A stretch of 63,019 nt of DNA, the filler included, from Raillietiella orientalis (Eukaryota): assembly GCA_036172245.1 (NCBI GenBank). It is 14 parts of 14 records of this genome, joined end to end, with 100 filler letters (N's around TTAATTAATTAA, not from the genome) between each part and the next. Parts side by side here need not be neighbours in the genome. Positions count along the whole stretch, not along the records: positions 45,533 to 49,852 come from JAYWIR010000348.1; 13 more parts are not named here. One strand, given 5' to 3'. Shown in pieces: positions 1 to 63,019 of this stretch. The notes beneath the pieces were generated by a model, which saw only the letters and a program-made list of their open reading frames with translations, had not been told where the DNA came from and searched no databases. How positions within the stretch are numbered: the stretch's first letter is position 1; the number at the start of each line of letters is the position of its first letter. The translations under genes were made by a program, and so were the position numbers.

Positions 1-1342
1 CGAGTTGTGCGCCGCCATGCGTGCGCGCAACTTGGTCAGCTGACTCGTTCTCCAATCCCCGATCTTCTCCGTTTCGGCGATCTGGAAAGTAACCTTCCAT
101 TGTGCCGCGACGTCACTGCAGAGATGTTCCCTTAGGGTAGGCAGTACCGCAGCAAGGGAGGTTCTTTGTGCCCACGCTCTCCTTCTGGGATCCTCGATGA
201 TTTCTCGGAGCGTGGGGTGGGCGTGCGGCCCGAACAGAGCTATTCGCTCGTGTTTGCGGGCTCCGCTCCTGAGTGATCGCCCACGTGCGGACGGTTTCCT
301 GCAGCCAGGCAGGACCGTTCGAGGGGCGTACGAGGATCCGCTCGGAGTTGATCTTCACGAGCTTGGCCGCCCTTCGAAGCTGAAGTCCGCAGTGGCAGAT
401 GTGGCTTCGGAGTGAAAGGTAGGACGAGAGTCTCGCATTGCCAGTGGCCCGCTCGACGAGGAGACGTGTAGGGAGGCACCAGGCGGTGCACCAATTTTTG
501 GCCATAAAGGCAACACTCCGGAACTGAAGCTGAAGCTCCAGCCGCTCCAGCGTCAGGAGGCCAAGACCGCCGTCGCGATGCGGAGCGCAGAAGTCCGCGA
601 GACGGACTCGGGGCCTCTTTCTGCCCCAAAGGGCGATCCTCAGGAGGTCCTTCGTCCTCTTCTTTGACTCCGCTGAGGGGGGGCAAACAAAAAGCAAGGG
701 GCGAAGGAGGGGTGCCGCAAACGCGTTCCACGCAGCGGCCCGTTACTGCAGGTAGAACCTGCCGTCCTGGAACGAACCGATCGTCGCCTGAGCCTTCTGA
801 AGGCAGCCGGACCACGCTTCCGCAGGGGAGTAGTCCCCCAACGGCACACCGAGGTACTTGAAGTACCTCACCGTGGGGATCCCCAAACGGACCCAGTCCT
901 GCTGCACTGCCCACCCCGCTCTGACTGGCACTACGGACGACTTCGCCCTGTTCACCGTCAGTCCTGTTCCCGGACGCAGCAGGTCCAAGAAGTCCTCGAC
1001 CGCCGAGGCCGGGTTGGACATAGGCAGCAGCAGCAGAAGGTCGTCCACGTATACCGAAACCGCAGGCCTACCGGGACAATCCCATGGCAGGTGCGCCAGA
1101 GTCTCCCTGTACGCTCTCAGCACCAATTCGAAATAGGCGCTGAATAGCGAGGGACTGAGGCTGTCTCCCTGCCGTACGCCGTGTCGCCTTGGTACGCCGT
1201 ACACGGTGGATACACTAAAAAACACATTAATAAGCTCGTCGCGGCAGCTGGAGCGCAGGTGGGCCAGCAAAGAGTCCGGAAATCCCAAGCGTTCAAAAAG
1301 CTCCAAAAGGAGATTCTGGTCCACGCAATCGAATGCTTTGTG
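1..1342 (-). mobile_element. L1/Tx1-like ORF2, RT 3' half (family F), interrupted at HKAFD by element A
   Basis: ORF 743-1324 has GVRQGDSLSP, YVDD and FKYLGV; ORF 113-697 has RDGGLGL. Closely similar to the element at 38225-41006. Confidence 0.9.
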
Positions 1343-1360
1343 AAGTCGAAAGCTTTACGT

Positions 1361-2756
1361 CGGCTAGAGCGGACGTGTTTCCCCGGTGCTCCTCGTGCCG
1401 GGAACCTTCCCATGTGTAGGCTCCGTGTGTGTTGGTGGTGGATTAGGCAGCAATGCCTGACGCGACCACCAGTACGTGTCAGGGGGCGGTGGCAACGTCG
1501 CCTCTAGAGAAGGTGGAGTGCCAGGAGGCGGCGGCAACGTCGCCTTCAGTGGCGAAGGAGGTAGGGGCGTCCGCTCCCACAAAACCGGTCCCCGCTGCAG
1601 CGCGGGCGTGGAGCGCCGTCGTGTCGGCGCCATCGCCTGCAGCCGCGGCGGAATTATCTGCCTATGTGGAAGAGGGGTATAACCCATCACTATTCTACAA
1701 GGTAGGAAATTTGTATTCTGCTGAGAGTGCGCGCGCCTTTTCGAAGGGGATGCGCGCTCTCGATGTTAAAGAAGAGGAGCTCTGCGCTATGACCATTCGT
1801 AGCGGGGGGCAGTACGTAGAGGTGATCTGCAAACATGCAGATCTGGCCCAACGTCTGCTTAAAACCCCCGTGGTCATGGGGACACGCAGGCTCCTTCCCG
1901 TTACGGCGGACCAAAGTATGGTGGTCCATTTTTTAGGAGTTACCGCGCGGATGCGGAAAGAACAGTTACGCGCCGCGTTGGGAAAAGAAGGCACGGTCCA
2001 AGCAGCATGGACTAAGCCTAGTCCTTTCGAGGACTATACCACAGTTCAGTGCGGCCTCACGGCTGCCCGTGTAACCGTTCGGGAGGGCTCTACCCTTCCC
2101 CACAAACTGGTGGTCGGTGGAGAAAGCGTCGACCTCTGGTACGTGGGGAAGCCCAAATACTGTGGCTTCTGCAACACGTCGGCACACCTCAAAAGGAGGT
2201 GCCCCAACGTACGGTGCCTGGTATGCGGGACAATGCGCCACACGAAGGAAGTGTGTCCACAATCCGCTGTGCGCGTGGTTTCCGCGAGGAACCTAAAAAA
2301 ACGAGCGCGGCTGCTTCAGAAAAAACTGGCGGCGAAGGCTGCCGCTCAAGCTGTGCCACCCACTCCCGTGGTCCAGGCCTCAGCCGACACCCCGACAACG
2401 AATGCCGAAAAGATTGACAAAAGCGGTCAGGTGTTGGAATGGCAAGAAGTCACAGCGAAAAAGAAAAAAAAGTCGAAGAAAGAACGACGAATCTAAAAAA
2501 AGCTCGCCTACCAAAATAAAAAACAGCAGGTTAGCGAGAATTTAAAAGAATGCAGCGTCGTGGTGGAACGCGTCCCCGCCGAACGCCGCAAGGTAGAAAT
2601 CGCTGGTACCGACGAGCAACCCACTGTTGAAAATGTCAACAGCGTGGGGAGCGAACCGGCGGAAGCGTCCGTCATCGAGACCGTGATCGATGACGCCGCC
2701 TTCGAGCGTGCGGCGGAGGAGCTGGCTGCATCGTTGCAGCCAGACCCCTTTAAGGC
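1361..2756 (+). mobile_element. L1/Tx1-like element family A: 5'UTR + ORF1, interrupted by element B
   Basis: 5'UTR GGACGTGTTT... and ORF1 are shared with the copy at 34672-36578. Homology to that copy stops at 2756. Confidence 0.9.
1453..2496 (+). CDS. Family A ORF1 (gag-like nucleic-acid-binding protein), premature stop at 2494-2496
   Basis: Two CCHC knuckles, CGFCNTSAHLKRRC and CLVCGTMRHTKEVC, followed by a lysine-rich tail. Homologous coding sequence continues past the stop. Confidence 0.8.
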   Translation: MPDATTSTCQGAVATSPLEKVECQEAAATSPSVAKEVGASAPTKPVPAAARAWSAVVSAPSPAAAAELSAYVEEGYNPSLFYKVGNLYSAESARAFSKGMRALDVKEEELCAMTIRSGGQYVEVICKHADLAQRLLKTPVVMGTRRLLPVTADQSMVVHFLGVTARMRKEQLRAALGKEGTVQAAWTKPSPFEDYTTVQCGLTAARVTVREGSTLPHKLVVGGESVDLWYVGKPKYCGFCNTSAHLKRRCPNVRCLVCGTMRHTKEVCPQSAVRVVSARNLKKRARLLQKKLAAKAAAQAVPPTPVVQASADTPTTNAEKIDKSGQVLEWQEVTAKKKKKSKKERRI

Positions 2757-4681
2757 CAGTTGGAGAACGTGTTTTTACTTCACTCCTCAAAGGGTAGTAG
2801 GAAAGCGCTTTCTTGAGTGTGGTGTTTTGTGTACATCGTCGGTGTCCAATGGCCACGACGCCAGAGGACACCGCGATAAAGGTGGGAGGGGGGGAGGCTA
2901 GTTCGCCCCCACAGCCTACTGGAGCAGCGGCAGCCGCCCCGGAATCATCCCCAGCCACGCCGAGGACATGGAGCGCCATGGTGGCCGCGCCCAGCGCAGA
3001 AGCCATGGCGGAGATGGCCGCATACAAGGCCTCCGGGTACAAGCCATCGCTTGTCTACCAGGTAGGCAACTTGTTCGACGGCCGGACAGCGCGCGCCTTC
3101 AGCAAAGCGTTGAAGGACGCGAATGTCACTGAGAAGGATCTGGACGGCCTCTCCGTCCTCAGCGGCGGGCAGCGGGTCGAGGTGGTCTGCAAAGATGTCA
3201 CCCTGGCTCACCGCCTAATCCATGCGCCGCTGAACGTAGACGGCCGCAAGATCCTGCCAGTATCAATGGACCGCTCCGTGGTGGTCCACATGACTGGCAT
3301 CACCAGCCGCATGACACGGTCAGCGGTTGGTGAGGTATTGCGGAAATACGATGAGGTGCACGCACTGTGGCCGAAACCCTCCATTTTCGACAGCTTCGAT
3401 AGCCTTTTTGGTGGGCAGGCTGCAGCGCGGGTCACCGTACGGGAGAATTGTTGACTTCCCCACAAACTACAGGTGGCGCAAGAAAACGTCGACCTGTGGT
3501 ATGTAGGGAAGCCCCGGTATTGCGGGCATTGTGATACCGTGGGACACCTACGTAAAAGGTGTCCCAATATACAATGCCGTTTGTGCGGGGAGCGGGGCCA
3601 CGTTCGGCGCGTGTGTCCCAAACGCCCCACCCCGGTTCCCCCTGCCGCGAAAAAAGCGCAGAGGAAACGTGCTTCAAAGGTCTCTAGACCTAAAGCAGAA
3701 AAGGGCCAGCACAAGCTGCCAACACCTCAACCTCCGAAGCGTAAGCCGGAGGATAAATCTTCTGAAACGGTGGAAGGCGAAGAGGGATGGCAGCTTGTAG
3801 AGGCCAGAAAGCCGAGGAAACTCCCACCCGCGGTGAGCAAAGAGCGCAAGACGGCCGGTAAGCCGAAGAAATCCGGTCCGTGCTCGAAAACTTTGCGCGA
3901 GTGCACGGTGGCACTGGAACGAATCGTCGTTCCCGAGATTGCCACCCGGAGCGTCGATCCTCCCCTTGCCGTTTCCGCTGCGCCCGAGGCTCGCGACGGC
4001 GAACCCTCTGTTTGCACAGAGGGAGAGCCGCGCGAAATAGCGACGGTCGAAGCCGAGGACGCCGCGTTCGCTCAGGCGGCGGAGGAGCTCGCGGCCACGC
4101 TGACCGAGCGTGAGAACCCCTCGCGCAAGGCCGTGCGAAGGCCGGCTTCCGCGAAAAAAGCCCCCACAGGTGAGTTGGACCTGGGAACCGGAAGCACATC
4201 CTCCTCCTCGGAGGCACCCCCCAGGAAGTCGAAACGCAAGTCCCAGAAACCCAGGAGGCGCCTCCCCTCCACCAGCGAGGAGGAGAAGCAGGATGTTAGC
4301 GGTAGCGTGGGAATCCCGGAGGGGGAACTCCCACGCTCGGCAGCCGTCGAGCCGGTCACCCCCATGGAGGAGGGTGAACAGGGGGGCGAAGTCCTCCCTG
4401 CAGTCGCCGAGCCTGAGCAGCCCGCCCCCATGGAGGAGGGCCAACAGTTAGGCGCGACCCCAACTGAGGGTGACCCGCTAGACGCGCCGTTACTCATGGA
4501 GGAGGGGGACCAGGTGCACGCAGCGCCTGACCCTCCTCCTCCACCTAGCGTCCCGCCTTAACAGCTGGCGGACGCCGCATGGAGCCCCGAGCGGTAAACA
4601 GGGATACAGCGACCGCACCAGGTGGCTGGAATCCCTGAAGCGCGACTGGCTGGCGGCCACGAACGTGCGGAAGGCTCACCT
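2757..4681 (+). mobile_element. L1/Tx1-like element family B: 5'UTR, ORF1 and deleted endonuclease start
   Basis: Begins CAGTTGGAG as at 52791. After 4580 it jumps into endonuclease sequence, an internal deletion relative to the copy at 41107-41590. Confidence 0.9.
2849..4561 (+). pseudogene. Family B ORF1 with in-frame TGA at 3452-3454
   Basis: Starts MATTPE. Knuckles CGHCDTVGHLRKRC and CRLCGERGHVRRVC. ORFs 2813-3454 and 3473-4561 are in the same frame. Confidence 0.85.
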
Positions 4682-4781
4682 NNNNNNNNNNNNNNNNNNN
4701 NNNNNNNNNNNNNNNNNNNNNNNNNTTAATTAATTAANNNNNNNNNNNNNNNNNNNNNNNNNNNNNNNNNNNNNNNNNNNN
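4682..4781. other. Artificial contig linker (N44-TTAATTAATTAA-N44), 13 copies
   Basis: Identical 100-nt spacer with stops in all six frames. Other copies start at 9354, 14019, 18572, 23119, 27649, 32151, 36579, 41007, 45433, 49853, 54263 and 58651. Contig lengths fall from 4572 to 4269. Confidence 0.98.
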
Positions 4782-5240
4782 TCACCGCCGCGGGCGGCAC
4801 CCTCGGCATCGCCGCCGCAGGAGCGACCTTCCCCGCCGCGAGCACGACCTCCGCCGTCGTCGCCGCGGGCACGACCCTTGGCATCGCCGCCGCCGGCGCA
4901 GCAAAGCCCGCCGCGGGCGCGATCCTCGGCATGCCTCTCGCAACCTCGCCGTTGCCGCACGTTACCTCCATGGCTTCCATGGGGGACGATGGCCTCACCA
5001 CTCCTCCAACTCCAGATGCCTGCATCCTGGCAGCTGTTCCGGCTGCTCGGGACGACTGCAGGATTTCCACCGTGGAATTCTCGGCGCTGCTGCTGCTGAT
5101 GATGATGGTCCCGGGTTGCACTCTTTCCACACTGGCGTTCACTCAAACACTTGCCCTCTCAGGGCACTCAAAAATTGCCTTGGCAGTGGTTTTAAACACT
5201 GCCTTGGCGGGGTATTGGGTATAGTTTTAAACTAGCAATA
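4782..5240 (-). mobile_element. Probable 5' end and N-terminal low-complexity ORF of an unidentified element
   Basis: Open frame with repeated AAAMPRV units, preceded by an AT-richer leader that abuts ORF1 of the + strand element. No diagnostic domain seen. Confidence 0.35.
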
Positions 5241-5244
5241 ATCA

Positions 5245-7697
5245 CGCCTCCCTTTCGTTCAGCGGCGGCGATACCGCCCGTGCGCAAGGCTCTCGCGATC
5301 GCTAAAGGAGTTGCTTAAGCCTGCGTGGAGGCAGCACTTCAAGAGGCAGCCAAGGCAACGCCTCTTACATCCGTGGGAGCAGCGCCATCTCAGGATGGCA
5401 AAGATAACTGCGACGCGAAGGAAGACGGCTGGATGCAGGCGAGAAAGATCATTCGAAAGAAACCATCAAGGTCTTCGCAGCTCTGTGTGAAGGTGAGTGG
5501 GCGAAAGAAACCCGCGAAACCTTCCCAGAAAAAGATTGCGATTCTTTCCTCCTGCGCAATCGTCCTCTCGCGGCTGGAGCGGGAAGCTGCTGCTGCGGCT
5601 AAGAGGACGAAAGTCCCAGGCGCAGTTGCAGAAAGCGCTAGGAAACAGGCAGCGAACGATCTCCCTAATTCCGGGAAACAGCAGCAGTGCCTGGCAAGCG
5701 CTCGACTGTCGGATTCCGATCCAGAGTCCGACAGAAAGAGCACACAGCGCGACAACCGCCCGAAACCGCGCAATCGCCTCCCGAAGATCCGCAAGCGCGT
5801 GGTTGCCGAGGAGAAACTGTTGTTGGAGAGCAAAGAGGAGGAAAAGGACCTCACCTCTGAGCTATCGGCAACAAGCAGTGCGGCTTCGAATGGAGATGTC
5901 CAGTCTCCGAGATCGACCGCTCTGTCTCGTGACGACTCGCCGGACAAGGCGAGAAATCTGTTCTCACCTTCCCAGCCTTAATGCAGGAAATCGTCTCTTT
6001 CCGTCGATACAGCGTAGCCTGTTGGAACGTCAATGGGCTGCGCAGGGACGGAAAGAGGCGCGACGTGTCAGACACCCTGCGACATTTCGATTTGGCGATC
6101 CTTCAGGAGATGCATTACATCTCCGATGAGGAGGTTGCCGAAATCGAACAGCGCGCGGGTGGCACCCTGTACTGGCGAGAAGGTTTTGCACAATCGTGCG
6201 GAGTCGGGTTTCTCGTTAATAGTAGGATGGCGGGAGCAGTGCGCAGCGTTCGATTCGACAAGGAAGGCAGAAGAGGCCAACTTGTACTCAAGTGATCAGA
6301 TTCAATCGACCTCGTCGTAACGAACGTCTACGCGCCGAGCGGCTTTCATCGGCGTGTCGAAAGAATCGAGTTCTTCGACGTGCTGAAGAGCCAATGGCTC
6401 AGAAACTCCGGAGCCAGAGTGGCGCATCTCGTCGCAGGGAACTTCAACGTCCACCTGCTTTCCAACGAGACCCGATCCCTGGCGGAACGGTCGCGGGTGG
6501 AAGAAGCATGCGCGTTGGTGCACGCGTGTAACTTGGAAGCCGGCGAGCCTGGACTGGAAAGGAACGTGGATCACCTCTACCTCGATGAACACCTACTCTC
6601 GCGAGTGGGAAGGAGAGGCAGGGTGCCGTCCACGTTATCGGACCATGATAGGCTGGAGTTCGAGCTACTCCCGCCTGGCAAGGGACCTCCAAACAACGTT
6701 TAAATTATGCCGGCGGATTGGCTGAGTCACCCGGAAGCGGCGAAGCATCTTCGCCAGTTCCTTTGCGGCTCTGCCATCCGGGAACTCGCAGACTGGGACC
6801 ATCTTAAAAGATCGGTTCGCGAGTTTTGCGACCGGTTCCCCCTGCAACTGCTACCACGCGGCTTCGGGGAAGGCGTGGCCAATAGCAGAGCATTTCTGCA
6901 GGCGTGCACCTTCTCGAGACGTGCGGAAGTCCGGCAACTCGCAGAGTACAAGGCGAGGGCCGAGCGCCAGGTCTGGCAGTCTGGAGCGGCTATTCTGCTC
7001 GACGACCAAGGCCGGGAATGCACGGCTCCTGCCGAAGTGCGGCGAGCACTAAAGCGTCACTTCTCCTCGCTCTACGCTAATTCCCCGACGGAAAGAGTCC
7101 TCTCCGAACTACTTTTGCCGCGGGCTGCACATGGCATCGGCGAGGAGGAACGCGATCGTCTCGACGAGCCCTTCACGTTGGAGGAAGTTTCTTCCGCCAT
7201 CGCAGGACTCAAGAGACGGGAGACGCCAGGTGAGGACGGACTGCCCGCGGAGTTCTATCAGAGCTTCGCGGCGGAACTCGCCCCACTGGTTCCTAGAATC
7301 TCGACGCTGATGAGGGTGACGGGCGATGTCCCTTCTTCCTTCCGCTCAGAAAGGGTGCGTCTCCTTCCGAAAGGAGGGGATCTGCGCCAACTCAACAAAT
7401 GGCGTCCGATCACATTAGTGAATAAGGACGTCAAGTTGTTTTCGAAGCTGTGGGTCACGCGCTTAGGGAAAGTCGCGGAGTCCCTGGTAAGCCCGGAGCA
7501 GTCTTACGCTGTACCGGGTAGATCAATGGATGCGAACCTTCTTTTCGCGCGCACCTGGTGGCAGCTCCAAGAGCGCGTTGCAGCGGATAGCCGAACAGCG
7601 GCAAGACCTTCTGCCGACTGCGTGCGCCAGTGCGAACGGACGGAAGAAAGGCCGGGAGCCTTGACACCAGCAGTAGATTTGCACAAAGCATTCGATT
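5245..7697 (+). mobile_element. L1/Tx1-like element family G: ORF1 C-terminus, APE endonuclease and RT N-half, broken at DLHKAFD
   Basis: Motifs ACWNVNGL, ILQE, AGNFNV, SDH, PGEDGLP, WRPITLVNKDVK and VDLHKAFD. In-frame stops at about 6293 and 6701. Confidence 0.92.
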
Positions 7698-7699
7698 TT

Positions 7700-9353
7700 C
7701 ACCCGGATTTCGCCGGGGCGTTTATTATAAAACAAACATCTACAAAGACGTGCAGTGGCTGGACCATTGCTCCAGCCACGCACGAAGAAACACAGAGCCT
7801 GCCGGGTCACCGGTTTGCAGACCGGTACGGTCCACCACGGCAGCAGGGGGAAGGGGGAAAAACAAAAAACAAAACAAAAAAGAAAAGAAAAGTTGGGAGG
7901 GTAAGGGAAGGGATCACAGTTGCTGGTGGGGCCGTTGCATCCTTTGCAGGATGCCGGCAAGCTCCTTCTGTATTTCTGAATCCAGGTGGGGCCATCGGGA
8001 CGCCCTCCTCTGGAACTGGAAGGCTGGCTGGATGGCACCCTGGTCGCGTTGTCCTCTCTAGGCCTTGCCCCAAGCGGTGACGATCCCGCGTAGGCAGCAC
8101 AAAGCTGCTAACGAGGCCGCTGGCCGAAGGGCGTCGGCAACGAAGAAGACTTTCAGTGCGTCCCTGGGGTTGCGGCAGGGGATTCCGATGGCCGCGGCAA
8201 AGCGAAACCAAAGGGGCCGAAGGGCAACACAATTGACTAGCAGGTGGGGGAGGGACTCCCGTTCCCCACACCTGACGCAATTGGGGTCCACCGCTCCCCA
8301 GGTCCAGTGGTGTCGGCGGGCGTTGCAGTGAAGTCCCCAGTGCTGCAACAGGAGAGCCGACTCCTGCCATTTTAAGGGGAGGGCGGAAGTGTTCATGAGC
8401 ACCGGGGGCCACTTCAGATGTTCAATGGGAACATCGAGCAGCGCGCCCCAACGCAGAAGTCCATTGGGAGGCGTACTCGGGGTCGCAGCGTCTGTTAACT
8501 GGCCCGTCTTCCACTCTCCTATCTTCTTCTCCTTTCCGGAGATTGTTACTGTAACCACCCACTTCGCCGCAACATCGCTGTCCAGATCTTCCATCAGGGA
8601 GGGCAGCGCAGCAGCGAGGGCGGTTCTTCCTGCCCACGCTCTCTTCTTTGGATCCTCCAGGATCTCGCGAAGCGTGCAACTTCTGTAACCCCCAAACAGG
8701 AACCTTCGTTCCTGTTGGGAGCGTTGCATGCCGAACTGTCCCCACGTTCGAACGGTTTCCTGTAACCAGGCACTACCGTTAAACGGGCGACAGGTGAGCA
8801 ATCCTGGGTTTTTCCGATACAGCGCAGCCACCCTCCTTAGCTGGAGTCCGCATCGGTTGACGCGGCGACGGAGTGCAAGAAACGACGTCAGTCCCGTCTT
8901 GCCGGTGGCTTGCTGGAGAAGGATACGTGCAGGGACGCACCAACAGGTGCACCACAACTCTGGAACGAGTGCCGACAATCGGAACTGGAGCTGAAGCTCC
9001 AGCCACTCCAGCATCAGGAGGCCCAGACCACCATCCCGACGAGGAGCGCACAAGTCCTTTAAGCGGACTCGGGCCCTCCCGTTGCCCCAAAGGGCGATAC
9101 GGAGGAGGTCCTTTGTCCGCTTTTTAATTCTCTCTGTAAGGGGGCAAACGAAAAGCAGGGGGCGGAGGAGAGGAGCCGCGAACGTGTTCCAAACCGCGGC
9201 CCGTTAAGGCAGGAAAAACCTGCCGCCTCGGAACGGGCCGATCGCCGTCTCTACTTTTTATAGGCAGCCGGACCACGCTTCCGCAGGGGAGTAGTCCCCC
9301 AACGGCACATCAAGGTACTTGAAGTACCTCACCGTGAGCATCCCCAAAGATCG
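7700..9353 (-). mobile_element. L1/Tx1-like 3' half with complete 3' end (family A', probably the 3' part of A)
   Basis: RRDGGLGL, zinc finger CVRCGERESLPHLLVNC, T-rich 3'UTR, AATAAAC + terminal hairpin ending at 7700. Confidence 0.92.
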
Positions 9354-9453
9354 NNNNNNNNNNNNNNNNNNNNNNNNNNNNNNNNNNNNNNNNNNNNTTA
9401 ATTAATTAANNNNNNNNNNNNNNNNNNNNNNNNNNNNNNNNNNNNNNNNNNNN

Positions 9454-9685
9454 CGGCGCGCTCTGTTGTTCTACGCGCGTACAAGGAGGAGTAATAGTCC
9501 CGCAGGATGCGGTTTATTCTCGCCGGTGCTGAGCATTCTTGGCCTTGGGCGTCCAGCAAGCTGGCCGACCCGGATTGCCAGGTCTGTCGCTCAGCCCCAG
9601 CTTTATACTCCGCCAGGAGTCGAACGTCGGGAGTCCTAGAGTAAAGACGGGCGTGGTGGTATGCCCGGTCGTTCCTCAGCCCAGC
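9454..9685 (-). mobile_element. ORF2 fragment (endonuclease-RT linker)
   Basis: Minus strand reads GLRNDRAY...EYKAGAERQTWQSGSASLLD...YYSSLYAR, homologous to the other ORF2s. Confidence 0.8.
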
Positions 9686-10353
9686 GTCCGCCGTACACCG
9701 CGCAGTCAGGAGCTACTTCTCCTCGTTGTACGCGGAGGAGCCCACGGAACGCAGTCTCCCCAAGCTGCTTCTTCCGACGGGCAACCCTGCTATCGACGAG
9801 GAGGAACGCGCCAGATTGGATTGGCCCTTCACGGCGGAAGAAGTATCTTCCGCCATATGCGGGCATGAAGAGGCGTAAGGCGCCAGGTGAGGATAGTCTG
9901 CCTGCTGAGTTCTTCCAGTGCTTCGCGGCGGAACTCATCACCCTTGTGCTGAGGCTTTGTGCGCTGATGCGAGAAACGGGCAATATCCCGACCTCGTTTC
10001 GCTCAGCAAGGGTGCGTCTCTTGCCGAAAGGCGGAGACATGCGCCATTTAAGCAACTGGCGTCCCATCACCTTGGTGAATGCGGACGTCAAGTTGTTCTC
10101 CAGGCTGTGGATCGCGCGCCTAGGCAAAATCGCTCGATCCGTGTAAGTCCGGAGCAGTCTTACGCTTTTCCCGGGCGGTCCATGGAGGCGAACCTGTTCT
10201 TCGCGTGCAAGTGGCTAGAGCTGCAACGTTGCGTCACGCACAACAGCTAGGCAACCGCATCTGCGGCTGCCGAGGCTAGGCGTCGCTGCATTCGGCCTGA
10301 GGAAGCGCCGGGTGCCTTGGAAGTCGGGGTCGACCTCCGCAAGCCGTTCGATT
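9686..10353 (+). mobile_element. 5'-truncated RT N-half (G-like family), broken at DLRKPFD
   Basis: KAPGEDSLP, LLPKGGD, WRPITLVNAD and GVDLRKPFD, with frameshifts. Confidence 0.88.
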
Positions 10354-10355
10354 TT

Positions 10356-13300
10356 CACCCGGATTTCGCCGGAACGTTTATTCTAAAATAAACATTTACA
10401 AAGACGTGCGGTGGCGGGACCATTGCTCCCTCCACGCACCAAGAAACGCAGAGCCTGCCGGGTCACCGGTTCGCAGACCGGTACGGTCCACCACGGCAGC
10501 AGGGGGAAGGGGGCAAAACCAAAAACAAAACAAAAAAGAAAAGAAAAGTTGAGAGGGTAAGGGAAGGGATCACAGTTGCAGGTGGGGCCGTTGCATCCTT
10601 TGCAGGAAGCCGTCAAGCTCCTTCTGTATTCCTGGATCCAGGTGGGGCCATCGAGATGCCCTCCTCAGGAACTGGGAGGCTGACTGGATGGCACCCTGGT
10701 TGTGTGGTCCTCCCGTAGCCTTGCTCCAGGCAGTTACGATCCCGCGTAGGCAACACAAAGCTGCTAACGAGGCCGCACGCCGAAGGGCGTCGGCAACGAA
10801 GAGGGCTTTCAGAGCGTCCCTGGGGTTGCCGCAGGGGATTCCGATGGCCGCGGCAAAGCGAAACCAAAGGGGCCGAAAAGCAGCACAATGCACTAGCAGG
10901 TGGGGGAGGGAATCCCGTTCCCCACACCTCACGCAATTGGGGTCCATTGCTCCCCAGGTCCAGTGGTGTCGGCAGGCGTTGCAGGGGAGTCCCCAGTGCT
11001 GCAACAGGATTGCCGACTCCTGCCATTCAAAGGGGAGGGAGGAGGTGTTCATTAGTACCGAGGGCCACTTCAAACGTTCAATGGGAACGTCGAGCAGAGC
11101 GCCCCAGCGCAGAAGTCCATTGGGAGGCGTACTCGGGGTCGCAGGGTCTGTTAACTGGCCCGTCTTCCACTCTCCTATCTTCTTCTCCTTTCCGGAGATT
11201 GTTACTGTAACCACCTACTTCAACGCAACATCGCTGTCCAGATCTTCCATCAGGGAGGACAGCGCAGCAGCGAGGGGGGTTCTTCCTGCCCACGCTCTCT
11301 TCTTTGGATCCTCCAGGATCTCGCGGAACGTGCAACTTCTGTAACCCCCAAACAGGAACCTTCGTTCCTGTTGGGAGCGTTCCATGCCGAACAGTCCCCA
11401 CGTTCGAACGGTTTCCTGCAAATAGGCACTACCGTTCAAAGGGCGACAGGTGACCAATCCTGGGTTTTTCCGGTACAGCGCAGCCACCCTCCGTTGCTGG
11501 AGTCCGCATCGGTTGACGCGGCGACGGAGTGCAAGAAACGACGTTATTCCCGTCTTTCCGGTGGCTTGCTGGAGAAGGAGACGTGCAGGGACGCACCCAC
11601 AGGTGCACCACAACTCTAGAACAAGTGCCGAAATTCGGAACTGGAGCTGAAGCGCCAGCCGCTCCAGCGTCAGGAGGCCCAGACCACCGTCCCGACGAGG
11701 AGCGCACAAGTCCTTTAAGCGGACACGGGCCCTCCCGTTTCCCAAAAGGGCGATACGAAGGAGGTCCTTTGTCCGCTTTTTAATTCTCTCTGTGGGGGGT
11801 CAAACAAAAAGCAGGGAGCGGAGGAGAGGAGCCGCGAACGTGTTCCAAACCGCGGCCCGTTCAGGCAAGAAAAACCTGCCACCTCGGAACGGGCCGATCG
11901 CCGTCTCTACTTTTTGGAGGCAGCCGGACCACGCTTCCGCAGGGGAGTAGTCCCCCAGCGGCACACCATGGTACTTGAAGTACCTCACCGTGGGGATCCC
12001 CAAACGGACCCAGTCCTGCTGCCCTACCCACGCCGCACCAACTGGCATCACGGACGACTTCGCCCTGTTCACCCTAAGCCCGGTTCCCCGATGCAGTAGG
12101 TCGAAGAAGTCCTCGACCGGCGCAGCCGGGGTGGACATAGGGAGAAGCAGCAGAAGGTCGTCCGCGTATGCTGAAACGGCCGGAGTACCGGCACAGTCGT
12201 GCGGCAGGTGCGCCAGAGTTCCCCTGTACGCTCTCAGTACCAACTCAAAGTAGGTACTGAAGAGCAAGGGGCTCAGGCTGTCTCCCTGCCGCATCCCACG
12301 CCGCACCGGCACGCCGTGCACGGTCTGCCCGCTGAAAGTAACGTTGATAATCGCGTCGCGCTAGCAGGAGCGCAGATAGGACACTAATGTGGCCGGGAAG
12401 CCCAAGCGTTCCAGAAGCTCCAGAAGGAGATTCTGGTCGACGCAATCGAATGCTTTCCGCAAGTCGATTGCGACCGCAAGGACTCGCTCCCCCACCCGAC
12501 CATCCAAGCCCTTGCCGGCGCACGCACCGGAATTCCCGCTGCGCACCAAGCTCCTTTCATTTTAAAGCTCTAGCCAAGTGGAAGCGTGGAACAGGTTCGC
12601 CTCCATGCTTCGCCCGGGAATAGCATATGCCTGTTCCGGGCTGATGAAGATGTTGGCAACCCGTCTTAAACACTCTGCCCAAACCTTACCTAGCAACTTG
12701 GCGTCCGCATTCACTGTTGTGATGGGACGCCAGTTGTTCATGCTCCTCAGATCTCCTCCCTTAGGGAGGAGCCTCACCTTTGCCGAACGAAACGAGACGG
12801 GAACGTCACCTGTTTCGCGTATCAGCAAGGTGAGTTGCTGTACCAGGGGGGTAAGCTCATCCGCGAAAGTTTGATAAAACTCCGCGGGCAGGCCGTCCTC
12901 CCCTGGAGCCTTTCGCCTCTTGAGCTTTCCGATGGCCGAGAGGATCTCGTCCATCGTGAAAGGCTCGTCGAGGGTCTTTCTCTGCCCCTCCCCGATCGCT
13001 GGAGCGCCTTCCGGAAGCAGGAGTCGTGAGACGTTCCTCTCCAGGGGTGCCCTGGCATACAGGGAGGAGTAGTAACTCCGCAGCAGGCCGCGGATTTGGG
13101 CAGGTGCCGAGTGCTCCTGGCCCTGATCGTCCAGTAAGCTGGCCGATCCGGACTGCCAGGCTTGCCTCTGGGCTCCCGCTTTGTATTCCTCCAGCATGCG
13201 GATGTCGGAGGTCCTCGCGTAACGACGGGCATGCAGGTAGGAACGTTCGTTACGGACCCCGGTCCCAAAACCCGTATGTAGGCGGTGCAGAGGGAACTCG

Positions 13301-14018
13301 TCGCAGAACTCCTGGACCGACCGCTTGAAGCGGTCCCAATCCTGGAGTGTCCGCAGCCTGAAGCTCCGTATGAACTTGCGGAGATGTTCCGCCGCCTCCG
13401 GGAGCTTCAACCAGTCCCTTGGGAGACGCCACGTTGACGACGGGGGCGCCCTGTCGCGCGGATGGATCTCGAGGACTATCGGGCGATGGTCGGACAGCTC
13501 GCACTGTAACTTTCCGCGCCTGCCCACGCGAGGGCACAGGTGCTCGTCAAGAAACACGTGGTCAATGCTCTCTTCCATCCCCGGTGCACTGGCCAACAAA
13601 TTACAGGTGTGCACCGCCATGCACACGTCGTTGACCAGGTCACGCTCAGGATTCTGCCCATCGGCTTTCAGGCGAACGCTGAAATCGCCTGGAGCTAGAT
13701 GAGCATTCCGCACGCCTGCTTTGGTCAGCCAGTCGCGCCGGAGGGCAAGGAAAGACTCTTTCCTCGCCCTCCTGGTGATCAGGTCCGTGCCGCTCGGTGC
13801 GTACACGTTCGTGACGATCGGATCGATCGAGTCGGAACACCTGAGAGTCAGCTGGCCGACACGGCCGTGATCGTCGAACCGCACGCCCCGAGCCGCGGCC
13901 TCGACGGCTGGCCGAAGCAGGTAGGCGACACCGTAACTTTTCGGTTTCCCACACCTATACCATAGCCGCCCTCCGGAGATCCGTTCGATCTCTTCCGCTT
14001 GTTCTGCAGGGATCACGT
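10356..14018 (-). mobile_element. Near-complete decayed ORF2 and 3' end (family A')
   Basis: Endonuclease (TNVYAP, GDF, DH, SDH), RT (DLRKAFD, QGDSLSP, YADD), zinc finger and terminal hairpin. Several stops and frameshifts. Confidence 0.93.
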
Positions 14019-14599
14019 NNNNNNNNNNNNNNNNNNNNNNNNNNNNNNNNNNNNNNNNNNNNTTAATTAATTAANNNNNNNNNNNNNNNNNNNNNNNNNN
14101 NNNNNNNNNNNNNNNNNNTCCGAGCTCTCTCAGGAAACTCTACTCATGGTTGTGAAGAACTGAATGTGGAATACTCAAAGTCTAGTGGTGAGAATTCTCA
14201 CCATGCAACCATGGGAGAGACACATGTTGATCCCTGATCGAATACCCTATTTGTCGGCAAATGCGAATTCATCTGAACAACAGGCAGGGACGCAGGTCGT
14301 AGGTCAATCTTGCATTCAGCGAAAAGATTTGTCTGAAAGGCTTCATCGCAGTTTACATCCTTGCTTGAACAACTTATACTGTATTGTCCGCATGAGGAGA
14401 TGGACCACCTTGGTCGATTGCATTTTGAAAATGACGTATGAACGGTGGTAGATTCTGGTCTTCCACAAAGTATTCCTGATATGGAGTCGTTATCGGCACC
14501 TGTCTTGCGCTGCAAAGAGGCAACATTTTCCCACAGGTCGCGTGCTGAGCGTTTCAAAGGGAATCGACAGCCTCCATGAAGGCACGTAAGAGAACGGAG

Positions 14600-15165
14600 A
14601 TAGATAAGGGGTGAGTAGGGGTAAGCATAGTAGGTGGTGTGAAGGGGTGGGTTGATGTGTTTTCGACAGGTAGATTATAAGGTAATTATAACTTGTCCAT
14701 CGATTTGCGATGTAAGTGTCGATTATTGGGGGATGAGAGGGGATAGACAGGACGTGTTTTGATGACGGTGGCTCATGGTTATGTATCCACTGCTTTATTT
14801 TTAATTAGTGGTTCAATGTTTGAATTGTTAGGAAGACGGTCAATGTAGTTGAGGGGTGGAATGTGATTCAGTTGTATTGGGATGGGGGGGTTGATTTTGA
14901 TTTTGTGGTTTTTCAATATGTCATGCCGTTTATGATTGGGATGGTGAGGTGAAATTATAATGTATATAGGAGCGGCAAATGTGGTGGTGTATACGGTATG
15001 ATATTTAGGTATTGTTTCTAGAATAGGGGGAAGTTATAGAATACATATACTGAGGATGTTGTGTCATGGAAGGACAGCGGTGGATGCAGATTTTGTATTG
15101 GCGATAAAAGATTTTTATGTCGTCGTAATGTGAGTAGTAGCGATGATGATACTTTTGTATTGATG
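14600..15165 (+). pseudogene. nad4: NADH dehydrogenase subunit 4, 3' part
   Basis: CFRQVDYKVII and VAHGYVSTALF...GSRSM (invertebrate mitochondrial code). Boundaries approximate. Confidence 0.75.
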
Positions 15166-15231
15166 TCAAGATACTTTAATGAGTATAGCGATTTGCGGTT
15201 TCGTAGGTAGTTATTGGCTTTGAATTATAGA

Positions 15232-16810
15232 ATGGTGTTGGTGAGGATGATGGTTGCAAGTGGAGGTTTGTGGCTTGTTTGTTGGAGTAGGGTGGTGTTA
15301 ATAGAGTGATCGTTGAAAAGGCCGGGAGGAATAGAATGGAGTTTGTTGTTTTTTCCGGATGATATGTGTTTATTGTTTATGAGGTATATGATGGTTGTTT
15401 CTTTTTTGGTTATGATGTGTAGTATGTTGAGTGGAAGAGGAAGTGATTTTTTATCTTCGTATTTTGATTTGTAGTGAGAGTATTATTGTTGATTATAAGT
15501 GGCAGTTTAGTGACTAGTATTTTGGGTTGGGATGGAATGGGTATTATTTCTTTCTGTTTGGTTATTTTTTATATGAATCGTGTTTCTGATTATGGAGGTA
15601 TGATTGCTTTTTTGGGTAATCGCATTGGAGATGGAATTTTATTGATGGGCATTGGGTGGTTGCTGATAGGGGGTGCTTGAGATGCTGAGATGTTCTACAT
15701 CAATGGTTGATGTTTCAGGGCAATGGTGTTAATGAGAATAACTAAGAGTGCACAGTTACCTTTTCGTGCGGGGTTACCAGAGGCTACAGCAGCATCTTCT
15801 CCAGTCTCAGCTTTAGTTCATTGGTCAACGTTAGTGACTGCGGGAGTGTATTGACTGATTCGGTTTAATGAAATTGCGATGGTGAGTAGTATGGTGGTTT
15901 CTGGTGGTCTTTCGTGGTGAGTAGTATGGTGTATTCGGGAGTGATAGGTAGGATAGTGGTTGATGTAAAGAAGATTATTGCATACTCAACGTTGAGGCAA
16001 TTGGGAATGATATTTATGGCATTAGAGTTAGGTGTGGGAATTTTGGTATATTGCCATTTCTGGATTCATGCTGTCTTGAATTCGCTGATGTTTCTAGGCG
16101 CGGGATTCGTTATTCATAGGTATGAGGGGGGGCAGGATTTGCGAGTAATGGCGAGTGTAGGAAAGCTAATGTAGTTTTAGGTGTTATTTATAATGTTAGT
16201 ACTATAGGGTTGAGAGAATTTCCTTTTTTGAGAGGTTATTATAGAAAAGATTATTAAGTGGAGTGAATATGATATTCCATGTGCGGGGATGTAGTAGAAA
16301 TTTGTATTTTTATTGGGCTAGTACTAACGGTGATTTATGGGTATCGGAAGTTGGGTGGATTGATGAGGGGTGTTAATGGTGTAGAGAAGGGAGTTGGGTT
16401 AAGGAATGGATAGTGTGTTGTATTAATGGGGTTAAATATAATGATAGTGGTAGGGGGTAGCCTGGTTGTGGAGGAGATTGAGGGATTTCTATTGTCTTTT
16501 ATGGAAAAACATGTAGCGATTGTAAGGGTATTTACTGGCTTACTGTGGATGGGGATAATTTGTTTTATGTTTGGGAGTCGGGGACATGCAATGATTATTA
16601 TCGGTTCGGAGTTGATGAGAGGACTAACGTCAAGAAATTGGTTAATGCGTGTTAGTACGGTTAGGGAGATAATTGATAAGGGGTGGATGAAGTGAGGGGG
16701 TTTGTGGTACGTAAGGGTGATTGATGTTGCTGGTAAAACGTGTTTTGTTTATAATGTTACGGAAAGTAAATATTTTATAGCGTATTTTGTTGTGTGTTAT
16801 TTAAGGTGAA
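15232..16810 (+). pseudogene. nad5: NADH dehydrogenase subunit 5
   Basis: [26 protein letters not shown]...PVSALVH-STLVTAG and DVKKIIAYST. Frameshifts and TAG stops present. Confidence 0.9.
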
Positions 16811-17259
16811 TGATTTCTATAGACCATTTTCTGTGAAGCTAAATTTCAGTATTCCAGAAATTTCTTTTTCTAACAAAATCTTGAATTCACATTTACGGGT
16901 TAAGGAGTTGTGTATTATAGTGATTATTAAGAAACTGGTTAATATATGTTAGCATAGGTAGGGGATCATTGATGAGGGGTGGATGGAGTTGTTAGTAAGG
17001 AGAGTATCAGCTATTGTTATTGGGATAATTATGGTGTATGTTGTTATTTGTTATTTGAAATGAATGATTCTTGTAGATGACTTTGCGTAAAGTTATATTT
17101 AGGTATCTCAGAAACCTTATGGAGCGAAATTTTTTATTTTATTTTGAGTAATATCTCTGTAAAGAAAGACGAGTTCAAGGTTAGGTCGAAACTATCTGTG
17201 TTATCACTTTTGCCTTGGAACATTCATGAGATGGAGCTAGTATAAAGTTCATATTTTGA

Positions 17260-17578
17260 TGCTGAGATTCAAAAAAGAACGACTGATGTCCACGCAATAG
17301 TTGTAGAAAGTGTGTGGGCAGTGGAAAGGGAGGTAGAGGGAGGATAATGGCTAATTTAATATCGAAAATTCAGAGGATAACTGCAACCAGGAAGAATTGC
17401 ATAGAGAATGGGAAAAGTGCATTGGTTTTTGTTTCAAATGCTCATTCGAAGGGAGAAGAGGTACTGTAATTAAGTAGGGGTGAAGTTTTCATGATTATTG
17501 AGAAAGTAATAACGAAAGTGTAAAAAAGAAGAAGGATGGTGAAAGTAATATTTCTTATTAGAAGAGACAAAATGGCAT
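17260..17578 (-). pseudogene. nad3: NADH dehydrogenase subunit 3
   Basis: SPFE-W-AF (canonical PFECGF) and FSMQFFLVAVILWIFDIK. Confidence 0.8.
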
Positions 17579-17599
17579 TCCACTGTTAAGGGATGAGAG

Positions 17600-17900
17600 C
17601 TGTTGTCTCATTCTGTGAAGTGTAGTTACAAGATCTTGTTTAGAATTAGGAACAGAATTTGAAATTTGTGTTTCCAAAACAAATGTTATTACTTTACCTA
17701 TAATTTTAATAGTCTTTATAGCTTATGCAGAGCGAGGACTTCAAAGTGCTTAGGAAAAAAATGGACGATGGATAGAGAGCTTGAGTGGGGGAAACTTTTA
17801 TCATTAACAGTGATATGCTCAGGCTGAACTCAAGTTCTTAAAATTTTTGCCTTCAAGGGTTAATGTGTTGTGTCACACTCAAAGAACTACTCCTTATTTC
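17600..17900. other. Probable decayed mitochondrial tRNA cluster
   Basis: About 300 nt between nad3 and cox3 with anticodon-arm-like bits (TCC, TCA, GAT). Individual tRNAs could not be folded reliably. Confidence 0.4.
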
Positions 17901-17932
17901 TTTATAATTGGAAGTTATTAGTACTGCATATA

Positions 17933-18535
17933 CTACAAGAATAAGTCTGCGAATATGAATAGGAACAATCATGCAATGTCTACGAAATGTCGATACCAGA
18001 GGGGGAGTTCGAATGATAGACGGTGAAGGCGAGTGATGGAGAGTCTTTCAAAATTTGGGCTATGGATAAAGTAGGGCTCGCAAATAAGTCCAGCAAATAG
18101 GTGTAAACCGTGGAATCCGATTGCGATGCAGAACGTTGAACCAAAAATTGAATCTGTACCAGAGAATTCGAGTATGAAGTATTCTATGCCTTGAGTTGTA
18201 AGGAATATTAATCCAATTGTGATAGTAAGAAGTAGGAATAAAAATGATACGGAATAATTTTTTTTTGCGAGAGAGTGATGTGTTCACGTTACCGATATAC
18301 ATGATCTCAACAGAAGAATGGTATTAAATGGAGGCACCTCTATGCCAACGGGTAAGACAAGATTGGGTGGTGGGGTCAGTAAAATCAAAATTGTGGATTG
18401 ACTCTTAGTCTGGTTGGGAAGAAGGATCAAAAGAAGAAAACGAAGAAAACAAATTCCTGAGATAATAAAAATGATTATTAAAAATTGAAATGTTTTTGTT
18501 GGGAGGATACCGATAAACGAGGATTCTCGCTTTAT
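17933..18535 (-). pseudogene. cox3: Cytochrome c oxidase subunit 3, 3' part
   Basis: FGSTF, HGLHL and HFVDIAWLFLF, with frameshifts. Confidence 0.85.
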
Positions 18536-18671
18536 GGGGTGTTCTCTGGAGGCACCAAACAGGCAGAAGCCNNNNNNNNNNNNNNNNNNNNNNNNNNNNN
18601 NNNNNNNNNNNNNNNTTAATTAATTAANNNNNNNNNNNNNNNNNNNNNNNNNNNNNNNNNNNNNNNNNNNN

Positions 18672-21600
18672 TCTGTCTTGTTTTCATGGTAACCAGTGTC
18701 GGACTTTCAAGCGAAATATTCTCCTTCGCTCTCATTCATTATGTTGTCCAACATTGCAGCTTTTGTGGATATTTAAGAAATTAGGAAACAAAAGATTTCA
18801 CCATTGCACTTTTGCGCCTCTTCACGAAGTACCCTTTTGCAGTAAGTGGCAAATCCCTTTCATGGAGAGCCGCAAGCCCTTCCAATCTCTGCTTTCAGAG
18901 GATGATTAAGAAGAGTTCGAAACTTCATTAGGGCGTGGCACTTTGAACTCTGTGTTGTTTTCATGGTAACCAGTGTCGGACTTAGAAGGGAAATATTCTC
19001 GTTCGCTCCCATTCATTATGTGGTCCAACTTTGCAGCTTTTGGGGGTTTGTATTCAATTAGAAAACAGAAGATTTCACCATTGCAGTTTTGCGCCTCTTC
19101 ACGAAGTATCCTTTTGCAGTGAGTGGCAAATCCCTTTCATGGAGAGCCGCAAGCCCTTCCAATCTCTGCTTTCAGAGGATGATTAAGAAGAGTTCGAAAT
19201 TTCATTAGGGCGTGGCACTTTGGACTCTGTGTTGTTTTCATGGTAACCAGTGTCGGACTTAGAAGGGGAATATTCTCGTTCGCTCCCATTCATTATGTGG
19301 TCCAACTTTGCAGCTTTTGGGGATTTGTATTCAATTAGAAAACAGAAGATTTCACCATTGCACTTTTGCACCTCTTCACGAAGCATCCTTTTGCAGTGAG
19401 TGGCAAATCCCTTTCATGGAGAGCCGAAAGCCCTTCCAATCTCTGCTTTCAGAGGATGATTAAGAAGAGTTCGAAATTTCATTAGGGCGTGGCACATTGG
19501 ACTCGGTCTTGTTTTCATGGTAACCAGTGTCGGACTTTCAAGGGGAATATTCTCCTTCGCTCTCATTCATTATGTGGTCCAACATTTCAGCTTTTGTGGA
19601 TATTTAAGAAATTAGAAAACAGAAGATTTCACCATTGCACTTTTGCATTTCTTCACGAAGCATCCTTTTGCAGTGAGTGGCAAATCCCTTTCATGGAGAG
19701 CCCAAAGCCCTTCCAATTTCGGCTTTCAGAGAATGATTAAGAAGAGTTCGAAATTTCATTAGGGCGTGGCACTTTGGACTCTGTCTTGTTTTCATGGTAA
19801 CCAGTGTCGGAATTTCAAGGGGAATATTCTCCTTCCCTCTCATTCATTATGTGGTCCAACATTGCAGCTTTTTGGGATTTGTATTCAATTAGAAAACAGA
19901 AGATTTCACCATTGCACTTTTGCCCCTCTTCACGAAGTATCCTTTTGCAGTGAGTGGCAAATCCCTTTCATGGAGATCCGAAAGAACTTCCAATCTCTGC
20001 TTTCAGAGGATGATTAAGAAGAGTTCGAAATTTCATTAGGGCGTGGCACTTTGGACTCGGTCTTGTTTTCATGGTAACCAGTGTCGGACTTTCAAGGGGA
20101 ATATTCTCGTTCGCTCTCATTCATTATGTGGTCCAACATTGCAGCATTTGTGGATATTTAAGAAATTAGAAAACAGAAGATTTCACCATTGCACTTTTGC
20201 GCCTCTTCACGAAGTATCCTTTTGCAGTGAGTGGCAAATCCCTTTCATGGAGAGCCGCAAGCCCTTCCAATCTCTGCTTTCAGAGGATGATTAAGAAGAG
20301 TTCGAAATTTCATTAGGGCGTGGCACTTTGGACTCTGTCTTGTTTTCATGGTAACCAGTGTCGGACTTACAAGGGGAATATTCAACTTCGCTCTCATTCA
20401 TTATGCGGTCGAACTTTCAAGCTTTTGGGGATTTGTAATCAATTAGAAAACAGAAGATTTCACCATTGCACTTTTGCGCCTCTTCACGAAGCATCCTTTT
20501 GCAGTGAGTGGCAAACCCCTTTCATGGAGAGCCGCAAGCCCTTCCAATTTTCTGCTTTCAGAGGATGATTAAGAAGAGTTCGAAATTTCATTAGGGCGTG
20601 GCACTTTGGTCTCTATCTTGTTTTCATGGTAACCAGTGTCGGACTTACAAGGGGAATATTCAACTTCGCTCTCATTCATTATGCGGTCGAACTTTCAAGC
20701 TTTTGGGGATTTGTAATCAATTAGAAAACAGAAGATTTCACCATTGCACTTTTGCGCCTCTTCACGAAGCATCCTTTTGCAGTGAGTGGCAAATCCCTTT
20801 CATGGAGAGCCGCAAGCCCTTCCAATTTCTGCTTTCAGAGGATGATTAAGAAGAGTTCGAAATTTCATTAGGGCGTGGCACTTTGGACTCTGTCTTGTTT
20901 TCATGGTAACCAGTGTCGGACTTACAAGGGGAATATTCTCCTTCGCTCTCATTCATTATGTGGTCCAACTTTGCAGCTTTTGTGGATTTTTAATAAATTA
21001 GAAAACAGAAGATTTCACCATTGCACTTTTGCTCCTCTTCACGAAGCATCCTTTTGCAGTGAGTGGCAAATACCTTTCATGGAGAGCCGAAAGCCCTTCC
21101 AATTTCTGCTTTCAGAGGATGATTAAGAAGAGTTCGAAATTTCATTAGGGCGTGGCACTTTGGACTCTGTCTTGTTTTCATAGTAACCAGTGTCGGACTT
21201 ACAAGGGGAATATTCTCCTTCGCTCCCATTCATTATGTGGTCCAACTTTGCAGCTTTTGGGGATTTGTATTCAATTAGAAAACAGAAGATTTCACCATTG
21301 CACTTTTGCACCTCTTCACGAAGCATCCTTTTGCAGTGAGTGGCAAATCCTTTTCATGGAGAGCCGCAAGCCCTTCCAATTTCTGCTTTCAGAGGATGAT
21401 TAAGAAGAGTTCGAAATTTCATTTGGGCGTGGCACTTTGGACTCTGTCTTGTTTTCATGGTAACCAGTGTCGGACTTACAAAGGGAATATTCTCCTTCGC
21501 TCCCATTCATTATGTGGTCCAACTTTGCAGCTTTTCGGGATATTCAATTAGAAAACAGAAGATTTCACCATTGCACTTTTGCACCTCTTCACGAAGCATC

Positions 21601-22560
21601 CTTTTGCAGTGAGTGGCAAATCCCTTTCATGGAGAGCCGAAAGCCCTTCCAATCTCTGCTTTCAGAGGATGATTAAGAAGAGTTCGAAATTTCATTAGGG
21701 AGTGGCACTTTGGACTCTGTGTTGTTTTCATGGTAACCAGTGTCGGACTTACAAGGGGAATATTCTCGTTCGCTCCCATTCATTATGTGGTACAACTTTG
21801 CAGCTTTTGGGGATTTTTATTCAATTAGAAAACAGAAGATTTCACCATTGCACCTTTGCACTTCTTGAAGCATTCTTTGCAGTTTGTGGCAAATCCCTTT
21901 CATTGAGAGCTGAAAGAACTTCCAATTTCTGCTTTCAGAGGATGATTAAGAAGAGTTGGAAATTTTATTAGGGCGTGGCACTTTGGACTCTGTCTTGTTT
22001 TCATGTTAATCAGTGTTTGACTTTCAAGGGGAATATTTTCCTTCGCTCTCATTCATTATGTGGTCCAGCTTTGCAGCTTTTGTGTATATTTAAGAAATTA
22101 GAATACAGAAGATTTCACCATTGCACTTTTGATCCTCTTCAAGGTTCCTTTTGCAGTGAGTAACAAATTCCCTTTATGGAGTGCCGAAAGCCATTCCAAT
22201 TTTCTTCTTTCAGAGGATGATTGAAGAGTTGGAAATTTAATTATTTTTGGGGCGTGGCACTTTGGACTCTGTGTTGTTTTCATAGTAACCAGTGTCGGAC
22301 TTAGAAGGGGAATATTCTCCTTCGCTCCCATTCATTATGTGGTCCAACTTTGCAGCTTTTGGGGATTTGTATTCAATTGGAAAACTGAGGATTTCACCAT
22401 TGCACTTTTGCGCATCTTCACGAAGTTTCCTTTTGCAGTGAGTGGCGAATCCCTTTCATGGAGAGCCGAAGCCCTTCCAATTTCTGCTTTCAGAGGATGA
22501 TTAAGAAGAGTTCGAAATTTCATTAGGGCGTGGCACTTTGGACTCTGTGTTGTTTTCATT
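18672..22560 (+). repeat. 277-bp satellite, family 1 (about 14 monomers)
   Basis: Units recur at 19489, 19766, 20043 and 20320 (period 277). Monomers degrade beyond about 21800. Confidence 0.97.
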
Positions 22561-23118
22561 GTAACCAGTGTCGGAATTAGAAGGAAAAGGTTTTCCCTCT
22601 CTTTGTTTCATTATGTGGTCCGAATTGGCAATTTTTGGGTGTTCGGAATCAATTCGAAATCAGCAGATTTGACCTTTGAACTTTTGCGTTTTTTCACGTA
22701 GGATCCGTTTTCGATGACCGGAAAATTCCCGTGATGAATACAAGCACAAACGTCCTTTTTCGTTGGTTCAGAAGGACATTGAGATGAGTCCGACGTTTCA
22801 TTAGGGTGGGGCACTGTGGACTCTCTGTCGTTTTCATGGTAACCAGTGTCGGAATTAGAAGGAAAAGGTTTTCTTTCTCTTTGTTTCATTATGTGGTCCG
22901 AATTGGCAACTTTTGGGGGTTCGGAATAAATTCGAAATCAGCAGATTTGACCTTTGCACTTTTGCGTTTTTTCACGTAGGATCCGTTTTCGGTGACCGGA
23001 AAATTCCCGTGATGGATACAAGCACAGACGTCCTTTTTCGTTGGTTCAGAAGGACATTGAGATGAGTCCGACGTTTCGTTAGGGTGAAGTACTGTGGACT
23101 CTCTGTCGTTTTCATGGT
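22561..23118 (+). repeat. Divergent 278-bp satellite variant (2 monomers)
   Basis: AACCAGTGTCGGAATTAGAAGG at 22563 and 22841, in phase with family 1 but with a different monomer body. Confidence 0.85.
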
Positions 23119-23218
23119 NNNNNNNNNNNNNNNNNNNNNNNNNNNNNNNNNNNNNNNNNNNNTTAATTAATTAANNNNNNNNNNNNNNNNNNNNNNNNNN
23201 NNNNNNNNNNNNNNNNNN

Positions 23219-26200
23219 GCATCCGTTGGCAGCCCGAGGCAATCTACCGTCATGGATAACCGCACCACCTTGCGATTTCGTAATTTCAGAGGAGGATTAA
23301 GAAAAGTCCGACATTTGATTAGGCTGTGGCACTTTGCACACCGTGTTGTTTCGATGGGAACCACTCTCGGAGTTCAAAAGTGAATTTTTTTATACGATCT
23401 CATTCACGGTATGGTATAATTTTACATCTTTTGGTGGTTTGTAATCTATTCGTAGTACGGTGAATCCACCATTGCACTTTTGCGCTTCTTCACGAAGCAT
23501 CCGTTGGCAGCACGTGGAAATCTACCGGCATGGATCACCACACTACCTTGCGATTTCCTGCGTTTAGAGGTGGATTAAGAAAAGTCCGACATTTGATTAG
23601 GGTGGGATACGTTGCACTCCGTGTTGTTTTGATAACAACCACTGTCGGAGTTAAAAAGTGAATTTTTTAATTCGATCTGATTCAGGGTATAATATAAATT
23701 TACATCCTTTGCTGGTTTGCAATCAATTCGAAGTGAGGAGATTTCACCATGCACTGTTGCGCTTTTTCACGAAGCATCCGTTGGCAGCACGTGGAAATCT
23801 ACCGTCATGGATAACCGCACAACCTTCCTATTTCCTGGTATCAGAGGTGGATTAAGAAAAGTCCGACATTTGATTAGAGTGGGACACTTTGCACTCCGTG
23901 TTGTTTTGGTAGCAACCACTGTCGGAGTTAAAAAGTGAATTTTTTAATTCGATCTGATTCATGGTATGGTATAAATTTACATCTTTTGCTGGTTTGTAAT
24001 CAATTCGAAGTGAGGAGATTTCACCATGCACTGTTGCGCTTTTTCACGAAGCATCCGTTGGCAGCGCGAGGCAATCTACCGTAATGGATAACCGCACTAT
24101 CATGCGATTTCCTGCGTTTAGAGGTGGATGAAGAACAGTCCGACATTTCATTAGGGCGGGGCTCTTTGCACTCCGTGTTGTTGTCATGGCAACCACTGTC
24201 GGAATTGATAAGTGAATTATTTAATTCGATCTGATTCACGGTATGGTATAAATTTACATCTTTTTCTGGTTTGTAATCAATTCGTAGTACGGAGATTTCA
24301 CCATTGCACTTTTGCACTTCTTCACGAAGCATCCGTTGGCAGCGCGAGGAAATCTACCGGCATGGATCACCACACTACCTTGCGATTTCCTGCCTTTAGA
24401 GGTGGATGAGGAACAGTCCGACATTTCATTAGGGCGGGGCACTTTGCACGCCGTGTTCTTTTCATAACAACCACTGTCGGAATTGAAGTGCGAAATATTT
24501 AATTCGATCTGATTCACGGTATGGTATAAATTTACATCTTTTCCTGGTTTGTAATCAATTCGAAGTGAGGAGATTTCACCATGCACACTTGCGCTTTTTC
24601 ACAAAGCATCCGTTGGCAGCCCGAGGCAATCTACCGTCATGGATAACCGCACCACCTTGCGATTTCCTGGTTTCAAAGGTGGATTAAGAAAAGTCCGACA
24701 TTTGATTAGGGTGGGACACTTTGCACTCCGTGTTGTTTTGATAACAACCACTGTCGGAGTTAAAAAGTCCATTTTTTAATTCGATCTGATTCATGCTATG
24801 GTATAAATTTACATCTCTTGCTGGTTTGTAATCAATTCGAAGTGAGGAGATTTCACCATGCACTGTTGCGCTTTTTCACGTAGCATCCGTTGGCAGCGCG
24901 AAGCAATCTACCGTAATGGATAACCGCACCATCATGCGATTTACTGCTTTCAGAGGTGGATTCAGAAAAGTCCGACATTTCATTAGGGCGGGGCACTTTG
25001 CACTCCGTGTTGTTTTCATGGCAACCACTATTGGAATTAGAAAGTGAATTATTTAATTCGATCCGATTCATTTTATGGTACAAATTTCCATCTTTTGCTG
25101 GTTTGTAATCAATTCGAAGTGAGGAGATTTCACCATGCACTGTTGCGCTTTTTGACGAAGCATCCGTTGGCAGCGCGAGGCAATCTACCGTCATGGATAA
25201 CCGCACCACCTTACGATTTCCTGGTTTCAGAGGTGGATTAAGAAAAGTCCCACATTTGATTAGGGTGGGACACTTTGCATTCCGTGTTGTTTTCATCGCA
25301 ACCATTGGGAATGAGAAGGGGAATTTTTTTATTCGATCTGAATCATTTTATGGTACAAATTTACATCTTTTGCTGGTTTGTAATGAATTCGAAGTAAGGT
25401 GATTTCACCATTGCACTTTTGCGCTTCTTCACGAAGCATCCCTTGGCAGCGCGAGGAAATCTACCGGCATAGATCACCACACTACCTTGAGATTTCCTGC
25501 CTTTAGAGGTGGATGAGGAACAGTCCGACATTTCATTAGGGCGGGGCACTTTGCACGCCGTGTTCTTTTCATGGCAACCACTGCCGGAATTGAAGTGCGA
25601 AATATTTAATTCGATCTGTTTCACGGTATGGTATAAATTTACATCTTTTGCTGGTATGTAATCAATTCGAAGTGAGTAGATTTCACCATGCACCTTTGCG
25701 CTTTTTCACGAAGCATCCGTTGGCAGCCCGAGGCAATCCACCGTCATGGATAACCGCACCACCTTGCGATTTCGTAATTTCAGAGGAGGATTAAGAAAAG
25801 TCCGACATTTGATTAGGCTGTGGCACTTTGCACACCGTGTTGTTTCGATGGGAACCACTCTCGGAGTTCAAAAGTGAATTTTTTTATTCGATCTCATTCA
25901 CGGTATGGTATAATTTTACATCTTTTGGTGGTTTGTAATCTATTCGTAGTACGGTGAATCCACCATTGCACTTTTGCGCTTCTTCACGAAGCATCCGTTG
26001 GCAGCACGTGGAAATCTACCGGCATGGATCACCACACTACCTTGCGATTTCCTGCGTTTAGAGGTGGATTAAGAAAAGTCCGACATTTGATTAGGGTGGG
26101 ACACGTTGCACTCCGTGTTGTTTTGATAACAACCACTGTCGGAGTTAAAAAGTGAATTTTTTAATTCGATCTGATTCACGGTATAATATAAATTTACATC

Positions 26201-27648
26201 CTTTGCTGGTTTGCAATCAATTCGAAGTGAGGAGATTTCACCATGCACTGTTGCGCTTTTTCACGAAGCATCCGTTGACAGCGCGAGGCAATCTACCGTC
26301 ATGGATAACCGCACAACCTTCCTATTTCCTGGTTTCAGAGGTGGATTAAGAAAAGTCCGACATTTGATTAGAGTGGGACACGTTGCACTCCGTGTTGTTT
26401 TGATAACAACCAATGTCGGAGTTAAAAAGTGAATTTTTTAATTCGATCTGATTCATGGTATGGTACAAATTTACATCTTTTGCTGGTTTGTAATCAATTA
26501 GAAGTGAGGAGATTCCACCATGCACTGTTGCGCTTTTTCGAGAAGCATCCGTACAGCGCGAGGCAATCTACCGTCATGGATAACCGCACAACCTTCCGAT
26601 TTCCTGGTTTCAAAGGTGGATTAAGAAAAGTCCGACATTTGATTAGAGTGGGACACTTTGCACTCCGTGTTGTTTTGGTAGCAACCACTGTCGGAGTTAA
26701 AAAGTGAATTTTTTAATTCGATCTGATTCATGCTATGGTATAAATTTACATCTTTTGCTGGTTTGTAATCAATTCGAAGTGAGGAGATTTCACCATGCAC
26801 TGTTGCGCTTTTTCACGTAGCATCCGTTGGCAGCGCGAAGAAATCTACCGTAATGGATAACCGCACCATCATGCGATTTCCTGCTTTCAGAAGTGGATTC
26901 AGAAAAGTCCGACATTTCATTAGGGCGGGGCACTTTTCACGCCGTGTTCTTTTCATGGCAACCACTGCCGGAATTGAAGTGCGAAATATTTAATTCGATC
27001 TGTTTCACGGTATGGTATAAATTTACATCTTTTGCTGGTTTGTAATCAATTCGAAGTGAGGAGATTAAACCATGCACCTTTGCGCTTTTTCTCGAAGCAT
27101 CCGTTGACAGCGCGAGGCAATCTAGCGTCATGGATAACCGCACAACCTTCCGATTTCCTGGTTTCAGAGGTGGATTAAGAAAAGTCCGACATTTGATTAG
27201 AGTGGGACACGTTGCACTCCGTGTTGTTTTGATAACAACCAATGTCGGAGTTAAAAAGTGAATTTTTTAATTCGATCTGATTCATGGTATGGTACAAATT
27301 TACATCTTTTGCTGGTTTGTAATCAATTAGAAGTGAGGAGATTCCACCATGCACTGTTGCGCTTTTTCGAGAAGCATCCGTACAGCGCGAGGCAATCTAC
27401 CGTCATGGATAACCGCACAACCTTCCGATTTCCTGGTTTCAAAGGTGGATTAAGAAAAGTCCGACATTTGATTAGAGTGGGACACTTTGCACTCCGTGTT
27501 GTTTTGGTAGCAACCACTGTCGGAGTTAAAAAGTGAATTTTTTAATTCGATCTGATTCATGCTATGGTATAAATTTACATCTTTTGCTGGTTTGTAATCA
27601 ATTCGAAGTGAGGAGATTTCACCATGCACCTTTGCGCTTTTTCACGAA
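23219..27648 (+). repeat. 277-bp satellite, family 2 (about 16 monomers) with higher-order structure
   Basis: Period about 277 (26152 to 26429). Variant blocks recur at offsets of 2494 and 829. Confidence 0.96.
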
Positions 27649-27748
27649 NNNNNNNNNNNNNNNNNNNNNNNNNNNNNNNNNNNNNNNNNNNNTTAATTAA
27701 TTAANNNNNNNNNNNNNNNNNNNNNNNNNNNNNNNNNNNNNNNNNNNN

Positions 27749-28125
27749 AGACTGCATCGTGAGGAATGTCATCGAGTATGCTTCTCGCTTCCTGCAGAGA
27801 GCTACCCGATGGACCCATCTAGGAAGAATGAAAAAGGAACTAGAAGGCATCCTGCAAAGGATGGGCCCTCCCAGCAGTTTTCTGTGAGCCCTTCCCGGCC
27901 CTCCAAACTGTTTTTTTTTTTTTTTTTTTTTGTGGTTTGTTTTCCTTTTTTTTATTTTACTTTTGTTTTCTCCCCCATCCCCCTCCACTGCCGAGGAGAG
28001 CCACACCGAGCTGCGTCCCGGTGTCCCGGCAGTTCCGGTATTGCGTGGCCGTCAGTGGGGCCTTGTACCACGTTCTGTATTGACTGTTGAAATGTTTTTA
28101 ATAAACGTCCCGGCGTATCCGGGTG
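27749..28125 (+). mobile_element. 3' end of family D element
   Basis: Highly similar to 48109-48469; ends AATAAACGTCCCGGCGTATCCGGGTG. Confidence 0.9.
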
Positions 28126-28379
28126 GCATCGCCCGTCGGGCACGCGGGGACCACGAGCAGGGTAGCATGAAGGAACCGTCCGTTCGCCACGGGCGCGAGC
28201 ACGCGTTGGGGAGGAGGGAAGGGGGAGGATTGCGGTCCGCTGCAGCTCTTCCTCTCCGGAGGCTGCAGCCGAGTTTTCCGAGCAGGCGCAGGCGGGCGGA
28301 GAACCCTGCCGGACCGTCCGTTCGGAGGCGGCGGATCCGCACGCGACTGCTCTCCGGTCGCAGCGGGAGGGTGCACTTC

Positions 28380-29000
28380 CCCAATCGGAACGTCCACGTG
28401 TGGCGTGAGCGCTCGTGCGTGTTCCCTCGATCGAGTCCCTCCTCCAGCCAACCCGCCACCAACGCGGATATTGTTGGTTCACGCATTTCCTCCGGTGCCA
28501 TCACGTGTTGTCCTCTTCTTGAGTATCCTCGCGGTCTCCATGTGCTTTACCAGGAGGCCGCCGAGGTGGAATCGGCGGTGGAGCTCCGCGCGTGCGCGCA
28601 GTGGTGGCGCTCCCTCGCGGACAAAGGGATGCTCGCACCCTGCACCAATCATTACGGGCGAGTGGGTCAACTTGACCTCGACCGACCTTGTCGTCACGGA
28701 CGTGCGCGCGCGTCAGGTGGCGATGCCGCGTACGTCGGAAGAACCACGTTCGCCTGTGAGCTCGAATGCGCAGTGGCTCCGGCCCTCTCGTGGCAGGGGA
28801 CCTCAACGTTCGAGCCAGCCTTCCTAACGAGAGATCTTTGGTGCCGGGATCGCTGGTGACCGGGATGAGCGCGCAGTTGCCTACCCGGCGCCCCCGGGGC
28901 GGGTGGATGGCGCGTTTCTCGACGCGCGCCTGCCGTCTCGAGTGGTGCGGGGAGATTCGCGGGGCCATCCGCGCTTTGTTATCATCCCAGGCTAGGGTTC
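28380..29000 (+). pseudogene. Highly decayed APE endonuclease fragment
   Basis: Remnants GRVGQL, DLVVTDVRA and LVAGDLNVR, spread over several frames. Confidence 0.55.
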
Positions 29001-29499
29001 GAGACCCTCGCTCCTGGCGAGTGACCTACGAGCTTTCCTGGGAGGCTGTCGGTTCCCACTCGCGGCTTCGCCGTGCAGGGGCCCGGCGGATGCAGCCAAA
29101 AGGTTTCGAATTACGGGTTCCGCTCCCCGGCGACTTCACTCCGATTGCGTCGCGATTCCCGGGAAAGGCAGAGGGGAGCTCCGCGCAGCCGCAGAGCTTA
29201 CCTGCGCGTTCGCAGCCCTCTCGGAGCGTGCGAACGCCCGACGTCCCGCATTTGACGAGTGCGGACAGGGAGACTGTGGCCACCTTGCCACGTGTCGTGC
29301 CCTGTGCGCTTGCCCGGACTCCACATGCCGATGCTCTTCCACCGCGACTGTCCGTGTCCACCCTGGCGTCTGCACCCGACGAGAGGTTCTTCGGGCTGCT
29401 GGGCGCCGCGGAACGGGAGTGATGGCGAGGCCACCGGCGACCATTTTGAACTGCTCGCCGTGGTGGGAGTGGGTGCGACGCGGAGCGTACGGTTGGACT

Positions 29500-30266
29500 G
29501 GATCGGCTAGGGGATCCCCACGGGCGGGTACTTTGGGCGCCCTGGGGTCTTTTTGATACACGCTTCGGCTGTACATACGGCTGTGAAATTGGGCGAATTG
29601 CGCGCCTCAGTAGCGTAATTTTCAAAAGGCTCCTCATCCGCTTGCCAAGTGGAAAAAATGGGAGCGCTTCCATCAGAGAGCGCTGCTGCTCGTGATTCAC
29701 GAAAAGGAAGAAAGAAGAAGCGGTTTTCGCTTGAGAGGTACTACTCGGGTCGGCTTGGTAAACCGGTCGGAGCATCTGCCGATACGAAAGGACTCGCGAA
29801 GCACACAAATTCGGGCGTGCAGTGGGTGGAGACGCCGGGATCGCAGCTTCGTTTCCCAAACTGGAGCGATCTCACCCTGCTGACCTCTCGCTTCCCCAGC
29901 CGAGACCACCTACGAGCTTTCTTCGCGAAGGAGGCCGAAACGGCGGCCAATTACCTCCGTCGACCGCTGGCGCAGCTCCAAGTACTGGCGGCCCTCGTCC
30001 GTGCCCCGGACAACGACAGGCCGCCTTGCAAGAGGGAGTGACCCGACAGCTCCAATTCGGCGTATCCTTCGGATGCGGAAACGCTGAAGCCAGCCATTTC
30101 CCGCAGCCGACCGAGGGCACCGCATGCACGAACAGGGTGCAGCGGGATTCCCAACTGCTGCGCTCCTCAGGGACATCTCTCGTTCCTCCCCGCCGTCGTG
30201 AGCTCGTCGCATCGGAAGCCCCAGTGCAAAAGGAGCACGCGTCGCGTTGCCAAATGGATTGTCCGT
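29500..30266 (+). mobile_element. Possible decayed RT C-terminal region of a non-L1 LINE
   Basis: LFD...TYGCEIG followed by KRLL.RLP resembles the post-RT YGCE motif of other LINE clades. Weak. Confidence 0.3.
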
Positions 30267-32150
30267 CATCCGGATGCGCAGAGCCGTTTACTTCATATGA
30301 AACTATAAGTTTGCAAAGAACTGTGGTTGAACCTGCGGTCCAACCACGTGCATTTCAACGGGAGCCTGCGGATTTACCGGTGCGCAGCCCGGCGAGTTCC
30401 TCCACGGCAGCGGAGAAGAAGGGGCAAAGAAAAGATATAGAAAGAAAAATGAAAATTCATAAATTCGGGTGGAGTGGGGCGGGGCGGGGCGCTCGAGGTC
30501 GCGGCGCCTGTGAGCTGGTCCGTCGTCCACTCACCCACTCCTCTTTTCCTGAGGGACATTGCAGCACCAAGCTCCCATTTAGCTGCGAGGCTGCTGTCCG
30601 TGTTTTTCCTCAGGGAGGACAGCGCTGCTGAGGCAAGGGAGGTTCCTCCTGCCCACACACTTTTCCCCGAAAGGATCTGGAAGGATCTCTGGGAGAGCAC
30701 AGTTGCTTTATGGCTGTTACAGGAATCGTTGTGCCTGCTCCGGGCATCAATACCCGGAACACGTGCGGGCAATTTCCTGCAGCCTGCAGGTGCTACCGGC
30801 CGCGGGGCGGCAGTAGATGCAGCGGATGTTCCGACCGGTGAGTGTGGCCACTCAAGGAAGTAGGAAGGACGTGCCGCCGGTGGCAGGAGGCATGCAGGGT
30901 CGCACCGGGCGACGATTCACATCTTTTTGCAACGAGAGCAAGCATCCGAAACTGGAGCGGATGCTCCATTCGGTCCAGCGTCACGAGGAGGAGACCGCCG
31001 TCTCGACGCGGCGCTCGCGAGTGCGAGTCCTTTAGTCGGACTCGGCTCCTCCCCTTGTCCCCAGAGGCGATCTTGGGGAGATCCTTCGTCCGCTTGATGA
31101 TCCTCTCCGGCATGTAAAAGAAAAAGCAGGGGACGAAGGAGGGGGGCCGCGAGGGCGTTGCACAGCGCGGCCCGACCCGGTAAGTGGGTAAGGGCCGGGG
31201 ACCTGCCCTTCCTTCTGGAAATTCGGATGGAACAGACTTCTGCAACGCAAAAGTTCCTCACAGGAAGCCGAGGTGCTTCCAGCGCCAGCCGCCACCTGAT
31301 GTGGGGGAGCACGGAAATGTCCTGACACAGGGGAACGACGCGCAGTCCTTGCGGCGCACACTCCGAGTTGCAACTCACCGGCGGAATCCCTTCTACCGGA
31401 AGCAGGGAGTAGCCGCGTCAACCGCTCAGCACTTTCGCCTTCTCCACCCAACTATAGGTTTGCTCACTTTCGGCGAGGTGGACAGGAAAACTGCCCACCT
31501 CGCCGGTAGGCAACTGCCATTGGCTTCCCGTAAAGAAAAGGTGCGGCGGATTCGCTCCTCTATGTATCTGCGCAGGGCCTTCCTGCCGATCCGCTGCCGC
31601 GGCCCGGGATCTTTCAGGCTGGTGTTCTGGTCGATCGAGCGTTCACAGATAGATCCCTGGCGTCGAGCGCCAGGTTTACGGGGCGGTAGGAGATGCAATG
31701 GTTGCTTGCCGGCAGAGAGACGAGCTGCTTCAGCGGCAACCCCAAGGGCTTCGTCGATTTCCGGTGACGGAAAAGAAAGACGCCAGTCGCCCGCAACCGG
31801 CCGCTCGCCGGAGAATAGAAGGTTAGCAGGTTCCACGCCCTCACCACCAGGGCGAGTGTTCGAGAACGGGGCTGCAGCTCCATCCTCTTTCGCTTCGGTG
31901 CTCCGAGCCCGGCATCCCTGCGTGGCGCGTCCATGTACTATAGGAAGCCGCAAGGAACCCCGCGTCCACCTTCTTCAACACACCGTCGACCCGTTGTTTC
32001 AACTGGCAGCTTCGCTTCAGCGGGAGGGGAAGCAACCAAAGGGAGCGGTCGGAGAAGCGAAAGTGCTCCGGATTCTGCTCCGGTGGTTCCGGTGGCTCCC
32101 CCTGCTCACCTCCGTCGCCTCCAGCCATTCCGACCAACTGCTACGCCTTC
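30267..32150 (-). mobile_element. Old, decayed L1/Tx1-like ORF2 with degenerate 3' end
   Basis: APRRDGGL and EWTTDQLTGAATS remnants. Degenerate terminal motif AGTAAACGGCTCTGCGCATCCGGATG at 30267-30292. Confidence 0.7.
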
Positions 32151-32250
32151 NNNNNNNNNNNNNNNNNNNNNNNNNNNNNNNNNNNNNNNNNNNNTTAATT
32201 AATTAANNNNNNNNNNNNNNNNNNNNNNNNNNNNNNNNNNNNNNNNNNNN

Positions 32251-32543
32251 TTCGGGCATGTAGCCTGATGCCACATAAGCCTGCAGTTCCGCATCGCAGG
32301 TCCTCCTCCCTGGGAGGTGACGGCGGCGTAGCTCCTCACCGAAGGCGAGGAAACCTTCACGGGGGATGCGGCCGCTTCCATTCCAATTGAATTGGATTCA
32401 ACGGCTCTCTCCTCCACACCATTCTTAGAAGTGGCCATGCTGCACAACGCTGCTTCGTCCACTTCCAACAAACGCACAAGTGCGAGCGAAAACGGACGCA
32501 CAAAGATGCACGATCGCGGACGCGGAGAGACGCGAAAGATTGC
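32251..32543 (-). mobile_element. Probable 5'UTR and ORF1 N-terminus of another element
   Basis: MATSKNG...VRSYAAVTS resembles the (R)xWSAVV segment of the A and B ORF1 N-termini. Confidence 0.5.
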
Positions 32544-32586
32544 GAGCGCAAGAGATTGAACGGATCTCCGGAGGGAGGCTATTTGT

Positions 32587-34670
32587 CACCCGGCTGCGCC
32601 GGGGCGTTTATTACAACCTATCCGGGAACAGAGTTTTCGGACAAAGGGGAAAACAAGAGACGAAGGGGGTGGGATCCCCGACACGCAGGTGGGTATGCTG
32701 AAAGTCCGCAACGGGAGGGAGGATACCACAAATACACTACTATAAAAAATAAAAATAAAAATATGGAAGGCAGGGTACAGGGGTCTTTGGTGAGTCCGTT
32801 CCTTCCTTTCAAATCCGGCGAGGGATGCCGGCGATCTATCTCCTTACGTCCTGTGGAAGATGGGCCCACTCGGCAGCTGACGACATGCTTGCGCTGGCTA
32901 ATCCGGTGGGCTGACGAACGATGGCCAGCTTCTCCAACTCTAGGTGGACCTTGTCGATCGCGCGAGTGCAACACGCGGTTGCAACGACAGCACCAAAAGA
33001 CAGGCCGCCTGGCGTGAACAAGCGGCGCATCAAGTCCCTAGCGGCGTCCCCCTGGTGCAGGAGAGCTGAGGCCAGCCTCCGCCAAAGTCCTTGGAGGGAA
33101 CCGCAGTCCAAAAGCAGGTGCGGGAGCGTTTCCAATTCCCCGCACCGCTTACAGTTTGGGGAGACAACTCCCCCGGAAACAAGGTTCGTGCGATGGTTGG
33201 AGTGAAAACCCCAATGCACCACCATGATGACGTCCTGCTTCCACGAAAGGGGGAACACAGAAGTGTTCAAACACGAGGGAGGGACCACAAGTTCTTCGGG
33301 GTGCACACTCAAGTGTTCACTCCACCGAAGGAGTCCCTTCGAGATGTGGCGAGGCGTGGCGGCGTCTGCCAGCTCGCAAGTCCTCCAGCCGCCAATAGGT
33401 AGTGTTGTTCCTGCAATGGTGCAGGCGACCTCCCAACTCGCCGATTCGCAGCTGTCATCTCTTGCCCTGAGGGCTGACAGTGCGTCGGCTAGGGGGATGA
33501 GGGCCAGGCCGGTCCACTTCTCCTGGCTGCTGCAGACCTCATCCACCGTGCAGTACGGGGAGAGGTGAAGGCAACGGAGTTCAAGGAGGGAAACATCCTG
33601 GTGCTTTGCCCAGCCATACAACGGTTCCTGCCGCCGGGCTTGAAAGTTCGTTAGGCGGCAGGAGATCCATTCCTGGGCTGCCAGGAGCCGGTAGAGGGGT
33701 TTCAAGGGGAAACCGAAACTTGTCGTGGGGTGCTCCGTGTGCGGACGCAGCGACAGAAGTCCGTCGCTGCCGGTGCAACGCCGCAGGAGCAGGCGCGCAG
33801 GAGCGCACCACGGAGTGGACAAAACGTTGTCGCACAGGACCAACATTCGAATCTGCACCTGCAGCTCGATTCTCTCCAGCGTCAGGATGCCTAATCCAGG
33901 ATCCCGACGCGGAGCCGCCAAGTATTTCAGACGGATCCTGGACCTCGCAGGACCCCACAGAGCGTTCCTAAACAGGCTGTGCGCCTGGAGTTTCGCCGAG
34001 TAGGGGGGCGGGCTAACAAAAAACAGGGGTCGCAAAAGAGGAACAACAAAGGTGTTCCATATCGCGGCCCGCTCCGAAAGGAGGAACCTGCCATGCTGGA
34101 ACGGGCTCAGCGCACTCGTAGCCTTCCGAAGTCAGTCCGACCACACTTCCACTGGGCTGATGTTCCCCAGCGGAACGCCCAGATATTATGTAACCAAGCG
34201 GTCAGGATCCCCAGGCGGATCCAGTTGGACTGCCCCTCCCACGCCGCACCAATGGGTACGACCACGCTCTTGCTCCTATTTACGCTCATGCCCGCTCCCC
34301 GGCGGATCAGCTCGAAGAAATCCTCGAGACTGGACGCCGGGGTGGTCATGTGTAAGAGGAGAAGCAGGTCGTCAGCATAGGCCGCCACGGACGGCGTTCC
34401 TGGACAAGAGCTCGGCAGGTTGGCCAGCGTCATCCTGTACGCCCTCAGCACCAACTCAAAGAAGATGCTGAAGAGCAACGGGCTTCAACTGTGGCCCTGC
34501 CTGATGCCTCGCCGCACCGGCACGCCGCACACGTGGCAGCCGCTGGAAGAGATGGAAATCAGAGCGTGGCGCCATCAAGCGCGAAAATACGCCACGAGTT
34601 GCACCGGGAGACCGAGGCGTTCCAGGAGCTCCAACAAAAGATCCTAATTTACGGAGTCGAACGCCTTGCG
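32587..34670 (-). mobile_element. Divergent family E: RT 3' half and 3' end, interrupted at RKAFD by element A
   Basis: RKAFDSVN, GIRQG, YADD, CKRCGELETLPHLLLDC and terminal hairpin at 32587-32612. Confidence 0.9.
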
Positions 34671-34671
34671 T

Positions 34672-36578
34672 GCCCCAGGGTGGACGTGTTTTCTCGGTGC
34701 TCCTCGTGCCAGGAAGTCTCCCCCAGTGCAAGCGTCGTGTGGTTCGGTGGTCGATCAGGCAGCGATGCCTGACGCGACCACCAGGAATGGCCAGGGGGCA
34801 GCGGCAACGCCGCCCCCAGAGGCGATGGAGAGCCAAAGGGCGGCGGCAACGTCGCCACCAGAAGCGATGGAGGTGGGGGCGTCCGCCCCCACAGAATCGG
34901 TGTCCGCTGCAGCGGGGGCGTAGAGCGCCGTTGTGTCGGCACCATCGCCTGCAGCCGCGGCGGAATTGTCGGCCTATGTAGAGGAGGGGTACAACCCCTC
35001 ATTGTTCTACAAGGTAGGCAATTTATATTCTTTAGAGAGCGCGCGCGCCTTCTCGAAGGGCATGCGCGCTCTCGATGTGAAAGAGGAGGAGCTCAGCGCT
35101 ATGACCATCCGCAGCGGGGATCAGTACGTTGAGGTCATCTGCAAACATGCAGAGCTGGCCCAACGACTGCTTAAAACCCCCGTTGTGATGGGGACGCGCA
35201 GGCTCCTCCCCACTACGGCGGACCGCAGCATGGTGGTCCACCTGTTAGGCGTCACCGCGCGAATGCGCAATGAACAGGTTCGCGCCGCTTTGGAACATTT
35301 CGGAACGGTCCAAGCGCATTGGACGAAAGTAAGTCCTTTCGAGGACTACACGGGGCTGCAACACGGCCTCACTGCTGCTTGCGTGACCGTTCGAGAGGGC
35401 TGCACTCTTCCCCACAAACTGGTGGTCGAAGGCGAAACCGTCGACCTCTGGTATGTGGGGAAGCCGAAATACTGTGGCTTCTGCAATACGTCGGGCCACC
35501 TCAAAAAGAGGTGTCCCAATGTGCAGTGCCAAGTATGCGGAACCATGGGACACACGAGGGAGGTGTGCCCTAAAGCAGCAGTGCGGGTGGTTTCCAAGAG
35601 AAACCTTAAAAAACGCGCCCCGCTTCTGCAGAAAACGCTGGCGGCGAAAGCTGCCGCGAAGGCTGTGCCACCCGCTCCCAAGGCCCAGGCCGCACCCGAG
35701 ACCCCGGCGACCAACGCCGAAAAAGTTGAGATAGCCGGCCAGGAGACTGGGTGGCAAGTGGCAACGGCCAAAAAATCAAACAAGGAGAGGAGGATGGAAA
35801 AAAAAATCGCCTACCAACAGAAGAAGAAAGAGCAGGGTAGCGCGATAATTAAAGAGTAGAGCGTCGTTGTCGAACGCGTTCTCGATGTTGCCGAACGCTG
35901 CCAGAAAGAACTAGCCGCTACCGACGACAACCCCTCTGTTGACTTTGTCAACAGCGAGGGGAGCGAGCCGGCGGCGGCGTCCGTCATCGACACCACCATC
36001 GATGACGTAGCCTTCGCGTGAGCCGCGGAGGAGCTGGCAGCCTCGTTGCAGCAAGAACCCTCCAAGGCTGGCAAGAAGGCCGTAAGGCGTCCGGCCTCCC
36101 CTCAGGAGTCCCCCACTTCCGACCCCGAGGTGGAGACCGGAAGCGCAGCCTCCGTTTCCACGGCACCGCGCAAGAAGGCTGGACGTAAGTCCACAAAGCC
36201 AAGAAAGCTCGTCTCCCCCGTCGAAGGGGAAGAGATGGCTTCCGCAAGCGAGGGTCCCATGAGCGTGGGAAACTCTCGGGACCCATCGCTCGAAAGACTC
36301 CCACGCGCGGACACGGAGAGGATGGAGGGGGTGGAGTCCGAACAGGTGCCTCAGGTGCCTGAGAAGGCCGAAACCCCCATGGACATCCCGCCTGCCTCGC
36401 AAGAGGAGGGCTCCCCCACACCTTAATCTTCCCAGCATTAATGCCGGGAATCTCCTCCCGCCGTCGTCTGCGCATCGCCGTTTGGAACGTGAACGGCATG
36501 ACAGACGCCGGCAGGAGACGAGACATGGCCGCCTTTCTGGAGTCCTACGCCCTTGCGCTGCTGCAGGAGATCCACGCG
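34672..36578 (+). mobile_element. Family A: 5'UTR, ORF1 (34765-36426, with stops) and ORF2 start (36441)
   Basis: MPDATT start, two CCHC knuckles, then IAVWNVNG...LLQEIH. Confidence 0.92.
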
Positions 36579-36678
36579 NNNNNNNNNNNNNNNNNNNNNN
36601 NNNNNNNNNNNNNNNNNNNNNNTTAATTAATTAANNNNNNNNNNNNNNNNNNNNNNNNNNNNNNNNNNNNNNNNNNNN

Positions 36679-38165
36679 CTTTAGCACCTACTTTGAGTTG
36701 GTGCTGAGAGCGTACAGGGTGACTTTGGCCCCCTTGCCGAGCTCGTGCCCCGGCACGCCAGCCGTAGCAGCGTACGCCGACGATCTTCTGCTCTTGTTGA
36801 CAATGTCCACCCCGGGAAAGGCGATGGGAGACTTCTTCGATCTGCTCAGCCGCGGGACCGGACTGCAGGTTAACAGGGCGAAGTCGTCGGTTTTGCCAAT
36901 AGGTGCGGCGTGGGCAGGGCAGCAGGACTGGGTCCGTTAGGGGATTCCCACGGCGAGGTGCTTCTAGTACCTCGGTGTGCCGTTGGGGGACTACTCCCCT
37001 GCGTAAGCGTTGTCCAGCTGCCTCCAAAAAGTCGAGACGGCGATCGGCCCCGTTCCTGGAAGGCAAGTTTCACTTGCCGGAACGGGCCGCGGTTTGGAAC
37101 GCTTTCGTGGCCCCCATCCTCCGCCCCTTGCTTTTCGTTTGGCCCCCCACCGTGGAATCCAAGAAGAGGACGAAGGATTTCCTCCGTATCGCCATTTGGG
37201 GCAAGGGGAGTCCCCGAGTCCCACTGAAGGACTTCTGCGCTCCGCGTCGGGACGGCGGTCTTGGCCTCCTGACGCTGGAGCGCGTGGAGAAGCAGCTGCG
37301 GTGGCGAGCCCTCGCCATCGCAGCGAAGATGTGTTTCACCCCTTAGTGCACTCCGGCCCGCCTCCTGGCCAGCCGTGTGTCTCGGTGCGATGGACTCGCG
37401 TCTTTTCTTCTCAGCCGTGGCCGGAAGATGCGAAAATGCGGCCTACTGCTCGGGCGCATGGCAACATTGGCCAAGGAGAACAGCTGGATGGTTTGCTGCC
37501 CCGCTAACTCCCCCGCCTGGCTGGAGGAGAATATTGGAACGTGGGTAGCGGTTAACCAGAGGGGCCACGAAACGTGGATTCGTCTCCGATGCAGCCCCTA
37601 CGCCGGCTGCACGCTGCGGAATCTCCTGGAGAGTCCAGCAAGATGCACGTGGGCAGAGACGACCTGTCGAGCTACGGCGCTGCCCTTCCTGAATAGGGCA
37701 CTTCACAGCAGCCGGACGCCAAGGTGGCAAGTCTCCTGCTGCATCCAGGGACGCGAAAAGTTGATCAGCGGCTGGACAACAGGAGAACTGGCAGACGCCA
37801 CGACCCCGAGCGTCCAGCCGCGAGGACTAAGAAGATGGGGCGAGCTGCTGGCCATTCCTATGGATGTGCTGATGTGGCCCCCGCTTCTTCAGGAATCCAG
37901 GATCCTGCCCCTTAAGTAAAAAGTGTCGGCGTTGCTCCTGTTGCACTGAGGTCTACCCTGCAACGCGCGCCGCTTCCACTGGACGAGGGGAGCTGTGGAT
38001 CCTGCGAGTGCCAGGTGCGGGGAGCGGGAGTCGCTTCCCCACCTGATTGTGGTTTGTGCTGCCCTCCGACCATTTTGGGAACGGTTCGGGACGACCCTCG
38101 GGCTCCCTACGAGCACCACTTCCAGAGACGTTCTTCGGCCCCTCTTCGTGAAGGACGCAGTGCAG
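36679..38165 (+). mobile_element. Decayed ORF2 3' half (C/D-like)
   Basis: YADD, RRDGGLGL and ARCGERESLPHL, with many stops. Truncated before the 3'UTR. Confidence 0.88.
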
Positions 38166-38224
38166 GTGCGAAGGAACACCTTCGCGAACACCTTAGAGGC
38201 ATCACGCTCCGGAATTTCCATTGA

Positions 38225-41006
38225 AACCCGGGTGCGCCGGGACGTTTATTCTCACGAAGAAACATATACAACCTGTGACTGGACCAGTAGTTTAGCCACG
38301 CTCTGGAAAGATATAGCTTGCCGGGCTACCGGTGCACTGACCGGCGCGGTCGACCTAGACAGCAGAGGGGAGGGGGAACGAAACAAAAAGAAAACAAAAA
38401 ATAAAGAAAAATCAGGGAGGGAGCGGGAAGGGATCAGAGTCTGCTGGGAGGGTCCGTCATCCTCTGGAGGATGCCGACAAGCTGTTTCTGCTTGTGTGGT
38501 GCCAGATGGGGCCATCGCGTTGCCATGTTGAAGAAACGGGCGGCATACACGTTGGCATCCCTGTCGCTGGATCCTCCCGTCGCTTTGCTCCATGCCACGA
38601 CGATCCCGCGTAGGCAGCACAGGGCTGCAAGCGAGGCCGCTGGAGGCAGGGCGTCACGGACGAAGAGGGGGCGCAAAGCGTCTCTGGGGTTGCGTCCGGG
38701 GATCCCCAGGGCTGCGGCAAAGCGTTCCCACAAGGGACGGAGGGCAAAAAAATCCACTAACAGGTGGGGGAGGTATTCCCTCTTCCCGGACCTGACACAA
38801 TTAGGGTTGACACCCCCCCGCGTCCAGTGGTGTCGGCGGGCGTTGCAAGGAAGCCCCCAATGCAACACCAGCAGTGCCGAATGTTGCCACTTCATGGCGA
38901 GGGTGCGCAAGTCCATGAGCACCGGGGGCCACTCGAGATGTTCCTCTGGAACATCCAGTAGCTCTTCCCAGCGCAAGAGTCCATTTGCGGTGGTCCTCGG
39001 GGTCGCAGCGTTGGTGAGCTGACGCGTTCTGCAATTCTTGATCTTCTTTGCCCTGCTGAAGATCTTGGCAGTAACCTCCCATTGTGCCCCGACGTCGCTG
39101 CCCAGATGTTCCCGTAAGGTAGGTAGTACCGCAGCAAGGGAGGTTCTGTGTGCCCACGCTCTCCTTCAGGGATTCTCGATGCTTTCTCGGAGCGTGAGGC
39201 GGGCATGCGGCCCGAACAGAGCTATTCGCTCGAGTTGCGGGCTCTGCTCCTGAATCATCGCTTACGTGCGGACGGTTTCCTGCAACCAGTTAGGAACGTT
39301 CGCATGGCGTACGAGGATGCGCGCCGAGTTGTTCTTCACGAGTTTGGCCGCCCTCCGAAGTTGAAGTCCGCAGTGGCAGATGGGGCTTTAGAGTTCAAAG
39401 TAGGACGAGAGTCCCGCATTGCCGGTGGCCCGCTCGACCAGGAGACGTGCAGGGAGACACCAAGGTGTGCACCAATTTTTTGCCATAAAGGCAACAACTC
39501 GGAACTGGAGCTGTAGCTCCAGCCGCTCCAACGTCAGGAGACCCAGACCACCATTCCGACGAGGAGCGCACAAGTCCGAAAGACCGACTCGGGGCCTCCC
39601 TCTGCCCCAAAGGGCGATCCTCAGGAGGTCCTTGGTCCTCTTCCTAGACTCCGCTGAGGGGGGGCAAACAAAAAGCAAGGGGCGAAGGAGGGGGGCCGCA
39701 AACGCGTTCCACGCCGCGGCCCGTTCCTGCAGGTAGAACCTGCCGTCCTGGAACGGGCCGATCGCCGCCTGAGCCTTCTGAAGGCAGCCGGACCACGCTT
39801 CCGCAGGGGAGTAGTCCCCCAACGGCACACCAAGGTACTTGAAGTACCTCACCGTGGGGATCCCCAAACGGACCCAGTCCTGCTGCCCTGCCCACGCCGC
39901 TCCGACTGGCATTACGGACGACTTCGCTCTGTTCACCGTCAGTCCTGTTCCCCGACTCAGCAGGTCGAAGAAGTCCTCGACCGCCGCAGCCGGGGTGGAC
40001 ATAGGCAGCTGCAGCAGAAGGTCGTCCGCGTACGCCGAAACCGCAGGCGTACCGGGACAATCGCACGGCAGGTGCGCCAGAGTCTCCCTGTACGCTCTCA
40101 GCACCAATTCGAAATAGGCGCTGAAGAGCACGGGGCTGAGGCTGTCTCCCTGCCGTATGCTGTGTCGCACCGGTACGCCGTACACGGTGGATCCACTAAC
40201 AAAAACATTAATAAGCGCGTCGCGCCAGCTGGAGCGCAGGTAGGCTAGCAAAGATACCGGGAAGCCCAAGCGTTCCAGAAGCTCCAAAAGGAGATTCTGA
40301 TCGACGCAATCGAATGCTTTATGCAAATCGACTGCGACCGCGAGGGCACATCTCCCCCCCCGACCATCCCGTCTTCCACGGACGGACGCACCGGAATTCC
40401 TGTTGCTTATTATGCTCCTTCCTTGTTGGAGCTCTAACTATGTGGAAGCGTGTAACAGGTTCGCCTCCATACTTCGCCCGCGAACAGCATATGTCTGTTC
40501 CGAGCTGATGAAGATGTTGGCGACCCGTCCCAGGCGCTCTGCCCACAGCGTGGCTAGCAACTTGGCGTCCGCATTCACTATTGTGATGGGACGCCAGTTG
40601 TTCATGCTCCTAAGGTCTCCTCCCTTAGGGAGGAGCCGCACCTTTGCTGAACGAAACGAGGGGGGAACGTCACCTGTTTCCCGGATCAGCAAGGTGAGTT
40701 GCTGTACCAAAAGGATAAGCTCAGCCGCGAAAGTTTGGTAAAACTCCGCGGGCAGGCCGTCCTCCCCTGGATCCTTCCGCCTCTTGAGCTTTCCGATGGC
40801 CGAGAGGATCTCGTCCATCGTGAAAGGCTCGTCAAGGCTTCTTTTCTCCTCCTCCCCGATCGCTGGAGCACCTTCCGGAAGCAGAAGTCGTAAGACGTCT
40901 CGCTCCGGAGGCGCCCTGGCGTACAGGGAGGAGTAAAATTTTCTCACTATCCCGCGTTTCTGAGCGGGAACCGAGTGCTCCCGGCCTTGGTCGTCCAGCA
41001 AGCTGG
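38225..41006 (-). mobile_element. Family F ORF2 (RT + zinc finger) with complete 3' end
   Basis: PGEDGLP, DLHKAFD, QGDSLSP, YADD and terminal hairpin at 38225-38250. Confidence 0.93.
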
Positions 41007-41106
41007 NNNNNNNNNNNNNNNNNNNNNNNNNNNNNNNNNNNNNNNNNNNNTTAATTAATTAANNNNNNNNNNNNNNNNNNNNNNNNNNNNNNNNNNNNNN
41101 NNNNNN

Positions 41107-43242
41107 TCAGGTGAGCCTTCCGCACGTTCCTGTCCGCCAGCCAGTCGCTCTTCAGGGATTCCAGCAGCCTGGTGCGGTCGCTGTATCCCTGTTTACCGCT
41201 GGAGCCGTACACATTCGTGACAATCAGATCGATCGTGTCGGACCAGCTAAGAATCAGCTGACCGACCCAACCGTCGTCATCGAAGCGCACGCCCTTCCCG
41301 GCAGCGTCGATGGCCGGCTTCAAGAAGAACGCGATCCCGCAGGTGTTGCGGAGGCCGCATCGCCAATACAACCGACCCCCCGCGATCGTCTCGATCTCCT
41401 GGGCGTCTGCCGCGGTGATCACGTGGATCTCCTGCAGCAGGGCCAGGTCGAGCTCACGGAGGGTGTCGGCCGTATCTCGCCTGTTACCGTCGTCGCGCAG
41501 CCCGTTGACGTTCCAACAGGCGGCGCGAATCCGACGGCGACTTGCGAGCCCAGGTGGTACTCCTGGGAAGATGGCGATGCGGCGTCCGCCACCTGTTGGG
41601 GCGGGACCATAGGTGGAGGAGGAGGGTCAGGCGCTGCGTGCACCTGGTTCCCATCCTCCATGGGTAACGGCGCGTCGAGCGGGTCACCCTTAGTTGGGGT
41701 CGCGCCTACCTGTTGGCCCTCCTCCATAGGGGCGGGCTGTTGAGGCTTGGCGACTGCAGGGAGGACTTCGCCCCCTGCTCACCCTTCTCCATGGGGGTGG
41801 CCGGCTCGGCGGTTTCCGAGCGTGGGAGTTCCCCCTCCGGGATTCCCACGCTACCACTACCTTCCTGCTTCTTTTCCTCGCTGGTGGATTGGAGGCGCCT
41901 CCTGGGTATCTGGGAATTGCGTCCCGACTTCCTGGGGGGTGCCTCCGAGGAAGAGGATGCACTTTCGGCCTCCAGGTCCAACTCACCTGTGGGGGCCTTT
42001 TTCGCGGGAGCCGGCCTTCGCACGGACTTGCGTGAGGGGTTCTCACGCTCCACCAGCGTGGCCGCGAGCTCCTCCGTCGCCTTTGCGAACGCGGCGTCCT
42101 CGGTGTCGACCGGCGCGTCGCGCGGCTCTCCCTCTGTTTGCACAGAGGGTTCGCCGTCGCGAGCCTCGGAAGCGGTGGAAACGGCGATTGGAGGATCTTC
42201 GCTTCGGGTGGCAACCTCGGGAACGACGATGCGTTCTTGTGCCACCGTGTACTCGCGCAGAGTTTTCGAGCGCGGGCTGGGTTTTTTCGGCTTACCGGCC
42301 GTCTTCCGCTGTTTTTTCTCCGCATGTTGGAGTTTCTTTGGCTTTCTGGCCTCTACAATCTGCCACCCCTCTTCGCCTTCCACCGTTTCGGAAGGTTTAG
42401 CCTCCGGCTTACACGCCGGAGTTTAATTTGTTGGCAGCTTGTGCTGGCCCTTTTCCCGCTTTAGTTCTAGAGACCTTTGGTGCGCGTTTCCTCTGAGCTT
42501 TTTTCGCGGCAGGGGGAACCGGGGTGGGGCGTTTGGGGCACACGCGCCGAACGTGGCCCCGCTCCCCGCACAAATGGCATTGTATATCAAGACACCTTTT
42601 ACGTAGGTGTCTTACGGTATCACAATGCCCGAAATACCGGGGCTTCCCTACATACCGCAGTTCGACGTTTTCTTGTGCCACCTGTAGTTTGTGGGGAAGC
42701 CAACAATTCTCCTTTACGGTGACCCGTGCTGCAGCCTGACCACCAAAAAGGCTATCGAACCCGTCGAAAATGGTGGGTTTCGGCCACAGTGCGTGCACCA
42801 CACCGAACTTAAGTAGTTCCTCACCAAGCGCTGACCGCGTCTTGCGGCTGGTGATGCCGGTCATGTGGACCACCACGGAGCGGTCCATTGACACTAGCAG
42901 GATCTTGCGGCCGTCTACGTTCAGCGGCGCATGGATTAGGCGGTGAGCCAAGGTGACGTCTTTGCAGACCACCTCGACCCGCTGCCCGCCGCTGAGGACG
43001 GAGAGGCCGTCCAGATCCTTCTCCGTGACATTCGCGTCCTTCAACGCTCTGCTGAAAGCGCGCGCTCTTCGGCCATCGAACAAGTTGCCTACCTGGTAGA
43101 CAAGCGATGGCTTGTACCCTGACGCCTTGTATGCGGCCATCTCCGCCATGGCTTCCGCGCTGAGCGCAGCCACCATGGCGCTGCATGTCCTCGGCGTGGC
43201 CGGAGATGATTCCGGGGCAGCTGCCCCTGCTCCAGTAGGCTG
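41107..43242 (-). mobile_element. Family B: ORF1 and endonuclease N-half, 5' end deleted
   Basis: ORF1 homologous to 2849-4561, then CWNVNGL...LLQEIH...TNVYG. Confidence 0.92.
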
Positions 43243-43830
43243 TGAGTGCGAACGACACGAAAGCTGCGTTAACGAAACGTAAGTCGTCCACGGCCACAGC
43301 ACGCTGCAAGCACCTGCTCTCTCCAAGCCGCCACGATTACACGAATGCATCACAGTACTGCTATACACGCAACCGGGGGCAAGGAGGCACGAGAGAACAG
43401 GCGCCTGAAAATGTCCCTGGTATCGCCTCTGCCAATGTCCCCTCTGGATCGTCGTTGGACGATTCCAGAAGGGACGGAGGGCGATGCAGTCCACAAGAAG
43501 GTGAAGAAATGTCTCTTGGTCCCCGCACCGGTCGCAGAGGTCATCCACACTTTCGCGTGTCCTGTGAGTTGGGCGTGCTTTGCACTGGAGTCCACAATGT
43601 AGGACGAGCAACGCAGCCTGCTGCCACTTCATGGGAAAGGGGCCACTGTTCCAGCACATTGGGGGCTACTTCACCTCCTCTGGAGGTAATCCGAGTAGGT
43701 CGCCCCAGCGTAAAAGAGCATTAGGCGGGACACTCGGGGTCGCATCGTCCGAGATGTCCCCGCCTTGATTGGGTGAGTCCTGCCGTCGATGACTCAAAAC
43801 ACTTCCAAGTTTCCCTGTTCTTGGCTATTC
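43243..43830 (-). mobile_element. Decayed ORF2 C-terminus fused to B ORF1 by a deletion
   Basis: MKWQQAALLVLHCGL and CDRCGDQETFLHLLVDC. Confidence 0.75.
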
Positions 43831-43928
43831 CTGGAGTTCACTCGATGCCTCGTCCGTATTTTCTGATATTGTCTCGTGTTATTTCCGAAGACAAGTGTAT
43901 TCTTTCGTGAGACTTAGAATTCTAAAAA

Positions 43929-44570
43929 ATGAAGTCAAAAGTAGGACACCAAAACCTTCAGACTTTCTTTAGTAGAGGCAGAGACAATATTCAAGAGAAA
44001 AGTAGTGATGGTGCCAAAAGTATGCCAAGTACTATTGCCTCAAGTTCAAAAGAAACAAAGAAAAGAAAATACGTTGAAGCTTTGGAATGTGCAATACAAA
44101 CCAAAAAGAGAAAAGGAAACTTTGTTAGGCATTTCAACAAGGACTGTTTAACGCAAGGGTTTCATTGTAGCCCGTGGAAGTGAACTATGGCCACAGTCTT
44201 GGTGTGTAATATGTTCCCAAATCCTGACGCTATGAAGACTTCGAACTCGCTTGTCAATGGCATTCCAAGCATGATGATTTTACTGATAAGCCACTGGAGT
44301 TTTTTCAATGATTGTGTGACCAGAAGAAAAGTCAGAAAACTCAAACGAAAATGATGATGACTAGATGACTGATGACTAGTGACAAGTTGTTGCTTGGAGC
44401 GTCTTATTCAGCTGCTCTTCGATTAGCTAAAACGAGGAAACCGTTTACTATTGGTGAGGAGTTAGAAAAGCCTTGCATCTTAGATGTCGTGCAAGAAATA
44501 TTGGGTCCTCGAGCCACTAAAAAACTGAAGGCTATATCGCTTTCGTACTGATGTGGCCACCGATATTGAA
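43929..44570 (+). mobile_element. hAT (Buster/Charlie, ZBED5/SCAND3-like) transposase N-terminal fragment, decayed
   Basis: Across frames: BED-like AMK...HSKH..DKPLEFF and ASYSAALRLAKTRKPFTIGEELEKPCILDVVQEILG...KKLKAISLS. Confidence 0.8.
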
Positions 44571-45532
44571 AAGTGATGCTGCTGGAGTGAAAGGCGATGT
44601 AATCAGAACAACCTTCAGAAGTCCTTAACATCCTCAAGATCATTGCTCCTTTTTATCTACAAATCATAATTAACTTCGTGAGCTTGTGAGTCTGCATTTC
44701 GCTTTCAAATGGATTTACGTGCTCGTCTACTTTTGTTTTCTAGCGGCGTTCCGGGATCCATAAATATAAATTATGACACGCACACACACCTTTATTGAAT
44801 GTAGGTCCCTCAGCTCTTCACTGTCGTATTTAAATCCTGATGTTATAAAGTCAAATAAATATGACTGATATACTTTGAATGAGAAAAATCACTGTAACTC
44901 CTTTAGAGTGCACTTCCTGAATGAAGGGCATCCGGATGCGGGTTCAGTGTGTAACATATCTGGTGACGAGATGTAAGAGCACAAACGTTCTTCAGGAACA
45001 CAGGTTTGGGATTAATTCTCTGGAAAAAATGCAGCTTGAATCGAGAACTTTCGTAAAAAAGATTCCTGGAAATGTTATTTTCAAAAGTGTCCTCATCTTT
45101 GTGTTGTTGGTACAGCAAGCCCTGTAAAGGCAAAGGCTTACCACATACAATAGCAATTGGTTTTTAGGAATTTATGTTCTTCGGTAATTGATCTGTTGGA
45201 TCATTGCCTCATCCACACAGAAGGGATGAATCTCATGAATTGAATTTCAATGCCCTGGATTTGAGCATTTCTTTATTGATTTGATCGCATCTCATATTAA
45301 TGAGTTTTTCGTTTCGCATTAGAGCACTCATAAAGGAATGCCATTTTTTCTGAATTTTAGTGTTTTGTAGAATTGAGTGCTACTGTATGTGGAGAAGAAA
45401 GTGGAAGTTGTTGCTTGGAATAAATGAATAAGNNNNNNNNNNNNNNNNNNNNNNNNNNNNNNNNNNNNNNNNNNNNTTAATTAATTAANNNNNNNNNNNN
45501 NNNNNNNNNNNNNNNNNNNNNNNNNNNNNNNN

Positions 45533-48469
45533 GGTTTCGGCGGCGGGGCTCGCAACAAACGCGCGTATTTGCACGCACGTCGTCACGAGAGGAACCCCAA
45601 TGTCCTTCGCCTGGTCGAATATCGCGCCGGAGCCGAGCGACAAGCCTGGCAATCCGGGTCAGCCAGCATGCTGGATGACATGGGCCGGGAACGTTCGTCC
45701 CCGTCTGCGGTACGGAATCTCGTGCGGTGTTTTTATTCCTCCCTTTACGTCAAAACACCACCGGAACAAGACGCCTCGCGGCGATTGCTCATGAGTTGTT
45801 CAGTGGCGATAGGGGAGGAGGAGAGAGAAAGCCTCGATGAGCCTTTCGCGACCGGTGAAATTCTCGCCGGTATCAAAAGGCTCAAGAGACGTAAGGTGCC
45901 AGGGGAGGACGGCTTGCCTGCGAAGTTCTTTCAGAGTCTCGCGGAAGAGCTCGCCCCCCTGGTGCTCGAGTTGTCAAGGCAAATCCGGGACGAAGGCGAT
46001 GTTCCCGCCTCGTTTCGGTCAGCCAGGGTGAGGCTCCTCCCGAAGGAAGGAGACCTCAGAAAACTTTGCAGCTGGCGTGCGATCACGATTGTGAACACGG
46101 ACGCCAAGTTGATTGCCGGGCTGTGGGCTTCGCGATTGGGGCAGGTGTCCAATTCCATAATTAGCCCGGAGCAGACTTACGCTGTTCCCCGGCGAAGTAT
46201 GGAGGACAACCACTTATTCGCGAGCACATGGATGCACGCGCAGCGGAGTAATAAAGGGAAAGGGAAAATTTGCAACCCTACTTTGGGGCCGCCAGTAGGA
46301 CAGGGAAGGGACCCTCATGCGGGAAAGGTGGTATTAGGGATCGTAGTCGACCTCCATAAGGTATTCGACTGTGTTGACCAGGAACTCTTCTTGAAGCTCC
46401 TGGGTCGCATGGGCTTCCCACCCTCCTCGATTACCTACGTGCGCTCTTGCTGGCGGAACGCGATAATCTCAATTACTTTCATTGGACAAAAGGTGTATGG
46501 CGTGCCGGTGCGGCCGGGCATAAGGCAGGGCGACAGCCTCAGCCCCCTGCTTTTTAGCACCTACTCTGAGTTGGTGCTGAGAGCGTACAGGGTGACTTTG
46601 GCCCCTTTGCCGAGCTCGTGCCTCGGCACGCCAGCCGTAGCGGCGTATGCCGACGATCTTATGCTCCTCTTACCTATGTCCACCCCGGCTAAGGCGGTCG
46701 GAGATTAATTCGACCTGCTGAGCCGTGGGGCCGGATTACAGGTTAACAGGGCGAAGTCGTCAGTGTTGCCAGTTGGAGCGACGTGGGCAGGGCAGCAGGA
46801 CTGGGTCCGTCTGAGTATCCCCACGGTGAGGTGCATCGAGTACCTCGGTGTGCCGTTGGGGGACTTCTCCCCTGCGGAAGAGTGGTCTAGCTGCCTCCAG
46901 AAAGTCGAGACGGCGATCGGCTGGTTCCTGGAATGCAAGTTTTACTTGCCGTAACTGGCCGCGGTTTGAACGCCTTCGCTGCCCTCATCCTCCAACCCTT
47001 GCTTTTTGTTTGCTTCGCCCCCGTGGAATCTAAAAAGCGGACGAAAGACCTCCTCCGCATAGCTCTTTGGGGCAAGGGGAGTCCCCGAGTCCCTTTAAAG
47101 GACTTGTGGGCTCCGCGTTGGGACGGCGGTCTCAGCATCCTGACGCTGGAGCGCGTGGAAATCCAGCTGCGATGGCGGACCCTCGCCATCGCAGCGAAGA
47201 TGTGGAACACCGCTTGGTGCATTCCGGCCCGCCTCCTTGCCAGGCGTGTGTCCCGGTGCGATGGACTCGCGTCTTTTCTTCTCAGCCGTGGCCGGAAGAT
47301 GCGAAGATGCGTCCTACTGCTCGGGCGCATGGCAACCCTGGCAAAGGAGAACGAGTAGATGGTTTGTAGCCCTGCGAACTCCTCCGCTTGGCTGGAAGAG
47401 ACTGCTGGCACCTGGGCTAAGCAGAACCAAAGGTGCGAAGACCGGATGAACTGCCTGCGAGTCGGCTTATACGCCCGCCGCATTCTCCGTGAAATTCTTG
47501 AATTTCCACCGAGTTGCACGTGGGCAGAAGGCACACTCCTTGTTACGGCGATGCCCTTCCTACAAAGGGCGCTTCACAAAAGCTAGAAGCCACGGTGGCA
47601 AGTCTGCTGCCGTATCGCAGGCAGAGAGAAGATGATGAGCGGCTGGACCATGGGAGAGTTTACAGATGCAACGACCCCTAGTCTCCAGCCGCGTGGATTA
47701 AGAAGATGGGGCGAGCTGCTCGGCATTCGATTGAATGACCTGAAGTGGCCCCCGGTTCTACTTGGATACAGGATTCTCCCCTTGAAGTGGCAAGAATCGG
47801 CGCTTCTGTGGCTGCATTGGGGTCTACTTTGCAACGCGCGCCGCTTCCACTGGACGCGGGGAAGAGTAAATCCTGCGTGTGCCAGGTGTGGGGAGCGGGA
47901 GTCGCTCCCATACCTCTTAGTTGAATGCCCTGCCGTCCGGATTCTTTGGGATCGTCTGAAAACGGCCCTCCGGATACCGGATGGTGGCAATGTTGAATGT
48001 ATCCTCAGTCTTGTCTTCGTGCGGGACGCTCTCAGTCCAGCCGCAGCCCTGGCAGCACTTTGATGCATTCGTGGTATCGTGGCGACCTGGAGTGAAGCCG
48101 AAGATTAAGACTGCATCGTGAGGGACGTCATCGAGTATGCTCCGCGCTTTCTGCAGAGAGCTACCTAATGGCTCCATCTAGGAAAGCTGAAAATGGAACT
48201 AGAAGCCATCCTGCAAAGGATGGGCGCTCCCAGCAGTTTTCTGTGATCCCTTCCCGGCCCTCCAAACTTTTTTTTTTGTGGTTCGTTTTTCTATTTTATT
48301 TTAATTTGGTTTTTTCCCCCATCCCCCTCCACTGCCGAGGAGAGCCACACCGGGCTGCGTCCCGGTGTCTCGGCAGTTCCGGTATTGCGTGGGCGTCAGA
48401 GGCGCCTTGTACCACGTTCTGTATTGACCGTTGAAATGTTTTTAATAAACGTCCCGGGGTATCCGGGTG
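45533..48469 (+). mobile_element. Family D ORF2 (RT + zinc finger) with complete 3' end, decayed
   Basis: DLHKVFD, QGDSLSP, YADD, CARCGERESLPYLLVEC and terminal hairpin at 48444-48469. Confidence 0.93.
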
Positions 48470-49852
48470 GCATCGCCGAAAGCTGGAGGGAGACGGTTCA
48501 GGGGAAACTGGTCGCAGAACTCGCGGACTGAGCTCCTCAAGTCGTCCCAGTCCGCGAGCGACAGCAGATGGAAGCCTTGCAGGAACGAGCGAAGATGTTG
48601 CGCTGCTCCTGCGAGGCGCAACCAGTCCCCTGGCAAACGCCACGCTGTGGAGGGTGGACCTCTACCGCGCTGGTGTATTTCCACCACTAGCCGGGGATGG
48701 TCGGAAAGTTCGGATAACACTGCCCCTCGATTTCCCAGCCGCGAACACAGGTGGTTGTCGAGGAACATGTGGTCGATCCTCGTCTCCGTCCCGGCGTCAC
48801 CGGCAACAAGTTGCACGCGTGCATGGCAGCGCACATCTCGTTTAACAGCTGTGCGCAAATGTCGGGCGCACCTGCCAGCAGGCGGACGTTAAAGTCCCCG
48901 GCAATGAGGTGCGCCTTTCGCATGTCTGCTTCGGCCAGCCAATCTCGCCGCAGGCCTTCGAAGAACGCAGTGCGTTCTCCGCGCCCGTGGCTCGTGCCGG
49001 GCGCGTACACGTTGGTCACGACGAGGTCGATCACGTCCGACCACTTGGCAACTAGATGTCCGATTTGACCTTCCCCGTCGAAGTGCACGTCGCGCAGCGC
49101 ATTAACGACGGCTGGCTTCAGCATGAAAGCCATACCGCGGGTGTTGTCTCTCCTGTTCTCGTATAGGAGCCGCCCGCCTGCGATCCGTTCGATTTCTTGG
49201 GCCTCCCCTGCGTGGAGCACGTGCGTCTCCTGCAGAAGCCGCAGGTCGAAGTCCTGCAGGCTGGCGGCCACTTCTCTCCTCTTGCCGTCGTCGCGCAACC
49301 CGTTGACGTTCCAACAGATTACGCGCAGTCGCCGGCAGGAGGAAAGTACACGCGTTGGTGTGTTTATGGTGTTTGCTCACCGTCCTCCGCCTGCTGTTCG
49401 GCAGGCGGGAGTTGTGTATCCATTGCGACAGGCTGTTGCTCGCAAGGAGGCCGTCGGTCCGTGGTTGAGGTGGTGGTTGGAGGATCCTGGTTGGTCAGGG
49501 ACGTCTCCGGCGACGAGTGACGAGACCTCGCGGACATCGCCTCCCGTCGTCGTGGTCCGACCGCATTTCCTCCTCCGCCGGTGGAGGTGCGGAGCGCCGC
49601 GGGTTGCCTAACTTGCGGCCCGCTTTGCGCTTCGGGAGAGCGACAGCCGGAGCGTTGACGGCTTCGGCTTCGGACTCGGAAGTCTCCGGACCTTTCGCCT
49701 CAGCCGGACGCCTCAAGGCGTTCTTCTGGGCCTTGGGAGGTTGCTGGAGCATGGCTGCCAACTCTTCCGCCGCCTTGTTGAAGTCCCGGTCGTCGCTGCT
49801 AACGCTGGGCTCGCGACTTTGTCGCGGCGTCGGCGTTCGCGCGGCGGCGAGT
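48470..49852 (-). mobile_element. Family H: ORF1 C-terminus and APE endonuclease, interrupted at AFGD by element D
   Basis: CWNVNGL, LLQETH, TNVYAP, AGDFNV, RIDH, SDH, then FPLNRLPPAFGD. Confidence 0.9.
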
Positions 49853-49952
49853 NNNNNNNNNNNNNNNNNNNNNNNNNNNNNNNNNNNNNNNNNNNNTTAA
49901 TTAATTAANNNNNNNNNNNNNNNNNNNNNNNNNNNNNNNNNNNNNNNNNNNN

Positions 49953-52776
49953 AAGCCTGGCAATCCGGGTCGGCCAGCTTACTGGACGACCAGGGCCGGG
50001 AATGTTCGTCCCCGGCGTCGGTACGGCATCTCGTGCGGAGTTATTATTCCTCCATTTACGCCAGGGCGCCCCCGGATCAAGATGCCTCTCGGCTCTTGCT
50101 TCCGGATGGTGCCGCGGCAATAGGGGAGGAGGAGTCGTTAAGCCTCGATGAGCCTTTTACCACCGGCGAAATTCTCGCCGGTATCAAAAGGCTCAAGAGG
50201 CGGAAAGCTCCAGGGGAAGACGGCTTGCCCGCGGAGTTCTATCAGAGCTTCGCGGAAGAGCTGGCACCCCTGCTGCATCAGCTGAAAAGGCTGATCCGAG
50301 ACGAAGGCAATGTTACCGCCTCGTTTCGGACAGCCAGAGTGAGGCTCCTTCCGAAAGGAGGAGACCTTAGGAATTTGAACAACTGGCGTTCGATCACGAT
50401 TGTGAATACGGACGCCAAGTTGCTTGCCGGGCTATGGGCTTCGCGTCTGGGGCAGGTGGCAGAATCCACAATTAGCCCGGAGCACACATATGCTGTTCCC
50501 GGGCGAAGTATGGATACCAACGTCTTCTTCGCGAACACATGGATGCACGCGCAGAGGTGTCAAAAGGAAGGGAAAGGGAAAATCGGCAACCCCAATTTGG
50601 GGCCGCCAGCAGGGCAGGGAATGGACTCCCGGGCGGGGAAGGGGGCCTTAGCGCTCGCAGTCGATCTCCATAAGGCGTTCGACTGTGTTGACCAGGGGCT
50701 TTTGTTGGAGCTCCTGGGTCGCATGGGCTTCCCACCCTCCTTGATTACCTACCTGCGCTCTTGCTGGCGGAATGCGATTATCTCCATCTCTTTCAGTAGT
50801 CAGAAGGTGTATGGCGTGCCGGTGCGGCGGGGCATCAGGCAGGGAGATAGCCTGAGTGCCCTGCTCTTCAGCACCCACTTTGAGTTGGTGCTGAGAGCGT
50901 ACAGGGTGATTTTGGCCTCCTTGCCGAGCTCGTGTCCCGGCACGCCCGCCGTAGCAGCCTATGCCTACGACCTTCTGCTCCTGTTACCTATGTCCACCCC
51001 GGCGAAGGCGGTCGGCGACTTCTTCGATCTGCTCAGCCGTGGGACCGGACTGCAGCTCAACAGGGCGAAGTCGTCGGTGGTGCCAGTAGGTGCGGCGTGG
51101 GCAGGGCAGCAGGACTGGGTCCGTCTGGGGATCCCCACGGCGAGGTCTCTCAAGCACCTTGGTGTGCCGTTGGGTGACTACTCCCCTTCGGAAGCGTGGT
51201 CCAGCTGTCTTCAACAAGTTGAGACGGCGATCGGCCCGTTCCTAGAAGGAAAGATTCACTTGCCGGAACGGGCCGCGGTTTGGAACGCTTTTGCGGCCCC
51301 CATCCTCCGCTTCTTGCTTTTTGTTTGCCCTGCCCACAGAGAATGCAAAAAGAGGACAAAGGACCACCTCCGCATAGCCCTTTGGGGCAAGGGGAGGCCC
51401 CGAGTTTTTCTGAAGGACTTGTACGGTCCGCGTCGGGACGGCGGCCTTGGCCTCCTGACGCTGGAGCGCGTGGAAATCCAGCTGCGGTGGCGAACCCTCG
51501 CCATCGCAGCGAAGATGTGGAGCACCCCTTGGTGCGTTCCGGCCCGCCTCCTCGCCAGGCGTGTGGCCCGATGCGAAGGACTCGCGTCGTTTCTTCTGTG
51601 CCCTGGCCGGAAGATCCGAAGATGCGGCCTTATGCTCGGACGCATAGCAACCTTGGCGAAGACGAACGGTTGGATGGTTTGTGGCCCCGCCAACTCCTCC
51701 GCCTGGTTGGAGGAGTCTGCTGGCACATGGGCTAAGCTGAACAGCAGGAGCGAAAACCACATGAACTGCCTGCGAATCGGCCCATACGCCAACCGCACCC
51801 TGCGGGAAATACTGGAATTTCCTCGGAGTCGCAGGTGGGCGTTGACGACCCCCCTTGCTACGGCGATGCCCTACCTCCTGAGGGCGCTTCAGGATTGCCA
51901 GAAGCCGAGGTGGCAAGTCACCTGCCAGATCGCAGGCAGGGAGAAGATGTTAAGCGGCTGGACCACAGGAGAACTGGCGGACGCCACGACCCCGAGCGTC
52001 CAGCCGCGTGGACTAATGAGATGGGGCGAGCTGCTCGCCATCCCTACGGATGTGCTGAAGTGGCCCCCGGTATTAAAGGAATCCAGGATCCTGCCCCTTA
52101 AGTGGCAAGAGTCGGCGTTGCTTTTGTTGCACTGGGGTCTACCCTGCAACGCGCGCCGCTTCCACTGGACGAGGGGAGCTGTGGATCCTGCGTGTGCCAG
52201 GTGCGGGGAGCGGGAGTCGCTTCCCTACCTTATTGTGGATTGTGCTGCCATCCGACCCCTCTGGGAACGGTTCGGGGCGACCCTAGGGCTCCCTACGGGC
52301 AGCACCCCCAGAGACGTTCTTCGGCCCCTCTTCGTGAAGGACGCACTGCAGCCAGCCGCAGCCATCGCAGCCTTGTGCTGTGTCCGTGGCATCGTGGCGG
52401 CATGGAGCGACGCCAATAACGAAGGAGTGGGTCCACACGCGAGGGATGTCGTCCCATACGCCCAACGCTTCATGCGGAGAGCTGCCGGATGGCCCCAACT
52501 GGGGAATATACGGACGGACCTCGAGGGCTTCTTTCAACGGATGGGCCCTCCTCACAGCGTTTAGTGATCCCTTCCCTGCCCTCCAACTTCTTTTTGTCTG
52601 TTTATTTTTTTTATATTTCTTTTTGTTTTATCCCCATCCCCCTTCGCTGCTGAGGAACCCTACGCTGGGGTGCGTCCCGGCGTCCCGGCAGGTCCAGTGC
52701 ATATGGTCGTGAGCGGGACCTTGTACCGCGGATGTAGAGTTTTTTTAAAAATAAACGCCCCGGGCGTACCCGGGTG
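49953..52776 (+). mobile_element. Family C ORF2 and complete 3' end
   Basis: Long RT ORF, T-rich 3'UTR, ends AATAAACGCCCCGGGCGTACCCGGGTG. Confidence 0.95.
50033..52564 (+). CDS. ORF2 RT + C-terminal zinc finger (5'-partial), catalytic YADD changed to YAYD
   Basis: 843 codons open with all L1-type RT motifs. AYAYDLL replaces the AYADDLL seen in other copies. Confidence 0.85.
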   Translation: MRSYYSSIYARAPPDQDASRLLLPDGAAAIGEEESLSLDEPFTTGEILAGIKRLKRRKAPGEDGLPAEFYQSFAEELAPLLHQLKRLIRDEGNVTASFRTARVRLLPKGGDLRNLNNWRSITIVNTDAKLLAGLWASRLGQVAESTISPEHTYAVPGRSMDTNVFFANTWMHAQRCQKEGKGKIGNPNLGPPAGQGMDSRAGKGALALAVDLHKAFDCVDQGLLLELLGRMGFPPSLITYLRSCWRNAIISISFSSQKVYGVPVRRGIRQGDSLSALLFSTHFELVLRAYRVILASLPSSCPGTPAVAAYAYDLLLLLPMSTPAKAVGDFFDLLSRGTGLQLNRAKSSVVPVGAAWAGQQDWVRLGIPTARSLKHLGVPLGDYSPSEAWSSCLQQVETAIGPFLEGKIHLPERAAVWNAFAAPILRFLLFVCPAHRECKKRTKDHLRIALWGKGRPRVFLKDLYGPRRDGGLGLLTLERVEIQLRWRTLAIAAKMWSTPWCVPARLLARRVARCEGLASFLLCPGRKIRRCGLMLGRIATLAKTNGWMVCGPANSSAWLEESAGTWAKLNSRSENHMNCLRIGPYANRTLREILEFPRSRRWALTTPLATAMPYLLRALQDCQKPRWQVTCQIAGREKMLSGWTTGELADATTPSVQPRGLMRWGELLAIPTDVLKWPPVLKESRILPLKWQESALLLLHWGLPCNARRFHWTRGAVDPACARCGERESLPYLIVDCAAIRPLWERFGATLGLPTGSTPRDVLRPLFVKDALQPAAAIAALCCVRGIVAAWSDANNEGVGPHARDVVPYAQRFMRRAAGWPQLGNIRTDLEGFFQRMGPPHSV

Positions 52777-52790
52777 TAAACCTCCAAGAC

Positions 52791-54262
52791 CAGTTGGAGG
52801 ACGTGTTTTTCCTTCACTCTTCAAAGAGTAGTAGGAAAGCGCTTTCTTGTGTGTGGTGTTTTGCGTACATCGTCGGTGTCCAATGGCCACGACGCCAGAG
52901 GACACCGCGATGGAGGTGGGTGTGGGGGAGGCTAGTTCGCCCCCAAAGCCTACAGGAGCAGGGGCAGCCGCCCCGGAATCATCCCCGGCCACGCTGAGGA
53001 CATGTAGCGCCATGGTGGCCGCGCCCAGCGCAGAAGCCATGGCGGAGCTGGCCGCATACAAGGCCTCCGGGTACAAGCCATCGCTTGTCTACCAGATAGC
53101 CAACTTGTTCGACGACCGGACAGCGCGCGCCTTCAGCAAAGCGTTGAAGGACGCAAATGTTACTGAGAAGGATCTGGACGGCATCTCCGTCCTCAGCGGC
53201 GGGGAGCGGGTTGAGGTGGTCTGCAAAGATGTCACCTTGGCTCACCGCCTAATCCATGCGCCGCTGAACGTAGACGGCCGCAAGATCCTGCCAGTATCAA
53301 TGGACCGCTCCGTGGTGGTCCACATGACTGGCATCACCAGCCGCATGACGTGGTCAGCGGTTGGTGAGCAACTACGAAAGTACGGTGAGGTGCACGCACT
53401 GTGGCCGAAAACCTCCATTTTCGACGGCTTCGATAGCCTTTTTGGTGGGCAAGCTGCAGCGCGGGTCACTGTAAGGGAGAATTGTGGGCTTCCCCACAAA
53501 CTACAGGTGGCGCAAGAAAACGTCGACCTGTGGTATGTAGGGAAGCCCCGGTATTGCGGGCATTGATACCATGGGATACCTACGTAAAAGATGTCCCAAT
53601 ATACAATGCCATTTGTGCAGGGAGCGGGGCCACGTTCGGCGCGTGTGCCCCAAACGCCACACCCCGGTTCCCCCTGCCGCGAAAAAAGCGCAGGGGAAAC
53701 GCGCTTCAAAGGTCTCTAGACCTAAAGTAGAAAAGGACCAGCACAAGCTGCCAACACATCAACCTTCGGCGCGTAAGCCCGAGGATAAACCTTCTGAAAC
53801 GGTGAAAGGCGAAGAGGGATGGCAGCTTGTAGAGGCCAGAAAGCCAAGGAAACTCCCACCCGCGGAGAGCAAAGAGCGCAAGACGGCCGGTAAGCCGAAA
53901 AAACCCGGTCCGCGCTCGAAAACTCTGCGCGAGTGCACGGTGGCACTGGAACGAATCGTCGTTCCCGAGGCTGCCACCCGGGGCGACGAGCCTCCCCTTG
54001 CCGTTTCCGCTGCGCCCGAGGCTCGCGACGGCGAACTCTCTGTTTACACAGAGGGTGAGCCGCGCGACATAGCGGCGGTCGAAGCCGCGGACGCCGCGTT
54101 CGCGCAGGCGGCGGAGGAGCTCGCGGTCACGCTGGCCGAGCGTGAGAACCCCTCGCGCAAGGCCGTGCGAAGGCCGGCTCCGGCGAGGAAGGCCCCCAAA
54201 GGTGAGCTAGACCTGGGGGTCGGAAGCACATCCTCCTCCTCGGAGGCACCCCCCAGGAACAA
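52791..54262 (+). mobile_element. Family B: 5'UTR and ORF1 (ATG 52883, frameshift at about 53564)
   Basis: Same 5' start as 2757; MATTPE ORF1 with CCHC knuckles. Confidence 0.92.
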
Positions 54263-54362
54263 NNNNNNNNNNNNNNNNNNNNNNNNNNNNNNNNNNNNNN
54301 NNNNNNTTAATTAATTAANNNNNNNNNNNNNNNNNNNNNNNNNNNNNNNNNNNNNNNNNNNN

Positions 54363-57300
54363 CACGCTCAAATGAAATTTCGAACTCTTCTTAATCATGC
54401 TGTGAAAGCAGAGATTGAAAGGGCTTGCGGCTCTCCATGAAAGGGATTTGCCACTCACTGCAAAAGGATACTTCGTGAAGAGGCGCAAAACTGCAATGGT
54501 GAAATCTTCTGTTTTCTAATTGAATACAAACCCCCAAAAGCTGCAAAGTTGGACCACATAATGAATGGGAGCGAAGGAGAATATTTCCCTTCGAAGTCCG
54601 ACACTGGTTACCATGAAAACAACACAGAGTTCAAAGTGCCACGCCCTAATGAAGTTTCGAACTCTTCTTAATCATCCTCTGAAAGCAGAGATTGGAAGGG
54701 CTTGCGGCTCTCCATGAAAGGGATTTGCCACTTACTGCAAAAGGATACTTCGTGAAGAGGCGCAAAAGTGCAATGGTGAAATCTTTTGTTTTCTAATTTC
54801 TTACATATCCGCAAAAGCTGCAAAGTTGCACCACATAATGAAAGAGAGCGAAGGAGAATATTCCCTTTGTAAGTCCGACACTGGTTACCATGAAAACGAG
54901 ACAGAAAACAAAGTGCCACGCCCTAATGAAATTTCGAACTCTTCTTAATCATTCTCTGAAAGCCGAAATTGGAAGGGCTTTGGGCTCTCCATGAAAGGGA
55001 TTTGCCACTCACTGCAAAAGGATGCTTCGTGAAGAAATGCAAAAGTCCAATGGTGAAATCTTCTGTTTTCTAATTGAATACAAATCCCCAAAAGCTGCAA
55101 AGTTGGACCACATAATGAATGGGAGCGAACGAGAATATTCCCCTTGTAAGTCCGACACTGGTTACTATGAAAACAACACAGAGTCCAAAGTGCCACGTCC
55201 AAATGAAATTTCGAACTCTTCTTAATCATCCTCTGAAAGCAGAAATTGAAAGGGCTTTCGGCTCTAAATGAAATGGATTTGCCACTCACTGCAAAAGGAT
55301 GTTTCGTGAAGAGGAGCAAAAGTGCAATGGTGATATCTTCTGTTTTCTAATTTCTTAAATATCCACAAAAGCTGCAGTGTTGGACCACATAATGAATGAG
55401 AGCGAAGGAGAATATTCCCCTTGAAAGTCCGACACTGGTTACCATGAAAACAAGACAGAGTCCAAAGTGCCACGCCCTAATGAAATTTCGAACTCTTCTT
55501 AATCATCCTCTGAAAGCAGAAATTGGAAGGCCTATCGGCTCTCCATGAAAGGGATTTGCCACTCACTGCAAAAGGATGCTTCGTGAAGAGGTGCAAAAGT
55601 GCAATGGTGAAATCATCTGTTTTGTAATTGAATACAAATCCCTAAAAGCTGCAAAGTTGGACCACATAATGAATGGGAGCGAACGAGAATACTCCCCTTG
55701 TAAGTCCGACACTGGTTACCATGAAAACAACACAGAGTCCAAAGTGCCACGCCCAAATGAAATTTCGAACTCTTCTTAATCATCCTCTGAAAGCAGAGAT
55801 TCGAAGGGCTTGCGGCACTCCATGAAAGGGATTTGACACTCACTGCAAAAGGATACTTCGTGAAGAGGCGCAAAAGTGCAATGGTGAAATCTTCTGTTTT
55901 CTTATTTCTCAAATATCCACAAAAGCTGCAATGTTGGACCACATAATGAATGATAGCGAAGGAGAATATTCCCCTTGAAAGTCCCACACTTGTTACCATG
56001 AAAACAAGACCGAGTCCAAAGTGCCACGCCCAAATGAAATTTCGAACTCTTCTTAATCATCCTCTGAAAGCAGAGATTGGAAGGGCTTGCGGCTCTCCAT
56101 GAATGGGATTTGCCACTCACTGCAAAAGGATACTTCGTGAAGAGGCGCAAAAGTGCAATGGTGAAATCTTCTGTTTTCTAATTTCTTAAATATCCACAAA
56201 TGCTGCAATGTTGGACCACATAATGAATGGGAGCGAACGAGAATATTCCCCTTGAAAGTCCGACACTGGTTACCATGAAAACAAGACCGAGTCCAAAGTG
56301 CCACGCCCTAATGAAATTTCGAACTCTTCTTAATCATTCTCTGAAAGCCGAAATTGGAAGGGCTTTGGGCTCTCCATGAAAGGGATTTGCCACTCACTGC
56401 AAAAGGATGCTTCGTGAAGAAATGCAAAAGTGCAATGGTGAAATCTTCTGTTTTCTAATTTCTTAAATATCCACAAAAGCTGCAATGTTGGACCACATAA
56501 TGAATGAGAGCGAAGGAGAATATTCCCCTTGAAAGTCCGACACTGGTTACCATGAAAACAAGACCGAGTCCAAAGTGCCACGCCCTAATGAAATTTCGAA
56601 CTCTTCTTAATCATCCTCTGAAAGCAGAGATTGGAAGGGCTTGCGGCTCTCCATGAAAGGGATTTGCCACTCACTGAAAAAGGATGCTTCGTGAACAGGC
56701 GCAAAACTGCAATGGTGAAATCTTCTGTTTTCTAATTGAATACAAACCCCCAAAAGCTGCAAAGTTGGACCACATAATGAATGGGAGCGAACGAGAATAT
56801 TCCCCTTCTAAGTCCGACACTGGTTACCATGAAAACAACACAGAGTTCAAAGTGCCACGCCCAAATGAAATTTCGAACTCTTCTTAATCATCCTCTGAAA
56901 GCAGAGATTGAAAGGGCTTGCGGCTCTCCATGAAAGGGATTTGCCACTCACTGCAAAAGGATACTTCGTGAAGAGGCGCAAAACTGCAATGGTGAAATCT
57001 TCTGTTTTCTAATTGAATACAAACCCCCAAAAGCTGCAAAGTTGGACCACATAATGAATGGGAGCGAACGAGAATATTTCCCTTCTAAGTCCGACACTGG
57101 TTACCATGAAAACAACACAGAGTTCAAAGTGCCACGCCCTAATGAAGTTTCGAACTCTTCTTAATCATCCTCTGAAAGCAGAGATTGGAAGGGCTTGCGG
57201 CTCTCCATGAAAGGGATTTGCCACTCACTGCAAAAGGATACTTCGTGAAGAGGCGCAAAAGTGCAATGGTGAAATCTTTGTTTTCTAATTTCTTACATAT

Positions 57301-58650
57301 CCGCAAAAGCTGCAAAGTTGCACCACATAATAAAAGCGAAGGAGAATATTCCCTTGTAAGTCCGACACTGGTTACCATGAAAACAAGACAGAAAACAAAG
57401 TGCCACGCCCTAATGAAATTTCGAACTCTTCTTAATCATTCTGAAAGCAGAAATTGGAAGGGCTTTCGGCTCTCCATGAAAGGATTTGCCACTCACTGCA
57501 AAAGGATGCTTCGTGAAGAGGTGCAAAAGTGCAATGGTGAAATCTTCTGTTTTCTAATTGAATACAAATCCCCAAAAGCTGCAAAGTTGGACCACATAAT
57601 GAATGGGAGCGAAGGAGAATATTCCCCTTGTAAGTCCGACACTGGTTACCATGAAAACAAGACAGAGTAAAAGTGCCACGCCCTAATGAAATTTCGAACT
57701 CTTCTTAATCATCCTCTGAAAGCAGAAATTGGAAGGGCTTTCGGCTCTCCATGAAAGGGATTTGCCACTCACTGCAAAAGGATGCTTCGTGAAGAGGCGC
57801 AAAAGTGCAATGGTGAAATCTTCTGTTTTCTAATTTCTTACAAATCCCCAAAAGCTGCAAAGTTGGACCACATAATGAATGAGAGCGAAGGAGAATATTC
57901 CCCTTGTAAGTCCGACACTGGTTACCATGAAAACAAGACAGAGTCCAAAGTGCCACGCCCTAATGAAATTTCGAACTCTTCTTAATCATCCTCTGAAAGC
58001 AGAAAATTGGAAGGGCTTGCGGCTCTCCATGAAAGGGGTTTGCCACTCACTGCAAAAGGATGCTTCGTGAAGAGGCGCAAAAGTGCAATGGTGAAATCTT
58101 CTGTTTTGTAATTGATTACAAATCCCCAAAAGCTTGAAAGTTCGACCGCATAATGATTGAGAGCGAAGTTGAATATTCCCCTTGTAAGTCCGACACTGGT
58201 TACCATGAAAACAAGATAGAGACCAAAGTGCCACGCCCTAATGAAATTTCGAACTCTTCTTAATCATCCTCTGAAAGCAGAAAATTGGAAGGGCTTGCGG
58301 CTCTCCATGAAAGGGATTTGCCACTCACTGCAAAAGGATGCTTCGTGAAGAGGCGCAAAAGTGCAATGGTGAAATCTTCTGTTTTCTAATTGATTACAAA
58401 TCCACAAAAGCTTGAAAGTTCGACCAAATAATGAATGAGAGCGAAGGAGAATATTCCCCTTGTAAGTCCGACACTGGTTACCATGAAAACAAGATAGAGA
58501 CCAAAGTGCCACGCCCTAATGAAATTTCGAACTCTTCTTAATCATCCTCTGAAAGCAGAGATTGGAAGGGCTTGCGGCTCTCCATGAAAGGGATTTGCCA
58601 CTCACTGCAAAAGGATACTTCGTGAAGAGGCGCAAAAGTGCAATGGTGAA
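54363..58650 (-). repeat. 277-bp satellite family 1, opposite orientation (about 15.5 monomers)
   Basis: Reverse complement of the 18672-22560 monomer; period 277 (56053 to 56330). Confidence 0.97.
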
Positions 58651-58750
58651 NNNNNNNNNNNNNNNNNNNNNNNNNNNNNNNNNNNNNNNNNNNNTTAATT
58701 AATTAANNNNNNNNNNNNNNNNNNNNNNNNNNNNNNNNNNNNNNNNNNNN

Positions 58751-61700
58751 CTTTTCTATTTCCAATGTGGTGTTTTCCGTCCAAATCTCCGCACTAGCAC
58801 CAAAACGACCATGGCCGCTTCCCGATGAATTCGGTCGCAATCCTGAGACGTGAAAATGGTTGGAATCAATCTACTTCCACTTCCAGCATAGAAATCGAAT
58901 CTACAAAGTGTATCCGAAAAATTCCTCTATCTTTTCTATTTCCAATGTGGTGTTTTCCGTCCAAATCTCCGCACTTGCACCAAAACGACCATGGCCGTTT
59001 CCCGATGAATTCGGTCGCAATCCTGAGACATCAAAATGGTTGGAAGCAATCTACTTCCACTTCCTACATCCAAATACAATCTTCAAAGTGAATCAAAAAA
59101 ATTCCTCTATCTTTTGTATTTCCGATGTGGTGTTTTCCGTCCAAATCTCCGCACTTGCACCAAAACGACCATGGCCGTTCCCCGATGAATTCGGTCGCAA
59201 TCCTGAGACATCAAAACGGTTGGAAGCAATCTACTTCCACTTTCTGCATCCAAATAGAATCTTCAAAGTGTTTCCTAAAAATTTCTCTATCTTCTCTATT
59301 TCCAATGTGGTGTTTTCGGTACAAATCTCCACACTAGCACCAAAACGACCATGGTCGGTTCCCGATGAATTCGGTCGCAATCCTGAGACATCAAAACGGT
59401 TGGAAGCAATCTACTTCCACTTTCTGCATCCAAATAGAATCTTCAAAGTGTTTCCTAAAAATTTCTCTATCTTCTCTATTTCCAATGTGGTGTTTTCCGT
59501 ACAAATCTCCACACTAGCACCAAAACGACCATGGTCGGTTCCCGATGAAATCGGTCGCAATGCTGAGACATCAAAATGGTTCGAATCAATCTACTTCGTC
59601 TTCCAGCATAGAAATTGAATCTTCAAAATGCATCACAGAAATTCCTCTATCTTTTCTATTTCCAATGTGGTGTTTTCCGTCCAAATCTCCGCACTTGCAC
59701 GTAAACGACCATGGCCGCTTCCCGATGAATTCGGTCGGAATCCTGAGACATCAAAATGGTTGGAATCAATCTACTTCCTCTTCCAGCATAGAAATTGAAT
59801 CTTCAAAATGCATCACAGAAATTCCTCTATCTTTTCTATTTCCAATGTGGTGTTTTCCGTCCAAATCTTCGCACTTGCACCAACACGACCATGGCCGGTT
59901 CCCGATGAATTCGGTCGCAATCGTACATGAAAATGGTTGACGTACTTCCACTTCCAGCATAGAGATAGAATCCTCAAAGTAATCCGAAAAAATTCCTTTA
60001 TCTTTTCTATTTCCAATGTGGTGTTTTCCTTCCAAAATCTGACTTGCACCAAATCAACCATGGCCGCTTCCCGATAATCTGTCCAAATCCTGAGACATCA
60101 AAATGGTTGGAAGCAATCTACTCCGTCTTCCAGGATAGAAATTGAATCTTCAAAATGCATCACAGAAATTCCTCTATGTTTTCTATTTCCAATGTGGTGT
60201 TTTCCGTCCAAATCTTCGCACTTGCACCAAAACGACCATGGCCGGTTCCCGATGAATTCGGTCGCAATCCTGAGACATGAAAATGGTTGGAATCAATGTA
60301 CTTCCACTTCCAGCATAGAGACAGAATCCTCAAAGTGCATCAAACAAATTCCTTTATCTTTTTTATTTCCAATGTGGTGTTTTCCGTCCAAATCTCCAAA
60401 CTTGCATGTAAACGACCATGGCCGCTTCCCGATGAATTCGGTCTCAATCCTGAGACATCAAAATGGTTGGAATCAATCTACTTCCTCTTCCAGCATAGAA
60501 ATAGAATCTTTAAAATGCAGCAAGAAAATTCCTCTATCTTTTGTATTTCCAATGTGGTGTTTTCCGTCCAAATCTCCGCACTTGCACGAAAACGACCATG
60601 GCCGGTTCCCGATTAATTCGGTCGCAATCCTGAGACATCAAAATGCTTGGAATCAATCTACTTCGTCTTCCAGCATAGAAATTGAATCTTCAAAATGCAT
60701 CACAGAAATACCTCTATGTTTTCTATTTCCAGTGTGGTGTTTTCCGTCCAAATCTCCGCACTTGCACGAAAACGACCATGGCCGGTTCCCGATTAATTCG
60801 GTCGCAATCCTGAGACATGAAAATGGTTGGAAGCAATCTACTTCTACTTCGTACATCCAAATAGAATCTTCAAAGTGGATCAAAAAAATTCCTCTATCTT
60901 TTCTATTTCCAATGTGGTGTTTTCCGTCCAAATCTCCGCACTAGCACCAAAACGACCATGGCCGCTTCCCGATGAATTCGGTCGCAATCCTGAGACGTGA
61001 AAATGGTTGGAATCAATCTACTTCCACTTCCAGCATAGAAATCGAATCTACAAAGTGTATCCGAAAAATTCCTCTATCTTTTCTATTTCCAATGTGGTGT
61101 TTTCCGTCCAAATCTCCGCACTTGCACCAAAACGACCATGGCCGTTTCCCGATGAATTCGGTCGCAATCCTGAGACATCAAAATGGTTGGAAGCAATCTA
61201 CTTCCACTTCCTACATCCAAATACAATCTTCAAAGTGAATCAAAAAAATTCCTCTATCTTTTGTATTTCCGATGTGGTGTTTTCCGTCCAAATCTCCGCA
61301 CTTGCACCAAAACGACCATGGCCGTTCCCCGATGAATTCGGTCGCAATCCTGAGACATCAAAACGGTTGGAAGCAATCTACTTCCACTTTCTGCATCCAA
61401 ATAGAATCTTCAAAGTGTTTCCTAAAAATTTCTCTATCTTCTCTATTTCCAATGTGGTGTTTTCCGTACAAATCTCCACACTAGCACCAAAACGACCATG
61501 GTCGGTTCCCGATGAAATCGGTCGCAATGCTGAGACATCAAAATGGTTCGAATCAATCTACTTCGTCTTCCAGCATAGAAATTGAATCTTCAAAATGCAT
61601 CACAGAAATTCCTATATCTTTTCTATTTCCAATGTGGTGTTTTCCGTCCAAATCTCCGCACTTGCACGTAAACGACCATGGCCGCTTCCCGATGAATTCG

Positions 61701-63007
61701 GTCGGAATCCTGAGACATCAAAATGGTTGGAATCAATCTACTTCCTCTTCCAGCATAGAAATTGAATCTTCAAAATGCATCACAGAAATTCCTCTATCTT
61801 TTCTATTTCCAATGTGGTGTTTTCCGTCCAAATCTTCGCACTTGCACCAACACGACCATGGCCGGTTCCCGATGAATTCGGTCGCAATCGTGAGACATGA
61901 AAATGGTTGGAATCAATGTACTTCCACTTCCAGCATAGAGATAGAATCCTCAAAGTGCATCAAAAAAATTCCTTTATCTTTTCTATTTCCAATGTGGTGT
62001 TTTTCGTCCAAATCTCCGCACTTGCACCAAAGCGACCATGGCCGTTTCCCGATGAATTCGGTCGCAATCCTGAGACATCGAAATGGTGGGAAGCAATCTA
62101 CTTCCACTTCCAGCATAGAAATAGAATCTTCAAAGTGCATCCAAAAAATTCCTCTATCTTTTCTATTTCCAATGTGGTGTTTTCCGTCCAAATCTCCGCA
62201 CTTGCACCTAAACGACCATGGCCGCTTCCCGATGAATTCGGTCGCAATCCTGAGACATCAAAATGGTTGGAATCAATCTACTTCCTTTTCCAGCATAGAA
62301 ATAGAATCTTTGAAGTGCATCAAAAAAATTCCTTTATCTTTTCTACTTCCAATGTGGTGTTTTCCGTCCAAATCTCCGCACTTGCACCTAAACGAACATG
62401 GCCGGTTCCCGATTAATTCGGTCGCAATCCTGAGACATCAAAATGGTTGGAAGCAAACTACTTCCTCTTCCAGCATAGAAATAGAATCTTCAAAGTGCAT
62501 CAAAAAAATTCCTTTATCTTTTCTATTTCCAGTGTGGTGTTTTCCGTCGTAATCTCCGCACTTGCACCAAAACGACCATGGCCGGTTCCCGATTAATTCG
62601 GTCGCAATCCTGAGACATGAAAATGGTTGCAAGCAATCTACTTCTACTTCCTACATCCAAATAGAATCTTCAAAGTGGATCAAAAAAATTCGTTTATCTT
62701 TTCTATTTCCAATGTGGTGTTTTCCGTACAAATCTCCGCACTTGCACCAAAACGACCATGGCCGTTTCCCTTTGAATTCGGTCGCAATCCTGAGACATCA
62801 AAATGGTTGGAAGCAATCTACTCCGTCTTCCAGGATAGAAATTGAATCTTCAAAATGCATCACAGAAATTCCTCTATGTTTTCTATTTCCAATGTGGTGT
62901 TTTCCGTCCAAATCTTCGCACTTGCACCAAAACGACCATGGCCGGTTCCCGATGAATTCGGTCGCAATCCTGAGACATGAAAATGGTTGGAATCAATGTA
63001 CTTCCAT
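58751..63007 (+). repeat. 180-bp satellite (about 23.5 monomers) with higher-order repeat
   Basis: CTTTTCTATTTCCAATGTGG recurs every 180 nt; most monomers carry NcoI and EcoRI sites. Confidence 0.97.
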
Positions 63008-63019
63008 ATTGTACATCTC

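Follow-up and report, generated by a model that had tools for sequence, protein, structure and literature searches.

LINEs are known to target rRNA and snRNA genes, telomeres, microsatellites and unrelated transposons. R1 and R2 are specific for rDNA, a conserved multicopy sequence that serves as a safe target; R2 itself cuts with a restriction-like endonuclease, and its targets are the rRNA genes of the host. Target-specific LINEs are models for DNA-site finding by an apurinic-type endonuclease and a reverse transcriptase (RT), and they provide leads for site-directed gene insertion. Tx1 elements carry an N-terminal apurinic-type endonuclease, an RT and a C-terminal zinc-binding region in ORF2, and CCHC knuckles in ORF1. 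Target-specific LINEs described for the Tx1 clade include Tx1L in Tx1D and Tx1-Mar in Mariner-N4_AMi, and Tx1-8_Crp and Tx1-4_AMi sit in LTR elements (PMC4494074). As its criterion for target specificity, the consulted part of that study required more than 20% of the flanks of genomic copies to lie in the target. It also described tandem insertions of SINEU-3, a SINE inferred to be mobilised by Tx1-Mar, that enclose a target-site duplication, reported for SINEU-2B_Crp 5' extensions that come from the master copy's target, and cited the co-transcription of R2 with its target. Zepp and ZeppL are L1-type LINEs of green algae, and Zepp nests are arrays made mostly of 3' ends, according to the sections used here (PMC8226300, PMC3446292).

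The window analysed here, a 63,019-nt stretch from Raillietiella orientalis (GCA_036172245.1), is not one locus. It consists of 14 separate contigs of ~4.4 kb each, joined by N spacers, and our finding covers 12 of them. These independent contigs (c1 to c12, positions 1-54262) are separated by spacers of the form N44-TTAATTAATTAA-N44. Nine are GC-rich and are nests of related LINEs of the L1/Tx1 superfamily with an endonuclease and an RT. Insertion into the same or a related family, with the formation of nests, is the mark of Zepp-type nesting, and it was found here: every host that could be identified was a related LINE, and in c1 a copy of the D type (D') served as host in its turn. For RT motif A there is good support for sequence-specific insertion into relatives. 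The features are as follows.

c1, 1-1342, minus strand: host ORF2 RT fragment of lineage D' (W-coordinate aa ~238-674; RVT_1, tblastn); its end, 1327-1342, is the reverse complement of the motif A target on the plus strand.
c1, 1343-1358, plus strand: another, diverged motif A target, with the host on one side and the B 5' end on the other.
c1, 1359-2755, plus strand: family B 5' UTR and ORF1, cut at the ORF1 site by A (ORF1 homology, junction).
c1, 2756-4681, plus strand: family A 5' UTR, ORF1 and endonuclease start (zf-CCHC, translation); ORF1 of ~586 aa with two CCHC knuckles and one in-frame stop; 93.8% identical to c12 52786-54259.
c2, 5990-7697, plus strand: host of lineage H, ORF2 from the endonuclease to motif A, ending right after the target (7685-7697).
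c2, 7700-9353, minus strand: family D 3' part, antisense at motif A (3' terminus, identity to the c3 copy), with the RT C-terminal half, C-terminal domain, 3' UTR and hairpin.
c3, 9454-9690, minus strand: host fragment from the linker site (D3n aa 253-327; tblastn, MAFFT), the complementary side of the c11 junction.
c3, 9691-10353, plus strand: 5'-truncated ORF2 piece of lineage H' (W aa ~14-243), its right end cut by D at motif A.
c3, 10356-14018, minus strand: family D from the endonuclease (aa ~53) to the 3' hairpin, antisense at the H' motif A.
c4-c6, 14119-27648: three contigs without any LINE.
c7, 27749-28133, plus strand: W1 3' end (to 28125; 92% identical to the c11 copy) and 8 nt (28126-28133) identical to the c11 flank.
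c8, 32251-32582, plus strand: host endonuclease N-terminus, cut by the E 3' end (alignment to four uninterrupted endonuclease copies).
c8, 32587-34669, minus strand: lineage E from RT motif A to the 3' hairpin, host of B at 34655-34669.
c8, 34670-36578, plus strand: family B 5' UTR, ORF1 with unoccupied site (36056-36067) and endonuclease start.
c9, 36679-38165, plus strand: W3 ORF2 (aa 305-799), broken at 38165.
c9, 38227-41006, minus strand: lineage D' ORF2 (aa 8-868) and 3' hairpin.
c10, 41107-43761, minus strand: nest of an A-like copy (41107-43253; 5' region variant or truncated), in sense behind a W-like C-terminal piece (43317-43761), which is 5'-truncated against low-GC non-LINE DNA.
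c11, 45533-48469, plus strand: W1 ORF2 from the linker to the 3' hairpin; the contig starts at the linker site.
c11, 48470-49852, minus strand: host of lineage F, with ORF1 C-terminus and endonuclease (Exo_endo_phos), reaching D3n aa 258 in the linker, where the W1 3' end interrupts it in antisense.
c12, 49953-52776, plus strand: W2 with an open ORF2 of 869 aa (RT to C-terminus), 3' UTR and hairpin.
c12, 52777-52789, plus strand: 13-nt ORF1-target remnant, between the W2 3' end and the A 5' end.
c12, 52790-54262, plus strand: family A 5' UTR and frameshifted ORF1.

Two stretches of other DNA were also inspected. The idea that c4 is a C-to-T hypermutated LINE copy was rejected, as C-to-T-tolerant blastn gave only two matches of 37-46 nt. 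The low-GC DNA in c10 had no Pfam family at E up to 0.01; it may resemble a hAT-type transposase. One DNA sequencing run and no RNA run was listed for the sequence, and Logan contigs matched c12 in 211 pieces, those listed being 194-495 nt long.

Domain order, as determined by tblastn, was endonuclease and then RT in ORF2, and ORF1 carried CCHC knuckles. Exo_endo_phos (41.1 bits), RVT_1 (up to 54.4) and zf-CCHC (21.0) were all above their cut-offs. The architecture was thus that of the Tx1 clade, with endonuclease, RT and C-terminal region in ORF2 and CCHC in ORF1, the zf-RVT match being sub-threshold (20.3 bits, cut-off 27.5). The closest ESM Atlas cluster had the automatic name 'Transposon TX1 uncharacterized 149 kDa protein' (score 0.96), and the best solved structure match was human L1 ORF2p (2e-34), with R2 at 5e-12. 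Judged from sequence, the elements appear to be LINEs of the L1/Tx1 superfamily, and the automatic name and the best structure match are leads to a Tx1 affinity. An ESM Atlas query with the endonuclease part returned no clade label. Word-based searches for labelled reference elements gave 17 and 29 matches, and a HMMER search 22,862 at E up to 0.001. Among the 150 matches listed, only P0001 (64%) and P0020 (69% over 132 aa) exceeded 36% identity. None of 10 clusters looked up had a Tx1 or L1 name; the sole one with a named organism, P0018, was a repetitive gene model. Within the window, lineage E shared 36-43% aa identity with all other lineages, D and D' shared 60-78% aa identity, and W1 and H' were 69% identical at the nucleotide level.

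The elements lack a poly(A) tail and end instead in a 26-nt 3' end with a hairpin, common to the lineages. An AATAAA signal, a 5-6 bp hairpin and a final TG followed one another in all seven 3' ends (28125, 48469 and 52776 on the plus strand; 38227, 32587, 10356 and 7700 on the minus strand). The hairpin was predicted in 7/7, with an invariant stem, so that covariation is unable to support it. In metagenomes, the 3' terminus pattern was found at 18 loci, none of which had a tblastn match to the ORFs of the window; they look like chance matches in unrelated contigs. GGACGTGTTT was tried as a conserved 5'-end marker and rejected as insufficiently specific (8 matches, 4.8 expected).

The original prediction placed six of these seven 3' ends, and all four 5' ends of families A and B, in sequence of related elements. 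The junction map bears this out. Five 3' ends directly adjoin related-element sequence (c2 7697, c3 10353, c11 48470, c8 32582, c12 52777). The sixth, that of D' at c9 38227, lies near an antisense ORF2 C-terminus, but with 61 nt between them; this stretch (38166-38226) had no match, its best local score being 24 against 20-28 in 30 shuffles. The seventh, at c7 28125, had been put about 250 nt upstream of a decayed endonuclease; the measured distance to this sense-oriented remnant is ~240 nt. The 5' ends of B (c1 1359, c8 34670) and A (c1 2756, c12 52790) are all in related elements.

The best-supported target consists of 16 nt encoding RT motif A (H-K-A-F-D), in the catalytic core of the reverse transcriptase. 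Four of the eight RT copies that cover this motif carried an antisense insertion there, each time at the same nucleotide, seen as 3' junctions in c2 and c3 and as 5' junctions in c1 and c8. The last 16 nt of the left flank in c2 correspond to the first 16 nt of the right flank in c1. At motif A, independent copies hence occupy the same nucleotide of the same target, the property by which target-specific non-LTR elements are recognised. The motif was unoccupied in D of c3 (12443-12456), D' of c9 (40307-40320), W1 of c11 (46358-46371) and W2 of c12 (50672-50685). The uninterrupted c9 copy is 89% identical to the c1 host and represents an empty-site paralogue. Of 200,000 simulations that scattered nine junctions at random over a 3.6-kb ORF2, three put four of them in one orientation within 20 nt, a chance of ~1.5e-5 for the clustering. 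The target pattern had nine matches in the 63 kb, namely the eight RT motifs A and an extra copy at c1 1344-1356, compared with a mean of 1.19 in shuffled sequence, where nine was reached in 0/100.

Recurring junctions could also be copies of one event, if random nesting in LINE-rich heterochromatin had been followed by segmental duplication. The contigs are unplaced, repeat-rich and accompanied by satellite contigs, and composite alignments do cross the junctions between c2 and c3 and between c1 and c8. However, the D inserts of c2 and c3 were 92.9% identical and their hosts 75.5%, and the B inserts (c1 versus c8 34670-36068) were 81.9% identical and their hosts 70.1%. Host and insert thus differ by 12-17 percentage points across each shared junction. 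The hosts at motif A moreover belong to four lineages with only 36-56% aa identity, and the clustering is itself very improbable by chance. Since the inserts are much more alike than the hosts, segmental duplication is excluded as the source of the motif A junctions, and we regard this account of the nests as very improbable. Assembly chimeras, that is, false joins at short words shared by conserved motifs, would be conceivable in short unplaced contigs, several of which end near junction sites (e.g. the start of c11). Yet each junction type occurred in two contigs that differ by 7-30%, host and insert share at most 2 nt at the join, and the arms of the inverted junction in c3 are diverged, not a perfect foldback. 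On these sequence differences chimeras were rejected as the source of the recurring junctions, and their probability is minimal.

Two further sites recurred, and for both the support is moderate. The first lies in ORF1 and is entered in sense orientation: the A 5' end sits in the ORF1 of B at c1 2756, and the B copy in c8 is the unoccupied counterpart of that in c1. The c12 remnant equals this unoccupied site at 10 of 13 nt (p ~1.3e-4). By this comparison, the ORF1 site is a probable recurrent target for A and a W-type element, in tandem. The second is the linker between endonuclease and RT, entered antisense: W1 abuts the F linker at c11 48470, and the 5' end of H' lies there at c3 9691. The complementary host halves overlap at aa 253-258 (MAFFT, tblastn), and the coincidence of the two junctions has a pairwise p of ~0.06. 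The linker would accordingly be a recurrent antisense target for W1 and H', which appear to share it. The c7 flank was considered as another antisense linker site, which was not supported, the region being a decayed, internally deleted sense ORF2; W1 there shares only 8 flank nt with c11. The noted recurrence of sites within families held for D (2/2), B (2/2) and full-length A (2/2), but not for the third A-like copy (c10), which lies in a W-like C-terminus and not at the ORF1 site. Specific insertion into relatives, as originally proposed, is strongly indicated at motif A and moderately at the ORF1 and linker sites; the other two sites are known from single junctions.

Where complementary junctions could be compared, always between different copies and not around one insertion, the overlap was 16 nt at motif A and about 11-18 nt at the linker. 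Both flanks of any one insertion are never on the same contig of the window, so a target-site duplication can only be deduced from different copies. A second copy of the motif A target (1343-1358) stands at the B 5' end in c1 (12/16 nt match, p ~4e-5 per register); the other eight pattern matches are all RT motifs A. Probably the source transcript brought this copy along as an old piece of target at its 5' end, which transcription starting in the target would explain. Such a 5' end, and tandem inserts enclosing a short target remnant, fit target-primed integration.

We consider it likely that these related LINE lineages use target-primed reverse transcription to enter short, fixed sequences in copies of their relatives. 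The sample, nine unplaced 4.4-kb contigs, is of a class enriched for nests, which counts against this. One lineage, seen as D 3' halves and B 5' halves, enters the 16 nt of motif A, always antisense; the overlap of 16 nt is the length expected for a target-site duplication. Family A and a W-type element would enter one site in the ORF1 of B, in sense and in tandem around the 13-nt remnant, and W1 and H' would enter the endonuclease-RT linker antisense. The endonuclease may nick the host sense strand directly after the motif, and the 3' hairpin may position the RT, so that copying would start from the terminal bases of the RNA. Transcription of source copies would begin within the target, a few bases upstream. 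For the element, the benefit would be a plentiful, conserved and harmless landing site.

How the sites are distributed among lineages allows two readings. Five or more lineages could form a guild that partitions targets (endonuclease N-terminus, linker, RT motif A, ORF2 C-terminus and ORF1), each with its own endonuclease specificity for one motif. The sites do differ by lineage, with D/B at motif A, W1 at the linker, E at the endonuclease N-terminus (antisense, c8 32582), D' near the ORF2 C-terminus and A/W2 at the ORF1 site. D and D' use different sites despite their relatedness, and related Tx1 families are described at different positions of one Mariner target (PMC4494074, part consulted). 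Against this, the E and D' sites are one junction each, that of D' with its gap, and the linker appears to be common to W1 and H'. On no contig is a 5' half (A, B) continuous with a 3' half (W, D), so that the halves cannot be joined into families, and D is the only inserting family with a known target whose endonuclease domain is in the window; of A, the N-terminal 147 residues are there. We therefore hold partitioning to be a tentative proposal, somewhat on the improbable side. The other reading is of a few hot spots common to all lineages, with neither partition nor family-specific diversification, where either a preference that the endonucleases have in common or annealing of the RNA 3' end to the nicked target would select the sequences. 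It would account for the near-identical 3' terminus in all lineages, for two lineages at the linker and for A and W2 at the ORF1 site. On the other hand, D and B were found only at motif A (2/2 each in the window), W-type 3' ends never (0/3), and complementarity of the 3' terminus to the flanks did not extend beyond 2 nt; shared hot spots are unlikely.

Integration at fixed sites in relatives could be taken further, to a closed guild of LINEs living almost wholly inside one another. Each endonuclease would be tuned to a different coding motif of the relatives (endonuclease N-terminus, GFGxGV linker, RT motif A, ORF1), and antisense entry would inactivate the host and build inverted nests by satellites that could seed small-RNA or heterochromatin silencing. 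The best-conserved stretches of the family would in this way serve as its own landing pads. This scenario is doubtful.

A lineage with its target in the DNA for its relatives' catalytic RT motif would act as a hyperparasite and disable a competitor or a parent copy each time it inserts. Mutation could hardly remove the target without killing the host element. As the element's own copies carry the target, its spread would be limited. Conflict among transposons, and their use of niches, can be put to the test in this system, which also gives biochemists a short, defined target of 16 nt.

Full-text searches, with most subscription journals and Repbase reports outside their scope, found no description of an RT motif of relatives as a target. 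The elements resemble those of the Tx1 clade in being LINEs with an endonuclease and an RT at a defined position of another transposon. Different target positions, tandem inserts and a target-derived 5' extension all have counterparts here. They differ in their targets, which are coding motifs of related LINEs, including catalytic RT motif A, whereas those given for Tx1 in the consulted part of the literature are DNA transposons, LTR elements, snRNA genes and microsatellites. Three sites here are, in addition, used antisense. With Zepp and ZeppL, as far as the consulted descriptions go, they share insertion into their own kind and nested clusters whose GC content exceeds that of the remaining genome. 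Those descriptions, in the sections used, state neither a fixed coding-motif target nor an antisense rule; here, the position is nucleotide-exact, several lineages take part, the poly(A) tail is absent, and an AATAAA signal and flanking DNA give the look of an animal genome. Like R1 and R2, the elements have a conserved multicopy target and, with probable transcription from the target, target bases on a 5' end. They differ from R2 in having an apurinic-type endonuclease, and their conserved target is the RT gene of their own relatives. We infer from the sequence comparisons that they would combine the known transposon targeting of the Tx1 type with self-nesting of the Zepp type, extended to the coding motifs of relatives.

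Related LINEs of the L1/Tx1 superfamily were found to have inserted repeatedly at the same sites inside each other in contigs c1-c12 (positions 1-54262). The 63,019-base window is divided by 13 spacers (N44-TTAATTAATTAA-N44) into 14 contigs, c1-c14, ordered longest first from 4,681 to 4,269 bp. It is 14 separate pieces and not one locus. LINE fragments were present in nine contigs (c1-c3, c7-c12), which are wholly or partly of ~60% GC. All statements on LINEs rest on these nine 4.4-kb pieces, which are unlinked and, as a sample, are biased towards repeats.

The other contigs had a different content. A 277-bp satellite makes up c5, c6 and c13, and a 180-bp satellite c14 (18672-27648, 54363-58650, 58751-63019), at ~40% GC versus 60% in the LINEs. 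The 277-bp satellite has two subfamilies: the c5 and c13 arrays are ~91% alike and in opposite orientation, and c6 is only ~72% alike to both. Contig c4 (14119-18571, chiefly 14600-17100) is GT-rich, low in GC and strongly C-depleted (5-12% C per 500 nt), with a GC skew of +0.44 to +0.49. It holds one exact GGACGTGTTT motif at 14750, a motif also occurring at LINE 5' ends. No alignment of c4 with the LINEs of the window was obtained, even when C-to-T changes were tolerated.

A Pfam scan of 97 frames (≥150 aa) from the window matched RVT_1 six times (five over the cut-off), Exo_endo_phos twice (one over), zf-CCHC once (over) and zf-RVT once (under). The last three results were reproduced in a repeat search. 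Comparison by tblastn with database LINE proteins and the window's own frames gave the ORF2 domain order endonuclease, linker, reverse transcriptase (RT) and C-terminal region. Upstream of ORF2 lies an ORF1 of ~586 aa with two CCHC knuckles. The best solved relative was human L1 ORF2p (2e-34), with R2 at 5e-12, and the closest cluster in the ESM Atlas has been named TX1 automatically. Among the best 150 matches in a library of 1.84 billion protein representatives, the only close relatives were P0001 (64% identity) and P0020 (69% over 132 aa), and the next followed at 36%; judged by these matches, public protein data contain few members of the group. None of 18 metagenome loci was related to the window LINEs.

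Amino-acid identity separated at least seven LINE lineages. W1, W2 and W3 share 61-79% among themselves. The two copies of D (c2, c3) are 89-90% identical and those of D' (c9, c1) 84%, with 59-78% between D' and D. H (c2) reaches 50-56%, and E (c8) 32-43% to all other lineages. H' (c3) and F (c11) are additional host copies, a host being a LINE copy that received an insert. Families A and B were seen as 5' halves only, which run from the 5' UTR through ORF1 into the first part of the endonuclease. Each of three copies has a single ORF1 defect of its own: in-frame stops at 3452-3454 (A, c1) and 2494-2496 (B, c1), and a frameshift at 53541-53566 (A, c12), where a Logan contig from another sample has a 2-nt insertion at 53563. 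In W2, an ORF2 part of 869 aa (49955-52561) is open throughout.

The main insertion site encodes motif A, the H-K-A-F-D catalytic core of the RT. Four junctions fall there.

Junctions at RT motif A
7697 (c2), host ORF2 on the + strand: D 3' junction, host ends right after the 13-nt core encoding K-A-F-D
10353 (c3), host ORF2 on the + strand: D 3' junction, host ends right after the 13-nt core encoding K-A-F-D
Core 1327-1342 (c1), host ORF2 on the - strand: B 5' junction, host resumes adjoining the B 5' end
Core 34655-34669 (c8), host ORF2 on the - strand: B 5' junction, host resumes adjoining the B 5' end

Beyond the host core, c2 and c3 both continue with two T and then the D 3' terminus as reverse complement. 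Read in host orientation, the final 16 nt ahead of the c2 D 3' junction are also the initial 16 nt past the c1 B 5' junction. A 16-nt target-site duplication would produce this overlap, provided that B and D represent opposite ends of a single kind of element. The insertions are independent events, because the inserts are more alike than their hosts (92.9% versus 75.5% for D, 81.9% versus 70.1% for B) and the hosts belong to four different lineages (H, H', D' and E). An unoccupied paralogue of the c1 host, 89% identical, is present in c9. When nine junctions were placed randomly on a 3.6-kb ORF2, 3 of 200,000 trials put four of them into a 20-nt span with a common orientation.

A degenerate search of the window for the 13-nt core returned nine matches, versus a shuffle mean of 1.19. 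Eight are RT motif A sites, half of them occupied, and the ninth is an extra copy between host and B 5' end in c1 (1343-1358). Of its 16 nt, 12 agree with motif A targets, and it is closer to other motif A copies than to the adjoining host. On the simplest reading of these bases, the source B copy was itself inserted at motif A, and its transcript would have started a few nucleotides ahead of the element. The target is also intact in the elements' own RT genes (c3 12443-12456, c9 40307-40320), which indicates self-targeting besides cross-targeting.

A second site lies in ORF1. In c1, the A 5' end (2756) interrupts the ORF1 of B at a point that corresponds to a 12-nt stretch (36056-36067, encoding E-P-S-K) of the uninterrupted B in c8. 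In c12, 10 of the 13 nt ahead of the A 5' end (52790) agree with this site (p ~1.3e-4), and the W2 3' terminus directly precedes the 13-nt stretch, forming a tandem of two sense elements around a target remnant. The arrangement points to a common target for A and W2, which may be two halves of one family.

The third site is the linker between endonuclease and RT. The W1 3' end in c11 adjoins the antisense host F, which extends from ORF1 across the endonuclease as far as aa 258 (D reference frame), and in c3 an antisense host fragment from aa 253 adjoins H', a 5'-truncated + strand element. These host halves complement each other, with an overlap of ~11-18 nt located in a conserved G-F-G-x-G-V stretch; taken alone, this junction pair has a chance probability of ~0.06. 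In c7, the first 8 nt flanking W1 are as in c11, and the sequence then diverges into a decayed sense ORF2 with an internal deletion. The c7 flank could represent a further tandem that encloses a target remnant; alternatively, these 8 nt could be part of W1 itself. Over 28134-30300 and 30362-31967, c7 contains this decayed + strand ORF2, which has lost ~1.2 kb inside and retains endonuclease at 28678-29027 and RT at ~29237-29400, together with two separate RT fragments on the - strand. Both fragments correspond to one stretch of the RT (aa 466-520 and 478-580), and one of the two breaks at ~aa 434. Contig c11 starts (45533) within ~10 nt of the linker target, c12 starts at 49953, and several further contig ends lie inside ORF2. 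Recurrent insertion junctions may be preferred assembly break points.

The remaining junctions were seen once or depart from the pattern. In c8, the 3' end of E sits antisense within an endonuclease N-terminus, 4 nt past the loss of homology to four uninterrupted copies. In c9, the D' 3' end is followed by 61 nt (38166-38226) and then by W3, which is antisense and breaks off at aa 799. Between the two, the 61 nt had no match in the window scoring above shuffles; they contain a small inverted repeat. An A-like copy in c10, with a different and shorter 5' region, lies in sense behind a W-like C-terminus, and 43254-43316 separates the two; identity to c12 is 89% over the A part and only 66% over the W part. 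The W-like piece is 5'-truncated at ~aa 672 and adjoins low-GC non-LINE DNA (43762-45432) without a Pfam match, the sole spot in the window where these LINEs border ordinary-looking genomic DNA. Counting all junctions with an identifiable neighbour, eight were antisense and four sense.

A pattern search found exactly seven well-preserved 3' termini in the window. Each carries AATAAACG, a GC stem of 5-6 bp with a loop of 4-6 nt, and TG at the very end (T in c9); the shared terminus is 26 nt long, and the lineages differ in sequence upstream. None of the seven ends in a poly(A) or microsatellite tail. A hairpin was predicted for all seven; its stem is invariant and therefore has no covariation support.

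Junctions that are exact, recurrent and independent occur at a short sequence, and their overlap is as long as a target-site duplication. The precise 3' terminus, the tandems around a target remnant and the carried-over target copy were likewise observed directly. We infer a sequence-specific nick on the sense strand of the host, immediately past the motif, followed by target-primed reverse transcription. The RT would recognise the 3' hairpin and begin copying at the terminal bases rather than at a poly(A) tail, and source copies would be transcribed from just within the target.

No LINE with a fixed-position target in a conserved coding motif of its relatives was described in the full-text literature searched. 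According to PMC4494074, the insertion targets of Tx1-clade LINEs include fixed positions in DNA transposons and in LTR elements, and these positions differ between related families. SINEU-3, whose mobilisation by Tx1-Mar is that paper's inference, is described there with a tandem around a target remnant, like the W2/A tandem of c12. Zepp and ZeppL, self-nesting L1-type LINEs of green algae, insert into their own copies, as reported in PMC8226300 and PMC3446292. Compared with these accounts, the window LINEs join the fixed position of the Tx1 type to the nesting of the Zepp type, with a conserved coding motif in related LINEs as the target.

Follow-up and report, generated by a model that had tools for sequence, protein, structure and literature searches.

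Site-specific LINEs serve as natural models of programmable RNA-templated insertion and of the way in which selfish elements reach harmless niches, and those of the R1/R2 type have base-exact 3′ junctions without poly(A), a structured 3′ end, and variable 5′ junctions with extra bases. To our knowledge, the LINE targets described to date comprise multi-copy genes of the host, simple repeats and telomeres, along with a few DNA transposons. The R1 clade, the Tx1 clade, and RLE elements such as Utopia include, as far as the available part of the source goes, LINEs specific for rDNA, snRNA genes, or microsatellites, which are conserved multi-copy targets (PMC4640811). One specific sequence in another transposable element (TE) is given as the target of Tx1L, which inserts in Tx1D (Xenopus), and of crocodilian Tx1/SINEU-3, which inserts in Mariner-N4_AMi (available text of PMC6719617 and PMC4494074). 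Insertion into own copies, leading to nested or tandem clusters, is described in the accessible portions for Zepp/ZeppL of green algae (PMC8226300) and CNL1 of Cryptococcus (PMC12810828). Here, we report four junctions from Raillietiella orientalis (GenBank assembly GCA_036172245.1), best explained by a family, A/A′, that is probably a sequence-specific APE-type LINE targeting the RT motif-A DNA of its relatives and integrating antisense through target-primed reverse transcription.

The window, i.e., the whole stretch analysed (63,019 nucleotides), consists of 14 contigs in length order (4681 to 4269 bases) joined by N44-TTAATTAATTAA-N44 spacers; the contigs being separate, the four junctions sit on four different ones. 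The assembly is fragmentary, with pieces of 4.3 to 4.7 kb that are almost wholly repeats. APE/RT non-LTR retrotransposons were found on 9 of the 14 contigs, with nested and head-to-tail arrangements on c1, c2, c3, c8, c9, c11, and c12 and arrays beside satellites. Element copies matched RVT_1 and Exo_endo_phos in Pfam (zf-RVT weakly, E 9e-4), and the nearest solved structure was human L1 ORF2p (E 2e-34), with R2 at 5e-12; the c7 flank and the open reading frames of c4 gave zero Pfam matches. With the intact c12 RT as protein query, the sole close relative was P0001 (64% identity, KAFD region uninterrupted), the remaining best matches being 26 to 30% identical, and an Atlas search with P0001 gave a “Transposon TX1” cluster at a score of 0.88, under the 0.9 lead level, a faint hint of a possible Tx1 affiliation. 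Each of the seven 3′ ends that elements have in the window terminates at one common hairpin, without poly(A), a uniformity that fits the precise 3′-end recognition typical of site-specific LINEs.

The initial annotation had two 3′ ends meeting host RT genes at one base, and this was confirmed, the sequence ...TTCGAT-TTT-CACCCGG being read at 7696/7700 and 10352/10356. The features of these two contigs are as follows.

5981..7696, plus strand: c2 host (H2), ORF2 with APE and the N-terminal part of RT up to KAFD
7685..7696, plus strand: c2 host RT, K-A-F-D codons AAAGCATTCGAT, the final host bases before A′
7697..7699, minus strand: TTT (AAA on the element strand), spacer from host to A′ in c2
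7700..9353, minus strand: A′ copy 1 (c2), 3′ UTR and C-terminal part of ORF2, reaching the contig end
9694..10352, plus strand: c3 host (H3), degenerate N-terminal part of RT, last codons KPFD (10341-10352)
10356..14018, minus strand: A′ copy 2 (c3), 3′ terminus as in copy 1 (10382-10356)

The 26-base junction string TTCGATTTTCACCCGGATTTCGCCGG is present twice (7691-7716 and 10347-10372) with no mismatches, and 0 of 100 shuffles matched it even at ≤3 mismatches. Both junctions lie immediately 3′ of the D codon in plus-strand RT frames (...VDLHKAFD in c2, ...VDLRKPFD in c3), with both A′ copies on the minus strand and the host RT genes on the plus strand. The TTT in c2 may be a short A tail or, in part, host T; uninterrupted sites read GAT/TGC at this position. 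The A′ 3′ terminus reads …CCGGCGAAATCCGGGTG, also given as …AATAAACGYYCCGGCGAAATCCGGGTG. In copy 1 it is AATAAACGCCCCGGCGAAATCCGGGTG (7726-7700), with rt887 residues 409-886 at 9347-7923. Copy 2 (APE and RT mapped by tblastn) carries a complete RT with its own KAFD site unbroken (12456-12445), most of the APE, and several frame breaks; A′ ORF2 consists of APE and RT, then a Cys-rich tail. The c2 host ORF2 has two in-frame stops and 54% amino acid identity to A′ over 485 residues, and upstream lie its own APE, a short ORF1, and then a U4 gene; the c3 host is 5′-truncated at about 9694, within another antisense element. Because both hosts lose their 3′ side, which LINE 5′ truncation cannot bring about, they are targets and not inserts. 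Twin priming (5′ inversion) was ruled out, as the host is joined to a complete 3′ terminus and not to an internal point.

Among the sequencing runs listed as sharing words with the window were one DNA run (X1; word share 0.18) and no RNA run. Sequence from X1 comprised 106 short contigs, 47 of these <90% alike, and one of 227 bases (record 2; aligned over 7542-7736, where it shows 23 differences and 2 gaps) crosses the c2 junction at 7696/7700; it may represent this locus in a related strain, not a fresh event. That the junctions are assembly chimeras, with repeat families joined at common k-mers, is a concern in a fragmentary assembly of 4.3- to 4.7-kb contigs that are nearly all repeats; it is nonetheless extremely improbable, since no long word is common to the A′ terminus and the KAFD region of the hosts, the same junction occurs in two contigs differing by 30% on the host side and 8% on the insert side, and a contig from another run also spans it. 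A protein search with the open reading frame reading through the c2 junction gave 0 of 1230 candidates at E ≤ 0.001. A metagenome scan with the 3′-hairpin pattern returned 35 loci, 0 of 35 similar to the window by blastn or tblastn; these are chance matches.

Two family-A 5′ ends, as originally described, adjoin minus-strand RT genes, which are likewise split at the K-A-F-D codons (near 1349 and 34670).

37..1349, minus strand: c1 host (H1), RT from HKAFD (1339-1328) toward the C-terminus
1350..1371, no strand: c1 5′ junction, about 22 bases, poor alignment to an uninterrupted relative
1372..2752, plus strand: A copy 1 (c1), 5′ end (G)GACGTGTTTC..., 5′ UTR, ORF1 (1447-2493)
32587..34670, minus strand: c8 host (H8), RT starting at RKAFD (34667-34656) and running on to the host’s 3′ terminus (32612-32587)
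34683..36578, plus strand: A copy 2 (c8), 5′ end GACGTGTTTT..., 5′ UTR, ORF1

The host RT frames start at HKAFD (K codon 1339) in c1 and at RKAFD (K codon 34667) in c8, and the stretch 1350..1371 may consist of extra bases or else open the A 5′ UTR. The two A copies are 80% identical, and copy 1 breaks off near 2752, where another element (B) cuts in with its 5′ end; the CCHC-bearing ORF1 of B is homologous to that of A. A (5′) and A′ (3′) do not overlap, no window contig joins them, and a copy with both ends was found on none of the 14 contigs; we infer that they are one element. Two families with a common KAFD target are an unlikely alternative, to which the missing link lends itself (c8 stops ~70 bases past ORF1, and c3 begins ~46 codons into ORF2), as do the greater distance between A copies (K2P 0.23, against 0.08 for A′) and the several lineages with conserved termini that lie side by side in the window. 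However, site and orientation are identical, the flank overlap is compatible with one element, and one family is more parsimonious.

As first claimed, divergence is greater between hosts than between inserts, and K2P and identity bore this out for both comparable pairs. The c2/c3 pair shows 70% identity for hosts (K2P 0.39) and 91 to 93% for inserts (K2P 0.08 to 0.09); the c1/c8 pair shows 64% for hosts (K2P 0.49) and 80% for inserts (K2P 0.23), giving a host-to-insert divergence ratio of 2 to 5. Identity jumps up from hosts to inserts at each junction (100-base sliding window). The hosts comprise three RT lineages: c1, which falls with the c9/A′ clade (89 to 92% identical to the c9 element), c2 and c3 as distant sisters (K2P 0.40 in the RT lineage comparison), and c8 alone (K2P 0.50 to c1), a distant lineage with 37 to 39% amino acid identity to the others in the C-terminal half. 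One or two old nested insertions, copied later by segmental duplication or composite repeat amplification, with gene conversion against other A′ copies keeping the inserts alike, would require no target specificity. The c2 and c3 hosts are indeed mutual nearest relatives in the window, a single BLAST HSP spans the junction (7059-9348 versus 9715-12004), and contigs of so repeat-rich an assembly may be consensus-like. We nonetheless judge this very unlikely, given the host K2P of 0.39 against 0.08 to 0.09 for inserts and the abruptness of this change at the junction, a c2 host that goes on into APE, ORF1, and U4 while that of c3 is 5′-truncated in a different antisense element, and c1 and c8 hosts that are of different lineages yet split at the same codons. 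Duplication of a single event is hard to fit to the four junctions (on four short contigs; n = 4), and independent insertion, as first proposed, is supported by the shared site and antisense orientation, the three host lineages, the differing contexts, and the host/insert divergence. No pair of filled and empty alleles was seen in the window.

Eight RT copies in the window cover the motif, half of them interrupted there (c1, c2, the c3 host, and c8) and half intact, the latter as follows.

12445..12456, minus strand: empty KAFD site in A′ (c3), AAAGCATTCGAT followed by TGCGT, an exact match to the occupied sites of c2 and c1
40309..40320, minus strand: empty KAFD site, c9 element
46358..46369, plus strand: empty K-V-F-D site, c11 element, AAGGTATTCGAC
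50672..50683, plus strand: empty KAFD site, c12 element, AAGGCGTTCGAC

The target consensus is C-R-C AAR SCR TTC GAY, coding for H/R-K-A/P-F-D in RT motif A. In this small sample, A′ 3′ ends are at KAFD in 2/2 cases in the window and A 5′ ends in 2/2. A sister-subfamily copy on c9 (73 to 77% identical to A′; RT K2P about 0.16 to 0.18) has its 3′ end at a non-KAFD flank, so the specificity is either absent from close relatives or not absolute. The 60 bases between that 3′ end and the neighbouring RT were considered as decayed pre-KAFD or RT C-terminal DNA, and neither fits: comparisons with pre-KAFD DNA detected no similarity (in every one, 136 or more of 500 shuffles did as well), and comparison with RT C-terminal DNA found none.

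Integration may be pictured by analogy with target-primed reverse transcription of R1, Tx1L, and L1. The element endonuclease would nick the host RT gene on its sense strand, presumably directly after TTCGAT, and the freed 3′ OH would prime cDNA at the exact 3′ end of the element, where the conserved CCCGG-loop-CCGGG hairpin would be followed by GTG and about three A. Priming at the hairpin end would yield ...TTCGAT-TTT-CACCCGG... in antisense orientation, and the second strand would be cut at least 15 bp off, with both flanks retaining the H/R-K-A-F-D codons. From the separate 5′ and 3′ flanks, which overlap by at least 15 bp, the predicted target-site duplication is about 15 to 25 bp. Read-through RNA of a resident copy would carry AUCGAAUGC..., complementary to the primer strand, and this pairing could account for the base-exact 3′ junction; target recognition itself would probably lie with the nuclease. 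As insertion splits the catalytic motif, the host RT is inactivated, and since the element’s own RT has the same site, self-nesting is expected.

Homology could also guide the element without a specific nuclease, its sense RNA forming an R-loop on a related RT gene whose displaced sense strand is nicked and primes. Priming from that strand would force antisense orientation, and the host’s sense strand serves as primer strand, 4/4 KAFD insertions and two further junctions in the ORF2 linker all being antisense; the element also has the same 17 bases as the target (AAAGCATTCGATTGCGT). Against this, the c8 and c3 targets differ at 4 to 5 of 15 bases from A’s own site, element B sits sense in A’s ORF1, and other stretches among relatives are better conserved than the KAFD region. 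KAFD was rejected as the best-conserved ORF2 20-mer (14/20 invariant columns among four intact ORF2 copies, with up to 20/20 elsewhere), so “most conserved DNA” alone does not account for site choice. We know of no precedent for homology- or R-loop-guided LINE targeting and regard it here as quite improbable, the sequence-specific LINE remaining our preferred reading.

Other elements in the window show comparable junctions. The B/c12 family has a 5′ end within A’s ORF1 (c1, 2766) in sense orientation, and on c12 its 5′ end comes after a c12-type 3′ end, the 13 to 14 bases in between matching the A ORF1 site at 11/14 positions. This parallel suggests that the whole LINE group may use sequence-specific targets in relatives. 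It is conceivable, if doubtful, that the window holds a guild of LINE lineages living on each other, each with a base-specific landing site in others’ genes (RT motif A, the APE-RT linker, and A’s ORF1). Its members would have common termini (5′ ...GGACGTGTTT and 3′ AATAAACG-CCCGG-loop-CCGGGTG hairpin), with A/A′ landing antisense in RT motif A, the c11/c7 type and the 5′-truncated c3 host antisense in the APE-RT linker (...FG/DA, GCATCGCC), and the B/c12 type sense in A’s ORF1. Such a guild, if real, would represent a radiation of target specificities with competitors’ coding sequences as targets, and a reciprocal hyperparasitism among LINEs that builds nested heterochromatic arrays.

If A/A′ does target the RT motif, mutation could hardly do away with its target, since the motif’s amino acids are essential, and each insertion would knock out a competitor. 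Self-limiting nested arrays would be predicted, and the APE domain and roughly 15 bp of C-R-C-AAR-SCR-TTC-GAY would form a compact nuclease-target pair. The conflict would be a clear one of transposon against transposon, instead of transposon against host.

Like Tx1L/Tx1D and Tx1/SINEU-3, which as far as the available text describes them are APE-type LINEs or the SINEs they mobilise, A/A′ would use a multi-copy TE as a safe target (PMC6719617, PMC4494074). The Tx1L and crocodilian Tx1 targets are non-autonomous DNA transposons that have no relation to the LINE, whereas that of A/A′ is DNA coding for a catalytic RT motif of related LINEs, its own lineage included, with each insertion inactivating a potential competitor. 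The window elements are nested and head-to-tail like Zepp/ZeppL and CNL1 as portrayed in the accessible passages, of which those on Zepp give no defined in-element sequence target (PMC8226300) and those on CNL1 state its specificity as undefined (PMC12810828). Unlike these, to the extent that those passages describe them, A/A′ has a site that is base-exact, antisense, and common to diverged lineages, and unlike Zepp/ZeppL, poly(A) is absent at 7/7 window 3′ ends. A literature search, with most subscription journals and Repbase Reports outside its coverage, found TE-in-TE insertion and self-nesting LINEs and no report of an RT-motif target for a LINE; with TE-in-TE targeting already known (Tx1L/Tx1D, Zepp, and CNL1), we rate the RT-motif target as a variant on it. 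In their 3′ junctions, absence of poly(A), structured 3′ end, and extra 5′ bases, the window elements resemble R1/R2-type LINEs, which insert into simple repeats or RNA genes of the host, whereas the target of A/A′ is a transposon gene.

The window is not a single locus: 13 spacers (N44-TTAATTAATTAA-N44; e.g., 4682-4781 and 9354-9453) join 14 contigs, length-ordered from 4,681 down to 4,269 bases, so features on different contigs have no physical linkage. Pieces of non-LTR retrotransposons with RVT_1 and Exo_endo_phos domains make up nine contigs (c1 to c3 and c7 to c12; GC content, 0.53 to 0.61). GC content in c4, c5, c6, c13, and c14 was 0.39 to 0.43, versus about 60% in the transposable element (TE) contigs; c4 (14119-18571; GC content, 0.385) had no repeats, no tRNA, and no Pfam match on the two open reading frames tried. 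Contigs discussed below and satellite arrays were as follows.

1-4681, contig c1
4782-9353, contig c2
9454-14018, contig c3
32251-36578, contig c8
36679-41006, contig c9
45533-49852, contig c11
49953-54262, contig c12
18672-23118, contig c5, AT-rich satellite, 277-bp unit
23219-27648, contig c6, AT-rich satellite, 277-bp unit (only about 71% identity to c5)
54363-58650, contig c13, AT-rich satellite, 277-bp unit
58751-63019, contig c14, AT-rich satellite, 180-bp unit

The initial annotation claimed four retrotransposon junctions at the codons for H/R-K-A/P-F-D in reverse transcriptase (RT) motif A (the KAFD site); all were present as described when the sequences were reread. Plus-strand host RT frames reach ...VDLHKAFD (c2) and ...VDLRKPFD (c3) and run directly into TTT and a reverse-complemented element terminus, CACCCGGATTTCGCCGG(GG/AA)CGTTTATT, belonging to minus-strand 3' portions termed A'. 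The 26-base junction string is exactly the same on both contigs, and 0 of 100 shuffles matched even at 3 mismatches. On c1 and c8, minus-strand host RT frames start with HKAFD and RKAFD, respectively, and are abutted, across about 12 to 22 uncertain bases, by the plus-strand 5' end (G)GACGTGTTT... of portions termed A, with a 5' untranslated region (UTR) and ORF1 downstream. Of the window's eight RT copies spanning the motif, four are interrupted there and four uninterrupted; the sample for KAFD targeting is four junctions. Further copies were not found in external collections (metagenome and protein searches).

The hosts are more diverged than the inserts, as had been proposed. For c2/c3, host identity was 70% (K2P, 0.39; 600 to 640 bases ahead of the junction) and insert identity was 91 to 93% (K2P, 0.08 to 0.09; 600 to 1,649 bases past it), with 100-base windows at 0.53 to 0.81 ahead and 0.85 to 0.96 past. 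For c1/c8, K2P was 0.49 for hosts versus 0.23 for inserts, and 100-base windows gave 0.56 to 0.69 ahead and mostly 0.75 to 0.90 past. This argues against copies of one nested event, in which both sides would diverge equally. The c1 host clusters with the c9 element (K2P, 0.09) in a clade that also contains A'. The c2 and c3 hosts make up a deeply split pair outside that clade, and the c8 host stands alone, 0.44 to 0.50 from every other RT copy compared. Contexts also differ: upstream, the c2 host has an endonuclease (APE) domain, a short basic ORF1, and then a U4 snRNA gene, and the c3 host is 5' truncated at about 9694, where an antisense piece of a further element adjoins it. Judged by divergence, lineage, and context, the KAFD insertions look independent, and the core reading of independent, antisense, site-specific insertion into relatives' RT motif-A DNA is supported. 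The c2 and c3 hosts have no 3' parts, which LINE 5' truncation is unable to yield, so these hosts are the targets. A second public run yields a 227-base contig that spans the c2 junction with 23 differences, which speaks against an assembly chimera, although this contig may represent that very locus in a relative.

Each of the window's seven element 3' ends terminates in AATAAACG, a CCCGG/CCGGG stem with a lineage-specific 4- to 6-base loop, and then GTG; poly(A) was at none of the seven, and shuffle z-scores of the 3'-end folds were modest. GGACGTGTTT is common to all four element 5' ends. Read on the element strand, the A' junction is ...CCGGGTG-AAA-ATCGAA(T/C)G..., so the primer strand for reverse transcription would be the host sense strand, ending ...TTCGAT. 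The pattern fits target-primed reverse transcription by an APE-type LINE with sequence specificity; we infer the nick position, target-site duplication (TSD), and nuclease role alike. The 5' flanks keep at least CAC AAA GCA TTC GAT (c1) and CGC AAG GCG TTC GAC (c8), which, should A and A' belong to one element, would imply a TSD of at least 15 bp. The A (5', 1.4 to 1.9 kb) and A' (3', 1.65 to 3.66 kb) pieces do not overlap, so the putative single element is unproven. A sequence-specific LINE inserting antisense into relatives' RT motif-A DNA is the likely main explanation. The RT of A' itself holds the very same site, making self-nesting possible. Among four intact ORF2 copies, other stretches are better conserved than the KAFD 20-mer, so DNA conservation alone is insufficient to explain site choice.

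The closest sister of A', the c9 element (73 to 77% identity over the shared 3' region), has a 3' end (...CCCGGGTT) that, within 38166-38252, lies 60 bases from a plus-strand RT broken off near residue 817. The 60-base flank resembles neither pre-KAFD DNA nor the neighboring RT C terminus; this end was rejected as a KAFD site and weighs against the targeting reading.

A second element type, B, has the 5' end AACGTGTTTT/GACGTGTTTT and an ORF1 with a CCHC knuckle, 44 to 46% identical to that of A.

2753-4681, plus strand, element B
52777-54262, plus strand, element B
41107-43293, minus strand, element B

The B 5' end lies inside A ORF1 on c1 (at 2766); on c12 it comes after the 3' end of the c12 element, separated by about 13 bases, TAAACCTCCAAGAC..., which agree at 11 of 14 positions with the A ORF1 site left uninterrupted on c8. 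One A-ORF1 target appears to be used in tandem, in sense orientation, making it a second candidate intra-TE site. GCATCGCC directly follows two plus-strand 3' ends of the c11/c7 lineage, at 48444-48477 (c11) and 28100-28133 (c7). On c11 it reads, in antisense, as ...FGDA from the APE-RT linker of a different element. Next to the truncated c3 host, the antisense fragment (9458-9694) begins at the matching linker position (ADAGLRN...). A third specific site, with a TSD near 8 to 9 bp, may lie in the linker; apart from GCATCGCC, the c7 flank had no similarity to other sequence. Taken together, these sites point to, but do not prove, a LINE group in which several lineages each use a specific site inside other members.

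Separately, the U4 spliceosomal RNA gene (5154-5291, minus strand; Rfam RF00015, 93.9 bits, model positions 1 to 138) is full length and sits head-to-head with the c2 host element, immediately upstream of it; the short basic ORF1 of that host (5319-5978) is unlike those of A and B. This may hint at an association of the host lineage with snRNA genes. Within 32251-32612 (minus strand), the c8 host 3' terminus is joined head-to-tail to an apparent 5' UTR and ORF1 start of another element (ATG near 32440, minus strand).

Among 5.8 billion proteins, only P0001 (64%) was closely related to the intact c12 RT frame (869 residues); remaining matches were 20 to 30%. The nearest solved structure to this frame was human L1 ORF2p (E value, 2e-34), with R2 proteins at 5e-12 or weaker. 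The frame, otherwise open, reads YAYD (50957-50974, plus strand); five other window copies and P0001 read YADD, and the c12 copy probably lacks a catalytic aspartate. Hints of the putative Tx1-clade membership that the initial annotation assumed were limited to a weak zf-RVT match in a Pfam search of the LINE copies and a Tx1-named cluster below threshold, which came from an Atlas query with P0001 rather than a window element.

Other transposons are established as preferred targets of Tx1L (in Tx1D) and Tourist elements (PMC6719617), as is Mariner-N4_AMi for crocodilian SINEU-3/Tx1 (PMC4494074); nested insertion of Zepp with existing copies as targets (PMC8226300) and insertion of CNL1 into its own copies with undefined specificity (PMC12810828) have been described. 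A LINE targeting relatives' RT catalytic-motif DNA was not found in the full-text literature searched, which excludes most subscription journals and Repbase Reports. TE-targeting LINEs being known, we rate A/A' as a site-specific LINE that inserts into TEs, of known overall type and new target class. Zepp and CNL1 insert into their own copies, as A' might; Tx1L/Tx1D and SINEU-3/Tx1 share with A/A' the use of a TE as target, whereas, among these cases, an RT catalytic motif is the proposed target in A/A' alone.

Follow-up and report, generated by a model that had tools for sequence, protein, structure and literature searches.

A conserved bulged hairpin in the poly(A)-less 3'UTRs of L1-like LINEs of Raillietiella orientalis and its possible recognition by the element's own reverse transcriptase

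What is the role of a 45-nt block whose position is constant within the 3'UTR (~230 nt) of eight copies of L1-like non-LTR retrotransposons? These copies lie in a window of 63,019 nucleotides of Raillietiella orientalis DNA, that is, the whole stretch analysed here, to which all positions refer. By analogy with known LINEs, we give an even chance to the reading that the block (SL1) is a cis-acting 3'UTR RNA hairpin of an L1-like LINE lineage, serving stringent-type recognition by the element's own reverse transcriptase (RT); it is most likely a known kind of signal, not a novel one. At all eight LINE 3' ends in the window, SL1 starts 82-85 nt 3' of the ORF2 stop and 55-72 nt 5' of AATAAA. The copies that a preliminary description had placed in families D, C, A' and F, together with a decayed copy, are all present, and these seven align without any gap, against 2-37 gapped columns in the flanking 3'UTR segments. 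The eight copies are listed with their covariance model (CM) scores; base pairs are numbered along the block.

48332..48376, + strand: SL1 of family D, the reported copy; MFE -26.6 kcal/mol, z -3.39; also folded by RNAalifold; CM 62.4 bits
27988..28032, + strand: second family D copy, with an A.C mismatch at 22:31; CM 61.2 bits
52647..52691, + strand: family C; MFE -23.4, z -2.46; CM 52.8 bits
7799..7843, - strand: family A'; MFE -22.1, z -2.49; CM 61.6 bits
10455..10499, - strand: second family A' copy; CM 64.7 bits
38318..38362, - strand: family F; MFE -14.9, z -0.19; CM 49.6 bits
30366..30410, - strand: decayed copy X; CM 48.9 bits
~32668..32712, - strand: very diverged homologue of a distant family, Y; CM 39.4 bits

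Database matches, as distinct from an RT phylogeny, point to an L1-clade LINE as the host element. In the PDB phmmer search, the ORF2 RT has human L1 ORF2p as its best match (E 1.4e-31 and 3.6e-29), a chain deposited as 'Reverse transcriptase-like protein' matches ORF2 at E 4.5e-12, and chains named R2 match it at E 2.5e-8 and 5.4e-4; RVT_1 scores 53-55 bits. As to an APE-type endonuclease, the ORF2 N terminus, which the contigs cut, resembles an L1 endonuclease chain only weakly (E 0.33) and has no Pfam hit. Only the ORF2 of family C (50033-52564) is open across the whole of its contig part, and the ORF2 proteins among SL1-bearing families are only ~55-77% identical. In the D copy, the ORF2 stop was placed in the frame of a tblastn match:

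48244..48246, + strand: ORF2 stop codon of the D copy, opening the conserved post-stop block TGATCCCTTCCC

The recurrence of the block exceeds what chance would give. The pattern CTGCCG-N(25-40)-CGGCAG has four exact matches against 0.13 expected, and none of 100 shuffles reaches four. A covariance model recovered only the eight copies in the window, at 39.4-64.7 bits, scores that match by construction because the same copies built the model; the best other match in the window has 15.7 bits (E 0.44). Mean pairwise identity across five families is 0.67 in SL1 versus 0.39-0.47 in two downstream segments. The sample comprises eight copies of about five to six families, all from one window, and two pairs are near-duplicates.

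Relatives were also sought elsewhere. A metagenome scan with the terminal motif described below returned 93 loci, none of them BLAST-similar to the window, which is consistent with the ~40 chance matches estimated for its 18 specified bases. The SL1 model, run over all 95 retrieved loci, gave 25.9 bits at an Amycolatopsis locus, itself picked by the SL1 pattern, and two matches with E>0.2. Genome contigs held no relative by protein and one chance match by the SL1 pattern; viral contigs held no relative by protein, and two patterns gave 0 and 1 chance match there. From one DNA sequencing run, 222 short contigs fit at 80% likeness, 146 of them less than 90% alike, with no usable covariation, and among 40 of 523 variant rows from it none lay in 48332-48376. 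A literal literature search for three short tail motifs gave no match. With no relatives found outside the window, the evidence rests on five families.

SL1 folds as a bulged hairpin of 16 base pairs, on which MFE folding, RNAalifold and pair counts concur: an outer stem (1-6:40-45), a bulge at 7, a short helix (8-10:37-39), a 5' bulge of 6 nt (11-16), an apical stem (17-23:30-36) and a hexaloop. In D, C and both A' copies this hairpin is both the MFE and the centroid structure, and RNAalifold on seven whole 3'UTR tails gives the same 16 pairs independently. At the z-scores listed for D, C and A', 2-4 of 200 shuffles fold equally well. The outer stem had been described as CTGCCG(AG)/(CT)CGGCAG; its (AG)/(CT) extension holds in the D copy at 48332-48376, where 7:39 also pairs, while in the others position 7 is bulged and 8-10:37-39 pair. 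The loop is CUGCGU in most copies, including that D copy, and otherwise GUGCGU, CUGCAA, CUGCGA, CAGUGC or CUGCGC; the 3' flanks are TTCC, GTCC and GCTC. Family F retains the apical stem with the outer stem partly decayed. Y keeps the CUGCGU loop and five of seven apical pairs (22:31 as A-U, 23:30 as C-G), its outer stem being absent; it folds without robustness and a longer fold fails to give SL1, so that Y counts as an alignment row only. The outer stems of F, X and Y, which may be decayed copies, are weakened, and this weakens the alignment.

Across the eight sequences, 88.2% of 127 cells are paired and covariation is 0.304 versus 0.195, with none of 500 shuffles reaching either value; registers slid along the block as controls pair in 25-48% of cells. 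With five family representatives, 90.0% of 80 cells are paired (35 of 500 shuffles do as well) and covariation is 0.287 (13 of 500); these shuffle counts are not probabilities, and the five-representative control is exceeded only modestly. Double changes occur at 10:37 (AU/UA/UG), 18:35 (AU/GC/GU) and 23:30 (GC/UA, and CG in Y). Read copy by copy, A' at 7799-7843 has U-A at 10:37 and 23:30 and U-G at 17:36, and C has G-C at 18:35 and U-G at 5:41 and 20:33. The changes at 10:37 and 23:30 fall on the same split, (D,C) versus (A',F), and the three double changes may represent as few as three events. The structure is thus conserved with compensatory changes, at a modest level and in five families only. 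That the block is a structured LINE 3'UTR element with such changes, as the preliminary description had it, is borne out by the pair counts and by RNAalifold.

The same figures bear on whether SL1 has any RNA function. The block could owe its conservation to common descent or gene conversion, or to a role as DNA (a protein-binding palindrome or a first-strand cDNA hairpin), the pairing being a by-product of CCGG palindromes. The two CCGG cores are indeed invariant and carry no information on pairing, the copies are few and related, and D and A' fold about equally well in antisense (z -3.51 and -2.59) and in sense. On the other hand, the three pairs with double changes and the 11 G.U cells are specific to the sense strand, the latter becoming mismatches on the opposite strand, and the C copy folds poorly in antisense (z -0.91 vs -2.46). 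Besides, SL1 has a fixed length amid an indel-rich UTR, the hairpin far exceeds the slid registers in pairing, and the families are old enough for their ORF2 proteins to have diverged to ~55-60% identity. We therefore consider the absence of an RNA function quite unlikely.

The preliminary description also raised a more intricate fold, a possible pseudoknot in which the loop of an inner hairpin pairs with a downstream strand. Its inner hairpin (AGCC/GGCT, ACCC/GGGT, GACC/GGTC) does reflect four complementary base pairs in each of D, C, A' and F, which sit in two different registers and are absent in X. The loop complementarity (ACACCG/CGGTGT and its counterparts), on the other hand, amounts simply to an ordinary hairpin's apical stem of 7 bp, so that the third helix of the pseudoknot and the apical stem of the MFE hairpin are one and the same. 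In the register originally given, the inner helix is paired in 56% of cells for the eight sequences and 60% for the five representatives, no better than shuffles; the whole model is equalled in cells paired by 106 and 224 of 500 shuffles, and it leaves no linker nucleotides.

Re-registered, the idea becomes a pseudoknot or two-conformer switch with 11-15:21-25 and 17-20:33-36 inside the outer stem, and it then fares better. In the five representatives, 80% of the cells of helix 11-15:21-25 are paired, and two of its pairs, 12:24 (GC/CG) and 13:23 (AU/CG), show double changes; its performance is about equal to that of the three apical pairs it would replace. The bulge forms at least four Watson-Crick pairs with 21-25 in four of five families. 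The whole model reaches 86.7% paired (8 of 500 shuffles) and covariation of 0.306 (10 of 500), about equal to the hairpin. Yet D is shifted by one register, X is without the helix, and pairing falls to 67.5% in the eight sequences, while shuffling the bulge is enough to give a helix of four or more pairs in 20-73% of cases, or in 5-20% if only Watson-Crick pairs count. Folding energy favours the apical stem, at -8.4 to -13.1 kcal/mol, over the alternative hairpin, at -4.4 to -5.5 kcal/mol, and on steric grounds a knot in which the covarying pair 10:37 is the immediate closing pair would have no linker nucleotides. A knot or switch is thus rather unlikely, and the bulged hairpin remains our preferred fold.

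HDV-like ribozymes are carried by some LINEs, and SL1 could in principle be catalytic, as a small ribozyme that cleaves itself or in some other way. Rfam at gathering score found U4 only in the whole window. At E up to 10, searches of the D, C and A' 3'UTRs found nothing centred on SL1, with weak unrelated matches of 11.8-17.9 bits; the D copy shares its first 17 nt with one of these, Chlorobi-1 (48293-48348, opposite strand), whose 16.5 bits compare with a gathering score of 50. The earlier impression of no match to known ribozymes therefore stands at both thresholds. A bulged hairpin of 16 bp is without a multi-helix core, and in the copies the sequence passes through SL1 without a break and on to a shared 3' end, which makes a catalytic role extremely improbable.

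The remainder of the 3'UTR offers further candidates for function, listed here for the D copy.

48263..48331, + strand: pyrimidine tract, T-rich and then C-rich, preceding SL1 in every copy; variable in length, with 37 of 84 columns gapped
48393..48422, + strand: SL2, a second hairpin whose sequence differs between families; RNAalifold pairs 77-89:93-106, several of them broken; weakly supported
48444..48449, + strand: AATAAA, probable polyadenylation signal, invariant in seven of eight copies
48453..48467, + strand: SL3, terminal hairpin CCCGG-(5-6 nt loop)-CCGGG, directly 5' of the element 3' end (...GGGTG), from RNAalifold

SL2 is clearest in A', from 7779 downward (GTGGCTGGA/TCCAGCCAC). 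SL3 is the most conserved segment of the 3'UTR (mean pairwise identity 0.80), and its motif has seven matches versus 0.00 expected. All copies terminate in AATAAACG..CCGG(N4-6)CCGGGT(G), a motif also written AATAAACGNNCCGG(N4-6)CCGGGT and independent of SL1, and an A-run is absent after it in all eight. Their unbroken course through SL1 continues to this common end, about 90-100 nt downstream of SL1. Two independent junctions fix the A' 3' end exactly, at ...GGGTGAA, and the ends of the other families are located within about 3-20 nt. Comparison of the D, F and C 3' junctions for a common target motif showed that the two D copies share GGCATCGCC 3' of GGGT, the C junction lies 13 nt before the 5' end of another LINE, and the F end has about 19 extra nt. 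The elements thus end at a defined sequence of their own rather than in a long poly(A), as stringent LINEs do, and transcripts most likely end ~20 nt 3' of AAUAAA, just past SL3.

This arrangement leaves room for SL1 as an RNA-processing or stability element, acting for instance upstream in cleavage and polyadenylation, as a barrier to 3' exonucleases, or as a signal for export or translation. The conserved AATAAA 55-72 nt downstream and the pyrimidine-rich tract immediately 5' would fit such a role, and priming would more readily fall to SL3, which lies nearer the 3' end. However, Rfam, in which any curated stability element would appear, gave no match, SL1 has no U-rich internal loop of the poly(A)-clamping kind, and the precise ends without poly(A) argue for an RT that reads the 3' tail. 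We regard a processing or stability role as a minor, though real, possibility. An ENE-like poly(A) clamp, being without that loop and without an Rfam match, was dropped.

Recognition by the RT is a reasonable inference since there is no poly(A) run, the 3' ends are defined, and at least one lineage inserts site-specifically. In the mechanism that we favour, the ORF2 protein would bind SL1 together with SL2 and SL3; this binding would mark the RNA as template and set its 3' end, and target-primed reverse transcription would then begin at a defined nucleotide, which is what is meant by stringent-type recognition of the 3' tail. SL3, being nearer the 3' end and more conserved, could instead be the real recognition element, with SL1 in another role. 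A partner SINE with a shared tail was not found in the 63-kb window, where the CM search places SL1 only behind LINE ORF2s; this is a weak negative. A bolder extension, which we offer as speculative and on balance improbable, is that the poly(A)-less three-hairpin 3'UTR, with its family-specific SL1, is the RNA module of an L1-clade lineage that is sequence-specific for other LINEs, inserting in antisense at one phosphodiester bond in the sequence coding the RT active-site ...KAFD; the SL1 bulge and loop, perhaps via 11-15:21-25, would couple the choice of cognate RNA to targeted priming. If true, this would be a LINE living on, and disabling, rival LINEs.

The L2, CR1, R1 and R2 lineages are well known for conserved LINE 3'UTR hairpins by which the RT chooses its own RNA, and such hairpins have been proposed in a few plant L1s; the L1 clade is otherwise the textbook 'relaxed', poly(A)-dependent group. 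Stringent LINEs require a 3' stem-loop, to which the part of ORF2 lying between EN and RT binds (PMC4176376). The eel UnaL2 and zebrafish ZfL2-1 and ZfL2-2 described there resemble the SL1 elements in having a conserved 3'UTR stem-loop, defined ends and no long poly(A), with the stem kept as structure and the loop and bulge letters family-specific (PMC4176376). They are, however, L2-clade elements with a single hairpin near the 3' end and short terminal repeats, whereas the hosts of SL1 have an L1-like ORF2 and SL1, a predicted element, lies about 90-100 nt from the end with two more hairpins behind it and AATAAA after it (PMC4176376). Closer in clade is a group of plant L1 elements with a ~50-nt 3' hairpin carrying compensatory changes (maize LINE1-1_ZM, ZmSINE2/3; Ohshima 2012, via PMC3747384). 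It is like SL1 in its L1-clade host, its length of ~50 nt, its compensatory stem changes and its reading as stringent recognition, but its loop is a conserved UCU and its 3' flank CGAG, motifs that SL1, with its CUGCGU loop, lacks; the plant elements also end in poly(A) and share the hairpin with SINEs, and the SL1 elements in the window do neither (PMC3747384). No sequence homology between the two hairpins is claimed.

The R2 protein binds two stem-loops of its own 3'UTR (PMC11194090). The R2 3'UTR is likewise multi-hairpin, is selectively bound by the element's protein and positions the template for TPRT, in a site-specific element for which poly(A) is not needed (PMC11194090). R2 differs in having one ORF and a restriction-like endonuclease, and the ORF2 of the SL1 hosts is far closer to L1 ORF2p (E 1e-31 vs 2.5e-8). 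A 3'UTR stem-loop proposed for human L1/Alu shares with SL1 a loop of 5-7 nt and a bulge several pairs below it; that proposal is computational and made for the relaxed, poly(A)-dependent L1, whereas the SL1 elements are poly(A)-less and the bulge is of 6 nt, seven pairs below the loop (PMC5135761). Stringent recognition as the ancestral state in L1 is Ohshima's proposal, as relayed in PMC3747384. On that proposal, a structured tail without poly(A) in another, unrelated L1-like lineage would be a further data point. For annotation, SL1 and the terminal motif are sharp markers of family 3' ends in this repeat-rich and poorly assembled genomic region.

The LINE Zepp reportedly carries a poly(A) tail. 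In the available portion of their description, the green-algal L1-type LINEs Zepp and ZeppL similarly pile up in or beside one another in repeat-rich regions beside satellites, a likeness of arrangement, with the insertion site unnamed there (PMC9940879). As a separate observation, four independent LINE junctions in our material fall at one site in the KAFD-coding part of the RT genes of other LINEs. This repeated one-site insertion is a more surprising result than SL1 and, if it holds genome-wide, would explain the elements piling up in one another. The shared junction site reads ...AARGCRTTCGAYT|GCG.

We detected a 45-nt block, here called SL1, at the same place in 8/8 LINE 3' ends of the window, 82-85 nt 3' of the ORF2 stop and 55-72 nt 5' of AATAAA. 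All copies named in the preliminary description were recovered, together with an eighth, very diverged one (Y):

48332-48376, plus strand, SL1 of LINE family D (copy D_48k)
27988-28032, plus strand, SL1 of family D (copy D_28k)
52647-52691, plus strand, SL1 of family C
7799-7843, minus strand, SL1 of family A'
10455-10499, minus strand, SL1 of family A' (copy A_10k)
38318-38362, minus strand, SL1 of family F
30366-30410, minus strand, decayed copy X
~32668-32712, minus strand, diverged copy Y

The outer-stem pattern of SL1 occurs as 4 exact matches against 0.13 expected, a count reached by 0/100 shuffles, and the alignment is gap-free in 7 copies. A covariance model built from the 8 copies recovers, by construction, only those 8 in the window (39.4-64.7 bits), the best other match scoring 15.7 bits. 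SL1 is part of one 3'UTR layout, common to 8/8 copies:

Part 1, stop codon inside TGATCCCTTCCC
Part 2, pyrimidine tract of variable length
Part 3, SL1, 45 nt
Part 4, variable region with a tendency to form a second hairpin, SL2
Part 5, U/A-rich spacer
Part 6, AATAAACG
Part 7, terminal hairpin SL3, CCCGG-loop-CCGGG
Part 8, end, ...GGGT(G)

The window contains 7 occurrences of the terminal motif, with 0.00 expected. Between the representatives of five families, average pairwise identity falls from 0.80 in AATAAA plus SL3 through 0.67 in SL1, 0.65 in the pyrimidine tract and 0.47 in the SL2 region to 0.39 in the spacer; no column of SL1 is gapped, while the other segments from the post-stop block to AATAAA contain 2-37. 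A stop-spanning block of 12-14 nt, TGTGATCCCTTCCC (48238-48262 and homologous places), is nearly identical in D, C, A' and F, and the ORF2 ends flanking it have diverged among these families.

D, C and the two A' copies share a plain bulged hairpin as their minimum free energy and centroid structure (pair numbers count within the 45 nt):

1-6:40-45, outer stem
7, bulged, paired in D_48k only
8-10:37-39, middle stem
11-16, 5'-side bulge of 6 nt
17-23:30-36, apical stem of 7 bp
24-29, hexaloop, G26 invariant in 8/8, the whole loop reading CUGCGU in D and Y

Folding energies for D, C and A' range from -22.1 to -26.6 kcal/mol, with z-scores of -2.46 to -3.39 and equally good folds in 2-4/200 shuffles; the F copy folds weakly (z -0.19). 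When run unprompted on seven whole 3' tails, RNAalifold returned the same 16 SL1 pairs, plus SL2 and SL3. The claim of a conserved 45-nt structure in the LINE 3'UTRs is confirmed. Across 8 sequences the hairpin is paired in 88.2% of 127 cells (matched by 0/500 shuffles), with a covariation score of 0.304 vs 0.195 (0/500 shuffles), and slid-register controls reach 25-48% pairing. In an alignment reduced to 5 rows, one per family (D_28k, A_10k and Y left out), 90.0% of 80 cells are paired (35/500 shuffles) and covariation is 0.287 (13/500). Double changes were found at pairs 10:37 (A-U in families D and C against U-A in A' and U-G in F), 18:35 (A-U, G-C, G-U) and 23:30 (G-C in families D and C against U-A in A' and F and C-G in Y), although two of the three fall on the same split, (D,C) versus (A',F). 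As the alignment could not be enlarged, these statistics come from a single window and some five families, and the support for the fold, drawn from five or six families, is real but thin. We read SL1 as a sense-strand RNA structure because its hairpin includes 11 G.U cells, at which the opposite strand would have mismatches, and because for C the antisense fold is poor (z -0.91 vs -2.46 for sense); for D and A' it is good.

The preliminary description had also proposed a possible pseudoknot, in which the loop of an inner hairpin pairs with a downstream strand. That complementarity (16-21 with 32-37) proved to be simply the apical stem, with which the inner hairpin vies for G21-G23. Over 8 rows, 56% of the cells of the inner hairpin pair in its own register (12-15:22-25), and over 5 rows 60%; for the whole model the paired-cell value was reached by 106/500 and 224/500 shuffles, and the covariation equalled by 144/500 and 182/500, respectively; zero linker nucleotides are left between the helices. 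A different pairing of the bulge, helix 11-15:21-25 (register i+j=36), may exist, judging from the sequences, as a knot or as a competing pairing. This helix is paired in C, A' and F and shows double changes at 12:24 (G-C/C-G) and 13:23 (A-U/C-G). Over 5 rows 80% of its cells pair, over 8 rows 67.5%, and a knot including it matches the score of the hairpin (86.7% paired, 8/500; covariation 0.306, 10/500). However, D is one register off and X is without such a helix, and shuffling the bulge yields a helix of at least 4 pairs in 20-73% of cases, or in 5-20% when only Watson-Crick pairs are counted. Besides, the alternative hairpin yields only -4.4 to -5.5 kcal/mol versus -8.4 to -13.1 for the apical stem, and on steric reasoning the knot would be closed straight by the covarying pair 10:37, without linkers. 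We conclude that the bulged hairpin is the predicted ground state of SL1, which is best read as such a hairpin rather than as a pseudoknot.

At the gathering score, Rfam matched only U4 snRNA in the whole window. With the threshold relaxed to E 10, the D, C and A' 3'UTRs gave a few weak matches to unrelated families (11.8-17.9 bits), none of them with SL1 at its centre, and no ribozyme, R2 element or stability element; one of the weak matches, Chlorobi-1 (48293-48348, opposite strand), extends over 17 nt at the start of the D copy. Both searches agree with the earlier remark that SL1 matches no HDV, hammerhead or twister core. Metagenome, genome and viral scans for relatives of SL1, the terminal motif or the proteins returned chance matches only, and among the variants listed for one sequencing run, consisting of short and diverged contigs, no usable one fell in SL1.

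None of the 8/8 copies ends in an A-run. The 3' end of A' was fixed to the nucleotide via four uninterrupted homologues of its target: in target sense the junction passes from ...AAAGCATTCGATT to TTCACCCGG..., and by this comparison the element ends in ...CCGGGTGAA, 23 nt 3' of AATAAA. Such a distance fits cleavage and polyadenylation at the A' end, and the element RNA may be polyadenylated despite genomic copies without poly(A). The first one or two A's would then be the point where reverse transcription begins, with the ...GATT-3' end of the nicked target as the putative primer, and a cDNA start at a fixed nucleotide would require the LINE to read its own 3' tail. Earlier studies describe a 3' stem-loop that, in experimentally studied 'stringent' LINEs, is bound by the part of ORF2 lying between endonuclease and RT (PMC4176376), two 3'UTR stem-loops needed by the R2 protein (PMC11194090), a 3' hairpin of ~50 nt with compensatory changes in a plant L1-clade group (PMC3747384) and a bulged stem-loop proposed even for human L1 (PMC5135761). 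The data show the conservation and fold of SL1 and the defined ends of the copies; we infer that SL1 is bound by the ORF2 protein and has a role in priming. By context and precedent, RT recognition is a plausible function of SL1, which together with SL2 and SL3 would form the recognition and positioning signal for its own ORF2 protein. SL3 may be the primary signal, being nearer the end and more conserved than SL1. Since the bulge and loop letters of SL1 are family-specific on a conserved stem, we speculate that SL1 could help in cognate discrimination.

The sequence behind SL3 differs by family, and the 3' boundaries of D, C and F are approximate. A conserved start region, ...GGA(C/G)GTGTTT... 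then ...GGTGCTCCTCGTGCC..., lies within 10-25 nt of the junction at the 5' ends of full-length inserts, and may be a family 5'UTR or promoter element.

48468-48477 and 28124-28133, GGCATCGCC behind both D copies, further flanks unrelated
52776-52789, 13 nt behind C, then the 5' end of another LINE (CCAGTTGGAG...)
38207-38225, about 19 extra nt behind F, then the target resumes
1351-1420, 34673-34740, 52790-52830 and 2760-2800, 5' start region of inserts

The RT motif ...VDLxKAFD... is covered by 8 ORF2 copies, and 4/8 are broken exactly there by an antisense LINE:

GCRTTCGAYT/GCG, target site in the KAFD-coding DNA of other LINE copies
7697/7698 and 10353/10354, 3' junctions, same bond
1350/1351 and 34672/34673, 5' junctions, 16 and 23 nt upstream of that bond

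The offset of the 5' from the 3' junctions is as staggered nicks with target-site duplication would give. Identity is ~93% between the two A' inserts and ~70% between their targets, with 57% in the 150 nt beside the junction; the two 5'-junction targets belong to families with ORF2 <40% identical. As judged from these identities, the four insertions at the KAFD site are independent. The four junctions, though few, suggest a sequence-specific L1-like LINE targeting the RT gene of its relatives, which, if true, would explain the nesting of LINEs. Clusters of L1-type LINEs occur in green algae (PMC9940879), but the passages of that study consulted name no such insertion site.

By sequence, the retrotransposons of the window are L1-like. 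Their ORF2 contains an RVT_1 domain (53-55 bits) and matches human L1 ORF2p chains at E 1.4e-31 and 3.6e-29, versus 2.5e-8 and 5.4e-4 for chains named R2 and 4.5e-12 for a chain named 'Reverse transcriptase-like protein'. The ORF upstream of ORF2 has a weak CCHC knuckle (E 0.0072, under the Pfam cut-off). A search among 5.8 billion proteins gave one close match at 64% identity and 14 other matches at 21-29%.

The contigs are separate, with steadily falling lengths (4572, 4565, 4453 ... 4288 nt), and adjacency across a linker is artificial since the window chains them. GC-rich contigs (57-64% GC) are packed with non-LTR retrotransposon pieces, nested and side by side, and AT-rich ones are satellite arrays with units of 277 bp and 180 bp:

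4682-4781, 9354-9453, 14019-14118 and on, every ~4.4 kb (13 blocks), 100-nt linkers of 44 N, TTAATTAATTAA and 44 N
18600-27168 and 54363-58650, 277-bp satellite units filling whole contigs
58651-62998, AT-rich 180-bp satellite units filling whole contigs

Copies of the 277-bp array on different contigs run in either direction and are 92-98% identical. The U4 snRNA match is full-length (5154-5291, minus strand; 93.9 bits vs a gathering score of 46) and lies in GC-rich, coding-like sequence, its 5' end facing a plus-strand LINE ORF region that starts at ~5325.
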